Positions 1 through 64,000 of a stretch of 64,000 bases of DNA are shown here, piece by piece (positions within the stretch are counted from its first letter, which is position 1; each line of letters opens with the position of its first letter). Below the pieces are notes generated by a model. That model saw nothing but the letters and a program-made list of their open reading frames with translations. It was not told the origin of the DNA and did not search any database. Location: assembly GCA_016618385.1 (NCBI GenBank), contig JABFOP010000357.1, positions 287,545-351,544 on the forward strand, in the 5' to 3' direction. The position numbers and the translations under genes were made by a program. This DNA is from Nymphon striatum (Eukaryota).

Positions 1-342
1 CAATTAAAAATTTACTTATATTAATTAATAACAGAAGGTAAAACCAAAAAATAAGTACTCAAATCCCCTAATTTTAACAAATTAGCTGCTAAAAATACAG
101 AACTGAAAACACGAGCTTCAACATGAGCTTTTGGAAGTCAAATATTTAAACCGTTAATTAGAGTTTTAATAAAAATAAATATCATTGATATTAAAAAATT
201 TTAATTAAGTGTACCTTTATGATTAAAAATTATAATAGATAAGTAGGGAAAATCAAACCTAGAAAATAAAAAATAAACACACAATAAAGATATGAGTAAA
301 GGAATCTGAGCCAAATAAGGTATAAAAAATAAATAATACTTA

Positions 343-725
343 AGCCAAAAAAAAAAAATGCTGTGTTTCCGGTAACGGTCTTGACAGACGGGAGGGTCGG
401 TAGGTCGGTTTTTCTTTTTATTTTTATTTTTTTATTTTTTTATTTCCTAGAAATTATATAGCCCACCAATTATACCATTTACTTCATTTGAAGGGCTATC
501 TACATTTGATTCAAAGAAATACAAGTGTTTAAATCATTTAATTTAGACAAACATCATAGAGAATTTTAGGAGGAATTTTAGGAGGTAGTTTTGTGACGTT
601 TTTTCTTTACCATTTCATGCATTTTACTATGTTTTTCCTGAATCATCATAAAAACATTTCAGTCGGCGGTAAAATTACATGGTCGGTCGGGTTACCGGAA
701 ACACAACATTTTTTTTTTTTTGGCC
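343..725. mobile_element. MITE family A, short copy (about 380 bp). The TIR is (G/A)GCC-A(n)-GCTGTGTTTCCGGTAAC. It is flanked by TTA on both sides (3-bp TSD), which fits a PIF/Harbinger-like element.
   Basis: The left end agccaaaaaaaaaaaatgctgtgtttccggtaacggtc is the inverted complement of the right end gttaccggaaacacaacattttttttttttggcc. Flanks read cTTA|agcc ... ggcc|TTAg. The same element recurs at 45557-46646. Confidence 0.75.
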
Positions 726-1547
726 TTAGAACTAGTGTTTGTAAAAAATATTACCACACACTACAATAACACGCAAACGCACTTCTTTTTCCGAAAAAAG
801 TATTATAATATATAACATAAAAATTCTCAAACAAGATATTAAACATTCATTAAATGTTTGAAACTCAATAGCCTACATTTCCCCTTCTTCACAATTTTCA
901 TTTTTTTTTTTAAGCTTGACTGGCATAAAATGAATCAATTTTAAAATCTATTTTAATTAATAAATTCATTTTCGAAGCTACCTGTCGATTGTGCGATAAA
1001 CAGTATATAAAATTCGTGCCCGTTGCTTATGAGATAATATGGAACTCGCCAACTTAGTCAATATATCTCGTAAGCAACGAGCACTCATTCCATATCCTCT
1101 ATATACAAATAAATTAAATCACCGGCAAAAAAAAAAAGAAAACTTATTCCAAATAATTTGATCTTGTTAAGTTTTTGTCAAATTATTATAAATTCAATAA
1201 CCATTACAATGAATTTCTAATTCGTGTGAAGCTCAAATATACTATCCTCAATCCTCAATCTTCAATTTAAATATTATTTTATACACAGCAATTTATCAAT
1301 TTTAAAGAGAATATTATAAAATACAAACATGTAACTCTTGTGCTAGTTCCATAATATCGTATTCATTCTCGTTAGTTATGGTCGCTTCAGAAATGTGGAT
1401 AAATTTAAAGATTTGAATAACTGCGTCTTTATTAAATCTTAAAATTGATTGTTTCTTAGCTTTGGGTAATTGGTTACACCACACTCTGTGAATAAATTTG
1501 AAGAAATATAAGCAAAAAATTAGTTATAAATATATATTTCAGATATA

Positions 1548-2601
1548 CCGTATATTACCGCGTATAATACGAAGTTTTATACCCTGAAATATATGGCAAT
1601 AACAAAGGTGCGACTTATATGTGACAAACACCTCGAGGGGAGTCATTTCGAAGGAAATCTGGCCTGTCTGTCGGTCCATGGGCCATGGTATGGGCGATAA
1701 TAAAAGAATTTCAAGGTAGTTTTTTTTTGTCACACGAACTCGTGTGAACTCGATCTAGTATGTCATGTGTGGTATTTGTATTTAGTATCATCATATTCTT
1801 TAATAATTAATTAAATTACGTGCCAAATATAACTATAACTAAAATTATTACATTATTCTCCTTGACGGTGTCCGTTTAATGGGGTACCTTGTTAAATGAT
1901 GAGTGTACAGATGGCGCTGCGAGACAGCCAAGTTAAGCCTCTGATAATTTAACACTGTTTAATGCTGGCGTTTCTGAGTTTATGGGTTTTTTTATCAATT
2001 TCACATCATGCCAACTGGATGTTGCGTTCCCATATGTAAGAACAGGTCTGGCCATTCATTTCCTCTTTCAAACCCTGCACGAGTTCAATCCTGGACGCTG
2101 GCAATTAATTAGTTAAGAGAGAGAAGTGGCAACCTACCAATTTATCAGGTCTCTCGTGATGTAATGTGTGAGGAATCAGGTCTCTCGTGATGCGATGTGT
2201 GATGAATCAGGCCTCTCGTGATGTGATGTATCAGGTCTCTCGTGATGTGATCTTTAAATCATTTAAACTCTTTCCTTCGTATTTGTTCTTAGGCATTTGG
2301 AAAACGATTCATAAAAATTAAACCAAACAACAAACACAGTTGAAGGGTTGAAGTTGACCGGGATTTTCCAACCTTACCTTACCTATAAAATAGCGCCACC
2401 TGGATTTTTAGTTCCAAAGTACCCCATTGCAATCAGTGAATCACGATCTGGTGTAATTTTTGTCCTGATGATGCCAGTCATTCTGACTGCGTATTATGTG
2501 TGAATTAGGCACGGTTCCTGCCTTTTGCTTCTAAATTGGGCTGCGTATTATACGTGGATGCGTATTATACGTGGGTGCGTATTATACGCGGTAATATACG
2601 G
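1548..2601. mobile_element. TA-TSD (Tc1/mariner-type) MITE of about 1.05 kb. It has a 24-bp TIR CCGTATATTACCGCGTATAATACG, subterminal GCGTATTATACGTGG repeats and an internal 30-bp-unit tandem array (2140-2260).
   Basis: Left junction agaTA|ccgtatattaccgcgtataatacg. Right junction cgtattatacgcggtaatatacgg|TAgatc. The two ends are exact inverted complements. Confidence 0.75.
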
Positions 2602-2639
2602 TAGATCAAGAAATAAATCGATAAAGACAATAATATAAA

Positions 2640-3075
2640 GTGGCACTTGATACACAGAGGGTATCTCATAAGCAACGGGCACAACTTTTATATTCTGTTT
2701 ATCGCACAACCGACAGATAGCTTCGAAAATGAATTTATTAATTAAAATAGATTTTAAAATTGATTCATTTTGTGCCAGTCAAGCTAAAAAGAAGAATAAA
2801 TTGTGGAGATGGGGAGGGGAAAAGTTTCAAAATGTAAAAGAAATGACGCAACTGAAGATAAGTGAAATTGGAGAAGCGGCTTGTTCAGTAAGCGGCTTGT
2901 TCAGTAAGCGGCGTGTCTGCAATATAAGAAATGAAAAATAAATTCGTGGTAGGCAAGATTCAAAAGCTCAGACTTCCTGTGTCCATAATCGGACACCAAT
3001 ATAGAACGTGTCCTTACGATATATATAGGGACGTGTCCTAATACAAGAAATATACAACCCCCAAATGCATTCAAT
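2640..3075 (+). repeat. Repeat family B copy (internally shorter).
   Basis: Collinear with 7741-8475, with 80-90% identity across the shared blocks (for example ttatcgcacaaccgacagatagcttcgaaaatgaatttattaattaaaatag...). Confidence 0.6.
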
Positions 3076-3358
3076 AAATTGTGTGATAAATACGATATAC
3101 AGGAGTTATTTGGTAATGTTTAAATCCAAATTAATACTATAAGTTGTTTTAAAAGCTATCTGTTGGTTATGTGATAAAAAGAATATGAAACTCGTTCCAA
3201 TTTGAAATTATATTTATGAAACTCAACGGTGTTTTATTTCAGCTCGCCAAAGCTCGCTTCATAAATCTCATATCAAATGGGAACTCGTTGCATATCCTAT
3301 ATATATTAACTTCACATTGAAATATACGGAGGTTTTCCAAATCAAAAACAGACTTGTA

Positions 3359-4019
3359 TAGATGACTTCCGAAACTGGCACCCTCTACAGGGAATGACGT
3401 CACTAGGAGGAAAATTCAAGCATAAGTTGTATCGACACACAGCAATCAATATCCAACAATAATAAACAACATTTAAATTACAAAATAAACACAGAAATAA
3501 TATCAGCATTTTTACCAAAATTCACACAATCACAGTGAAGACTATCTAGAAGCATTATAATCAAGATAAAGTATAATATACGCAGTTTTATGCCTATTTT
3601 AACAACTAAATTCGTATCTGTCCCGCAAGCAAGTTTCCTGAAAATTGACATTAATCACATAATCGAGAACTGTCTAGATTTAGTAATAAACACAAAAGGG
3701 TTCTGATAGAGAATAAAAATAAAACTATGAAAAACAATGAAAAAATTATGAAAATAAAATTATGTAAAAAATTAAAAAATTAAAAACTTTATAAAATTAT
3801 TAATTTTTTTTTTTAATTTATACATTTATAACTCATATTAAACATGATAAACATAATTAAAGGTTTATTTTTTAAAAATTTCTTCAATTTCATGGTAATA
3901 GATAGTTAATTCTGGGACACCCTGTATAGCTAGCAGCTTAAACTGAGTTTTCTACCTCCTAATGATGCAATAGTGCTGTATTTTTCTCTGTAGAGGGCAC
4001 CAGTTTCGGAAGTCATCTA
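3359..4019. mobile_element. TA-TSD MITE (about 660 bp) with perfect 32-bp TIRs TAGATGACTTCCGAAACTGGCACCCTCTACAG.
   Basis: Left junction cttgTA|tagatgacttccgaaactggcaccctctacag. Right junction ctgtagagggcaccagtttcggaagtcatcta|TAtgacc. An internal segment (3880-3950) recurs at 25685-25750. Confidence 0.75.
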
Positions 4020-4394
4020 TATGACCTTTGCTTGGGGTCGCGATCTTGTTTTGTTATCCCATCTTTGGCCGCGCATTGCGTGTACGGTGTGCGAGCAGGG
4101 CGCAAACACGGCTAAACGCTCCACTGCGTACCAACGAAATGGCACGCCTTGGCACGACGCATTGCGCGGCATTGCCGGAACAAAATTTGTGCAAGTGTCA
4201 GGGTGACATAAGCTATTATTTTTGTCTGAGCTGGTGGTGAGATAAGTGCCATGTATTTTAAAAGTTTTCTTTTCTCAATTAAGTTGTTACAATGAGGTGT
4301 CTCGAAATGATCGACACCAGGTGGCGAACCTGTAACATAAGTCTAAACTGACGGCAGTAATCATAAAACATGGCTTCGGTGGGTGGGGACATTA

Positions 4395-4995
4395 GAAACA
4401 ATTATGTAAGACAAGATGGACGTCACAGTCACGTGACTTTCATAGCAACCGTTTGTCTAGGGGCAAAAGAACTTGGTCGCTATGGCTTTGGCCGTGTTGT
4501 GAGTATGGTGATAGTGAACTTTTCCAATTCACTGCTTGTTTTAAATTATTTTAACGAACCGGATGATTTAAATCAGCCTGAAATCAATTCTGGAGTATAA
4601 ACAGGATATAGATAAGCATTAAAAAGCATGGACTTACAATTTGGTTCTGTTTGATTTGATTAAATCATGTAGCCTGTACAGTGACAGTGTACATAAATGA
4701 ACACAAATATCTCGACTCGGACAACCAACAAGCCTTTCGGCATGATTTAAATAAATCAAACATAGTCAAATTGTAAGTCCATGCTTTTTAATACCTACCC
4801 ATATTCTGTTTATACTCCATAATTGATTCTATGCTGGTTAAAATCATCCGGTAAATCAAACAAGCATTGGAAAAGCTCACAATCACAAGTGCGTTTACAC
4901 TCAACACGGTCAAAGCTATAGCGACCAATTTCTTTTGCCCCTAGACAAACGGTTCTTATGCAAGTCACGTGATAAAAGCCCGGATGTTGTCTTAC
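4395..4995. repeat. Large imperfect palindrome or foldback. Arms of about 250 bp (4395-4660 and 4740-4995) are separated by a loop of about 80 bp.
   Basis: For example acgtcacagtcacgtgactttcatagcaaccgtttgtctaggggcaaaagaa... is mirrored by ...ttcttttgcccctagacaaacggttcttatgcaagtcacgtgat. Confidence 0.65.
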
Positions 4996-5893
4996 AGAAT
5001 CAAGCGATAAAACATTACCAATTTACTGACAATCTGGTAATTTTTCAAATATTGTCATATCTACTTCAGAAAATATAAAAAATATAAATAATAAAATATT
5101 CACAAAGAGAAATTTCTTACTTAAAATATTCACAGCCTTTCAAAATCGTTGTATCCAAATAATACGTTGTTGTCTCCAGGCTCCATTTGTCGTCTGGAGG
5201 TTCATACTTAACATTCATTTGGAAATAAGAATCTCTGTCGTTTTCATTAGGAACTTTTTCTATGCGTTCAAATTTTTTACGGTTAACATTACGATCAATT
5301 CGATCAAGCTTAATTTCCATCCGAATTTTTGTCTGACTTTCCATTGAACTTTCCATACAGCTAGACTATTCAAATACAGTAGATCATAAAATATAAAAAA
5401 ACTGAATTGAAGTTTTGTGTAGTAACAAGGAATTATAGTATTAAATTCTGACTACAGTCCTTTATGTCTATTTTGTTTCAAGAATTTTATCTAAGATAAG
5501 ATAAAAATGAATAATTAAATCAAGGCCAAACAACAAGCAATCAGATTATTTGAACTCTTAAATTATTTTTTTAATTTCCCTGTTATCCGAACTGAAAAAC
5601 AGGCTCCTTGTGTCTCATTCTTTCGGTCATTATGCCAATACATACTTTTCAATCCTCTTAATTTCGTCTGGAGATTCTCGATATATGCAACTGTCTCCAC
5701 AATTCCCGATATTTACGTAAACATTCCCGTAAAAATCTCGATATTTGATTAATCTGAACGTGCACATGCCCAATTGAATTCGGAAAATTCCGAGAGATAA
5801 AAATGAACACTAAGCAATGTTTGCTATATTATCTACTCTATTTGTATTGAAATCCAGAAGTTTAATCAATTATCATCAGAAAAAGAAATAAAT

Positions 5894-6651
5894 ACCGTAT
5901 ATACCGGCGTATAAGACGACCAGCAGATAAGACGACCCCCAAATTTCACTCTAATTTTATGATTTTATCTCATATCGGGCGCATAAGACGACCCCCAAAA
6001 ACCCCCAAAAAGGGGTAGTTAAATTTACATTTTACATTTTCTGAAAATAGATATAAATTGATTTTGATTCAATATTACGAAATATCACTATTGGTAAACC
6101 GAAAGTTTAGCGCCCAGTAAATAATACGTCTCGGATAGGGTATAACATCGCAAAACCTTTACTCTTAATTACACAAAATAGGAACATAAATCAAATATAA
6201 TGTTTCTTCTAATCAGTTACTAACCTTTGTGAATGATAATTTTGTTAATATATACTATAGCTTTTTTGTGCATTTCGTGATATGGTATGCATAGACCTGT
6301 ATCATAAAAAGCGAAACCGACACCGACATAATCTGTACATTTTCGAAATTCAGGCCTTTTAGTAACATAATTCGACGACATATTTATTTAATTAAGGTTA
6401 GTAATTATAATTAGAAAAAATTAAATTTTGATTCTTTATCCAAGTATGTTGAATAATTGATTTGATTCATGTTCCTGTTTTGATTAATTAAGAGAAAATT
6501 TGTTGCTATGAGACACCTAGTCCGAAACCGTGTTATTTACTGGGCGCTAAACTTTAGGTCACTATTTTTGTGTCGGGCGGATAAGACGATCCCTTGTTTT
6601 TGAAGTTTATTTGGGTTGTTCAAGGGTCGTCTTATACACCGGTATATACTG
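5894..6651. mobile_element. TA-TSD MITE related to 1548-2601. The TIR is C(C/A)GTATATACCGG(C/T)GTATAAGACGAC with subterminal ATAAGACGACC repeats.
   Basis: Left junction aaTA|ccgtatataccggcgtataagacgacc. Right junction ggtcgtcttatacaccggtatatactg|TAtac. The internal core (6140-6250) shares a module with the family-C MITEs (55200-55290, 6960-7020, 32960-33010). Confidence 0.75.
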
Positions 6652-7740
6652 TATACTTTTTTACCCATCCAAGAGTGACGTCACAAGAAGACATCCAAGA
6701 AGACATTTTTTCCTGGAACAGCCCTTAGCTTAATATGCATATTAAAATTAGTATTTGATTATGACAAAAGGTATAATCAGAGTCCAGCAGAGAGATGAAC
6801 ATTTTCATTGTTTATATGTTAGCAGGGGATATTTTGCCAGCCACGGCAATATAGCCTGAAATCTATTTTTTGCCGGCGCTTCGCTCTGATTGGTTTACAT
6901 ATGATGTCGTTTAGCTTACAATAAATAACACGACTCGGATAGACACATCGCAACTCATTTTACTCTTAATTACACAAAATAAGAACAAAAATCAAATATA
7001 ATGTTTCTTCTAATACTCCTAGGAACCTAACCTAACCCTCCAATTTTTATTATTAGGTTATTATAATAACTATGTAAGATAGTCTGTTTTTTGTTTTAAT
7101 AGTTTCTATCAGCCTAAATCGGAATAGGTTAAGTAGGGTTTGTTTGATTACAATAAATAATAATAATTGGAGGGTTAGGTTATTATAATAACTATTTATT
7201 GTAATCGAACAAACTTTACTTGAAGGGATACTCCACTCACTTGGTGTAAGAAAAATGTTCCCAATCCATAGTACATATATCAAACAACAGTTACTGATTT
7301 TTTAAAAGTCGTGACGTATCTGTCCACAATGGCAGCTCCAACGTAGTTGATTTTAAAATACGTTTAACAATATTAAATGAACTAGAAAAAATTTTTAAAA
7401 ATCAGGAATTACTAATACGACCTATATAAATATTCATGGAACGTTTTTAGATAGTATTAACTTTAAAACATACGTACCAAAAACTTGACCGCACTGTTTA
7501 AATAACAAATTCCCATTCTGTGCAGTTAAGTTGCTATGGCTGTCTGCTGCTATTCCGTCATAGAAAGTTTAAGGGAACAAATTAACATATGGGTGTATGA
7601 ATTGAACCATCAACATTTTACAAGGCTATATTTAGTTTAAATCTAGTTCTTTTTTAAAATAAGTGTTGTGAACTTTTATAAATATTATTATATATATTCA
7701 TGGCACTGGTTATTTATTAGTTTTGATTATTTTCTTAAAC

Positions 7741-8475
7741 ATATATAGAGGATATAGAATGAGTGATCGTTGCTTACGAAATATATGGAACGAGTCAACT
7801 TTGTTTTTATTTCAGCGAACCTTGGCGAGCTGACATTAAAACTAAGTTGGCGAGTTCCATATATCTCGTAAGCAACGGGCACGAATTTTATATTCTGTTT
7901 ATCGCACAACCGACAGGTAGCTTTGAAAATGAATTTTTTAATTAAAATAGATTTTAAAATTGATTCATTTTGTGCCAGTCAAGCTAAAAAAAAGAATAAA
8001 TTGTTGAGAGGGTGAGAACGGGAGGGGGGAAAGTTTCAACAATTTAATGAAATCCGAGACAGTAGAGTTTGGAAGTTGGAAGTGAAAGAAATTCAATATG
8101 GGTGTTGGGAGAGAATACGTCACGAAATAAAGAATTTGGTCTAAAACACTTCTGTTCATCTTCTCGAGACATAACTGACAAAAGTGGGTGATCTCTTCTG
8201 ATAATATCCGATTTCTTCCATTCAACAAAATAGAAATGACGCAACTGAAAATAATTGAAACTGGAGAACCGACTTGTTCAGTAAACGGCGTGTTTGTAAT
8301 ATAACAAAGGAAAAATAAATTTGTGGTAAGCAACATTCACAATCTCAGACTTCCTGTGTCTGTAATCGACACTAATATAGCACGTGTCCTTATACGATAT
8401 ATATAGGGACGTGTCCTTATACAAGAAATATACAAACTCCAAATGCATGCAATAAAGTCAAGGTTGTGCGATAAA
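7741..8475 (+). repeat. Interspersed repeat family B, about 735-bp copy. Termini are TATATAGAGGATAT...GGTTGTGCGATAAA, with an internal inverted copy of the terminal GTGCGATAAACAG motif.
   Basis: Near-identical copies lie at 2640-3075 (+) and 58290-59150 (-, with extra internal sequence). A partial copy lies at 905-1100 (-). Fragments lie at 3170-3310, 9830-9960, 10045-10140, 17020-17110, 37900-37960 and 43370-43470. Confidence 0.65.
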
Positions 8476-9239
8476 CTAAAATATAGAAATCGTCACAAAT
8501 ACATACACCGGATTGCAGCGCCGCAGACGAAACTTTGATCAATTTTATTTATTTAATTAAATACAAAACAATGGAGGAATCGTTAATTTGTTTTCAACTT
8601 GATGACCCCAACTTAATTGTCATGCATTGTGTAGAAGTTGACGGATCTACACGACCAAGGAAAGACTGAATTTGGGGAAAACCGAGCATTTGAATAGGTA
8701 AGGAATCACAGCGGAAATTTGTTGAACTAAATTTGATAATTATAAATATAGATGAACTATTTCCAAAATCAAAACACTGACCAAAAAAGATCCTTTTTTT
8801 TTTTCTCTAAACAGGATTTCAAATTCAGCCACGTCGTATACAGCACAGCACTGAGAATCCGCAGGCAATATCTAGGATTATAAAGATCTATCACTAACCA
8901 TCTATAAATGGTTAAAATATTGAAGAGACCCCCCCCCCCCGGGAAGGAACTTCAAGCATATCAGACTGATCAGACAATCCATAATGCTACACGTAGAAAG
9001 AACCTTCGAGGAGGAGCTCCAAGTTCGACAAACTTCAAAATATCCTACTTTAAATAAACCTCAATATTTTTCAGCCGAGAGAATAATCTAATGGCTTTTT
9101 ATTCCTGCGAACAGTGCATTTTGATAATTTTCAGATGTAATTAAATCTCTATTTCAGTCGAGAGGGGGAGATTTGTTATTGTAATTAAAGCTTTGCCCGA
9201 GGGCTTCATTCAACTGCTACACGGCTAAAAACAGCTATG

Positions 9240-10022
9240 TTTGATACATACAATACATGCCCGTAGCCAGAGGGGTGTTTAGGGTGTCCAGGCACCACCC
9301 CAAAACAGCCAAAGGTCCACTTTGAAAAATTACACTTAAAAAATAATAAATATTTTTAGATTCTCGCTCATTTTTGTGTTTCTGGTCAATTTTAACTTCC
9401 TGTCGTAAGCTTGCTTGCTCAGTTGAGCTGCAGTTGCAATTTTGTCCCTAGACCTTGTCATCATTGCAAATAATAATGTTTATCACATAATAGAGGAGTT
9501 ATTCTACCGATCTCAGTGGACATACAAATGATATAAACACATGTGTAAAAACTTGTTATAAAACGATAAACTGCTTAACGGTGAGAGATGTTTTTAATGG
9601 GTAACCGATTTAAAGTGACAATAATCTTAAACAATGACAAATGGCTCTTAATAGTTTGTTTTCTTAATGATTTTCTACATTAAACCTACTCAGAAGTTTT
9701 TATTGCATTTGGCTTGACCGGGAGCTGCAATATTGTCATTTAATTTATTTACAAGCATTTTAAAGAGGCGACAGATCGGAAAATGTTTTTAATGATTTGA
9801 CCTGGAGCTCTTTGATAAAACCTTACAATTTTCTTTATACACTTGTCCAAACTGAATCTATTTTAAATTAATTTAAATTAATTTTCAAAGCTATCTATTG
9901 ATTATGTGATAAACAGAATACCAAACTTGCCACGTCATATCTTCTATACACTTTTATCTTGAAACCGGTTCTTATATTCGAAAGAGGCACCTCCCCATAA
10001 AAAAATCCTGGCTACGGGCATG
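9240..10022. mobile_element. Putative MITE with about 18-bp TIRs (TATTGCATGCCCGTAGCCAG). It contains a family-B fragment.
   Basis: The left end atacatgcccgtagccagagggg is the inverted complement of the right end aatcctggctacgggcatgcaatacc. Confidence 0.4.
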
Positions 10023-10247
10023 CAATACCTCACACATGCATGTATCAAATTGAATCTATTTTAAATTAATTTCCAAAGCTTTCCGTCGGTTAGGTGAGCA
10101 GAATACGAAATTCGTCCAACGGGCACTCATTCCAAATCTTCTTCATCATCTGATTGTAGAATAATAGAAGCAATGAAAACACAAACAGTACACTTTAACC
10201 CCGCCTAAATATAAAACTAAATTACCAAGTATGCAGATACGTAAGTG

Positions 10248-10830
10248 GTTAAAGGCATACTCCACTCATTGGGTGTAAAAAAAGAAAAATTCTCAATCTA
10301 TAGTCCATATATCAAACATCAAATCCTGATTTAAAAAAAATTCTAGTTCATTTAATATTTTAAAACTAATTTTAAAAGCAACTATGTAGGAGCTGCCATT
10401 GTTGACAGAAACGTCACAGCCGTGACGTGTAATCCACAAGTCGTGACGTCATAGGCGATAGACGCCGCATACTGGTTACACTAGCATGTTACCTTTGTGG
10501 AAAGAAGATACTTTAGAAGATTATATGACCATTATTTAATTTCATTCTCGGCTCGAATCGATACGGTTAATAACACCAATAATCATTAAAAATTATCTTC
10601 TCTCCTCAAATGTATACTTGCTAGCATATATAGTGTATGACATCACGACTGTGACGTTTCTGTCCACAATGGCAGCTTCAACGTAGTTGATTTTAAAATT
10701 CGTTTAAAAATATTAAATAAACTAGATAAAAAAATTTTTAAATCGGGATTTAATGTTTAATATATGTACTATGGATTGGGAATTTTTTTTTTTTTTACAC
10801 CCAATGAGTGGAGTATGCCTTCAAGATATC
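10248..10830. mobile_element. Foldback element with arms of about 190 bp (GGCATACTCCACTCATTGGGTGTAAAAAAA...) around a central spacer.
   Basis: 10255-10440 is the reverse complement of 10640-10830 (for example gtcacagccgtgacgt and acgtcacgactgtgac). A solo arm of the same family lies at 7215-7400. Confidence 0.6.
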
Positions 10831-11111
10831 AATATGATATATTTTACGACAAACGGAAGTGCTGTTTTAAGGCATACTACAGGTAATAAAGTCACAAAAC
10901 TTTCAAAAAATAGATATATAATATGTATTTAATGTATAACTACTCAGTTTATTCTACTATATTCTAAAAAACTATAGTGTCAGAAAAACAACCTTAACCA
11001 AATAGTGTATTTGTAGAGTTTGAACAATGCACTGATTTGCTTTTCCACACTCAGATGTATAAGTTTATGCTGTCTGTCAATTGATGCCATCAATAATCAT
11101 GATTTGTACTA

Positions 11112-12488
11112 CAGGGTGGCTACTACGTTATGCAACGGAGATAATCGGGGGCGCCGGAACTACCACCTTGCCCTATCTAAATTCTGTGAATTTCTACATT
11201 TTTCTATTGTTTTGCCCTGAAAACTATCGTGCGGCCCCCGTCGATCTCTCTAGCTTCCGGCGCTACTGGAGATAATATGCTACACTGGAGATAATATAAC
11301 ACAATTAAACAAAATAATTTTAGTTTTTAAAATTTTATTAGTGTAGTAGTACATTGTCTTGTACACATAATTACAAAACATCATTAAAAATGACCGTCTT
11401 TTGCTTTCACTGCAGCTTGACGCTTAGGAAATGAGGAGACTGCGGCACAGATGGTCTTTTGATCAATGTCGGCCCATGCTCGGCAAAGAGACAGCCTTAG
11501 GGACTCCAAATTGTGGGTCTGGTTTAGCCACAAGCCTTCGCTTCTAAAATTGACCATGGAGAATAGTCCATAACCTTGAGATCTGGCGAGGAAGGACGCC
11601 AGGCATCCTTCGCCCAGAAACGCGGAAATTACTCCTTGCACCACGCTTGAGTGTTGTTGGACATGTGGGATGGTACTCAGTCTTGCTGGTACGTTTGCTT
11701 TCGGTCTCCGAAGTGTTTTTTAGCTTCAGTAGCCATAGGTGTCAGAATTGTGGCGATATACGAATCCGTCTTGACTTTTGACGCCTTCTGGAATGAAAAT
11801 TAACGGACTATTTCAAATTTCAGAAATGGCAACCAGACCATCACTTTGAGAGGTCCTTGACGCAGAGTAACCATTTTTTAGGCATGTCTTTGGAAGAATG
11901 CGCGATCACCAAATCATTCTTCTGATTGAATGATGCCTGGACATCAAGAGTTTTTCATCGGAGAAATCAACCTCCATGCCGGTTCTCATCTCCTTCAGCA
12001 GCAAGCGACCTCTGACCAATCTTTTTATCTTTGTGGCTTCGGTAAGGAACTGTTTCTGTTCAAGACGGTAAGAGAACATCTTCAAATCGTTATGAACCAG
12101 GCTTTGCATTGTCCTGACAGATACCTCCTCGTCTTTGGCCATTTTCTTCATTGATCGTCGAGGATTGCGACAAATTTTTTCTCGTGTCCGCTTTTTGGTT
12201 TGTCAGCTAAGGATTGAGTGTCCGTAAAGCATTTGACAGTCCTCCAAACTGTAGAGCGGTCAATTTTCAGTTTTTTTGGATATTTCTCGTGTTAGAAAAT
12301 CCAGCTTCATGCATATCAATAATTGTTTTACGTTTTTCATGCATTATTATAACCTGAAAAAATGCATTTGAAATGTTAGAATATATCTTGAAGTTAACTT
12401 AGAAACAAACGCATCAGAATTTAACAAGTGGTGTATGTAGTACATAATTAATTATTTAGCTCGGTTGCAAAACATAGTAGCCACCCTG
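11112..12488 (-). mobile_element. Degenerate Tc1-like DNA transposon. It has a TA TSD, TIRs beginning CAGGGTGGCTACTA, and a frameshifted transposase remnant.
   Basis: The TIRs tgTA|cagggtggctactacgttatgcaac ... gttgcaaaacatagtagccaccctg|TAct are inverted. Minus-strand ORFs (11906-12151 and 11384-11644) give ...AKDEEVSVRTMQSLVHNDLKMFS...VDFSDEKLL... and ...LCRAWADIDQKTICAAVSSFPKRQAAVKAKDG. These resemble the Tc1 transposase N-terminal and C-terminal (W..I....L..SMP.R..AV..AKGG) regions. Confidence 0.7.
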
Positions 12489-14039
12489 TACTAGAGGGAC
12501 TCAGTCATCTTCTGTCCTGGGTCAGTGTTAACTTAAAAGTCTGAGAGGGACCACAAGCATGCACAAATGTTACGTGTACGTCTGTATGACAGACAATGGC
12601 GGATAGGCAACATTCGTACAATATCAGAGAAGAATCTTGCTCTCAGATTTGTCAATTGGTATGAGTAGTGCTCCTTCTGGTAGATGAATCTTCAGGTGTC
12701 TATCATGGTTCCCACACTTAAAAAAACATATTTTTCTATGACTAAATCAAACTCTTTGTCCAGGACTTTCAAGCACCTTGATCGTTATTTCCAAGTCAAA
12801 CGAAAAAAATTAATGGCAGTTTTAAATTGTCAACAGTATAATAAATGTTATTTGAATTTGAATCTTTGATTCATCATTAGCGACAGAAATATACATATGG
12901 GAGTCAATTCACACCTGTACTGGCTGTACACAAACATATATGGCTATGGTGCGGACTCGGAAGAGTCCAATTTATTTTTTATTAAACCTTATTTTATGAA
13001 GGTAGTCCTTAATAACCTTAAAGGGGCCCTCAACAAAATTCAACAATATCCTACTATATAAATTGGTAAAACATATAAGAAAAAAGAAAAATACAATATT
13101 AAATATATATATATATTGAATACTTTTGAATATTTTATCTTTTAAAAAATCAAGCACTTTCCAGGGTTTTAAGGATCCGTGGAAACCCTGTCTACAGCCA
13201 CATACTTTTATGCAATATGACTCATTCTGAGGTACCTTTACCTTTGCCGAACATACTCCCCTTGCTTTCGCCATTGAAGAAGTCTGAGGTACCTGATATT
13301 TCACCACAATGTTGCAAGTTTGGAGAGGTCAGCCTTGCAGGCTGAGACAGATATAACCATATAGTAAAAATAAAGAAAAATTTCTTTGCTAAAAAACAAT
13401 TTTGCCGAACACCAGGTTTATGAACACAGATGAAATATTGTATATAAATATTAAGTATGTTAGAATCATTTACCACACCATAAAACACATCAGTGGTTTG
13501 CACAGATTGTTATAAAGAAGATATATAATCTTTGAATGGTACTAAAATTAGACTATTTCAAATATTTCCATTTTTATTAATTTATTTACTGACAAAAAAA
13601 TAAAATAAAAATACGAATGAATAACGTGAGATGAATGAGATGAAAAAATTTAATATGATGGGAAGGTAAAATATGATTAAATTGCAAAATTTACAAAATG
13701 TGCTGGAAAAAAGAAATTCTTTTTTAACAGGAAATTATATATACATTAATTAATAACAATAAAAAATGCATATAGATTTTATAATATATTGGCCAATTAG
13801 AATAAGATTTCTGAATACTTGATTCAACATAACACTTAATTCAAATTTTATGCATTCATATTGGGAAGGGAATAAACTATACCTTTTTTCACCTGAGGAT
13901 ACCAATCAATAGGTTCATGAGAATATAAGCTCTTATCCTGTTAATCCAAGATAAAAGAAAGAACGGGTTACCTTGGCATGTCCATCCTTGAGATGCTGCT
14001 ATTATAAAGGTTTTGGTTTTATTTCTCAGCTCAAGAAAT

Positions 14040-14300
14040 ATAAGCTAAATGAAGGGAGTGCTCTTTGACAGGAAATTCAGTCCAAAATCCTAGAATGTCC
14101 TTCCGCTCCTATAATCCCAGTCATGCTAAGCTTTCCGTGATACTGAAGTTTTTCCTTCAAGATATCCTCCTACACGTGCCTGAAATCAAGGGAGTGTTCT
14201 CCAACTGGAAATATGATCCAAAATCCTAGAACATCCCAGCATGCTAAGCTTTCCATGAAATTGAACTTCAGATATCCTCCTTAATGAATTATTTCTGAAA
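14040..14300. repeat. Two diverged copies of a unit of about 160 bp (local duplication).
   Basis: caggaaattcagtccaaaatcctagaatgtcc...catgctaagctttccgtgatactgaag... is repeated as ctggaaatatgatccaaaatcctagaacatcc...catgctaagctttccatgaaattgaac.... Confidence 0.55.
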
Positions 14301-15658
14301 TCCTCATGATATATTTCCTGATAAATCCTTAAGAAATCCTTCCAACATCTTAATCCTTTACTCATGATGCTAAGAAAAGATCCTAAGCTCCAAGAATGAA
14401 TGCAAGGCCTCCAAATGTCCAGATTACCTTCATAAAACAAAATAAATGAAAGGTTAATTTGTTTCTTAATAAATGAAAAGAAAGAAAAAAAATTAAGTTT
14501 GTTGTTTTGATAAAAATAACAAAAACAATAAAGTACACAAACAAGGGCTTCTGCTTACAATTATTTTTCGCTTCCATTTCCCATGTTAAATTTAGCATTT
14601 TCTAAATCTATGATGCCAAAAATAGTCTTATTTTGCTAACATTTATGAATACAGCAAAAATTTGCACAGCATTCAAAAATACATATTTATGCCCTAATCA
14701 ATTGCAATTTGGCAATCTTAGAGCAATTTTTTACTTTCAAAACAACTTTAAATTCAAAAATTTGATAAAAAAACCTGTTACAGACTCAATTAAGTAAATT
14801 GAGAATACGAAGAGTATTGGTCTGGAAATAAAGCATTCAAGAAAAAAATCTACAGGGCCTGAAATAATGAATGATTGAATATATCAAATCAAACTATAAA
14901 CTAGATTCTAGTTCTAAATGGAAATATTTTTTTTATAAAGATGTCAATCTATTTTGAGTCCACGGCAGAAGCATTGCCTGATTCTGAGCCCATAATCATT
15001 AATTTACACCTTAAGTGAGAGCTTTTTGGCTGCAAAAACAATGTTTTCAGCTCTCAGAACTTGCGATAATTAATAGGACACAATATCTTGACATGCCCAT
15101 AAAAATGAAGGATATAAAAATTTCATTTGAAGATAATTGATATAGATAAATGTAATAATATTTATGGTCAATTTTCATGGTTTCAGGCATACCATAAATT
15201 CCTAAGAGAAAGGTGTAGAATCCTGTCCTCTTGGATATCCAGGATGCATGAATACCACACACCTGCTTTTCCACATAATACGTAATTGTACTAAATCCAA
15301 GACATAAAAATTTGATCCAAGAAACGAGTCCACATCATGCTGATAAAATCAAATCTATGAATACAAGTAATAAAGAGAAAAAAACAGATACAGAATACAG
15401 TTAGCAATGGAAAACACTTTTATGTTTGAACTAAAAATGTTAAAGATATCATATCATATTCATATTTCAATACTGACAATCAAAAACATATCAAAAATGG
15501 AATATGACTAGTGTGAAAAATGAAAGAATGATTGAAACAAATTTTTTTTTTTTTCAATAGGAAACTAAAAATTGAAGTAAATTTAAGGAAAAAATATATT
15601 GACTAAAATTTCAGGAAAAATGAAATGAAAACATGACCTCTGGATCATGGATGATTGA

Positions 15659-15838
15659 TTAATAGTATGAATCTGAATATGATCGAGAGCGAGATCTATA
15701 CAGACTTCTTGATCTAGACCGTGACTTTTTGAAGGAATATGCTGGTGAACTTCTACTAAATTTACGGGGCGAATAACTTCTACTCCTTGATCTTCCGCGA
15801 CTGTAATCATCTTTTACATAAATATGTGAGGTTTCACC
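15659..15838 (-). CDS. SRSF1: SR splicing factor terminal coding exon. Encodes the RS domain (Arg-Ser dipeptide repeats) and the stop codon.
   Basis: The tttttgatttttcag acceptor is followed by GETSHIYVKDDYSRGRSRSRSYSPRKFSRSSPAYSFKKSRSRSRSLYRSRSRSYSDSYY*. Compare human SRSF1 [27 protein letters not shown].... The phase-0 junction after ...FRSHE matches. Confidence 0.88.
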   Translation of the reverse strand, partial: GETSHIYVKDDYSRGRSRSRSYSPRKFSRSSPAYSFKKSRSRSRSLYRSRSRSYSDSYY

Positions 15839-18001
15839 CTGAAAAATCAAAAACATCAGTTTTTCATAATTACCTTTAAATTTATCAAATTAATCAATAT
15901 CAATGTATTACATAATGATTTAATAACACACTCAGAAATTAAAAATAAAATGCAGTATAAGCAAGAGAACCAATAATATATTATCTATCAAAATTTCCTA
16001 CAATTTTCAGATAAGTTTTATTCTCAATTGGAGGTGAATGGTTATAAAAAAAAAAAACCAATAAACTAATTCGGTCAGGCCAAAGAAGCATAGCTTCACT
16101 AAGATATTAAACTTGAGTCAAAATTTGGATTTCTCGATTGTCATGCCATTTATACTACTTGCAGGGTACAAAACAGACAATCGTCGCATTTAGTCAATAA
16201 ACATCTTTCCGAACAATACTCGGCGATTCAACACTTTTGTGTGTTCCCTAAACTTTTAGGCCTCTCGAACTGCATGCCAACTCAATTTTTTTTTACATTT
16301 AATTACACAGAATCAAATATGAATCAAATTAATCAGTATAATTATCATAAAACCTAACTTAACTTAACCTACCGTATTTTCCGCACTATCAACCGCACAG
16401 GATTAACACCCGCACCCCCACAAGGGTCATACAAAATCCACACAATCTCCGCACCGTCTTATCACCCGCACCTCTCCAGTGAGAAATTTCCCGTCTGCTG
16501 TACACTGTTATAGTGTATCTCCACCACGCACATCGGAATGATAGTCATATATCCGAAATACAGTGATAATCCTGAGTTTAATCGTCACGATCCTCATCAG
16601 ATTCGAATCCATCGAAATCCTCGCCTTCCGTATCGTCATGGAACAGATCGTAATACAGCTGGGCCAACAGACAGTGCATGGCCGCTGGGAGGTGAACAAA
16701 CCACCTCGTTCGTTGACAATGATTGGCTTTAGGGGTGATATTACGGAGAATGAAAACGTAGAAATTACAATATACAACCGTAAGACTACTTCCCTTCAAT
16801 TTGGATATCAAAATGATATGGATATAAACAGGAAATTTGGTAATTTCTTTACGCCATCTTCGATAGTGCCGTCATCATCATATCAGTCTACTGTCGATGC
16901 TGCGATTGCTTGTGTATCGGTGTATGCATGGGTTGAGTGCAATGCAGGGTGTCTTTGCGAGTAGCGACCGTATATATTTTTTTATTTCTTTCGGAGTTGG
17001 CTGTGTATAATTGATCCCGGTTGGAGCAATTTAAAAATTATTTTAAATTATTTTCAAAGCTATCTGTCATTATATGAAACTAGTTACATATCCTCTATTT
17101 ATCACATAATAGATGTTATCAAGTGCATTGTGCAAATAATTGTGATATATTCCACGCGTTGAACACCATGCAATAACATCAGATTGGAATAACTTAATAA
17201 TTGTGTTATTCCACTAATAATAATATAAAAAATTTCAAATATTCCTCCACGCACAGTAAACAGATGCCATTGTTGTCTTGCATACTAAATTCAAGGTAAT
17301 TTTTTGTTATATATTATATATGGACATTATCAATTTCTACCAATATCCATATTGTGATGGCTTGCAGAAATACAAACAATGTTGGATTGTTGCATATATC
17401 TCATATCAAATGGGAACTCATTTTATTATAAACATTTGGTTGTCGTAAGTTTGAAATCTTCTGTTTTTCGTTTTGTCCTACACATGCTAAATGTTTGTTA
17501 AATATTAGGACCATTAGAAAGCACAGAAAAGAAAGTAGAGGTAGCTCTGAGACAAATGAAGAGCGGAAAGGCATTAGGACCAACAGACAAGCGATCTATT
17601 AAAGGCAGCAGGAAAGAAAGGAGAGAGAGAGGGGATACCAGTAGACTGAAAGAAGTACAACCATACCAATTTATAAGGGCAAAAAAGATGCTATAGATTG
17701 TGGCGCTACTATTCATCGTAGTAATGGGTAGTGTATTTGCAGATGATTTAGTATTGACAGCAGAATCACAGCAAGAAGTACTGGAAACGTTCGAGAGATG
17801 GAGATAAGGAATAGAAACAAGAGGACTGTGTAAACTTGGATAAAACAAAGGTAACGGTAACTGAAAGCGATATTAATTAATATGCAAATTTCTCATTTAT
17901 GCAATAACATAGTAAACAATACCCAAGATTATGACATATTAATAAAATGAAATCACACATACAATTGATGAGATAGAAAAAATAAATTCAATAAATGATA
18001 C

Positions 18002-18441
18002 CTCATGGGAACGGAACTTGGATTCATCCAACTTTTTCACAGCATATTTCATATCTTCATACCTTAAAAATTCAACTACTCCTGTGCCATCTTTAAACAC
18101 ATCAGCATAGCATACATCACCAGCTTCTCTCATGTGGTCTTTTAAATCTTGCCAGCTACCAGTTGAAGGTAAGTTAGAGACTTGTACACGATACTGAGAA
18201 CGCCTTGCAGGAGGCCCACGTCCCCTCCCTCGAGGTGCATGAGATCTATGACCACCACCACCTCCTCCTCCTCCACCACCACCTCCTCCTCCACCACCCA
18301 CTGCCACCGCCGCCACCACCACCACCTCCGCCACTACCACCACCACCGCCTTCTCCTCTGCTTCCTCGTGGAAACTCGACTCTCAGTTTATAACCATCAT
18401 AATCATACCCATCTCTTGCATGTACAGCATCATCAGCATCT
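18002..18441 (-). CDS. SRSF1: SR splicing factor exon 2. Covers the end of RRM1, a Gly-rich hinge encoded by a GGN microsatellite, and the pseudo-RRM (RRM2). There is an apparent +1 frameshift inside the Gly tract.
   Basis: The tttttcag acceptor is followed by (R)[40 protein letters not shown].... In the other frame the sequence continues ...[86 protein letters not shown]|gtatca. The [20 protein letters not shown] heptapeptide region is the hallmark of SRSF1/9 RRM2. The two frames overlap between 18249 and 18346. Confidence 0.85.
18240..18350 (-). repeat. Coding GGN trinucleotide microsatellite (poly-Gly hinge of the SR protein).
   Basis: About 35 consecutive GGT/GGA/GGC/GGG codons on the minus strand (CCN on the plus strand). 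Confidence 0.9.
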
Positions 18442-18810
18442 CTGAAAAATAATGTTTCAGATATAGAATCCTTTATAGTTGAAAATATTCTTAAAAACAG
18501 AATTGTAGCCTGAAATAATGCCACAATCGACGTCACAATGAACCATGACTGCTTCCTAACAGGCATTTTTTCAGGCTTCTTACTGGCATTGATTATTAAA
18601 AAATTAAAATAACAATGTGGCAGAAGACAAATAACAAACAAGTTTATTCAGTCAGCCAAAACGAAATAAAAAAGTCAGGTGCACAGTAATTCATAATATA
18701 AAAAGCGGACTAACTACTAGAAACCCAAGTATAAAACAAATTAACAGAGGATTTTCCTCTACGATTGGAATGTTCTTTAAATGGAAAGTCTAGTGGTCAT
18801 TACAAAACTG

Positions 18811-19570
18811 GCCAGGGTTTCCGCTGCCAGTCGCCAACGGCGAAAAAATAAAAAAAATGGCGATAAAATGATTTGCCGAAAACAATCGTTTTTTATAGGT
18901 TTGTTTCTTGGCGAAATTGAGGCCGTTATTAGGAACATAAATTAAAAAATTATTATTCACAGAGGTTAGTACAGTATTACGGTAAACATTATATTTGATT
19001 TCGGTTCTTATTTTGTGTAATTATGAGTAAAATGTGTTGTGATGTCCTAACGTTGAATTTTCGTACCTCCGAGCGCTCGGACGAGCCACATTTTCACCGT
19101 CACGATTACGGCATGGAAAATTACCCAATCCGGGTAAACAGGCCTCAACGAAATGTGGTCGGTACCGGCGAAATATCTACTACCTTTTTTATACACGAAA
19201 TTTCTCTTTACTAAACATCTCGATCTGGCCTAGGGAGCAATATAACACACAGCCGAAAACACAGTACGCAGTACTTTCACGCATGTATTTTAGGCCGTAT
19301 GCGAGATCGCGTTTGAAAATTCCGCAACCGAAAAGCATATAAAAAGTTTTAAAATGCGTTATTTGAAGTATAAGAGTATTTCCATTTTATTTTTTACAGG
19401 GTTCGTACGTGTCCTTAAATTTCCTGAAATTTCATTTTAGTCCTGAAATGTCCTGAAAAATGTCAAAGTTAGTCCTGGAATACCCCCCTCCCAAACCCTC
19501 CCCGCACGTAAAAAATATTTGGGATAATTGTGGCGAAAAAAATATAAGGTCCAGTGGAAACCCTGACTGG
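18811..19570. mobile_element. TIR element family D, with TIR (G)CCAGGGTTTCC(G/A)CTG. It contains a family-C fragment and lies in SRSF intron 1.
   Basis: The left end gccagggtttccgctgccagtcg is the inverted complement of the right end ccagtggaaaccctgactgg. A 282-bp relative lies at 61741-62022 (gcagggtttccactgg...cagcggaaaccctgc). Partial ends lie at 43028-43100 and 48290-48340. The 19470-19560 segment recurs inverted at 61760-61850. Confidence 0.55.
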
Positions 19571-21269
19571 CTGTGTGTTGTTATTTTTGAATTGAGTTTA
19601 GCTTTTCAAAACATGACCACACATTAAATTCGAGTTTGATTTCTTTAAACTATACCACCAAGCTAATCTCTCGACTCTCAGCAGATTAGGTGTCAACTGC
19701 TGGGCATGTGGGATTAATGACACCATATAATGTCCGAAGCATCGTATCCATGACATTGACACATTAAACATAAGCACAAAAATGTGGCTGTGCACCAATC
19801 ACCAAAATCCAACTCCGGTCGTCCAAAGGGCGACTGGACACATAGCTGGCTAACCTTATGCTCCAGTAGCGATTGCCTGCGCTAGCTACACCACGTGTAA
19901 CCCAAAATTACAGATTTTTTCAGACGGAGGTGTTCTTGTGTTTAAACATTCATTTTCATAATTTCGAGAAGTAAAGCCTGGAAGTTGAAGAAAGAGCACG
20001 AATTTGGGGTGAGGGAAACTTTCAAGATAGTTATAATCATCATTTATATGTTCACTGCTTGATAGTTGAACAAATGAGTGCTGGGGGAGGAGTCATCAAT
20101 GGTGGCGTGATTGGTTGTTACAGTGTTACAGACGCTGGGTAGGTGGGTGGGTAACAATTTTGGTGAAGAAAGATAGTGTACGTAATTTTTTCATTTTCAT
20201 TCACTCGAGCGCTTTGTATTGCGGAATGTGTAATTATTTAACTGAATGTAGAATCATCATGAAATTTTGTCAGAATAGAGACAAGATATAGTTGTATATG
20301 TTGATTTACCTTTAAAGACCGTTGGTTGAGTAGAAACTTTCACTACGGTTGATAGTAAATGACATAAATTTTCGGATCGATCACAGACACACTAAACTAT
20401 GTCAGAAATAAAAAATTTTAAAACTAGGTTACTGGGGGTTAACTCGATCGACTCTAGTGACCGCCAATTCCAGGAAAATCTAGCACTGAGAGCCAGTGAG
20501 AAGCGAGAATTAGGGAGTCCCCGCTCAACCAGATTTCATTCCATGGAACATGGATTAAGACACGATTTGAACATTTACCATCATACCTATTTATTGTAGG
20601 AAAGCAGCGTTTCAAAATGTATACATTTTTTACTTTTTAAAATGATCTCGTTTCGCAACCAGTGGTAGGCACCGGTGAATCCGTCAGATGGCGCTGCAAA
20701 ATATGTAACACTCTGTAACACGGAGATACTATTGCCCTACGTCAGCAAAGGGCTGCCAAACATGAATTTGAAAACATGCTTTTTTAAAATGGCCATTTCA
20801 TCGTTTCTCATGTTAAGATACACATTGTATGGGTCACAACAAATATTTGGGATATCCCGTGATCATTTGACCGCCTTCATTTTTTAACTTTTGTCTGCTA
20901 AATTTATAAAATGGCGATCGGAAGATAACCCAAATTTCACCGTTATTAAAATAGCTCACGCATCTAAACGGAGCCATGAGCAACATTAAAACATTGCTTT
21001 TAATAATTTTGAGAAACTATTCTATCATTTAATCTTCGCGAAATTATGATACCTGTAGCACTTTAGGAGAAATAAAGCCTTGAAGTAGAGGCTTTTTCGT
21101 TCGTGTTGCATCAAATTCAATGTCGTTAACATGGCATCTGGGGAGGGAGAAGTCAATAGAGACGTAATTATGACGTCACCACAATGTGTTCGGGCAATAA
21201 GTAACATGTAAAGTATAGAAATTCGAGTGTTACAAAAATTGGTACATTTTTGACTCTAAAAACTGCTCT

Positions 21270-21500
21270 CGTTTCCAAATCAGTGGTCCAATTTGACCCA
21301 TGTAAAAAGCATATTCACCCATTTTCCATAGGCTTTCCAGTGTGGCTGAAAAAAATCCTGTAAGAAAATTTTATTTTTTTATGCCGGTGCCTACCAGTGG
21401 TCCAATTTCCAATTTGGCTCATTTTTATAGGCTTTCCAGTCTGCCTGAAACGGATCATGTGGTGACACATTTTTTTTTTTTTTTTTTATACCGGTGCATC
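21270..21500. repeat. Tandem repeat of about 2.2 copies with a unit of about 110 bp. It lies in SRSF intron 1 and each unit ends in a poly-T run.
   Basis: The unit ...cagtggtccaatttgacccatgtaaaaagcat...ccataggctttccagtgtggctgaaaaaaatcctg is repeated as ...cagtggtccaatttccaatttggctcatttttataggctttccagtctgcctgaaacggatcatg. Confidence 0.6.
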
Positions 21501-21685
21501 CTCCTCGGCCAAAAGAAAATTCAAGTGAGAATCAATCTTCAAAATTAAATAGATTAAAATTATTTGGGCCGTACCCCTAACCGCACTATTACGAGAGCAA
21601 AGGTCGTAACTGCATACAGATTGATTATAATGAAGAAAAACCATTGAAATAATATTAATTAATAGGCAATAAACATAACAAAGAC

Positions 21686-21852
21686 CTTGGATCTTCAAAT
21701 TCAACAAAAGCAAATGGAGGCCCACGGCGATTCTTCAAATCAATGAAAACGATTTTCCCATATTTATAGAACAGATCTTCAATATCCTTGCTTCGAATAT
21801 CAGGAGGCAAATTACCAACGTATACTCTACATTCACTGTTTCTATTTGACAT
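21686..21852 (-). CDS. SRSF1: SR splicing factor (SRSF1/SRSF9-like) coding exon 1. Contains the ATG and the N-terminal part of RRM1. The exon ends in phase 2 at a GT donor.
   Basis: Minus-strand translation gives [55 protein letters not shown](R). This closely matches the human SRSF1 N-terminus ([25 protein letters not shown]...[10 protein letters not shown]). The donor CCAAG|gtcttt leaves a split AG|A Arg codon that is completed by exon 2. Confidence 0.9.
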
Positions 21853-24800
21853 CTTAAAAAGGATATTAAATTAAGAATTCTAAATGCGTTGAACGAAGAG
21901 ATTGAACAAGCACGCTTTTCCGAAAACGTAATCTCGCACCAGGGCACCAAGAGAATTAAAAATTTTAAAGTTAAAATTATTTTGATATCGTATCATCCTT
22001 ATTATATTAATATAATTTAATTTTATATAAAATGAATAACATTACATTAACTTATGGGACATAATATTTTTAGATATAAAAATAAAAGCGGGAAAAATTT
22101 GCACATTGCATTCTGGGCTGATAGAAGAACCTGCCAGAAAATAGATCATATCATCCAATCATCATTCGAGTAGAATAGGGCCAAGAACTCGTGTTGAAAA
22201 AAGTTGTAGAAGCGACAGCTCATAACATTGTTGTTTGAAGTGACTAAATTTGATTTGATTTGATTAATCTTGTGGTAAGTTTAGTAAATTAATGTAATCT
22301 TTCATTAGAAATTTAGGCGTTTAGAATCCATTATATTTAAAGATTTTACACTGGAGTCACTTAATTTTTTTCGCACTATTCAATTCATGAATGATTTTTC
22401 TACATCAACTCCAGAGTCGAGAAGTCTTTATTACAATGAGTTAATCCTGTAATGAATATAATATGGGTTTTCTGTTGAATTTTTTCTCAATAGACACTCC
22501 ATATTTAGAGTATTTATTTAAAGATATAATTTTTATATCAATTATTAATTCGGATTGGTTCGTATCTAAATCGGTACCGGCTGTCAGAAATTTGAAATGC
22601 GGAGCCTGAAGAGGCTGCGGGTACGACTGGTATTTGGCGTTTAGAATCGAAGTTATACTCAATTAAGACTTTTCTTATTTCTTGATTGAATTAACCTCCT
22701 GATAATGCCCATATTGTCATAATGATACTCCCGTAGAAAGAAAGAGGAGAGTATGTTGCCATTGTTGGTGTTTGAGTGGTTAGATCATTAGAAATTAATT
22801 CCAATTCAATTAAGGTAGTGTCTATTTGACCGGTAGCCGGCCACATTTTGTTTAAAATTGTTTACCCGGAGTCAATCCTGATTGGGTAATTTTCCATGAC
22901 GTCATTGTGAATATGGCTCGTCCGAGCGCTCAGCTGGAGGTACAGAATTTAACGTTAGCACATACATTTTAAGCAGTGTCTTTTTTGCCGGAATCGGGCA
23001 CATTTCGCTCTAAAGTTATTTTATCCGATATCGTGTCTGAATGGCTAAAACTGTACAGAGATTTGAAAACGTCTCTTGATCAGCCTGCGGAATAGCTAGG
23101 TTAAGTTAATAATAATTATAATGGATGGAAGATAATAATAACTGTGTATTATAACAGAACAAACTTTACCTAACCTATTCCGATCTAGGCTGATCCAAGC
23201 CTGGGGATTTCAGATTTTATCGGTAACAGTTTTTCAGTTCCGTACTTTCTCTTCATGGGAACCCAAGGGAAATAAAATTTCGATTCCGTGCTTAAAGTTC
23301 ATAGGAACCGTTTTTTTTTTTTTTTTTTTTTTTTTTTCCCAGTCATATTCAGCTGTTTTAGGGCTATTCCAGAAAATTGTACATGGGGGACAGAAGGTAC
23401 TTTTTTCATACCCCAACAACCCGTTTAATTTTTTACCATGCGTCATATAAAATTTTATAAAAATAAATAAACTGATAGGAAACGAAATTTCTTCTGATAA
23501 TTATGCGTACTAGATCCGAGTCGGCGCTGCTTATCCTGAAACCAGAGATCAATTGCTGGATCTGCATTAAAGTTTTCAATACTGGTTTCTTCACTTTTAC
23601 GGAGACATACTTTCAGCATTGGCCTGCCTAAGCTGCTTCTGTGATCATTAGCCAAAATTAATATTCAAATCTTCCATATTCTATCATTTTCAAGATTGAC
23701 GAAAAAAATTTTGTCGTACCGATACGATTTACGGCATAATTATCAAATTATTCCATCATTTTTAAACAAAAGCCTAGATTTTGATTTGATGTTTTTTTTT
23801 CAAATAGTTTGTAGGCAATATTTAAACTCGCTGCCTCTACCATGCTGTTTATTTTCTTGAATGTAATGAGGGAAAAGTTAAAATAGCATGGATACCCAGG
23901 CTAGTAGCGTAATTGCAATTCATGAAAGTCAAAACTGCTATCTCACATCGTAAAAATAATGTGTGACCCCAAACAATTTTTTTCTGCAGCGCTATTTTTT
24001 TTTATGAACCGTTTATAAATCCTTATTTCGGGCCTTGTGTATGCATCGGTTTCATGAAAGAGCTGTGTAGTATTTTCTTAATCTAATACAGTTGCATCAA
24101 AGACAAAAATACAATGACATGTTATTATTCATTTGCTGATTAAAATGAATAGAAAGTGTATTTGATGGTGAATCTGCATGAAAGATTTCGGGAAAATTGT
24201 ATATAATGAATACATACCTGAAATTTGAAAAAAGTTGTCATAGAATACAGGTTCAAGGGTGAAAGTATTCCGGAACACGTCGGATTCTCCGGTTTTTACG
24301 GGTCTTGAAGGGTCGTTTTTCCAAATCGTGTAAATCCGTTGAGATTTTTTTTCAGAGTGGGGGGGAGGTATGACCCAACTCCTCAGATTTTCGATAGTTA
24401 ATTTCTCAAAAGATACTGGCAGACTGGTTTTAGAGAGAAAATACCCCGTCCCTCGGATAGGACGTTAATGGAGTTCCAGTGTAAAGGAGAGTCATACCCT
24501 CTATACGTTAAAGAACACACTTCACTATTCGGATAAAGAGTAGGGTAATCCTGGTGAAGTGTAGCACCTGCGTAGAACACGCAGAACACCTATTCTTGAC
24601 TTTTAAAGGACCCGTACGAACCCTGAATTCCTACAAAATATGAATTACTATGGATTTTAAGATTATTTATAAAATGAAAACCTTTATTGCACTAAACTCA
24701 CAAGGGTTTTTTTTTTTTTGAGTTTAGTGCAACAAAGGTTTTTAAAAAAAATTAAAGAAGAAATAAAAAAAAAATCATAAAAACACTCCAGTTACATGAG

Positions 24801-25965
24801 TGAAGGTTTTTCAGGTTTTTCAAAATTTTCAACTCTCACCCATGCAGGTTAAATACTTCGGAAATAAAATTAATTTGCTTTAATTTTGTCATTTCATGTC
24901 ATGTTTTAGCTATGAATTATGACAACCCTAATAGATATTTAATGGGCAGCATAAATAATTGTGGGTGTCACATTTGAAGGAGTGCTTATGCACCACACCT
25001 TAAGTGAATAAAATCTCATTGCCATTTATAGAAGCAATTGATTATTACTTTTTTAGTTATAATAATATCCATGTGTGAATAGTTTCAACTTTATTAAATA
25101 TTGATAATAATAATATTTAAATTCTTTGGCCTAACTAAGCTATAGATATCTGAAATATTGAGATTTCAAATATCTATAGCCTAGTTAGGCCAAAAAATTT
25201 AAATATCATTATTTAATAAAATTTAATATTTTTCTGAATATACTTCTAAATGTAATTTATCAAAACACACTTTTATTCATGTTTAATATCTGTTAAAATA
25301 TAAAAAAAAAAATTTAATTTCATAATTTTATTTTCATTCAGAACCCCCTATTAATGAATACACAAGAACGCATCTTTGTTCATTCCATTCCATTCAGAAA
25401 TTATGTCTCTTTTTTTCATTTTTTTTTTTTTTGCCAAAATTATCACCCTACCCCATAACATAACACTTAACCATACCCCCTAAAAATTACGTAACAAATG
25501 TATGAAACCCCCCCCCCCATTTTTCCTGGCCAAAGCACTCTAAAAAATACCAAACTTGCAAAATTTGGCCTTTAAATAGGCCAATCTGACAATGCTGATG
25601 GTGTTATGTAACACTTGGCCAGATACACACCCCCCTAGTAACACTAGGATACATTTTCAACACATATTAAAGTGTTTTTTTTTTTAATTTTCTTCAATTT
25701 CATTGAAATAGATAGTTAATTCTGGGACAGGGACACCTTGTATAGAAGAAAATGAAATGATCTTATATTAACGTACATTTAAATATATTTAAATGATAAT
25801 CAGAAGGCATGCATGGATGCACTAAATTAACATCTCCAAAAGTATGTGTAAGGGTTCAAAGAAAACTACAGTCTTCTTTGTATTTATTTATGTATTATGC
25901 TGATAATGATAACCATGATAATTTATGTGATTTTTATCATTTTTAGGCAATCAAAATTTGCAGCT

Positions 25966-26235
25966 ATGACAGACCGTAAAGCTGTTATCAAGAATGCTGA
26001 CATGACAGAAGAAATGCAGCAAGATGCTGTTGACTGTGCTACTCACGCATTAGAAAAGTTCAACATCGAAAAAGATATTGCAGCATATGTCAAAAAAGAA
26101 TTTGACAGGAAATACAACCCAACTTGGCATTGCATTGTTGGCCGTAATTTTGGTAGTTATGTTACTCATGAAACAAAGCATTTCATATATTTCTACATCG
26201 GACAAGTGGCAATCCTCTTATTCAAGTCTGGATAA
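25966..26235 (+). CDS. DYNLL1: Dynein light chain LC8 (DYNLL1/2 orthologue). Complete 89-aa CDS within a single exon. A splice acceptor (ttttag) lies 20 nt upstream of the ATG, so the 5'UTR is spliced.
   Basis: [89 protein letters not shown] is about 90% identical to human DYNLL1 ([25 protein letters not shown]...[11 protein letters not shown]). Confidence 0.95.
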
Positions 26236-26454
26236 TTTAGATACGATGATCAAATAATACTAAGTATGATAGCTGTAAATTCTGTTCACCGCTAAAGGCG
26301 CTTAAAAGTCAAATTTAGATGTATTGTTCTGCCAATTGTTTCATCCAATCTATTAATATTAATATGATATATTATTTCATATAAGTTTGACTTTTTTTTT
26401 TCTTCAGTGTACATATTGATAGCACTAACTTATTTATTTAAGTTTGAAGGGGAG

Positions 26455-26915
26455 GCCAATGAGATGGGGGATTCCAGCGTTATGTGTGCGACATCCAGAC
26501 ACTATTTTCACCCTTTTCACTTAAAGAACTTTTCTTCGACAGTTAGATTTTCTTTCTTTCACGTAATTCTTCAATACATAACTATAGCCTGATATTACAT
26601 TTCATTTTTTTTCTAAATCTACAGGAAAAGTTAACGTTAACATTCAGTCAGATGGAAACGGCCTCCAGCTTGCCATAAACCCATGTGAGTTTAGTGCAAT
26701 AAGGTTTAAAAAAAAAAAAAGTTAACGTTACGTGTGTGCGCGCACTTCTCCTGTAGATTTAGAAAAAAAATGAAATGCAAACTGGTAACATCCGGCTATG
26801 GTCATGTATCGAAGTATTACGTCAAAGAAAGAAAATCTAACTGTATAAGGAAAGTCTTTCAGTGAAAAGGGCGAAAATAGTGTCTGGATGTCGCACACGT
26901 ATTGCTAGAATCACC
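26455..26915. repeat. Foldback or hairpin-forming element. It lies about 220 bp downstream of the DYNLL stop and is probably in the 3'UTR or flank.
   Basis: 26460-26650 is mirrored by 26730-26910 (for example ttttctaaatctacaggaaaag and ctcctgtagatttagaaaaaaaatg). Confidence 0.5.
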
Positions 26916-28289
26916 CAGAAGCACTTTTGGAAGAGAGCCATATGATTTTGGCTATGAATGCTATTTTGATTCAGAAGTCATGCAACAAATATTCCATAAT
27001 AATTGTGAAAATTTCATTCCTTTACTCATCATCTCTAATTTGTTTTCAATATTTTTTTTTTTTTTTTTGATAGAGAAAGAAAATTTTAATTAAATCATCC
27101 AGGAATTTTAGGTTGTTTTATAAGTTTACAATGTATGTTCATATAATAAAGTGTTGAGGAAAAACTATTCAGAAATAATTTTCTTTTTGTCGAGAGACGA
27201 AAGTTGGATGCTTTGGCTTTTATATATTCAAAATATATATATACACGTGCGGAACCTTTTATCCGAAATCCTTGGGACTTGGGACTTTTCGGATTTTGGA
27301 ATGAAAATTTTTTTAAGTGAAAAATACAATAAATATATATGTTATTTTAAAGTTTTTTGGTTAATTACGCATACACAAAAGTATTTTATGACCCTGCTCG
27401 GTGCTGTTTTTTGTAGTCCGAGAGGCTTGGTTATTCGCTTTCTGTATACTGTAGTAAGTTACTTAAATTCTTTCAATTTACTAAAGTCACACAACATAAA
27501 CGCCTTAATTATTTTCTGGTTAACTATTCCTGGCACAACATGTGGATTGTTTCCGGTCAAGTTTGGCGCCAAACGCGAATTTTTATTATAAATTTTGGAA
27601 AAAAAAGTCTGGTTTTAGGAATTCCGGATAAAAGGTTCCGCATCTGTAGTTGTAGTAATGTGATGATATTTTTTTTTACTTTTTGTTTTGTTTGTAAAAA
27701 TTTTGACAGTAAATGTAAAACAAAATATGATTGTAACTAGTTTTCTTTTATTGTCTTCATTATTTTCATATATTTTACAATAAATCTATTCATACTTTAT
27801 ATCCTGAATGTATTGTAACTATACCAAAGGACATATTCTGATAAGTTACCAACTTGAAGCCAGCCTCTTCTATTAATGAATTGAATTCATCCTGTAATTA
27901 AATAAACATACTTAATTCTTGAAATGTTTAGGATCACATGGGTGCATAAAAGAACAAAAATATTAAATTTATACTTATGTAAGCAATGCAATCTGAAGTA
28001 TACTCTTTCACATAACTAATGCTAATCATTCAAATTGGGGTGAGCAGAGGCTTTGTAGCCAAACAAGGTAAGAGAATGTATACTTCATGAAGAAAAAATC
28101 ACAGTTTTTTTAGTTGATTTTTTAAAGATGAAGTAAACAGACCATCTAAAGTCTAACTCTTTCACTACATTTTTTAATTTTTTTACGAAATATATGTGCC
28201 AGGCTATATAAAATTACATCCACAATCTCCACTAACATGAAATTACTCAGCATGCAAAATATCCGGTAAAAACATGTTTGTTACTTTGA

Positions 28290-28625
28290 CCTTTGCCAGA
28301 TAAGTTGTTAATGACAAATAAATTTTAGATGTCTATTTCTAATACACACACAGGGTGTAAAGATTTGACCCAAACAGTGAAGAGTAGCAAGTGGAAATGG
28401 GCCGGACACTTGTCCCGTAGAACAGGCGATAGGTGGACCACTAAATCCACAATGTGGATAACAGATAGGGGAGGAAGAAAATGGGGTAGACCGAAGAGAA
28501 GGTGGGTGGATGATATAGCTAAGTTTGATAGGGATTGGGTGGAAAGAGCTGCCGATAGAGAGGACGGGAGGCCTTTGCTCAGCAGTGGGCCAATATGGGC
28601 TGATGATGATGATTTCTAATAAATT
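28290..28625 (+). mobile_element. 5'-truncated non-LTR retrotransposon (LINE) 3' fragment. It encodes the conserved C-terminal tail of ORF2.
   Basis: The translation reads ...THTGCKDLTQTVKSSKWKWAGHLSRRTGDRWTTKSTMWITDRGGRKWGRPKRRWVDDIAKFDRDWVERAADREDG.... This fits the W.GH..R.....W.......P.G.R..GRP..RW.DD......W...A.DR..W motif of RTE/CR1-like LINE 3' ends. Confidence 0.65.
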
Positions 28626-29096
28626 TACAACATACTAAAATTCTCTAACTAATTCAGTAAAAAAAAAAATTATTTTTCATCATACCTTCATCACTGCAGT
28701 TAAATTAGGTCTTTTGTTTGACTGGGTTTAATGACTCGATATAGTCCAGACCCTGAAGTTTTTGTTGTCTGTATCATCCAGGGTGAATAAGGTTCATGAT
28801 GTTTTTTGAGAAGGCTAAGTATTAGAGAGTCTAAAAATGTATGATATCAATCAGTGGAGTGGTAGACTAGTGCCAAGGCCCATTCTTCACCCCACTTGTG
28901 GGGTATGACAAATGTAAATTAGCATTCCAGGAAAAAAAAAAGAAAAAAGATTTTGTAATTTTTAAAGTACAAAGTTGAGTCTGGCAGGAAAATTCCCCAT
29001 AGACCTGTGGAGGCTCAAACCTATTTGGCGCTAAACCCAATTTTCTTAACTAAGTCCACTCGATTTCAATATGCAAACATAAATTTTATCTTCAAT

Positions 29097-29212
29097 TCAT
29101 ATTTTCTTCTCTAGAATTATCTGATAATGTAACACCAAAGTCATTTTTGCAATATTATACATGATAATGTATTTCAGGAAAAGTGCATCAGCTTCAATAA
29201 TTTTGTAAATTT
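29097..29212 (-). CDS. COQ5: Putative COQ5 terminal exon (C-terminal tail and stop). It conflicts in phase with the exon-6 donor, so the junction is unresolved.
   Basis: After the ttgtgcag acceptor, one frame reads (E)IYKIIEADALFLKCIILQK*, which weakly resembles human EEFKDMIEDAGFHKV.... This frame needs phase 1, but exon 6 as called ends in phase 0. Confidence 0.35.
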
Positions 29213-29303
29213 CTGCACAAGTTTTCGATTATGCGGAAATATTTTCCTTTTAGGTGTTTAAGAACAGTTTTTGAAAGAAAGCGTACACACGCTTTAAAAA
29301 TCA

Positions 29304-29447
<144 letters not shown>

Positions 29448-29760
29448 TCAAATACAAATAAAATACTTTAACACAGCATATTTTTATTAACAGAAACTGA
29501 CGTTCATTAACATATATATGGCCTGTCACATCAAACCAGGGAGTGTCTGTATACAACGATATATGTGAAATTTGTCGCATTTTCAAAGTTGGAAATAAGA
29601 AATTTGGTACCAAATAGAGGGTATTCAATAAGGAATGTGAAAGTGTGCATAACTAATATCACCCAAAATGAGACTTATCCCAGATTTGATGTCATGAGTC
29701 ACATATTACTTATATATAAAATACATGTCAAAATTATAATACCTCAAAATTATTACTTAC

Positions 29761-29849
29761 ATACTTAAAGGTTTGTTTTGGACATGACTAAATTCTAGAC
29801 AAAGAAATCTGCCACCAGGTTTTAACACTCTGTAAGCTTCAGATAAGAC
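29761..29849 (-). CDS. COQ5: COQ5 exon 5.
   Basis: The ccag acceptor is followed by [29 protein letters not shown](AT)|gtaagt. Compare human [29 protein letters not shown]. Confidence 0.88.
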
Positions 29850-29925
29850 CTGGTATAGTTAATTACTAAAATTTAGTACATTAGAAAAGCGAATTGCAGT
29901 ATATAGGTATTGAAAATTATAAAAC

Positions 29926-30032
29926 CTTATCAATGTGAACACAATTGCGTATTCCAAATGCAATGGTATATGCATCAAATAAATTATCAGCCACTGGAAG
30001 CTTCTCTGCATTACCACAAATCCATTCTATTT
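29926..30032 (-). CDS. COQ5: COQ5 exon 4.
   Basis: (K)[35 protein letters not shown]|gttttat. Compare human [35 protein letters not shown]. Confidence 0.88.
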
Positions 30033-30120
30033 CTGAAAGTCAAATTTAAAATGCAATTGTCTTCAGAAAAAATAATTAAATTCCTATGAACAAGAAGATG
30101 ACGAAAGTGTGTATAAGTAC

Positions 30121-30345
30121 TGTCATGGTAATATGAAGTTTCAACTCGATTTTGTCCTATATCAAGCATTTTCTGATTAATATCACAAACAGTAACATGA
30201 AAATCTTCCTCATTAACAACTTCTTCATCAGATGAACAATTTGGACTTTCTTTTAGAAAAGGTTCATTTATATCAAAATGACCATTTTCAGTTTGGATTT
30301 TATTTGTTGAATCTAAATACTTTATGAATCTGAATGCAATATCAC
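30121..30345 (-). CDS. COQ5: COQ5 exon 3.
   Basis: (G)DIAFRFIKYLDSTNKIQTENGHFDINEPFLKESPNCSSDEEVVNEEDFHVTVCDINQKMLDIGQNRVETSYYHD|gtactt. Compare human GDIAFRFLNYVQSQ...SRVVVCDINKEMLKVGKQKA. The acceptor is ttaacag. The GTACTT donor is weak but keeps the frame into the next exon. Confidence 0.8.
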
Positions 30346-30471
30346 CTGTTAAAACATACAAATACATTACACTTTGCACTTAATCAGGTAACAAGGTTTT
30401 TGAAAGCAAAATAACTACCGTAGATATAAAAAATTTCAATCGAGAATATGTGAATGAATATTAAAAAATTA

Positions 30472-30723
<252 letters not shown>

Positions 30724-31888
30724 TTAAGTTGATTATTAATAAAAGTATCTTTGAGTAAGTGGCGACATCTTGTAATTGAGAGCAATAATTCTATTCAACT
30801 GGTTTTGGAACAGAGTATTCACTTTAGGATAAATTCCTGCTCTTGGGCTGTTTTTCATCCTGTTTCCGAAATGGGCCTTCACAGCTGTCCATTCATTCTA
30901 AATTGCATCTTACTGACATCCCATACGTTTCAGCACTGGCTCAAAGAGATTGGCAATTTGCATGATGTGGTCATTGCATACCTGCCAACCCCAAAGGACT
31001 AAAAATCCTAATAAAGGACTTGAAGCGAGGCGTCCGTGCCCGGGGGAATCCGGATACATTTTGTCGTGTGACAGGTCTTAAGCCAATAAACTCAAGTCGT
31101 GACGCGCAGAAGCGAATAGATATTTGCTAAACGCTGACATCTGGACATCACAAACAGTGAGTTAATGTAAACAAAAATGTGTATACCGATATAAACCTTG
31201 AAACCAACTTCCAACGTTTTAAAACAAAATCATGCTCATGCACGAACTTGCTTCGCACCTCCCATTATCACCACGGGATATCAAAATCTGAAGCCTCTTG
31301 TGTTTCAAGTGTCTCAAGATTTCATTGTGTGACTCCAACTTTAACGAGTCGGTCACCTGAACTTAAGATATAAACTTTATACCTTGACTTAAGGTGACCG
31401 ACTGCACTAAGATTATATAATCAGGGCTTAAATCTAACAGCGGCCACGATCGTCGAGGCCCTTCTTACTGGCAGAGGTGCCCCTTGAAAAATTACCCCCT
31501 CTCGGCCATTTTATTGTTTAGTTGGCTGTCGTGCCTTTTTTGTAAAATTGCTATAAAATCACGACCATCTGTCCGCTGTACTAATTTTAATATTTTGTGG
31601 CCTTGGTGCTCTTACAAATTTTGAGTTCTTCAAGGCCAACTTGGCCTTGCCCCTAAAATGTTTAGATTTAAAGCCTGTATAATAAAGCCTTAATTAAGTC
31701 CAAGGGTTAGGACGTCCTAGCTAGCTGTGGCCACAGGCTGTGGCTAGTCTATGATTTATGGCTATGTAATGTGATCATCACCGACACAGTGTCAGTGATG
31801 TCATGATGAATGTCTATGTATGAAGTCCAAAGTCAAAGATTTGTTGTTGTATGATTACTTAAAATATTTTGATCAGATAAAAACATAC

Positions 31889-32057
31889 CTTTTTTCGATT
31901 TTACCTCTTCTTCTACATCTTCGAAACCGAAATGAGCTGTTTTATTTGAAAAAAAAGCAACTCTAATGAAATTGAGAGCAGTAACTTTCTGGTCAGAAAG
32001 GCAAGTAGAATTTCTTGCAAAACTGTGTATCAGTTTCATCCACATTTTTTCAGTCAT
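31889..32057 (-). CDS. COQ5: COQ5 (2-methoxy-6-polyprenyl-1,4-benzoquinol methylase, mitochondrial) coding exon 1, with a putative targeting presequence.
   Basis: MTEKMWMKLIHSFARNSTCLSDQKVTALNFIRVAFFSNKTAHFGFEDVEEEVKSKK(G)|gtatgt. The THFGFE.V.EEEK motif corresponds to human COQ5 ETHFGFETVSEEEKGGK. Assigning the first in-frame ATG (32057) as the start is an assumption. Confidence 0.75.
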
Positions 32058-32635
32058 ACATGAACATTCTAAACACGACAATCTTCTAAAGTACCATTAG
32101 TTTTGCAATAAAGAAAGGCATAATATGTTGCATATTAATAAGAGTCTTATTTTGTTACAACTTAACATGACATGACTATGATTTAGTAGTTGTTCGGACC
32201 TGTCTGTAACCGTGATCCAGCCAGTACTGTGAATTTCATTTCTCTACTCTAGTCTAGCAAGAATATTCAAGAAATATGGAAGGAATCGAAAAACATAAAG
32301 CAATGTATAAGCGTAAAAATTCTCCATGGAGAGATGTTTACAGACAGGTATTATCAAATAGTATTACACCTGAATAAGGATGTATTCAAACTCTTGTTAT
32401 TATGTAGATCGAGTTGTCGTCCGAGACAATATTATGACCTACCCTTAAGTTTAATCAAATTAAAGTTTATTTTAATAAGTGCGTGTTTGAAAGAACGATA
32501 CGTAATAGAACATATAGTATCAGGTTGAATATAGGATAGAACGTTATTAAAGAAAATAACAAGCATAGATTCACAGTGGATATTTTGGAAAGAGAAATAT
32601 GTTGTTACTTGTACAATAATAAAATGGGGCCGCCG

Positions 32636-33480
32636 CCGGTAGTACCGGTGTCAAGCTAAATAACTGACCACTGCGAAATTTCTGACTTGGCCACGCCCAC
32701 GTGTCAGACATCAGTTATTTAGCGCCTATAGTGCGAAAAACATGACTCTGCGAAATAACTGACCTGGTTATTTTCCTCTTTCCTCTTTCCCCAGTGAGCT
32801 CCGACTGAGCCCTTAATGAGCCAACCACTAAACACAGGACTTCGATCCGTATCTCTTTCCCAATGAGCTCCGACTGATCCCCTAATGAGCCCACCACCAA
32901 ACACAGGGTAGACCTATACTTTAGCGTGAACCGTTGAAACCAACGCTCGGATGACATTGATCTTCGCAACATATTTTACTCTTAATTACACAAAATAATA
33001 ATAAAGTTTAAATTTCACATTTTTCGATCAGCCTAGATCCGAACAGGTTAGGTAAGGTTGGCTCGATTAAAATAAATAATAGTACTAATTACCAAATTAT
33101 AATGTTTGGAGGGTTAGATCAATGTCATCCGAGCGGTGGTTTAAACGGTTCAAGCTAAAGTATAGGTATATAGGTCTACCAAACACAGGACTCCGAACCG
33201 TATCTATTCCCCCAGTGAGCTCCTAATGAGTCCACCACTAAACACAGGACTTCGATCTGTATCTCTTTCCAAATGAGCTCCTAATGAGCCCACAATTAAA
33301 CACAGAACTCCAATCCATATGATGGCTTGCTGATTTGTTGATCTATGGTTGAATGCCGTTGCGAAATATCTGACTGCCACAATGCGCAGCACACCCTCTG
33401 CGCAGATGCTACGCATGCGCACCGGTTCCTTAGTCAGATATTTCGCAGGTCAGTTATTTCGCGCTACACCGGCGGACGGT
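32636..33480. mobile_element. Composite TIR element. The ends are ccgccggtagtaccggtg ... caccggcggacggtacagg. Inside are two arrays of about 62-bp tandem units and a family-C-like core.
   Basis: Tandem units tctctttcc(c)cagtgagctccgactgagcccttaatgagcc.accactaaacacaggacttcgatccgta occur at 32770-32920 and again, diverged, at 33170-33300. The core at 32950-33130 matches 6940-7140. Confidence 0.45.
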
Positions 33481-34633
33481 ACAGGCTGATGATGATGATG
33501 TACAATAAAATTTAAGGCAACCTGGACCATAAAATAAAGTCTCAAAGTCAAACTTTAAAGACTTACTTTCGTCTTTCCAGTTGAAAAGCCCTTGCCGTTG
33601 GCCTTACTTCAATGTTTGTAGGAAATTTCTTCATTGTATACTTTTGTGACCAGGTTCTATTGTTCTGAACGAAATTACTGTCAGTGGTCTTCTGTTTACT
33701 CTCTCGTCGTTTTTGATTGAACCGTTTTGGTATACGTCAAACACAATGTCTATTCGATTACTTCTGCCCTCGTCCTAGTCTTACAGCCTTTGAGAAAATT
33801 GTTTTTGATACATCACTGAAGTACATATGATTTGCCTCTAAACGTTGAACTAGTGCCATGTCCCATCGATGATACTTGCAGAATTTTCAGGTACTTTTTA
33901 AGTACTTTTTCAGCTTTTTTGCCAGAGTGGGTTTGCTGATTTTCCTAAGTGTTTTCCCAGGTGTAGCTAGTGCCCATGGTATTGGACTGTTGTGTATTGG
34001 ACTAAATTGGACTGTTGTGAGCCAGCACCATAGCCATATATTTGTGTATAGCCAGTACATCAAAGATTTAAATATTAAAACACTATTAATTAAAAGTTTG
34101 TTCATCATAAACACATCTTTATTCAATCATCCAATACACAGTTCAGTCTGCAGAGCTACAGTTTCAAAATGGGTTACCATAACTAAATTTGCGCAACTTG
34201 TATGGGTTACCTAGCATGCCTGAACAAGAACGTATCAGAAGTTTGTTGGAGGTGCAGGACATAGAAAAGGTTGGGAATTGCTGGTCTAGTATCATATACA
34301 CAACAATGACGTACCGGAAATAAAGTAGACGGCTGGGATTCCCCATTGGAGGAATCATTTTGTATGTCCATGATGGATTTTGTCAAAATCTGGGCCAGAA
34401 ATCTAGAACATCTATTGCGTATATATATTTTTTCTTTATGAAAATGCTGATTCAATTCTATCTTTTCCTTAATTTTCTACTGTATTGTTATTTTTATACT
34501 GTGCAAACAAGAAGGCTGAGTGAATAAATATCTTTCCACCTGTGTGTGGGATCTGATTGACCCATGTACGAATTGCTCTGTCAGGCAATCAGACTAGTGA
34601 TTTTGCAACCCCTGATTACATTATTATTATTAT

Positions 34634-34831
34634 ATGAATTTTCTTATGTTTTTTCAGCGATGCTTGGAACAAGTTAAAAAAGGAAGACAAAGGCTTATTG
34701 ACCGTTTTCGAAATATAGAACCAGATTTTAAATGTGAGAATGGGATTATGGAAGTTATGGCCCAAGAATGGGAAGCATTGAAATCTGACCACAATTTACC
34801 ATCTTTACATTCAGGAATATTTGATAGTCAG
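34634..34831 (+). CDS. RPAIN: RPA-interacting protein (RPAIN/RIP) first coding exon. The homology block starts at 34658. An in-frame ATG at 34634 may be the start, or 34656-34657 may be an acceptor following an upstream exon.
   Basis: (MNFLMFFQ)RCLEQVKKGRQRLIDRFRNIEPDFKCENGIMEVMAQEWEALKSDHNLPSLHSGIFDSQ|gtacag. Compare human RPAIN FRQRCLERMRNSRDRLLNRYR...VQEVMEEEWNALQS. Confidence 0.75.
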
Positions 34832-35982
34832 GTACAGGATTTTAAGGAGTTTTCATTTTTGAAATTTTCATATGTTTTATTTATTGCTAATGTGTGAACG
34901 TCTTTAGAATAATTAACAATTCCACTGTTTGAATTAATATTAATAAGGAAGAATTAAAGATGAATAAATTAATGAATATTTAGATGTTAAATTTCTTTAT
35001 GGAGTTACGTGAAGCAGTGATTAATATTAATATTATATTGAACGCCAAGGGATCACTTTTTACTCCTTTCTCATTTCAAGCCATGAACAAAGTGTGTAGA
35101 ACTGTTTTCATATAAGATCGAAGGAACAAAGTAAATTAGTTACCAAAGTTTTAGTAATCTTCAGAGACTTGAAAAGTTCCTGTTACATGAAGCTGATGTC
35201 TTATACTGTGTCATGTTAGATACGGATGTTTTTTTATTTCTTTCTTTCTTCTTCTGTTGTTCTTTTATGAGTTTTTTTTTTCTTTTAAAAGTAGAGAATA
35301 CAATAATGTTAATGGAAGAAAATATAGAATATCGTAATGGTCTCTGTCGGCACTTTCTGGAGTAATTGGATTCCTGGTTGTTGAACAAATAACTTTTTTT
35401 CTCTTTACCCAGAAAACAATCTATTCACTTGAAAAAATTAGACGTTTCTGAGTGATTTATTAACTTGAGGAAAATTTATACAGTATGTTGTTTGAATCAC
35501 ATCCTTTAGTTTCTTAAATTAGACAAAAATCTTCACCTTAATCAAGAGTAACTAAGCTCATTGCCGATGAAAAATATATCGTCATAGTTCTGACTCTGTA
35601 AAGAGGTTAGATGTCATGGTTCTCTATCTGTAACTGTTTTGCAACAATTCAATTTTAATTTTGACTTGCAGAGCTTCCATGTATAAACATAGAAGCCGAG
35701 ACTCCGGGTTTCACCCTCAATGCATTTCAGCAAACAGGTAAATGATGTGATTATGTATTAGGCCAATTAAAGAAACAGTGCCTAGATTTTTTGCTTTTGC
35801 TTTTTATTATTATTATTTTATGTGTTTAGTTTATCTGGAAAAATCGAACTGAAAAAATTTCTAAGCCTAAGTTTCTGTTATATTTTGCATGATTTACATA
35901 TTTTCATAAACAAGTCTGTAATACATACATGTATAAAAGCGGTTGGTTTCCTGAACTTGATTAACTATATTGATTTTATCAG

Positions 35983-36067
35983 CTTTTAAATGATAGCAGT
36001 GAAGATGAAGCAGACGAAGAAATAATTTCTTTTATTGACATGGTAAAAGAAGAGTTGCTTGAAACAG
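35983..36067 (+). CDS. RPAIN: RPAIN exon 2 (acidic region).
   Basis: The ttttatcag acceptor is followed by LLNDSSEDEADEEIISFIDMVKEELLET(G)|gtttgt. The phase is consistent with the flanking exons. It loosely matches the human LAQLEELIDMAVLEEIQQEL block. Confidence 0.65.
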
Positions 36068-37338
36068 GTTTGTCACAAGAAATCCTTAAATTTTGCTAAT
36101 GTTTCTTCTCAGAATATGTAGAAATAAGCATTATTTTAGTCATTAATGCTACATATGAAAATAGATTTTCAGTTAAAATTCTCAATTCAGAAAAGTTCTG
36201 ACGATAAACAGTCGTAAGTGATAAGTGCCATTTGCCACATTATAAGTTTTATTCAATTTACTACTTTCGGCAATAAAAACATTGTTGGTGAAATAATTAA
36301 TTGATGTCAAGCCTTCTTAGTTTTTTCTATAAAAGTTACTGTATTAATTTGGCTAAATCCAAATGAGAAGTTGTTGAAAATCACATTTCATGTTTGCTGA
36401 ACCAATTTTTTAATCTCGTCTCTTCAGATAGAGAAAAATAAATCTTCACTGGAATACGTTAGATGACCTACTGAGTAAGTTCTTGCTTACCCTGATGCCT
36501 CAGCTCTCCTGTTTCATTCTCAGCATTCCGTTGCAACTAATAAACTTCATTTAACTCATTTGTCTTCATCTTCTAACTCATGAGGTTGTACTTAGCTTTT
36601 TTACGTCCATGTATGTGTTAGACATAACTTTTTGATTTTTTTAAAAAGATATATATTTACAGAAGTTATTAGTTATCTAATAATTAGTCCACAATAATTA
36701 GATACATCTGGAAGCCCAGTAGAACTAAATTTACAGGTTCAATTAAAATTTGTATGCATGAATTATAATATATATACTATATTTTCATGCAAATTTCTCA
36801 CATATGATACATAGGTATAGAAAAATAATTAATGCTGCCTATACTCTAATGCAGAAAATATGTCTCTTTTTTTCCTCTCAAACAACAAATGTATACACAT
36901 AAAAAAATTTTAGCAACAACTAGTCCAAAACAGAACCAATTGTTGCCACATCAAGAGAGAGTTCAGAGACTTGAAGCCATGTAAAAAATTAGGTACACTA
37001 ACTTATGTAAAAATCACTGATAAAGATGGATTCCAAGTGGTCATGTTGCTTTCTGCTAGTTTTATGCAGTGGATATTCACCAGTATCAGTTATATTTGAC
37101 AACTTCACCGAAAGGCAGGATACATGTTTGTGAAGGGTAAATGTGCTTGGAAAATAATTTATTTACATTTTCATCCCGAAAAAGGGTATAAAAGGTTGTG
37201 AATAATTCATTTGAAAATATGGTAGATACGATGTATAGAGAAGAAATGACACAGTTTATGTTTTTAAATAGCTAAAAAAATTAATGAATTTATTGTTAAT
37301 CCATGTTTTTGATTTTTTTTTTTTTTTTTTTTTTACAG

Positions 37339-37438
37339 AAAAACAAATAATTTTAGAGTACGAAAAAAACACTAATTTTACAAATAATGCTGTAAATAAT
37401 TTCCACAGTGATGCCGTCACATGTCCAATTTGCAAAAA
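37339..37438 (+). CDS. RPAIN: RPAIN exon 3. Carries the first Cys pair of the C-terminal zinc-ribbon-like region.
   Basis: The poly-T plus tttacag acceptor is followed by EKQIILEYEKNTNFTNNAVNNFHSDAVTCPICK(K)|gtatga. Compare human EQSIISEYEKSLQF...EANPLICPVCTK. Confidence 0.85.
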
Positions 37439-37997
37439 GTATGATATGTTTTTATTTATTCAATTGTTTACTTTGTTTTAACACATTAAACCCCAGTCCT
37501 ATTAAGGCCCCGGTGCCTACGCAGTGGTTTTCTGCTCCGTACCATGTAGGCACCGGGGTGTACCAGGGTAAGATTTTTAAAAGTTAATCATCCAACTTTT
37601 AGAAATCCATGGGGTCTACTGTGTAGCCACCGGCTCTGGTCCTTCTTTAAGGGTGGGGAGTCTTTACCATGTAGGCACCGGGATGTACCGTGTAGCTACT
37701 GGGGAGAGACGATTGTCGATGAAAATATGTCAAAAACACTCCGGTACATGTCGTTGAACAAATTATTTTTCGCTGAGGTCTACCGGGGTGTACCGTGTAG
37801 ACGCCAGCTCAATGGGACTGGGGTTTTACAAACGTAATCTCTTCATTCAACTTCTACATGGCAAAAAATGGCTATTTAATAATAATAAAAATACTTTACA
37901 CTTGCATGCATAAAATTGAATCTATTTTTAATTAATTTTAATTAATTTTCTAATTCTCTAACATTTGAACCCACAACAAATTTTTTTTTTTATTCAG

Positions 37998-38061
37998 AAA
38001 TCCATTAATGTTGAATAACGGAATCCTATTTTGCACATGTGGAATACGCCTAAATACTGAG
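37998..38061 (+). CDS. RPAIN: RPAIN exon 4.
   Basis: The tattcag acceptor is followed by (K)NPLMLNNGILFCTCGIRLNTE|gtatat. Compare human [28 protein letters not shown]. Confidence 0.8.
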
Positions 38062-38182
38062 GTATATCTTCTTCTTTTAAAAATGTTTATTTATACACGA
38101 ACATTTGCATACATTAACTTATTACTTGTTGATTATCATGAAAAATGCACAAAGTTATTCTGAAAATATGGTATAATTACAG

Positions 38183-38320
38183 CAAGATTGTATATCAATG
38201 AGTAATATCAAAGAGCAACTAAAACTTGGAATGACAAGCCATAATTCCGGCTGTTGTGCAGAACCAAATTTTTCTGTTTCACGAATGTTTGAAATGAGTA
38301 ACATTGTGTTGACATGTTCA
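38183..38320 (+). CDS. RPAIN: RPAIN exon 5.
   Basis: The ttacag acceptor is followed by QDCISMSNIKEQLKLGMTSHNSGCCAEPNFSVSRMFEMSNIVLTCS|gtaagt. Compare human ...HSAHCPHTPEFSV...LLMSCLAC. Confidence 0.8.
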
Positions 38321-39339
38321 GTAAGTATAATTTTGCTTGTGATAATGGGATAGAGGTGAAATTAGTCTACAATGTGTTTTGTAATTGAAATTTGCATGAA
38401 TGTACCATATATTTTTTAATTGAGGCCAATAATAAAAAATTGTTTGTTTAGGGTAACCCGACCGACCGTAAAAAATGGCCCGACTCATATTTTTTTTTCC
38501 AGCTTTTTTGAGTGAAATAATTTTATTTCCAACTGTAGCAAAAAACCAAATATTGTCTGGAAATTATCGGTAATTTTCCCCCGCCATTGTTTGATTGAAG
38601 CGATGTAAGCCAATCTCACTCAAGTATCGCGAGAGGAGGAAATAAAAAATAAAAAAAACCGACCGACCTACATTTTTCAAGCTGGTCATGTTACCCTAAA
38701 CAAACATTTTTTTAAGGATGGCCTGAGGTTTAGGCTTTTTCCTGCACTATTGCTCATTATGAGCATCTTGACTTAACATTCAAATCTGTCACAAGAAGAA
38801 GCAAACTCCTATCTTTTACTTGACTTATTAACAAAACATGGTGTGACGGTAAATGTAGCCAAAGAATTAGGATCTTAACCTAAACACACTATAGTGAGGA
38901 GATACAACATGTGAATGCCAGACTAAAGACCTAGAAGTAGACCCTATAAAAAATATCAAAGAAGCAGTGAATAGCAGAGGGTAAATTGGTAAATTAATAA
39001 TTCTCGGTGAATGGTAAACTGCTGGCCAAAGGTGTAGCACTTGCATTTTGACCATTTTGCAGTTTGATGAGCATCTTAGTCATCCATTTGAAACGGTTTG
39101 ACCAAACATTCCATCAATTATGAAACCCTGAAACAGATTTCACACAAAATTGAAGCCCAGGATAACTTGATTTATTTTATGATCTAATGTCAGAAATAAC
39201 TATAGATACAAAACATATCATTTAGCTAATTAAACCTCATATCTTTTATATACAATCATGCTCACAGTGTGTGGTTGAAGATAAATTCACCTGCCATCTT
39301 ATTGCAATTTTTAAAATAATTTTCTTTTCTATTTTTCAG

Positions 39340-39369
39340 ATTTGTGACTTTATATTTATTGTTGTGTAA
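39340..39369 (+). CDS. RPAIN: RPAIN terminal exon (9 codons plus stop).
   Basis: The atttttcag acceptor is followed by ICDFIFIVV*. Compare human C-terminus ACDTWAVIL*. Confidence 0.7.
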   Translation: MCDFIFIVV

Positions 39370-41949
39370 TTTTTATTATTGTATTGTTTCTGTTTTTTTA
39401 TTTTATTTTATAAATAAATATTTATTTTTAAAAATTAAGCTTGTTTGTTTCATCAATCAGGACGAAACATCAAATTACTATATCTAAAATACTTTTTCAT
39501 TGCTTCTACTAGCTATTTCTCACTCAAAGTACATTAGATTTTTGTTAAAATGTGTTTGCGGTTAATATGCAATGTGCTAAAATGCAGAAACGCTACCTTA
39601 GTCCCCAAGAACCGCACACAAAAGGGAATTATTAACTGTACTTTTCTTTCTTGCAGAGCGGGTTGGCGTAGTGGTACCGGGTCAAACTTTCAATCGAGAT
39701 TGCTGGTTTGTATCTGGAATCAGGCGCCCTCTTTCGAGGAATCAAGTAGCGTAACGACTCTGGGTTGAACGTCTTGTTTATTTGTGTTATTGGGCAAGAT
39801 ACTTAACCTCGATTGCCTCTCTCTACCCAGGTGTGTAATTGGGTACCAGTATGCACCTTGCAGAAGATTACAAAGCTTCAAGCACCAGTTAGTTTGGGCC
39901 TCCGCAGGCCTGTGAGGAATTTTTCCATCAGACTTTACTTTTCTTCTTTAGCAGTTATATACTTCCGAGTATTTCACTATTTCATTAGTAGTTCTAAATA
40001 CCTTTAGTGTAGCACCTGCGAGGAACGCTTATTCTTGACTGCGGTGTTAGAAATATAGATGGTAATATTATCTTTAATTAATTTTCATGTTTTCAAATGT
40101 TATCGTCCCACTTCTTGAGGGTGAGCTCTTATAGCATAGACCTCACTTCGGAAGATAGAACATATTTATTAAATATATCTAAAATGAAATACTCCGTAAT
40201 ACTAAAAAAATGGTAAAGAAAATCCTGTTTCAATAGACCGAGTGAAACCGGCATCTATTTTATCATATCTTCTCCAAAGAACTTAAATAACCCAGAACAA
40301 AATTTATCTACTTCAAACGAATCTTCTAATGAAATACCGGATTCTCCTCAGAAAACACGTTATGGAAGAGTTGTAAAACTTAAACCCAAGCCAGATTTTT
40401 AATATTTATGATAATCCAATATATTTTGTCGATAATATTTTTCTTTGATTTTCATGTTATCGTTCAACTTCTTGCGGGTGAGCTCTTGTAGCATAGACCT
40501 CACTTCGTAAGATAGAACATATTTATTAAATAAATCTAAAATAAAATACTTACTTCAGAGGATTTAATATATAGTTAGCCAATAAAATAAAAAGTGTTAC
40601 TAGTTAATAGAACTGTCTTCCTTCTCACTCTACGTTACATATGACTGCCTTGCTTTGTGAGTAGAAACATAGCTGGTAATATTATCTATAATTGATATTA
40701 TTTATTATATACAAAATAACTCCACCACACTTTGATTGGTTATCATCTTAGGTGAATATTTGGCCGCGTTGATATTTAGACTCCCTTTCACTATGCGAAA
40801 TTAGCAGTTTTCATCTATCTATCCCAACTCCTGGGGACAAGAGGTATGGATGAACTCGTGCAGTTTATAAAAAAAAAATGTGATAATTTTTCTTACTGAA
40901 AATCAAGTTCCTTTCCATATAAGTTAATAGACAGGTGCACGCCAGGAAAAAACAGCCTTTTATTCCACTCAAGGTTTTCTCAGTGGATTCAGCTCATTGA
41001 AATCACACTATATGGAATAAGCTTCTGAGCCACCCTGAAATTTGCCTTATATCCAATTTGGCGACCAAAATCTAAAATGCCTGCAAAATTACCTGAAATG
41101 TAATTTTTTGAAGTTCCCTTTGCCTTCTGGTGTGGCTAGAGCTAGTGTGATGGTTGACAGGGGAATAGGTCAGTCAAAAATTCAAGATGGACGCCAGTCT
41201 TCTCCCTAATAGGTAAAGTCATATAGTTCTATCCATAGGTTTTTAGGGTCAGAGAATCAATTTAAACAATTTCTATTGGAAGTCATGGAGGAAATTAAAG
41301 ATGGCTGTCTAAGCCGATCTTTATAATAGGTTATTGGTCATATTTCTTTCTATATGACCACTATTTTTGGGTCAGGAAATCCATTTATGCACTTTTTATT
41401 TGAATTATCTCGGTAGGTCGTGCAGTATCGACCCAAAGATACCTGTAAGGCACATTCGGAGTCGTCCTCTATCTTCCTATTTAGACTATTAAATAAATGT
41501 GTCCTGTAAATCTGTTAAAAATTCCTTATCCTTTGTTGAGTGTCTGAGGTTATTGGCTTTAGCAATACACCTTAAGTCCCTTTTCTGGTCAGCCTTGTCT
41601 AAAAATTCATCTGTTGATTTTAAGTTAAAACGACTACCATATATTCTCAGGAGTAGCAGAGCATTTTTAAGGACATTTAAAAACTAAAATGAATTTCAGG
41701 ACTGTTCATGACTTTCTAGGATGCGTACAAACCCTGATAACAAGTATTTTGCCAAAAAAAAAATAAAAAATAAAAAACAGATTCTCATTGTAGTAACATG
41801 TTAAAATGTAGGCTATTTATTAATAATACTTCTAATTATATAATATACCCAGGCTCAAATCGCGTATTATTTAATAATTTTATGATTTATATTAAAAAAT
41901 AACTGATAATAAGAATATAGTCAAATTATTTATAAAAATGGATACTTGG

Positions 41950-42070
41950 CAGGTCTGCTACATGTTTGTACAGGCAGGGTCATTAACCTTCCGCTTCAAG
42001 CAGAGGTAGCTTGTTGTGCCAAACATTGTTTAAACAACCGAAAGCCTAATACGTTGTTTCACTTCAGGCT
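41950..42070 (-). mobile_element. Short fragment of the same LINE RT region as 59950-60050.
   Basis: About 75% nucleotide identity to 59950-60050. The minus-strand reading ...FKQCLAQQATSA... is comparable to ...SPEQCLAQQAISLLKAEGDKC. Confidence 0.45.
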
Positions 42071-42487
42071 CCCAAACTATATCTATAGAGACATCCTTCT
42101 TAATAATAATAGTATTATTTATCCATTTGTTCCTCAGTTAAATACCATGTTTTATTGGGTTGGATTTCATGACCTTTGTTTCAATCAAATTATCTCCAAA
42201 TCGAAAATTACTGGTAGATCTAGATATACTGTTCAAGAGATATTTGTTGTAAAATTTAACTTCAATGAAAAAATTAAACATCCACATTTAAAGAAACAAG
42301 AATTTATTAACAACAATTCACTCATACTTTTTAACTGACATTCTGTAAGAAGCTTTTTTTATTTTAATATTACAGCACAGGGAAATACTTAATGCACAAC
42401 TTAAATTAGAAACATGTTGAAGCTATACAATCAAGGACAGCTTAGGAATCTCATAAAAAAAAAAAAAAAAATCTAATGCAGTCAAAT

Positions 42488-42535
42488 TTAAAGATCATCT
42501 TCATCATCATCAGGTAATGACACTTGTTGTGCTTC
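42488..42535 (-). CDS. RAN: RAN terminal exon. Encodes the acidic DEDDDL tail and the stop codon.
   Basis: The tttcttttttcag acceptor is followed by [15 protein letters not shown]. Compare human ...TTALPDEDDDL*. The preceding 87-nt intron is in frame and stop-free, so the 6-frame track shows it as one ORF. Confidence 0.9.
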
Positions 42536-42622
42536 CTGAAAAAAGAAATATATATTGATGCAAAACACACACAAACATTTAGGACAAAAAAAAAATTTAT
42601 TCAATTTGACAGCGAGACATAC

Positions 42623-42793
42623 CTTCATTTCTTCTTCTATTCTCTTCTGTAGAGCTGGATCCATAACAATTTCAGGTGGTAATAATGCAGGCATAGCTAC
42701 AAATTCTAAATTAGGATCGCCAATAAGTTTCCTTGCAAGCCAGAGGAAGGGTTTCTCAAAATTATAATTACTTTTAGCACTGATATCATAGTA
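42623..42793 (-). CDS. RAN: RAN exon 5.
   Basis: The ttatttcag acceptor is followed by [57 protein letters not shown]|gtatgt. Confidence 0.93.
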
Positions 42794-43605
42794 CTGAAAT
42801 AAGATTTTAAAAGAGGTTAGTTGAGTAAATTATACACAGCAAAATGAGATAGATTGAGAATAGTTATTGTAATGTAACTCAACAAAACGGCATTGAATCA
42901 GGGTTCTGCCTGCGGTGGCACTTAGTAGTGTTGCCCAGCACTCAAGCCAAAGCAGACTCTTCCGCCCATCACTCGAAAGTTTCAAATATGTTGTAATTTA
43001 AGATATTGTGCAATTGTAGTTGCTTAGACCAGGGTTTCCGCTGTCATTCGCCAATGGCAAAAAATGGCGGAAAAAAGATTTGCCGTAAACAGTCATTTTT
43101 TTTAATACACAAAATTTAGTCAATAGCAGAACACACCATAAAAGTGCTATTGATATTACCAATTTCAAAATATATGTCATTAACATATTTTCTTGTAGAA
43201 CTGTTAAATATCTCTTAATTAATGGGACTATTTTTACGCGGATTATTGTAATCTATACTATACACCAATGCTACAAATTGAGTCGTTTGGTCACATATAA
43301 AAATGTTTAAATTAAAATTGAAATTTAAGTTGTTTTTTAATTATTTTAAATGTTTTAAAGATATTATGTGATATAAAGGATTTGTAATTCGTTCCAATTT
43401 GATGAGATTTGTGAAACTCGCATCACAAATCTCATATCAAATTGGAACTCATTACATATCCTCTATATAGAAAACATAAAAAAGGGAACTTCATAACGGA
43501 TTGTTACTCAATTAGTCACTTGGTACGTTTATTTGTGCCCACATTTCAACATTTATTAATGAAGTTAGACATACTGATGAATTAAAATAAAATTATTTTA
43601 ATCTA

Positions 43606-43857
<252 letters not shown>

Positions 43858-45556
43858 TTAAAAAAATGGAATATAATGAGAAAAATTAAAGTCAATGTAA
43901 CTCAACAAAATGGCACAGTGATTAGTATGATTACCCAATTATGCTTCCAAGCGAGTTACTTATGTAGTCCTTATATCGGCGTGTATATCATAACAACAGT
44001 GTTCATTTCAGGGCACAATTTTTCCCCCACATTTTATAGTTTAAAATTGTATTTTCAATATGCGTGTGCGATATGATATCGCGTTTTGGAAGACATGGTC
44101 GCAGTTTGAAAGCGATCGCGTGATTTCGTAATTTTGTCCTGAAATTTATCTGTTGCTGCGGTCCGTATAATTTCCAACATGCATCGATGCCCTGTGGGTC
44201 ACCCTTAGAATACTTTATAGACTTATCGTGATTGGTGTAAATGCGCGTGACGTCATTTTCAACCAATAGGAAGCAACGATTCAAGCGCATCGTCTTCATG
44301 AGTTAGAATCAAGATGGATGCGACAGGAAAAGCAAATAAAAACATGTCAAACTTATAAACTTTTTCCCCAAAGCAAGAAATAAAAGTAACAACAATTCTT
44401 CGACGTCAGAGTCAATTTATCACTCTTGAATCTGGTGTAAAACCAGAGAATGTCGAGCCTAAAGGCAGTCATGCTGGCGCTGTGCCAGCGGCCGGACCCA
44501 GGGACATGGACGGTGTCAGTGCAGCAAAACAAAAGATTAGGACAAAAATAATGAAACCTTTAAATATGTTACCTACTCTATTTTCATTGAAATCCACAAG
44601 TTCCATCTATATATAGTCAGAAAAAGAAACAAACATTTTGGGACTTCGATAAATAAAAGTAGAGAAGTCACTCAGTAAATGTGTTTACCCCAACTTTAGA
44701 TTGACGTCACAGGAACTTGTCCGGCAAGGCAAAGGTTGGTCGGTCGCCGCCTTTGCTTCGTTCGGTTGCCCAGCATATAAAAACAGTTCACACTTTTTTA
44801 AATGTCAGGGGAACATTTCCCACTTTGACTACAACCTGAAATGAACACTGTAACGATAATAAAATAATGTGGCAGAGGACATACACACGCACGTCAATCA
44901 GTTCTATTTTAGATAAAATTTGGTAATAATCTTACAAAAGGACAAATTTCTTTTAATGTGTACTACAGCTCATTAATTTTTACATATTACATGTTTGTGT
45001 CAGCATTCAACATTCTTTATAATTAGATAAGCATAGCTGCCAACATTTCAAAATGTGAAATAGTAATGTGGGGTCCAGGGACAAATTTTGCTATTTTTAT
45101 GCCATATTTTCATTCTGATTCATGTAAATAATTGTACAACCGTAACTGTTTTTTTATTCTTACTGAATGGTTATATTCCTTTGGAAGCTTTTTCCAAAAT
45201 TTTACTCTCGCATAAGTCGATCCCCCGATTTTATGTTCTAAATTTCTCATTAAAAATTTAAATTGTACGCGAGTATATACAGTATTGTTTATATATATAT
45301 ATATAATATTTACAACACAAACAGCTCAAAGAAAACCTGAGTGTGAGTTGAATGCGCACCTTGAATATAACAATTCTCTGCTTTCGCATACCTTAAAGGT
45401 TAAATCGAATACGGCTGACAATAATAAAATAAAAATAAAACCCAACTTAACCTAATTATATTATAATTCATGGTTCTTGCACCTCCATCAAGACCAAAAA
45501 TAAGACCTTTCTGCAACAGTGTTCGTCCATGTATATTATTATTTCAGCTCTATTTA

Positions 45557-46646
45557 GGCCAAAAAAAAAAAAAAAAAAAAAAAGGCTGTGTTTCCGGTAA
45601 CGGTCTTGACGGACGGGAGGGTCGGTAGGTCGATTTTTTTATTTTTTTTTATTAACTAGAAATTATATAACCCACCAATTATACCATTTACTTCATTTGA
45701 AGGGCTATCTACATTTGATTCAAAGAAATACAAGTGTTTAAATCATTTAATTTAGACAAACATCATAGAGAATTTTAACCCCTTCAGCACGACCTGTGTC
45801 GCTCCAGCTGAGCGCGCATTACGATTTTTTTTGGAGTCATTTTTCACTAAATAGTTGATCACATCATTAGTTATAAACTTCTTGAAATTTTCTAAAATAC
45901 TATTATTAGCATTACAATTTAGTGCAGGATTGATGCCACTGAAATTGCGCACTAATTCGGGGAGACTGTTTGGCCTACAATCACTAAAAATGTCGGCAAT
46001 TCTTTTCCAAGAATCAGATAGCATGACCCCGGCCGGGAGCATGACACTGTCATCTTCATGCTCAGATAAAACATCGTCACTCTCATAACTATCTATTGTC
46101 TCATTATCACTCTCCATAGGTTCATATTCAACATCACTATTATCTGAATTACTAATAGACATTGTAATTACGAATAAATCTTAAATATATTTACACTGTA
46201 AGCGAACAAATGATGAACAAATAAAACACAATGTTCATACTGAAGAAGGCTGAAGAATGCCAGATGAAACACGTTACGTAATAACAAGCTCCACCCCTTC
46301 TTTCTGATTGGTTAAATATAAATGACGTCATTATGACACACTGAATCCTCCGAAATTACATATTAGATCACATAAGCCACTCCGAATATTATTTAAACGT
46401 GCTTGATGTCATTTTTAGAATGACTAACGCACGTTAGTCATCGTAGTGCGCTATGGCGGGCACATGACTGACGCATGTTAGTCATCGTGCTGAAGGGGTT
46501 AAGAGGAATTTTAGGAGGTAGTTTTGTGACATTTTTTCTTACCATTTCACTATGTTTTTCCCGAATCACCATAAAAACATTTCAGTCGGCGGTAAAATTA
46601 CACGGTCGGTCGGGTTACCGGAAACACAACAATTTTTTTTTTGGCC
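45557..46646. mobile_element. MITE family A, second copy, inside RAN intron 3. It carries a nested 720-bp insertion.
   Basis: Termini ggcc-A23-ggctgtgtttccggtaac ... gttaccggaaacacaacaa-T10-ggcc with TTA|...|TTA flanks. The internal sequence is collinear with copy 343-725, except for the insertion at 45779-46498. Confidence 0.8.
45779..46498. mobile_element. Nested piggyBac-like non-autonomous element. It has a TTAA target duplication and TIRs CCCCTTCAGCACGA...TCGTGCTGAAGGGG (CCC...GGG ends).
   Basis: The junctions read aattTTAA|ccccttcagcacgacc ... gtcatcgtgctgaagggg|TTAAgagg. The uninterrupted host site in the empty copy (around 560-575) reads gaattttaggagg. An internal acidic ORF (45752-46162, minus) resembles a piggyBac transposase N-terminal stub. 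Confidence 0.7.
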
Positions 46647-47319
46647 TTAAATATTTGTTCAGGTCCGATAAAAAAACAGAAACGTCGCCATTTGCATTCA
46701 ACTGTCTGAGCATGCGCGAAAAGGCAACGCAAGCTCCATCTGCGGATGAAGTTCATACAGTGGTGATACTGCAGGCACGCAGCCCAAGTATTAATTTATT
46801 AAGCGGTTCGCGATTCTCCGGCCCGTTCCTCGAGTGCGAATCAGATTAAGCAAGCAGCAATTATACACAAAGCTTTACAAAGAAATGAAGCGATGGCACG
46901 GAAGCAAACATAATACCTTTTAAGACCTCTTGGTCAAAAATGCAAAAAATTAAGACTTTTCAAGGCCTTATTTTCGGGAATTTAAAAATAAAGACTTTTA
47001 AGGCCGCGCACGAACCATGTAATTATTATATAATTTGTTTAACAATTTGTTCTGTTATATAATTCGATTTTGAGCCATTAAGAATAAATTTTGTTTCAGT
47101 ATACACCTTGCCCGAGCCGTATTCGATTTAACCTTTCAGGTATGCGAAAGTAGAGAATCGCAAGCATATAACAAAAAATCCAGAAAAGCAGGATTTTTTT
47201 CCTATACTTCTGAAAAATCCGGAAGACTTACATCCCTGAATATCTAGTCTTCAATAGAATTAAGATGAACAATAATAAATAGGATAAATTGTGTGAAATC
47301 ACAAAATGAATTAAGTCTA

Positions 47320-47514
<195 letters not shown>

Positions 47515-49160
47515 TTATTAAACAATACCAAGATAATATAGGAATGAGCCTGAATTTATAAAAAATACATCTGAAACATGAAACACACCTATAATAAAAA
47601 ATGCTGATCTCTTGTGCGCTTTAAATACCTTTTAATATATATATACAGGGCGAGTCTGAAGTAACCGGGCAGTAAATGCATTCTTATTCTAAATGAAAAA
47701 AATGTATTCCAAATTAAAAAATGTATTGAAATACCTTGTATAGCAGACAAAAATTAATAATGAATACTGTCAACAGCGCTCCTGTGATCTGGAAAAACCT
47801 AGTAAGTCTGTTGAAAGCAAATTTGAGAAAACGAAGGAAAACTGCTTTGATGCTTACAGTCTTAAGTTTCAGGGTTTTCCATTCATTTCGTTTGAACAGG
47901 CCTGTTGAAGGATTGAACAGGCCGAAAGGGGGAGGGGTAGGGGTTTCCCCTCCTTTTTTTTTTAATATTTTTTATTTAGACACAAAATCCTGCATTCTGA
48001 TACATACATAGCATGCAGGCTAGTGTGAAAATAAATCTTTGAAAATAGCAGTTTTTTACGAGAATTTTTATTATTTCCCATAATTTTGACAATTTTGTTT
48101 TTGATTTAGAATAGAATTTTTAAAAAATGTGATTTCAAAATCTGGGTTGATACAACCTCTTAAAGTGAACAAAAAAATAATAAGATGTTTAAAATGAATT
48201 TTAATTAAAAAATTGATACTCGACACCGCAATTTTCTTTATAATTTATTTTTTGAAATTTTTTTTTGTATTTTTTTTTTAAACATTTGAAACGGTAAATT
48301 TGGACGGCAGCCGGTTCTTGCGGAAACCCTGAAGTTTGCTCTATTAAGTCGTCTTACACTTAAATTATACTTAATGAGTAAATCTTTTGTTGATTGTTAA
48401 TGTTATTCAAGGGAGTTTTGTGCGAGACATCCAGAATTAGGTTTGCTAATCTTTCATGTATTAAGAAACCTACTCCTGTGGTATGGTTATCTTTTTGTTT
48501 GGTAGAAAATTTAATATTCTTGACTGTATTGGAAGGGAATCTAATCTGAAATTTCTGACATTTAATTTAGAGGACTGGAAGTCTAGTTGGGGATGTTCCC
48601 CAGCCGACAAAAAACATGACATGACGTAATTTTATGTGACATGATGTAACACTGTCCCCTTTGTGGATTTATAACTGTCTAGCACAAATGTACGTAGAGT
48701 TAGAAGCACAAGACAAATATTTGGAACGTTGTAGTCAAATTTTGATAACCAATATTCAACAATGTTAGTTTAAAAATCAACCTTTTGGTTGACATTACTG
48801 AAGAATTGCCGATTAGTCTAACTCTAAGCACAAGCATTATATAAACTTTGTTTATAAAAAAAAAAAAAAAAAAAAAAGCAAAGCGGTTTACATAGTCATA
48901 CACTAAAATATAACTAAAGAGTAAAAAAATTAAAAAAGATTTACACCCCCCCCAAATATTTTCTCAATGAATCTGCGCAGATCTCGGGAACTATCCCAAC
49001 AGCTTCTCTAAAAGCGGAAATCTGCGGATCCGAGGACAAATCTCATGTATGCAAAGAAAACAATCTAAATGGTAAATATCTTTGATCTTAATTTATAATA
49101 AATAATTTCAAAACAATTCATGGGCAAACTTTTCTGAAACTATGATTTATTCGCATATTA

Positions 49161-49283
<123 letters not shown>

Positions 49284-49365
49284 CTATATTCATACAGCAT
49301 AGTAAGGAAAATTTTAGACTTTAATTTCTTGATTTTACATCATAAAATGTATAATTTTTTCTTAC

Positions 49366-49407
49366 CTTGAATGTTGGAACATTTGATAAATCAGGATTTT
49401 GAGCCAT
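49366..49407 (-). CDS. RAN: RAN GTPase coding exon 1 (start codon).
   Basis: ATG GCT CAA AAT CCT GAT TTA TCA AAT GTT CCA ACA TTC AAG|gtaag translates to MAQNPDLSNVPTFK. Compare human Ran MAAQGEPQVQFK. Confidence 0.85.
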
Positions 49408-52137
49408 TATGATCTAAAATATTTAGAAAAAGATTATTAAAGCGGTAAGCAAGGATATTGAAATACATACAATGTATCACAAAAATTTAATTTCATGTTT
49501 TAAATTTACATGGAAGAGCTAAGTAAATAATTATCTCACTCTTCTTGTAACCCCTATTGCATGCAACCTTCACAAGCCCTTTCAGCTAACGACCGAGATC
49601 TTGAACATAGTCCCAACCATTTCTGATTGTTCTGCAGGGCTTTATTAGGGGTCTACAGGTACGAAATGATTTTGATTTGTATAAATTATTCATATCATGG
49701 AGATTATTTAAGAGTACAGATTCTTGTGCATTAGTACCATATAAAGCATTGGTACGATCATTGGAGACATGTATGCTATAGAAATAGTTTAGAGTGCTAT
49801 CAAGATGATAGCCACGACACTTTGTTTGCCAGTTGTAATTTTCGTTTTAAGATCTTTTATTTATTAGTGTAAATTTTACGTGACAGTAAAATGTAATATA
49901 TATCCATTAATTATTTTATTTTGTTTCAATGAAGTCAGGAGCCAAAATTAGCTATATATATATATATTAAAAAAAAAAATAAAAAAAAAACTTGCCGCAA
50001 GTTATATTAACAATTACTTGCACCAAGAGAATTTAACTTGTGCTTTCGAAACTGATAGTATCTCTTCACTTTCTCCCTGTTTTAGTTAATGATATAAATA
50101 AAACATAAAATAAAAAAACAAATCAAACGCTTCGTCCTGCAACTCGAAAATGTATTATGATAAAACCTAATTATATTAGTATAATTATACTAATTAATTT
50201 GATTCATTCACATATTCTGTGTAATAAAACGTAAACAATTTTTTGAGTTGCCATGTAGACCGAGAGACCAAAAAGTTGTAAGCTTCTCGGACTACATGTC
50301 CACTCAAAACATTATACAGAATAGGTTGATGAATTAAATTTAGTATAAAAGTTTAGGGAACATCAAAGTGTAGTAGAAACGCTGAATCGAAGATGAAACA
50401 ATTGACATTTATTCTTAGATTTTACTTACATGGGTTCGAGCTCTAAATACTTAAGTCTGGCATATTGTCATTTCGTTCGGTGAAAAACACTATATAATTT
50501 ATTTCGACCCCTAGAAGTGGATTGATTTGATCAGCATCTTTAACTAGACCGTCCGAGAAATATATGTACTAAGAATGTTGAATTTTTGAAGTGATTTCGG
50601 TCAACTTTCACTGAAAACGGCTTTTGCGGCACCGAAAAGTAAGTATCTTCAAACACATGATCCTAGCTTCACAGAACTTTGATTCTTTTACCAAACGAAA
50701 ATTTAGACTTTATTTACTCCATGTCAGACTACAATAGTCTGGTTTCAAACTTATTCAAGGTCAAAAAACAAAATAAAACCTTTATTGGCATAGACTTGTC
50801 AGGTAATTTTGAAAATTCGGAAAAAATATACCGAATTCACTTACTTTAATTACTTGACTTCATTTTAAGGATAAATTCAACTTGATATTAAATCAGGAAC
50901 ATATGCTCTTTTGTAGAGAGACGAAGAAGTGGTGGAGGTAACTTAGCGGGTAGACGGGCGCCATTCATTCAGACGCTTTGATAACACTCACTCGTTCATT
51001 ACACTATTTAATATTTCTTTATTCTTTCTTGTTCTTCGGTCATAAATTTTAAAATTGTTCAATAAATTAAATTTTCTGTTATTATTAGTAAGCCGTAAGA
51101 ATAAAACTGTAAAATTTAAATATATTACAGATTCCAGGGTTCTCAATAAAAAATTTTGTAAGAGGCTCAAACATGCCTGAGTGGTCCGGGTTCAAAATTT
51201 TTTTTGATTTCTAGGTGTGAAATCGTATTTTGACCATGATAATTGTATCATTTAGGTTTCTGGCCGGATGTTCACAAATTTATTTGAAATAATTAAAAAG
51301 AAAATTTTTTTTGTTTTTTTTTTTTGCCGATTTGAACTGGCCCAAGTTTGTTTTGAAGTAGTCTTTTAAGCCGGTCTTTAATGAGAACCCTGAGAAACAA
51401 GTTTTTCTACTTCATTAGGACCCATTATGACATTAAAGGACAAATATTGTTAAATATGAAGTTGTAGTTCAAAAATTATCAGTAAGCAGACTCTCGGCGG
51501 ACACCAAAAATGTAAGCATCGAAGTCTGCTAAGAACATAGTTATTAGACTTTTATAGGCCCTTAATCTTCCTTATCGTTTGTTCTGTAATCATTCACAAG
51601 GTCTACCTCTTTAAATCCTTAGAGTGATAAAAAAACATATACCACAAATCTTCCCTGTTTTTCAGTGAGCACGTCTAAGAATCAAAAATTTTAAGTTTCA
51701 CGCAAAACTCATGATTCTCGCGGGATATTTAAAAGAAATGACTGTGATAAGATGACCTTCAATGCACCCTCCACCCCACACTTTATCTCTTTTGTTCAAA
51801 TCTCTTTCCTGCCTGCAGCAATGGCTACACAAAACAGCTGGCAGTCAACATTCGTGGTTATCTCTACCCTGGGCTTGAATCTTATTTGAACCCTCCACTA
51901 TTTCACTCTTTAAGTTGTGTATTCTCGTGTTTTCCTCTCTGATAATAGATGCAGGCTGGTTTTGATTATTTAAAAAAAAAAAAAAAAAATCAAATAAACA
52001 AGCAGAAAAATAAACATTTTAAAAAAAATGTAAAGATTACTATGCCAAAAAGGCTGCACACAAGGTATAGGAATGGTGGTATGCAAAGAGGCTAAGCTAG
52101 GATGATGTGATGCATTTGTACGGTTCTCCCCATTTCG

Positions 52138-52261
52138 TCTTGCAATAGCACCTTAGCCGAGCTACGTCATAGCATGCGGACAGAAGTACATTCTAATAGC
52201 ACCTTAGCCGAGCTACGTCATAGCATGCGGACAGAAGTACATTCTCCCCAACATCAGTGCA
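52138..52261. repeat. Perfect 62-bp tandem duplication (two copies). It lies about 1.9 kb upstream of the syntaxin start.
   Basis: catagcaccttagccgagctacgtcatagcatgcggacagaagtacattct occurs twice in tandem. A partial inverted copy (ttggctaaggtgctatt) follows at about 52280. Confidence 0.8.
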
Positions 52262-54197
52262 TTACGTAAGATCTATTTTTAGATCTTGGCTAAGGTGCTA
52301 TTCCGATCATTTTGATATATAGTTTTATACACTTCCTTTGATAAATATTCTTGTTATAACCGTTACAATTTACTACATGCAAAAAAGTCACAATTTTGAC
52401 ACTGTTTATCATTGAAAATTTGAGGTAATTTAATTGCTGAAAAAAATTCATAAATTTGGTTGTAATCAACGTAGAGCCAAAAAGTAGGTATTTTGGAAAC
52501 TATAATTACAGCTGTATACATCGAACTTACTATTTTGGATGAAAGTACAATTTGAAATTTTAGCGAGCAGCGGTACGCATCCTTTTAAAATTGTGTGTAC
52601 GCCGAAAATCAATATATCGGACTTACACAACTATATGAAATCGTATGTATGCCGAAAATAATCCGCACCCAGATTCTGAGACCTCCATCCTAACCTACCG
52701 CACGCCTAGATTAGGTATATCACTAAAAATATGAAAGTTGTCCAAATATAGTTTAAATAGGCTCATCTGATAGATCTTAGCAACCAAAAATAAGGGATTT
52801 AAAATTTTAAAAATTATCTGAAGGTAATTTATTTCATTTTAAAGTGCGACTTATACGCTCCTGATTACGGTATCGCTCATCTAAGTTTTTTCCGGGTAAA
52901 CAACAGTTCTGATGGGTAAAAAATCTTTCTGGATGTTGTTGCGGTGGACAATCCGCAGTAGCTTTTGGGGGTTAGTTCTAGGGTCATAAAAGTGTGGATT
53001 GTACGTGGGGGTTTACGGTAATTATAATAAAGATCAAGAGAAAAAAATAGATCTGATTTGGTCAATTTCTTGATTTTAAAAATAGTTGTGTGGTACCCAT
53101 TCACTGAATTATTTAAAATTAGGGATTATACATAACCACACAAAATCCGGGTGTAACAGCAAGTGTCGTATCCGTATCCTCTGCCATTTAGCAATGGCCG
53201 ACCATAAATCTTGCATGATTTACATCAATTTAAAAAGTATGCTTTAGCATTCTTAGAATGTTATGCATACTTGATAATTTCTTGTCAAAATTTAGAACAC
53301 ACGATTTAAACGATTGATCAATCAAATTTCATTCTCGCTTGCCGATTTAAATTAAATGTGTTCATTTGACTAAATTAGGAAGGAATTGCTGTTCAATCTC
53401 AGTCGGCAGTTTCAAAAAACATTAAAAAAAATCTCAAAATGCTGAACTACGAGGAATACAATTTGAAATGTATGTGGAGAATAAGAAAATCGATTTTAAC
53501 ATTTATTAGGTATACCACACAGATACGAATTCACCGAGAACAAAGGGAGAGAGAGCGCGAGCAATGAGAATGAAGGTAATGGTGCTGGTACTGATGAAAA
53601 ATTATCCTCATCACCCATTTTGCATGTTTAATACAAAACTATGAAGAAAGTGTCACTAAAATTATAAAATATTGCTTCATTCATAAATATAGATCTAAAA
53701 TCTAACCTGTAATAGGAATGATGAATAACAATCGAGGTGGATGATAAGAAATTTTGAAGGATTGCGAGCAACCGGCAACACCGAGGAGAGCGGGAAGAGT
53801 AATTCGCCACTGGTTTGGCTGAGGCGGTTTAAACTGGAAATCGCGGGTGTGAGTTCGGTATTTTCCGGAAAATACATTTTAAACTTTAGAAATAGTTTGT
53901 CAAGCAGAGTTTATTAACCATTATTTTTATCATATAATCATACATTCTGACATGGATTTAAATAGGTTTAATGTATCTTTTATATTTAAATAATGAGAAT
54001 TAATTTTTTTTTTAATTGTCGTGCGTCACATCCGTCTTACGGGGCGTTTTCCGGACTTGCGTACTATATAGCTGTCACCGAACGGCTGGAAGACTTGTAT
54101 TGATTTTTTCATGAGTTCAGGTTTTTTCTGTCTGAGTGTTCAAAATTCCGATTGATATGTTTCATTAGTATTTAGAAAACTCTAAACATCAGCAAGT

Positions 54198-54230
54198 ATG
54201 ACGAGGGATAGGCTCCAAGCTCTTAAAAGT
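54198..54230 (+). CDS. STX1A: Syntaxin-1-type t-SNARE coding exon 1.
   Basis: ATG ACG AGG GAT AGG CTC CAA GCT CTT AAA AGT|gtaagt translates to MTRDRLQALKS. Compare Drosophila/Aplysia syntaxin-1 MTKDRLAALKA. A TATA-like tatatag lies about 120 nt upstream. Confidence 0.8.
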
Positions 54231-54364
54231 GTAAGTATAGAATTTGTATGTGTTTTTTTAAATCAAACATGGCTTCAATACGGCGAATTTCCGTCGACAC
54301 CAAGCCAACAACATTTCACATGATAAAGTCTTGTTATTAATTTAAAACATGTCTTAATATTTAG

Positions 54365-54451
54365 GCTCAAAGTGAAGATGACGATGTGGGGCCCGAATCG
54401 GTTACCGTTAATATGGATGGATCGGTATTCATGGAAGCCTTTTTTGCTGAG
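54365..54451 (+). CDS. STX1A: Syntaxin-1 exon 2 (acidic N-terminal segment).
   Basis: The atatttag acceptor is followed by AQSEDDDVGPESVTVNMDGSVFMEAFFAE|gtaagc. Compare Syx1A [28 protein letters not shown]. Confidence 0.85.
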
Positions 54452-55037
54452 GTAAGCCTTAAAGTTTATAACTTAAAACTGAAGAATGAGGCATGGCTGA
54501 AGCCATGGATTACTGACAACATTTAAGTAATTTGTTTTACTTTTGTAAATTATTCTCCTTCACTCAGTTTTGTTTGTATGGTTTAAATTGATTCTATTGT
54601 TTCTACATTAAACTTATAATTTGTGATCACACCTGTTTTTCACACCGTGAATGAGAGATCTTTCTTTCAGTTCATTTAAAAATGGGTTGTAAATGTGAAG
54701 CTTCAAGTTGGTAAGAAAATCAATATGAAGCAATGCCATGTGTATTATAGTTTTATTATCAAACAAATATATTTCATTTCCCGTTAGATTTATCAGTAAT
54801 GAAACAATATACAGTTCTGTGAAATAACTTCATTCAATATAATTTGGTGTATTGATTACCTATCCTAACCTAAGTGACAAAATTTGCCATTTTAAATGTT
54901 CAAAATTTTGGTTGATAAGTCACAATAAGTTGTGAAAGGAATGAAAATTCATACCAACGGCAAAGCAAGGGTAATAAAGAACTGCCATCTGATCTGAATG
55001 TAGAGGAAAATACATTTTTTTTTTACTGTTATTATTT

Positions 55038-55750
55038 GGTAGTGGATATTTCGCCGGTTACAGGCCACATTTCGTTTGGATATGTTTTACCGGTATGTCA
55101 ACCGTGATTGGGTAATTTTCCATGACGTAATCGTGACGGTGAAAATGTGTCCCGTTCGAGCGAGGTACAAAAATTCAACGTCAGCACATCACAACACATT
55201 TTACTCATAATTACACAAAATAAGAACCGAAATCAAATATAATGTTTACTTTAATACTGTACTAACCTCTGTGAATGATAATTTTTTAATTTATGTTCCT
55301 AATAACGGCCTCAAATTCGCCAAGAAATATCATTCTCCCTTTCGTGACCGGCAGCCGGTTCATCTTTAACGTTAAATTTTCGACCTCGAAATTAACGATT
55401 GTTCGATTACAATAAATAGGCATTATAAATAGTTTCGATTAGCCTAGATCGGACAGGACAAGTATACATCAGCCTAGTCGGAATATTGATATTTTGCTAG
55501 TTGGTTAGGTTCCGAAGGAACCTAACCACAACATACACTGTACTAGATTAGAAGTATAATTTCCAAATTCAATTGTACACGATATCCTACACAATTATTA
55601 AGGTTTTATTATTTATTATAATTATTATATAGTTAGGTTAGGTTTTATTATAATTATACTAAAATTAAACTAATATTAGCCAATCAAAGATCATGTCCGG
55701 TAAAACATCTCCAACGAAATGTGGCCGGTACCGGCAAAATATCACCTGCC
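55038..55750. mobile_element. MITE family C (about 710 bp). TIRs of about 40 bp, GGCAGGTGATATTTTGCCGGTACCGGCCACATTTCG. It is flanked by TTATTATTT on both sides, a possible 8-9-bp TSD (hAT/Mutator-like).
   Basis: The left end ggtagtggatatttcgccggttacaggccacatttcg is the inverted complement of the right end cgaaatgtggccggtaccggcaaaatatcacctgcc. Other copies or fragments lie at 18940-19210, 22820-23000 and 61890-61945 (solo TIR). The internal module is shared with 6140-6250, 6960-7020 and 32960-33010. Confidence 0.6.
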
Positions 55751-55830
55751 TTATTATTTTCAAATTATATAATGTGAAATTGTTCCTACCAAATATTTTT
55801 AGTTTAATTCATTGTCTTCAACTTATTTAT

Positions 55831-57615
55831 ATTGACTATTCATATAGACCCCTTTCAATGTTATTGTTTACATATGATGTGCGCGCAACTGACAGGCAAA
55901 ACACGTTTCTCTTATGCGATATACAGTACTCAATGTGTTACCACTGTCAGCTGAGAAGAAATTAATATATATTTATGAACCTCAACAACGAAGAAATCTT
56001 AATTTTATCTATTTGAAATGCCGGACAGTTGCTGCGCAGTTGGATGTGCAAATAGGCGAGAAGGAAATAATAAGACCTTATCATTTTACAATATTACATA
56101 ACGCAACCTGGATGCCGAACTTATGCCAGTCCCGCTTGATCAAACATACATAGAATACATTCTGACAAATTAGGATTTTACTATCCTTTGGTAGTCAGAT
56201 CTGTGAATTAAAAAATATTACTAAAATTCAATTTTTAAAGTTCGATACTTTCTTTAAATTCGTATTTTTGCGGTTGGTTTTTCCAAGCACATATGAGTAT
56301 TGGTGAAAAGGTGACTCACAAGGGGTGAAACCTCGATGTGAAGATTGCTAAACTGAAAAATGTTTACAAATTAATCTAATCTAATCTAATAATTTGCAAT
56401 GCAGCCATGTTCAAGAATCATGTTTTTTTTACTGCATTTAATGAAGTTAATTTTTGAAAGTGTTTGGAAACTTTTTCTTGTTGAGAAGAGGGTTTTGGTA
56501 GACTGGAAAAGCAGCAGATAATGATTGACGGAGCAGCTTGAGCTGGACACCGCTGCTAAGCATGGGTGTTCGCTACTTGAGTTTGCCGTGGTTGTTAGTA
56601 GATACTCCGGGGCAGAATTTTGTACCTTGCGTCAAAATACCCCGGAAAATTTTCCGGAAAATCTCTTTTCCGCCTGATTTGGAAAAAAATTATTTTCATA
56701 TTCTTGCAGAGGATTAAACTCTTCACCTATATAATTCATGGAAAACATCTAAATATGAGTGGAGGGTTTTTTTCTCCTCAACAAGAAAAAGTTTCAAAAC
56801 ACTTTCAAAAATTAACTTCATTAAATGCAGTGAAAAAAAACATGATTCTTGAACATGGTTTCATTGCAAGTTATTAGATTAGATTAGATTAATTTGTAAA
56901 AAAAGTTTTTCAGTTTAGCAATTGAGTCATCTTTTCATCAATGCTCATACGTGTTTGGAAAAATATGTTTTAATTCACAGAGCTGACCAACAAAGGATTG
57001 TGAAATCCTAATTTGTCGGAATGTACTAGAAGGAGGTACCCGTCCCTGACGGGTTAGTCCGATCAGTAGGGAAGAGTATCAGCCAAAATATATAGTGGAT
57101 ATGATCCCGTCTCGATCGGATGAAATTGAGAAATTGACGTTACTCGGTGACCTTTGGATTTGACCTTGGCCCCTATGTCCGTTCCCGTGACCTAAGGATT
57201 ATTCATGCCAAGTTTCATCTCATTCCATCCAGCGGTTTGGCCGCCTATAAAGGACAAACAAACACACACACACAGTCTATCTTTTTAGTATACTAGATTC
57301 TCTGTATGTTTGATCGAGCGAGACTGGCATAAGTCCAGCATCCAGGTTGGGTTATGTAATATTGTAAAGTGATAAGGTCTTATTATTTCCTTCTCGTCTA
57401 TTTGCACATCCAACTGCGCAGCAATTGTCCGGCATTTCGAATTGATAAAATTAAGATTTCTCCGTTGTTGAGATTCATAAATATATATTAATTTCTTCTC
57501 AGCTGACAGTGGTAATGCATTGAGTATAGCATGTAAGAGAAGTGCTTTGCCTGTCAGTTGCGCGTGCATCATATGTAACCAATAACATTGAAAGGGGTCT
57601 ATTGACTATTCATAT
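55831..57615. mobile_element. Composite element of about 1.76 kb, with 320-bp terminal inverted repeats (55845-56165 and 57280-57601). It is bounded by a 15-bp direct repeat ATTGACTATTCATAT and carries an internal foldback at 56283-56965.
   Basis: The left junction reads attgactattcatat|agacccctttcaatg. The right junction reads cattgaaaggggtct|attgactattcatat. The two arms are about 90% identical. The ORFs 55914-56153(+) and 57285-57572(-) are the same arm sequence read inward. Confidence 0.55.
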
Positions 57616-58289
57616 TAATTTTATATGGAAACGTTTTGTTTTTCTGTTATAAGTGTAATTTATTTAATTTCAAATAGAAAAATTATCATAAATTGCAGAA
57701 AATAGTGACCACAATAAATGTGCATTGAATTTTCTTCTTCTGTCTTGCTAGTTAACGTAAATATAAGTATTAAGTTAGTTGAATAATATTGAAACCTTCA
57801 GTTCTTTTCATTTAGTTACTTCTTATTGGTTTTGATTTAATATATATTTAATATATATACTTGTCTGATAATTGTATTGTGAAGAATTAACATCATTTTA
57901 ATTTTGATCAACATTTAGATTCACCTAGAAAGGATTATTGACCTTTAACTATTGTTGTTGGTATCATATAGATAATTTAACCCTTTCTTCTCAAAAGGAA
58001 TTCAATCAGTCAACTAGAATGTATCCTTTTATTTTTTTCCTCCATTGTCACCAGGTGTGTGGATACTATTCATGATAATAGTACAGGAGCACCAGGAAGT
58101 GTCGAGTTATTGACATAGACTACCTGTCTCCCTTTAGAATATCCTGGACAGGCCCCTAATTTTGAATCTTGCGAAAGAAAATAACGAAAGTTATTTGTAT
58201 TTGATGAAAGTAGAAGGAGAAAATGGATTTAAATTTGTATTAAATATAAGTAAAGCCGCGTACAAAATTCATTACAGAATGAAAAGATA

Positions 58290-59150
58290 TGTCTTGTAAA
58301 AATTATGTTATATATATAAATAGATTTATCGCACAACCTTGACTTTATTGCATGCTTTAGAGTTCTTATATTTCCTGTATAAGGACACGTCCCTATATTG
58401 GTGCTTGATTACAGACAGAGGTAGTCTGAGATTGTGAATGTTGCTTACCACAAATTTATTTTTCCTTTGTTATATTACAAACACGCCGTTTACTGAACAA
58501 GTCTGTTCTCGAGTTTCAATTATTTTCAGTTGCGTCATTTCTATTTTGTTGAATTGAAGAAATCGGATATTATCAGAAGACATCACCGACTTTTGTCAGT
58601 TATGTCTCGAGAAGATAAAGAGAAGAGTCGATTTCTTCCTGTGGAAGAAATAGAAAGAGGAATAGAGAAATAGAGAAATTGAAAGAGGAAAGAGGAATAT
58701 TTTTCATAAGTTTCGAAATGTTAAATATTTTTCATAACTTTCTATAATGTATAGCCAACCTATATATTTTTAAAAAATAAAGTTATTATCTGCAAAAATG
58801 AGCTATTTTTTGTCTTTTATGAATTTATTTACCAGCTGTTTTAGACCAAATTCTTTATTTTGTGACGTATTCTCTCCCAACACCCATATTGAATTTCTTT
58901 CGCTTCCAACTTCCAACTTCGTCTGTATCGGATTTCGATAAAGTGTTGAAACTTTTTCCCCTCCTGTTCTCACCCTCTCAACAATTAATTCTTTTTTTTT
59001 TAGCTTGACTGGCACAAAATGAATCAATTATAAAATCTATTTTAATTAATAAATTCATTTTCGAAGCTACCTGTTGGTTGTGCGATAAACAGAATATAAA
59101 ATTTGTGCTCGTTGCTCATTCTATATCCTCTATATATGTATATAACATCC
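58290..59150 (-). repeat. Repeat family B copy in reverse orientation, with an extra internal segment.
   Basis: This is the reverse complement of 7741-8475. It starts tttatcgcacaaccttgactttattgcatg and ends ...cattctatatcctctatata. Confidence 0.6.
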
Positions 59151-59589
59151 ATATAGTTCTCTTAATCATACGATTGCAGACCTACAATCTTTGATTGTCT
59201 GTATAAACACGCTATTTGTGCTCTAAAATTGCATAAATCCAGAAGTGTTAAGCCATTGACGTAACTACCTTGTCTCCTTTCTGAATATTTTTATTTCAAT
59301 TTATTAATCTGATATTACTTTGGAAATTATTTCAATGGATTTAATAAAATTCATTTTGTTTTCAATTAACAACCGTAAGTCTCATTGAAATTTCATTAAA
59401 AAAAAAAATTTTCTATTTATATTCTACTATATTAGAAAATTCATATACTCAAAGCCACCTGCAATTTTTACTTCAATGTTGTTGTTCTTTCTTATCCATA
59501 TTAATGCAGACTCCTGGCTATTGTTTAGATCAGGATTTTCAAACTGCACATCCAAACTCATAAATGAGTTGCAGCAAACAAAAACAGAA

Positions 59590-60065
59590 AAATGCACTAA
59601 AAATTCAGACTTGAAATCGATCAAAACTTTCCACCCAATCCCTGTAAAACTTAGCTATATCATCCACCCACCTTCTCTTTGGTTTTCCCCGTTTTCTTCC
59701 TCCCCTATCTGTTATCGAAATTGTGGATTTAGTGGTCCATCTATCGTCTGTTCTACGGGTCAAGTGTCCGGCCCAGTTCTACTTGCTACTCTTCACTGTC
59801 TGGATCAAATCTTTACACCCTGTGTGTGTCCTCACCCAACTGTTAGTCTTTCTATCCAGCTCACACCTAGGATCTATCTTTTCACACTGTGTCTCGCCAA
59901 TTTTCTCAACAGGGTATCTGTAATTGCCCAGGTCTCTGACCCATACATTAGTACAGGCAGGATACATTTGTCACCTTCCGCTTTAAGCAGAGAGATAGCT
60001 TGCTGCGCCAAACATTGTTCAGGCGACCAAAAGTTTGCTAACCTAGGCCAAAATGTCAGCAAGCT
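59590..60065 (-). mobile_element. Degenerate LINE 3' fragment (RT thumb region plus C-terminal tail). It is a second copy of the family seen at 28290-28625.
   Basis: Minus-strand frames read ...CILPVLMYGSETWAITDTLLRKLARHSVKR, then ...THTGCKDLIQTVKSSK, then WAGHLTRRTDDRWTTKST..DRGGRKRGKPKRRWVDDIAKFYRDWVE. Stops and frameshifts are present. Confidence 0.6.
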
Positions 60066-61740
60066 TTTTTAACCGAATTGTAATTTAATTAGAATATTGG
60101 AAGTATGTTTAGGGAACTGAATAGTAAATTGAATCAAGTTGAACTACATAGTCTTAGATCCCTAAATTAAACAGCTATATAAAATAATTGACTATTACTA
60201 TTACATTTTGCTACTAATTGCATGTGTAAACTAGGATCTTCCACATTAACTCAATTAAAAATGAAGTATATGAACAGGCTAGACTCTGCACCCCATATGC
60301 AATTGGGTACGACCCAATTGAAATCAGTACTTTTGAACAAACTAACATATCCATCTCATTAAATGAAAACTTCTGTTTACTGTGTTTTTTTACTAAAATT
60401 TTATGCCAGATGTTTCTCTCTTTCTGTTTTTATTTTTATTTTTTTAGTTTAATTGTAATGATTCTATATTTCTGACCATGCCGCGAATGTGGCAATAAAT
60501 ATTTTCAAGCTTCAGAAGGCACTGAATTACGCTGTGAGATAAAAAAAAAAAACCTGTGTAATTTTTTCCTATGATGCCCGCAGCGCTTTCAATAGTGTCA
60601 GTAAGCAGTGCCGGATTAACCAAGTGCGGGGCCTGTAGCAGATTGATTTTATGTACAGATAATGACCGGGAAGTAATTGAATATTTTATAGATTTAATCT
60701 ACATTCTACAACAACAAAAGTCTAACGTAATGTTTTATTTGCAAGGAGAAATATAAAACTGCAACAATATCATTCAAAGGGCTTTTCGACGCATTTTGAT
60801 CTCTGCCAATTTGGCAATTATTTCAGATGAGTTCAGCTTCAGAACGTCATTTTCAATATTCAAAAGAGTTAAATAGTGTAGCCGCTCTTGCCCTACCGGG
60901 CCATCCTTTAAAAAATGTTTGTTTAGGGTAACATGACCAGTTTGAAAAATGTGGGTCGGTCGGTTTTTTTTTTTTTTTTTTTTTTATTTCCTCCTCTAAT
61001 CAGATAATGGCCTATGAAACACACAACAAAGACTAACATAAATTTTTTTTGCTACAGTTGGAAATAAAATTATTTCACTCAAAAAAGCTGGAAAAAAAAT
61101 ATGAGTCTGGCCATTTTTTACGGTGGGTCGGGTTACCCTAAACAAACAACTTTTTATTATTGGCCTTGTGTTATTTTTTAATTATCGATAGTTTTTAATC
61201 AACTTCAATTTTGTATCAGTTTTCCTCCAACTGACCATAATGAAGGGCCCTATCTGCTATGTCATATGAGACGATTTAAAATAAAAAAAATTTTGCTCAC
61301 CACGCCTTTGTGAAGACGGGGCCCATAGCAGCTGCTACATCTGCGACTACGTTAGTCTGGCCCTGTCAGTAAGGCACACAGGACACAAACTCTGACAAAT
61401 CTTCCCCTTCCAGAGCAGCTCAAATTGTCTTTAATGAATCTCTTCAAAAATAGTAATGTGATAATTGTGCACAAGTCTCAGGTAACACCTGTTATTATTA
61501 TTAAGTAAAAGTTGGACATATAACCTAACCGTTTCAAGTCTGAATAAGGAAAATGCGCATATTGCATGCATGCAGGAGCATATTTTTATTATAACATCTT
61601 ATTGTTATTTACATTAAATTTTTACTCAAGCTCCAATGTTTATTATGTTTATTTATAGCATTTCTTGTGCAAAATGGGATATGAATTTTTTTTTTTTTTT
61701 TCTCCTCTATTTGTGTCTCTTCCATCATGACATGGCTTAA

Positions 61741-62022
61741 GCAGGGTTTCCACTGGACCTTATATTTTGTTGGCCACAATTATCCCAAATATTTGTTACA
61801 CGTTTGGGAGGGGGTATCCTCCTCTCGACCTCAAATTTTTTTTGATTAGCTGTATTGATATACACTATTTTAAGCATATCTAGCACTTTTATGATGTCGA
61901 AATGTGGCCGGTACCGGCAAAATATCTCCTGCCTATAAAAACGACTGTTTACGGCAAATCATTTTTCCGCCATTTTTTTTTTTTATTTTTTTGCCATTGG
62001 CGAATGACAGCGGAAACCCTGC
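61741..62022. mobile_element. Short family-D MITE. It sits about 140 bp upstream of syntaxin exon 3.
   Basis: The TIRs gcagggtttccactg and cagcggaaaccctgc are inverted. The element contains a family-C solo TIR (61895-61945). Confidence 0.55.
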
Positions 62023-62165
62023 TTAAGTATTACCATAAATATAAAAGCCATGTATTTATTTTATCATTTTGGGTTATTCACTTCTGGAAAAAGTATTCTT
62101 CTTTTAATTTATAGACATATTACCTTCATACTACTGTCTAATAGTAATATGCTAATAAATTTCAG

Positions 62166-62265
62166 GTGGAAGAAATCAGAAATAACATAGAAAAAATCCA
62201 AGCAAATGTGGAAGAAGTCAAAAAGAAACATAGTGCCATCTTGTCTGCTCCACAGTCTGATGAAA
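62166..62265 (+). CDS. STX1A: Syntaxin-1 exon 3 (Habc domain, helix a).
   Basis: The aatttcag acceptor is followed by [33 protein letters not shown](K)|gtaggt. Compare STX1A [33 protein letters not shown]. Confidence 0.92.
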
Positions 62266-63919
62266 GTAGGTGTTTGTTATGACTATAATATGATGTTATA
62301 TACATTTTTTTTTTTTTTTTTTTGTGTTTAATTGAATCCATTGATATGTCGAGCTAGATTTAATCAATGCTTTATGAAAATCAAATAGAAAATAGACCTT
62401 GCATGCATTAAATTTTTGAATAGCCACTTCTTTTTTCCCTGGCAGAATTCATTTTCCCTTTGCCTGTGCAGACAAAAATAGTCAAGATGCCCAAAGCAGA
62501 CATTTGGTATCATGATGGATATTTTATTTTTATCTCGTATAATTTATGTAAAATATCTTCTTCTTTCAATGTTTTGGCCGATAAATTATTTAGGTATGGG
62601 CAGCTATGAGAAAGGTTGTTTTTATATGGAGAATGTAATTCCTCTGGATATTAAACAAAGCTATTTATTTAATTGATTTATTTAATTTAAAAGAACCACA
62701 AAGTGGAATAAAAATACACACATCGTACATTTATAAATAAGTAGCAAGATAATATGACTAAAAATGTGTTAATGTTAGTAAAAAAAATGTTAGTAAAATT
62801 CAAAATTCAATTATTTTTTAGATAAAATATTATTATAAAGTTTAATTGCCTGTGGAATAAAAGAGTGTTTATGTCTGTTGGTTTTAAAGGTGGTAAGAGT
62901 AATCTACTAATACCTCGACGGGGACGTTGTTGCTCCAGGCACTTATTAAGAGGATGATTTTTATCCTCCAGTATAATTGCTAGTTTAGATTTTATTCCTG
63001 AGCCGTATATGGTATTCATACATACTTCGGGTGAACCTATTAGACGGCTGTCCCTTTTTGGTCACTCGGAGCAATTTGTATTTAATTTTTTCACTGATGT
63101 TCCCATACCAGCTGACCAGGCAGTATCGCCAGACTGAGCACAGACTGAATTAAAAAATATCTTTAGAATTTGTTGCCGGACATCAAACTTTTTTCATTTT
63201 GTAGAGACAGTAGAGCAGTAGTTGTATCAAGGCTATTCTAGAAGTTCACTGGTCCAAGATCATCAAAGCATGAATTTTTCTGTCCTAGGAACTCATTCTA
63301 AATTCATTCTAAAATTGAGTCTGAAAAATGCAAATATTGTCATTTATTGTGAACCCATAATTTACAAATTTTTGCAAGGATAAAATTCTATAATTGGAAG
63401 TAATGAAACATCCTCTGGAGAATCCAACTATTCCACTGATTTGATAATTACATGTAATAAAACTCTATCGTATGTGCAATTTACTATTAGTGCCGTGAGA
63501 TAATCAGGGGTGAAAGTTGTCTGTCAGATGACGGAATTCCGTAACAGAAAATATTTTCTGGGTCGTTCCTGAGTTTAGCGCAAATTTGTTGAAAAAAAAA
63601 TTGTATTTATGAAATAAAGGGCAAGAGTGTTAAAAAAATTTCCCAGTCCCCTCCCCGCGCTTCAGCAGCTGTACAGCTTCAAATTTCAGTACCAGAAAAA
63701 TTAACAACTTTCACCCATGGATAATTGAAAGCTATGCAAAATTAGAATTTTCCTGAAGAAATTATTAAAATTTACTGATATCGTGATGTACTCCTATAAA
63801 TGGCTGCAACCCTAGGTCTAGACACTTAAGAACCCAAAATATATGGTATTGCCCTTGAAGTCTACTTTATTTTATCATGGAACAATGTATCTTATTATTA
63901 CTCTTATTTTCATTTACAG

Positions 63920-63994
63920 AGGTCAAGCAAGAATTGGAAGATCATATGGCAGATATTAAAAAAACTGCAAACAAAGTACGGGCAAAATTAAAAT
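63920..63994 (+). CDS. STX1A: Syntaxin-1 exon 4. The gene continues beyond the window end.
   Basis: The catttacag acceptor is followed by (K)[24 protein letters not shown]|gtaagt. Compare STX1A [25 protein letters not shown]. Confidence 0.92.
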
Positions 63995-64000
63995 GTAAGT

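Follow-up and report, generated by a model that had tools for sequence, protein, structure and literature searches.

A gene-dense segment of the sea spider Nymphon striatum genome that is likely to carry two separate, very old microsyntenic units

An initial annotation, made from sequence alone, proposed that six genes packed into 48 kb of DNA from Nymphon striatum form one ancient bilaterian linkage group preserved at kilobase scale. The locus, which spans positions 15659-64000 of a 64,000-nucleotide stretch (the window), raises the question of whether these genes descend from a single ancestral block or from smaller blocks of independent age. All six genes proposed, SRSF1/9-like, DYNLL, COQ5, RPAIN, RAN and syntaxin-1, lie where they had been placed and bear the right names, as confirmed by tblastn, Pfam, NCBI and solved-structure matches (Table 1). 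The annotation was conditional on the DNA being invertebrate, and the source is indeed a chelicerate arthropod: three gene models (COQ5, RPAIN and RAN) are identical to NCBI N. striatum proteins. We consider it likely that the window, a gene-dense part of the N. striatum genome, contains two distinct microsyntenic units of great age: unit 1 (SR-DYNLL-COQ5) and unit 2 (RAN/syntaxin-1). The proposal of ancient linkage thus holds for each sub-cluster, both of which recur across phyla, the trio being even older than Bilateria.

The SR protein has two RRMs, one canonical and the other a pseudo-RRM bearing the SWQDLKD motif, together with a Gly-rich linker, within which one exon boundary is uncertain, and a C-terminal RS domain; it matches Pfam RRM_1 (5.6e-26), and its top solved-structure match is full-length human SRSF1 (2.1e-87). 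DYNLL (Dynein_light, 1.2e-40) is 89% identical to human DYNLL1 in a tblastn comparison (2e-55). The COQ5 model (Ubie_methyltran, 1.2e-42) matches KAG1656033.1 of N. striatum with 100% identity and 100% coverage. The RPAIN model (RPA_interact_C, 3e-5) is a 100% match to KAG1672656.1, 'RPA-interacting protein A [Nymphon striatum]', and the RPAIN homologue search returned matches from Nymphon only. The RAN exons are each 76-97% identical to human RAN, and the full model exactly matches KAG1656035.1, 'GTP-binding nuclear protein Ran [Nymphon striatum]'. The syntaxin gene is represented by its N-peptide and first Habc helices, the SNARE motif and anchor falling beyond the window end, and its solved-structure matches are confined to syntaxin-1A, squid s-syntaxin and Monosiga syntaxin 1 (best 4.4e-18). 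The part within the window indicates a gene of syntaxin-1 type, akin to the ancestor shared by vertebrate STX1 and STX2. Its first exon had been placed near 62 kb, but the gene begins at 54198, which reduces the distance between the RAN and syntaxin start codons from about 13 kb to 4.8 kb.

Table 1. Genes and intergenic spacers in the window
Feature	Position	Strand	Size	Coding exons and arrangement	Identified by
SRSF1/9-type SR splicing factor gene (SF2/ASF family)	15659..21852	-		about: 21852-21686, 18441-~18338, ~18228-18002, 15838-15659	tblastn with human SRSF1
Spacer, SR start codon to DYNLL start codon	21853..25965		4.1 kb	divergent	
DYNLL (dynein light chain LC8)	25966..26235	+	89 aa	single coding exon	tblastn, Pfam
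Spacer, DYNLL stop to COQ5 stop	26236..27789		1.55 kb	tail-to-tail	
COQ5 (2-methoxy-6-polyprenyl-1,4-benzoquinol methylase)	27790..32057	-	317 aa	7: 32057-31889, 30653-30504, 30345-30121, 30032-29926, 29849-29761, 29442-29331, 27891-27790	
Spacer, COQ5 start to RPAIN start	32058..32275		218 bp	head-to-head	
RPAIN (RPA-interacting protein)	32276..39369	+	220 aa	7, about: 32276-32347, 34658-34831, ~35983-36066, ~37335-37439, ~37999-38061, ~38183-38320, ~39340-39369	tblastn with human RPAIN
RAN GTPase	42488..49407	-	219 aa	6: 49407-49366, 49283-49199, 47453-47328, 43796-43609, 42793-42623, 42535-42488	tblastn with human RAN
Spacer, RAN start to syntaxin-1 start	49408..54197		4.8 kb	divergent	
Syntaxin-1-type t-SNARE gene, 5' part only, cut by window end	54198..64000	+		exon 1 starts 54198 (MTRDRLQALKS); exon 2 about 54365-54454 (…SEDDDVGPESVTVNMDGSVFMEAFFAE); exon 3 about 62148-62264; exon 4 from about 63922 past window end	tblastn with human STX1A

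When six-frame fragments of 40 aa or longer were scanned against Pfam, no further family appeared in the window at E<=0.01, and no Rfam families or tRNAs were found there. The spacer between SR and DYNLL presumably contains both promoters and any DYNLL 5'-UTR exon, and the short interval between COQ5 and RPAIN is, judging from distance, probably a shared bidirectional promoter. A CpG observed/expected scan gave no clear promoter signal.

The genes of unit 1 are arranged in N. striatum as SR(-), DYNLL(+) and COQ5(-), with SR and DYNLL head-to-head and DYNLL and COQ5 tail-to-tail. The same order and orientation were found by tblastn in the amphioxus Branchiostoma floridae, where COQ5(+) is followed by a Dynein_light gene (-) and a gene with two RRMs (+), and also occur in the sea anemone Actinia tenebrosa and the millipede Chamberlinius hualienensis. 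SR and DYNLL are therefore divergent, and DYNLL and COQ5 convergent, in all four sequenced loci. The spacer of the divergent pair measures 391 bp in the millipede, 992 bp in the sea anemone, 2.1 kb in amphioxus and 4.1 kb in Nymphon, and that of the convergent pair 551 bp in the millipede, 593 bp in amphioxus, 946 bp in the sea anemone and 1.55 kb in Nymphon. Because the sea anemone has the trio, the arrangement is older than Bilateria and predates the cnidarian/bilaterian split. The brachiopod Lingula has an SR gene adjoining COQ5, with DYNLL missing there, and within 10-kb flanks the trio was not found beside COQ5 in the annelid Owenia or in tuna. For human, TRIAP1, SRSF9, DYNLL1, COQ5 and RNF10 appear one after another within chr12:120.35-120.67 Mb (PMC11061283), which bears out the statement that COQ5, DYNLL1 and SRSF9 are neighbours at 12q24.31. 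The order of the human trio is that of the window, whereas the gene 5' of COQ5 is RNF10 in human and RPAIN in Nymphon. We take the relative orientation of the human genes to agree with that in Nymphon, and their spacers to measure tens of kb. The phyla with the trio are Arthropoda (Nymphon, millipede), Chordata (amphioxus, and human from the literature) and Cnidaria.

Unit 2 consists of RAN(-) and syntaxin-1(+) in head-to-head orientation. The same head-to-head pair is present in Branchiostoma belcheri (0.65 kb apart) and Owenia fusiformis (1.5 kb), and in both species the syntaxin has syntaxin-1-type N-terminal exons; the Nymphon syntaxin exon is 76% identical to the amphioxus exon adjoining RAN. 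The adjacency is thus found in Arthropoda, Chordata and Annelida, with spacers of 0.65-4.8 kb, and unit 2 dates at least to the common bilaterian ancestor. The claim that human RAN and STX2 are neighbours at 12q24.33 stands as to the band, both genes being placed in 12q24.33 / the 12q24.31-q24.33 deletion interval (PMC3083380). In clownfish, RAN and syntaxin are adjacent in a different orientation, and the pairing has been lost in dust mites (two RAN loci, with one shared RAN sequence). Human STX2 and RAN are presumably immediate neighbours.

The two units do not recur together. Neither RPAIN nor RAN was found within 10 kb of COQ5 in any of six other species (amphioxus, sea anemone, brachiopod, annelid, millipede and tuna), and neither COQ5 nor RPAIN within 10 kb of RAN at RAN loci from five other species, a distance at which a slightly more remote neighbour would escape. 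The gene 5' of COQ5 is unrelated to those of the window and varies by species; those encountered there are NUCB1, genes with an RH domain or HEAT repeats, and KREMEN-like and ZNRF3-like genes. Kilobase-scale preservation therefore applies to units 1 and 2 individually but not to the 48-kb cluster as a whole, the COQ5-RPAIN-RAN link being absent within 10 kb at all six other COQ5 loci. The adjoining of the two units seems particular to the sea spider and to have arisen in its lineage. With ecdysozoans beyond Nymphon represented by one COQ5 locus (millipede) and the two mite RAN loci, the two units may have become neighbours earlier in chelicerate history than Nymphon itself.

At a larger scale, COQ5 (11.07 Mb) and RAN (14.22 Mb) of Owenia lie 3.1 Mb apart on the same 36.7-Mb chromosome (CAIIXF020000012.1). 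They are apparently also on one contig in Pinctada imbricata (62,650,966 bp for both genes) and in Babylonia areolata (42,200,420 bp for both), equal contig size serving as the proxy. Linkage of COQ5 and RAN at large scale is therefore old. The human genes are presumably some 10 Mb apart. Ancestral linkage groups keep chromosome membership rather than local order, and bilaterian groups of this kind, with chromosome-scale macrosynteny, were reportedly described by Simakov et al. in 2022. The presence of COQ5 and RAN on one annelid chromosome and on human 12q is the pattern predicted for such a group, with sharing in the bivalve and the gastropod deduced from the equal contig sizes. The kilobase closeness of the Nymphon units, however, exceeds what macrosynteny predicts and is absent from the other species sampled.

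These data bear on two other accounts of the juxtaposition. The whole order SR, DYNLL, COQ5, RPAIN, RAN, STX1 might be ancestral to bilaterians and have been broken apart in other lineages. Such an origin would accord with the chromosome sharing in Owenia and, by proxy, in the two molluscs, and with human gene positions: the initial annotation had considered that the human orthologues might lie on unrelated chromosomes, and five of the six counterparts are on distal 12q, the sixth, RPAIN, being at 17p13. At 17p13.2, human RPAIN would lie in a chromosome-17 region paralogous to 12q24, and this too would fit a single segment; it is doubtful that RPAIN is, as had been suggested, the sole gene not fitting the 12q24 set. 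The COQ5 loci of six species without RPAIN or RAN within 10 kb and with 5' neighbours that all differ, the RAN loci elsewhere without RPAIN or COQ5, and the megabase separation of the units in Owenia nevertheless make an ancestral six-gene order very unlikely. Alternatively, the units could have been brought together by a chimeric join in a draft assembly derived from 40 pooled individuals, whose scaffold N50 reaches only 702 kb (PMC12220506) and in which identical COQ5 and near-identical RPAIN models occur on two scaffolds. These duplicate models point to uncollapsed haplotypes, and they place COQ5 next to RPAIN on two independent scaffolds. Moreover, the window has no N and is thus continuous contig sequence, the RPAIN exons (32.3-39.4 kb) bridge the supposed join, and COQ5, RPAIN and RAN carry consecutive NCBI accessions on one scaffold. 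An assembly artefact is accordingly the least credible of the readings considered here and almost certainly wrong.

We favour instead a model in which units 1 and 2 are members of one ancestral chromosome-scale linkage group, which accounts for human counterparts on distal 12q and for a shared chromosome in the annelid and, by proxy, in two molluscs. A within-chromosome rearrangement in the sea-spider lineage would then have brought the units within 10 kb of each other, with RPAIN between them, fused head-to-head with COQ5 across 218 bp.

The observed recurrence across phyla of the same genes in the same order and orientation is far beyond chance, the trio being found in three other phyla or subphyla and the head-to-head pair in two others. 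The divergent pairs (SR/DYNLL and RAN/STX1) may each have a short promoter region in common, whereas the genes of the convergent pair DYNLL/COQ5 are packed within about 0.5-1.5 kb. With such shared promoters and tight packing, almost any intergenic breakpoint would disturb how an essential housekeeping gene is expressed. Regulatory constraint is the most likely reason for the persistence of each unit. Any such constraint is not absolute, since Owenia and tuna do not have the trio intact, nor dust mites the RAN-syntaxin pair. Old adjacencies might also persist neutrally, through slow rearrangement and spacers too short to offer many breakpoints, with no shared regulation. The very short spacers of the compact genomes (391-992 bp) and the loss of the units in fast-rearranging lineages (mites, teleosts) are consistent with neutral persistence. 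Order and orientation, however, have been kept in four phyla for >600 million years despite spacers of 2-4 kb in amphioxus and Nymphon, and conserved pairs as a class exceed distance-matched controls in head-to-head orientation and co-expression (Irimia et al. 2012; PMC3514665). We regard neutral persistence as the less likely explanation.

Conserved ancient microsyntenic pairs (CAMPs; Irimia et al. 2012), exemplified by HSPE1-HSPD1, are non-paralogous genes that remain neighbours across phyla, as do the trio and RAN/STX1 here. Head-to-head orientation and short spacers are over-represented among such pairs (PMC3514665), and in these respects SR/DYNLL and RAN/STX1 resemble their co-regulated housekeeping class. 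Orientation is conserved, RAN/STX1 being divergent in Nymphon, amphioxus and Owenia and different in clownfish, and spacers are short (SR/DYNLL, 0.4-4.1 kb; DYNLL/COQ5, 0.55-1.55 kb; RAN/STX1, 0.65-4.8 kb). Units 1 and 2 are thus a further example of known conserved ancient microsynteny rather than a new phenomenon; among the main texts searched, none brings up these pairs in connection with synteny. Unlike a CAMP, unit 1 comprises three genes, two of which form a conserved tail-to-tail pair, DYNLL/COQ5, whose conservation cannot be explained by a shared promoter. A bolder reading, which we judge unlikely, is that the trio ranks among the oldest three-gene housekeeping sets of fixed order and orientation, held together by a shared SR/DYNLL promoter and interdependent DYNLL/COQ5 3'-end formation, and that Nymphon also keeps a remnant of the original 12q24/17p13 order. 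If so, the coupling within a trio spanning cnidarians to humans would be undescribed, and descent from a segment ancestral to human 12q24 and 17p13 would explain the position of RPAIN between the units.

The conserved synteny was also thought to favour orthology of the sea-spider SR gene to SRSF9 rather than SRSF1. Human 12q24.31 has MSI1 on the SR side, whereas the 15 kb of the window beyond the Nymphon SR gene yielded no Musashi-like gene. At human 17q22, SRSF1, DYNLL2 and part of MSI2 lie in one 976-kb interval (PMC13106306), and this arrangement (MSI2...SRSF1...DYNLL2) mirrors MSI1...SRSF9-DYNLL1 of 12q24.31. SR and DYNLL were therefore duplicated together, and synteny is unable to favour SRSF9, the sea-spider gene being equally related to SRSF1 and SRSF9. 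Because the linkage occurs twice in the human genome, it predates the vertebrate genome duplications.

The window, eukaryotic DNA rich in A and T, has a GC content of about 33% and no Ns. Its genes were located by tblastn with human protein queries and by a Pfam scan of all six-frame fragments of at least 40 aa, and spliced gene models were assembled by hand. These searches identified six protein-coding genes and no others, all between 15.6 and 64 kb and the same six that the initial annotation had placed there; the first 15 kb contain no recognisable gene. The COQ5 model is identical over its full length (100%) to the NCBI COQ5 of Nymphon striatum, the RPAIN model matches 'RPA-interacting protein A [Nymphon striatum]' at 100% identity, and the RAN model exactly matches N. 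striatum Ran. The top solved-structure match of the SR protein is human SRSF1 (2e-87), and syntaxin-1 proteins are the only matches of the syntaxin fragment. The syntaxin start had been set too late; exon 1 (MTRDRLQALKS) lies at 54198 and exon 2 extends to 54454. Alternating strands produce three head-to-head and two tail-to-tail junctions, and an operon-like or functional cluster is ruled out because the strands alternate and the gene functions are unrelated. Rfam and tRNA scans of the window gave no match, and Pfam revealed no TRIAP1, GATC or Musashi-like gene beyond the SR gene (1-17 kb).

Protein-coding genes of the window, with the junction between each gene and the next (spacers run from start or stop codon to start or stop codon)
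Gene	CDS	Strand	Product	Junction with next gene	Spacer
SRSF1/9-like SR gene	15659-21852	-		head-to-head	4.1 kb
DYNLL	25966-26235	+	89 aa	tail-to-tail	1.55 kb
COQ5	27790-32057	-		head-to-head	218 bp
RPAIN	32276-39369	+		tail-to-tail	3.1 kb
RAN	42488-49407	-		head-to-head	4.8 kb
syntaxin-1	54198 to beyond 64000	+			

The trio of SR gene, DYNLL and COQ5 was compared with other genomes by using COQ5 homologues as single-copy anchors and reading 10 kb on each side. The Branchiostoma floridae locus carries COQ5(+), Dynein_light(-) and a two-RRM gene(+), and tblastn with the window proteins bore out both the SR gene and the DYNLL (90% identity). The sea anemone Actinia tenebrosa and the millipede Chamberlinius hualienensis share this order and orientation; in the millipede the trio fits into 5 kb and its spacers measure 551 and 391 bp. 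Read in reverse, the window gives COQ5(+), DYNLL(-), SR(+), exactly the arrangement in amphioxus, anemone and millipede. At the Lingula anatina locus (4341-26859) the trio is rearranged: COQ5 is present as a tandem duplicate (205-aa and 319-aa products), two oppositely oriented SR genes come next, and DYNLL was not found between the COQ5 and SR genes. Within the 10-kb flanks, the neighbours of COQ5 in Owenia and yellowfin tuna are unrelated to the trio. COQ5 of Thunnus albacares is flanked by a KREMEN-like and a ZNRF3-like gene; the trio, as seen in tuna, has therefore been lost at the COQ5 locus of teleosts. In a genome of approximately 20,000 genes, a particular gene would lie beside a particular other one by chance in about 1 of 10,000 cases per lineage, and thus the recurrence of the trio in Nymphon, amphioxus, sea anemone and millipede is not chance. 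The trio is older than the cnidarian-bilaterian ancestor.

A second conserved unit emerged when RAN homologues served as anchors. In Branchiostoma belcheri a gene encoding Syntaxin and SNARE domains(-) lies head-to-head with RAN(+) at a distance of 0.65 kb, and in Owenia fusiformis the two genes are head-to-head with a spacer of 1.5 kb; both syntaxins have N-terminal exons of the syntaxin-1 type (…FMDEFFQEV / VEEIRGMIDKIQENVEQVKKKHS…). RAN of the clownfish (Amphiprion ocellaris) also adjoins a syntaxin gene, but in tandem orientation, and the RAN loci of dust mites contain no RAN-syntaxin pair. Human STX2 and RAN are, we presume, immediate head-to-head neighbours. STX2 maps to 12q24.33, and RAN falls within the same 12q24.31-q24.33 deletion interval (PMC3083380). 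A 231-aa methyltransferase gene beside amphioxus RAN was considered as a displaced COQ5 and rejected, since it has neither tblastn similarity to COQ5 nor a Ubie_methyltran match.

The initial annotation proposed that, if the window is invertebrate, the entire 48-kb cluster would be an ancient bilaterian linkage group preserved at kilobase scale. This interpretation is partly supported: it holds for the trio, from sea anemone to human, and for the RAN/syntaxin pair, but not for the whole. The 5' neighbour of COQ5 is a different gene in each sampled genome (RH-domain in amphioxus, NUCB1 in the millipede, HEAT-repeat in Owenia, an unnamed 965-aa product in the anemone), no sampled COQ5 locus contains similarity to RPAIN or RAN, and no sampled RAN locus contains similarity to COQ5 or RPAIN. 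COQ5 and RAN/syntaxin of Owenia lie on one chromosome of 36.7 Mb, at 11.07 and 14.22 Mb respectively, with 3.1 Mb between them. Likewise, the contigs bearing COQ5 and RAN are both 62,650,966 bp in Pinctada imbricata and both 42,200,420 bp in Babylonia areolata, identical sizes that we take to mean that the two genes share a chromosome in each species. The two human units are presumably about 10 Mb apart on 12q. Antiquity therefore belongs to each small unit and to the chromosome-scale linkage of the units, rather than to the 48-kb cluster. The kilobase-scale juxtaposition of the units via RPAIN, a curiosity in which two old units adjoin each other in a sea spider, is so far known only from Nymphon. 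A search for RPAIN homologues returned only the Nymphon protein.

The proposed resemblance to human 12q24 also holds in part. A published table gives the order at chr12:120.35-120.67 Mb as MSI1, COX6A1, GATC, TRIAP1, SRSF9, DYNLL1, COQ5, RNF10, POP5, CABP1 (PMC11061283). SRSF9, DYNLL1 and COQ5 are therefore consecutive, and STX2 and RAN both lie in 12q24.31-q24.33, but the 5'-side neighbour of human COQ5 is RNF10 (PMC11061283), not RPAIN. SRSF1, VEZF1, DYNLL2, MKS1, MPO and part of MSI2 are all lost in a 976-kb deletion at human 17q22 (PMC13106306). Set beside the 12q24.31 order, this shows that the vertebrate genome duplications copied a Musashi-SR-DYNLL segment as a unit, and the sea-spider SR gene is consequently equally related to human SRSF1 and SRSF9. 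The preference for SRSF9 on grounds of synteny fails, as linkage to DYNLL is present in both human copies (12q24.31 and 17q22); the chromosome-12 copy is marked solely by its retention of COQ5. The syntaxin is of syntaxin-1 type, in keeping with orthology to the ancestor of vertebrate STX1/2. RPAIN (17p13.2), regarded as the one gene out of place, may not be a true misfit. Region 17p13-p11 is assumed here to hold duplicates of many 12q24 genes (CAMKK1/CAMKK2, P2RX1-5/P2RX4-7, PITPNM3/PITPNM2, NCOR1/NCOR2, ULK2/ULK1); a literature search for 12q24/17p13 paralogy yielded nothing useful.

Conserved microsynteny is a well-known phenomenon. Approximately 600 conserved ancient microsyntenic pairs have been described, enriched in head-to-head orientation, short spacers and co-expression, and have been read as evidence of shared cis-regulation (Irimia et al. 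2012, PMC3514665). The trio and the RAN/syntaxin pair match this class, and the window adds well-documented examples to the hundreds of known pairs. Most likely, shared promoters and tight tail-to-tail packing keep the units together: SR/DYNLL and RAN/syntaxin-1 would each share a promoter region, DYNLL and COQ5 are packed so closely that a break there would harm 3'-end formation of one of them, and, syntaxin apart, the genes of the two units are all essential housekeeping genes. Neutral persistence of neighbourhoods owing to short spacers is a live alternative, weakened by the retention of orientation in lineages where the spacers have expanded to several kb. The CpG observed/expected profile of the window, a proxy for promoters, has peaks in repeats too and does not single out promoters. 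The main texts searched contained no mention of these units in a synteny context; published supplementary lists may name them already.

Where unrelated genes have remained neighbours over great evolutionary depth, they provide a natural experiment on how gene regulation limits genome rearrangement. Two such cases, both compact and easy to assay, are found at this locus: the trio, with order and orientation kept from sea anemone to human, and the head-to-head RAN/syntaxin-1 pair. Both could serve as anchors in synteny-based chelicerate phylogenetics and for tests of bidirectional promoters and convergent transcription. Apart from the corrected orthology of the SR gene, current understanding is unchanged.

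The draft genome of the sea spider N. striatum (Pycnogonida, Chelicerata), about 732 Mb in size, derives from a pool of 40 animals (PMC12220506). Consecutive accessions KAG1656033-35 represent COQ5, RPAIN and RAN on a 335,549-bp scaffold, and the COQ5-RPAIN pair recurs on a second, 663,484-bp scaffold (KAG1672654-57) with an identical COQ5 protein; the two copies are probably uncollapsed haplotypes of the pooled animals rather than a true duplication. The two NCBI RPAIN models disagree, KAG1656034.1 lacking the stretch of exon 4 (37335-37439) for …HSDAVTCPICKK, with which the zinc ribbon begins; either the splice prediction is an alternative one or the annotation is in error, this difference suggests. 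The exact DYNLL protein is absent from a collection of 15 billion proteins that does contain Nymphon COQ5, RPAIN and RAN, and DYNLL therefore appears to be unannotated or differently annotated in the public Nymphon gene set. Within the Gly-rich linker of the SR gene (18228-18346), two long ORFs overlap in different frames, requiring either a short intron of about 109 nt within the G-rich codon run or an assembly indel. The millipede SR gene likewise has a short intron at the linker position.

Interspersed repeats, for none of which Pfam reported a family above threshold, occur in the window as copies of 91-96% identity (28344-28546 and 59627-59829; 8146-8367 and 58407-58628; 18904-19069 and 55162-55327; 55927-56156 and 57297-57526). 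On the minus strand at 11384-12400, ORF fragments below the Pfam threshold resemble a decayed mariner/Tc1-type transposase (e.g. …NLESLRLSLCRAWADIDQKTICAAV…). One repeat family with a retrotransposon-like ORF tail (…GRPKRRWVDDIAKF…) lies in the last COQ5 intron, with an inverted copy in the first large syntaxin intron.

Follow-up and report, generated by a model that had tools for sequence, protein, structure and literature searches.

A piggyBac-like element nested in a putatively Harbinger-derived MITE within coding intron 3 of RAN in the sea spider Nymphon striatum

Non-autonomous derivatives of piggyBac and MITEs of the Tourist-like kind are well known, and so is the insertion of one element into another with a paralogous copy as the empty site. 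Nested MITE insertions in maize and rice have been used to order transposition events, human MER85 and MER75 and bat npiggyBat are non-autonomous piggyBac derivatives (piggyBac-type MITEs), and piggyBac elements excise seamlessly, restoring TTAA. Members of the PIF/Harbinger/Tourist group, such as mPing and Tourist, use a TWA target and have GGCC or GGGC termini. The locus described here lies in a 64-kb stretch of N. striatum DNA (the window, meaning the whole of the sequence analysed). As in the maize and rice cases, an interrupted element together with its uninterrupted paralogue reveals the target duplication; nothing differs in principle, the guest here being a piggyBac derivative and the host a Tourist-like element, and as a nested insertion it is ordinary and opens no new question. 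We have strong confidence in the reading of the locus as a piggyBac-like element nested in a MITE.

The host gene was placed by TBLASTN with a human RAN sequence, which matched four minus-strand exons in the window at 76–97% identity (49283–49197, 47454–47320, 43797–43609 and 42799–42602); an upstream RAN coding exon carrying the ATG lies at 49407–49366 on the same strand. The outer element (family A) and the inner element (B) sit between the exons at 47454–47320 and 43797–43609, so the host intron is coding intron 3, in agreement with the first-pass annotation of this DNA, which had named RAN intron 3. The open reading frame (ORF) of B and RAN have the same orientation.

Family A is represented in the window by a copy in the RAN intron that is interrupted by B (45557–46646, plus strand) and by a short, 383-bp copy (343–725, plus strand). 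The first-pass annotation had described two copies sharing GGCC-poly(A)-GCTGTGTTTCCGGTAAC termini and TTA duplications, and both features were found where it had placed them. The RAN-intron copy has GGCC at 45557–45560 and 46643–46646 and is flanked by TTA at 45554–45556 and 46647–46649, as read directly from the sequence; the short copy has AGCC at 343–346, GGCC at 722–725 and TTA at 340–342 and 726–728. Because the sequence outside TTA is unrelated between the two copies, TTA is the target-site duplication and GGCC the terminus. Inside GGCC, the terminal inverted repeats (TIRs) of A consist of a poly(A)/poly(T) run of variable length (11–24 nt) followed by GCTGTGTTTCCGGTAAC, giving GGCC(A)nGCTGTGTTTCCGGTAAC. 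The 17-mer GCTGTGTTTCCGGTAAC has four sites in the window at no more than one mismatch, precisely the four ends of A, with a chance expectation of 0.11 matches at up to three mismatches. Family A is thus a non-coding element of 370–383 bp with TIRs and a target duplication, present as two copies in the 64 kb searched; beyond these, BLASTN found no further copy in the window except for terminal similarity to a sister family, A'. The short copy has a longer T-rich tract (380–450, compared with 45634–45656) and roughly 9–10 extra bp (tgcatttta) in its right half, at 606–620.

Element B is 720 bp long and occupies 45779–46498 on the minus strand, with boundaries set by perfect 14-nt TIRs, by alignment with an ENA metagenome contig (L001) and by the termini of full-length relatives on two other contigs (L013 and L014). 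Its transposase sense runs on the minus strand, placing the element's 5' end at 46498. The TIR CCCCTTCAGCACGA is found at 45779–45792 (transposase 3' end, plus strand) and at 46485–46498 (transposase 5' end, minus strand) with 14 of 14 positions matching, and inverted-repeat detection located the TTAA target-site duplications at 45775–45778 and 46499–46502; TIR and TTAA together form a perfect 18-nt inverted repeat, 45775–45792 with 46485–46502. These are the only two sites of the TIR 14-mer in the window (0.10 expected), and BLASTN found no second copy of B there. Both ends are of the piggyBac type, with CCC...GGG TIRs that are conserved in L013 and L014. A 720-bp second element inside A with a TIR and a TTAA duplication of its own, as earlier annotated, is therefore present at 45779–46498.

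Comparison of the two A copies recovered the insertion site. In BLASTN, positions 5–226 of the short copy matched 45572–45777 at 90.1% identity and positions 224–377 matched 46499–46642 at 89.6%, the two matches overlapping at short-copy positions 224–226, the duplicated target. Taken together, A minus B is 89.8% identical to the short copy across 373 nt, and its two halves meet at the target. These figures come from BLASTN local matches; a MAFFT global alignment put the 720-bp gap wrongly. Subtracting B leaves 370 bp of the RAN-intron copy's own sequence, or 366 bp before B inserted, the larger figure counting the duplicated TTAA twice. At the insertion point the short copy reads TTAG (566–569; gagaattTTAGgagg compared with gagaattTTAA[B]TTAAgagg), so that an empty site, gagaatt-TTAG-gagg, can be set beside the filled site, gagaatt-TTAA[B]TTAA-gagg. 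The short copy had been presented as an internal empty-site control. The abutting halves bear this out, but the site is paralogous, not allelic, and one base (G for A) off TTAA.

With one A copy that contains the 720-bp segment and one that lacks it, the segment might instead be integral to a longer form of A, and the short copy at 343–725 a deletion derivative of that form. We regard this as scarcely credible: perfect TIRs and a TTAA duplication belong to the segment itself, the same ORF and TIR recur on 14 other contigs with unrelated flanks, and in L013 and L014 the full-length homologues terminate at identical bases beside TTAA with no A around them. BLASTN found no family A sequence in the foreign loci L001 and L013–L015. 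A protein search found the B ORF, whole or in fragments, among the gene models of N. striatum; these lie on at least 14 contigs, told apart by their lengths, with at least 15 copies of B in all and with hypothetical proteins at 78–94% identity to the ORF. After the translated TIR (..VVLKGL) the protein continues as KFSMMFV in the window, II in P0001, NVFKIL.. in P0002 and KQDLGQ.. in P0014. The codon after TTA starts with A in all four, which fits TTAA; at N. striatum copies outside the window, TTAA is read back from these translated flanks of gene models. The finding that had been singled out as fatal to the nested reading, a 720-bp segment belonging to A throughout the genome, is thus the reverse of what the differing flanks on at least 14 contigs indicate, and by this evidence B moves independently of A.

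The copies also differ in age. The window ORF, taken without its private 6-amino-acid insertion, matches P0001 at 98.4% identity, P0014 at 99.2% and both P0017 and P0018 at 100%. B falls into two subfamilies with distinct deletion junctions, ..NDVINYLVKNDSKKNRNARSAGATQVVLKGL in subfamily 1 and ..NDVIVLVVLSCDRIARSAGATQVVLKGL in subfamily 2, and the 98–100% identity among copies implies that subfamily 1 amplified very recently. Set against the roughly 90% identity of the A copies, it makes B young and A older, in agreement with the nesting order; the insertion order first proposed, A and then B, is supported by the nested structure and by B being the younger by identity. The accompanying proposal that two superfamilies were recently active applies to B, at 98–100% protein identity, but not to A, whose copies are about 10% diverged.

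The same difference in age bears on a further alternative, in which A and B moved together through the A termini and B was later precisely excised at 343–725, with TTAA subsequently becoming TTAG. Precise excision is a known property of piggyBac and the short copy reads TTAG exactly at the site, yet the A copies are about 10% apart while B copies are 98–100% identical in protein, which makes B far younger than the split between the A copies. We consider joint movement followed by excision highly improbable, if less so than an integral segment, and retain insertion of B into a pre-existing A.

The origin of B is indicated by its 136-amino-acid acidic ORF (45752–46162, minus strand). The last nine codons of this frame lie beyond B: its tail is a read-through of the 3' TIR (VVLKG, from GTCGTGCTGAAGGGG), then of TTAA and then of family A. 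A Pfam scan of the ORF returned no match, DDE_Tnp_1_7 (PF13843) included, because only about 17 residues of that domain remain. A relative encoded on L001, P0003, is 70% identical to the ORF over 83% of the ORF's length and carries PF13843 (9.6e-8), the domain beginning at residue 86. In DNA, B and L001 align across TTAA and the 5' terminus, the 5' UTR including a block TGTGTCATAATGACGTCATT, and the ORF; homology stops just past ..FKKFITNDVINYLVK-ND, where L001 goes on into the transposase core. Residues 1–107 of the window ORF are 38% identical (E = 5e-25) to the transposase N-terminus of L013, whose frame continues after one in-frame stop as P0023, with DDE_Tnp_1_7 at 4.4e-57. P0023 has a Cys/His-rich segment, CRVCYPKRKDTRTCCIGCPDTPGLCSIEHFQIFH, at its C-terminal end, and the L013 relative has a weak match to zf-Tnp_2 (20.4 bits, under the 24-bit cut-off). 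A Cys-rich C-terminal domain is absent from B.

From the homologue alignments, the transposase coding remnant comprises residues 1–107 (45842–46162, minus strand), made up of the acidic N-terminus and the first ~17 residues of DDE_Tnp_1_7. The deletion junction and the retained subterminal 3'-end sequence follow at 45793–45841 (minus strand), as placed by alignment with the 3' ends of L013 and L014 and by the loss of homology to L001 after ..VK(CI)ND. What B has kept is about 336 bp of 5' UTR/promoter region at its 5' end, about 107 codons of coding sequence and about 55–60 bp at its 3' end including the 14-nt TIR. By these alignments the ORF is a piggyBac transposase N-terminus, as one of the two first-pass suggestions had it, with homologues that continue into DDE_Tnp_1_7, and B is, on the same grounds, an internal-deletion derivative of a piggyBac element and not an autonomous member. 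Lacking the DDE catalytic and Cys-rich domains, B would be mobile only with a related full-length transposase supplied in trans.

The other suggestion, a novel passenger gene, was rejected on the homologue alignments, which identify the ORF as transposase N-terminus. A broader form of the idea gives the ORF a function as a passenger or regulatory gene, for example by modulating transposition as a truncated acidic peptide. In its favour, many copies have an open frame, and a private 18-bp insertion in the window copy is in frame. Youth would explain the open frames, the copies being 98–100% identical; moreover, the ORF and the transposase N-terminus are collinear, homology ends at the deletion junction, the tail of the ORF is a read-through into TIR and host DNA that varies among copies, and the second subfamily has a different junction. 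A functional passenger is accordingly very unlikely, and we treat the ORF as a transposase remnant.

The private insertion (46020–46045, AGCATGAC-CCCGGCCGGG-AGCATGAC) has no counterpart in L001 or in any of the protein relatives. Made up of an 8-bp direct duplication around a 10-bp palindrome, it resembles in sequence the footprint that a third transposon, one with 8-bp duplications, might leave on excision.

Relatives in which much of the transposase gene, or the whole of it, survives, in some cases with an in-frame stop or a frameshift, were found on L013 (ERZ26696514, contig ctg303669), L014 (ERZ22157276, contig ctg13435l) and L015 (a Tara Oceans metagenome scaffold). All three are long eukaryote-like contigs within ENA 'metagenome' assemblies. 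The L013 element (2758–6523) starts with TTAA and CCCCTTCAGCACGATGAC and ends with GGTTGTGCTGAAAGGG and TTAA; the L014 element (4486–6856) starts with TTAA and CCCGTTCACTACGATGAC and ends with TCGTGCGGAAGGGA and TTAA. L013 shares an exact 18-nt terminus with B in the window, although the N-termini of the two transposases are just 38% identical. When metagenome contigs were scanned for exact occurrences of the TIR sequence TTAACCCCTTCAGCACGA, there were 11 matches, each a chance 18-mer around which the similarity to B went no further. The search for autonomous elements nearer to hand was negative: no N. striatum protein with DDE_Tnp_1_7 was among the relatives found by protein search, and the ORFs of at least 150 amino acids in the 64-kb window included no autonomous element. 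The window as a whole produced no match to Rfam.

Two subterminal 22-nt palindromes (ATGACTAAC-nnnn-GTYAGTCAT) adjoin the 5' TIR of B (46420–46485, minus strand), and the same architecture is seen in L013 (2772–2850), L014 (4500–4580) and L001 (95–175). A palindrome of the form ATGAC-xxxx-loop-xxxx-GTCAT directly follows the 5' TIR in B, L013 and L014 and is degenerate in L001; a second copy lies about 20 nt further inward in all four. The arms vary among elements and are self-complementary within each, which amounts to covariation: ATGACTAAC/GTTAGTCAT in B, ATGACGATA/TATCGTCAT in both L013 and L014, and AGGGCAAAC/GTTCGCCCT in L001. By analogy with the subterminal repeats of Trichoplusia ni piggyBac, the palindromes are probably transposase-binding sites. 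In four elements, a TIR with paired palindromes and covarying arms provides a small point of comparison for the recognition of piggyBac ends. Further inward, the block TGTGTCATAATGACGTCATT is conserved between the 5' UTR of B (46250–46330, minus strand) and that of L001 (235–262); it includes a CRE/ATF-like palindrome, TGACGTCA, and from its sequence may be a promoter element of the transposase gene.

B resembles the T. ni element (IFP2) in its TTAA target, CCC termini and subterminal repeats near the TIR, and the full-length relatives share with IFP2 an acidic N-terminus and DDE_Tnp_1_7, and may share a C-terminal Cys-rich domain, the zf-Tnp_2 match lying below threshold. It differs from IFP2 in a TIR that is dissimilar apart from the leading CCC, in an N-terminus that bears no Pfam signature and in having no catalytic domain. 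With MER85, MER75 and npiggyBat, B has in common the TTAA duplication, the CCC...GGG termini, a DDE domain lost through internal deletion and a presence in many copies that are presumably mobilised in trans. Unlike them it keeps an open N-terminal remnant of about 107 codons and a long 5' UTR, and the TIR CCCCTTCAGCACGA with its paired ATGAC..GTCAT palindromes is specific to this lineage. The label first given to the inner element, a nested piggyBac-like MITE, is apt as to piggyBac, but internal-deletion derivative fits B better than a MITE of the classic non-coding kind.

The affiliation of A is less firm. Like mPing and other Tourist-like (PIF/Harbinger) MITEs, it is small and non-coding, with GGCC-initial TIRs and a 3-bp TTA duplication; it differs from mPing-type MITEs in the long variable poly(A)/poly(T) run directly inside GGCC and in having an animal host, a sea spider. 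TTA, a 3-bp TWA target duplication, flanks both copies. By analogy, from the GGCC termini together with a TTA duplication of 3 bp, we moderately favour a Harbinger derivation. No TE-like ORF of at least 150 amino acids that could mark an autonomous partner of A was found in the 64-kb window.

A sister family, A', complicates the assignment. It has two copies in the window in mutually opposite orientation (38424–38723 and 60899–61165), recognised by related termini of the form GGCC-A-rich-TGTTTGTTTAGGGTAAC; the subterminal motif CCGACCGACC is common to A and A', and by this sequence likeness A' is clearly related to A, the group having four elements in 64 kb. TGA stands on both sides of one A' copy; the other has the unmatched pair CCG/TTG. 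Such flanks speak for an origin of A in another superfamily with 3-bp duplications (Zator, CACTA-like or Academ-like), whereas TTA at both A copies and GGCC-initial termini fit the PIF/Harbinger/Tourist pattern, and the A termini do not begin CACTA. We judge an origin in another superfamily unlikely, though with an appreciable chance of being correct, and keep the Harbinger assignment for A as the preferred one.

In the history that we propose, a non-autonomous A element of about 370 bp would first have inserted into RAN coding intron 3, duplicating TTA, probably with a transposase of the PIF/Harbinger type provided in trans. Much later, the 720-bp non-autonomous B would have inserted into a TTAA within A and duplicated it. 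B itself descends from an autonomous piggyBac element through an internal deletion that kept the 5' TIR, the palindromes, the ~336-bp 5' UTR/promoter region, ~107 codons and a ~55-bp 3' end with its TIR, and its transposition would depend on a related full-length transposase acting in trans.

For N. striatum, the sea-spider genome paper PMC12220506 refers to a draft assembly and no other (Jeong et al. 2020, as given there), and neither piggyBac nor Harbinger occurs as a term in it. The A and B families are probably undescribed. In a chelicerate genome that is poorly characterised, the locus defines two transposon families together with a sister family, and it documents very recent activity of a piggyBac lineage in a sea spider.

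A practical consequence concerns annotation, as the open frame of B contaminates at least 14 published N. striatum gene models. Models with an internal B ORF are P0008, P0011, P0013, P0014, P0015, P0017–P0019, P0021, P0022 and P0024, and those containing B include RpS15a, RpL10a, Atg16-1, a Sec1-family protein, mitochondrial poly(A) polymerase, lark and GATAD1; the RpS15a model has 359 amino acids, and about 130 are expected for ribosomal protein S15a. It is improbable, at the level of a slim chance, that the B family amounts to more than debris, either through splicing of its ORF into host transcripts or as a truncated transposase fragment that regulates an autonomous element. If exonisation were true, many proteins would gain an acidic module of about 100 amino acids. 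Several models enter the B ORF at one phase-1 junction, at which H, N, D or Y is encoded by xAT and is followed by NSDV(E/D)YEP. This shared junction is more likely a gene-prediction artefact than recurrent exonisation, and it matches an acceptor, ttcag/AT AAT AGT, at about 46140–46150 on the minus strand.
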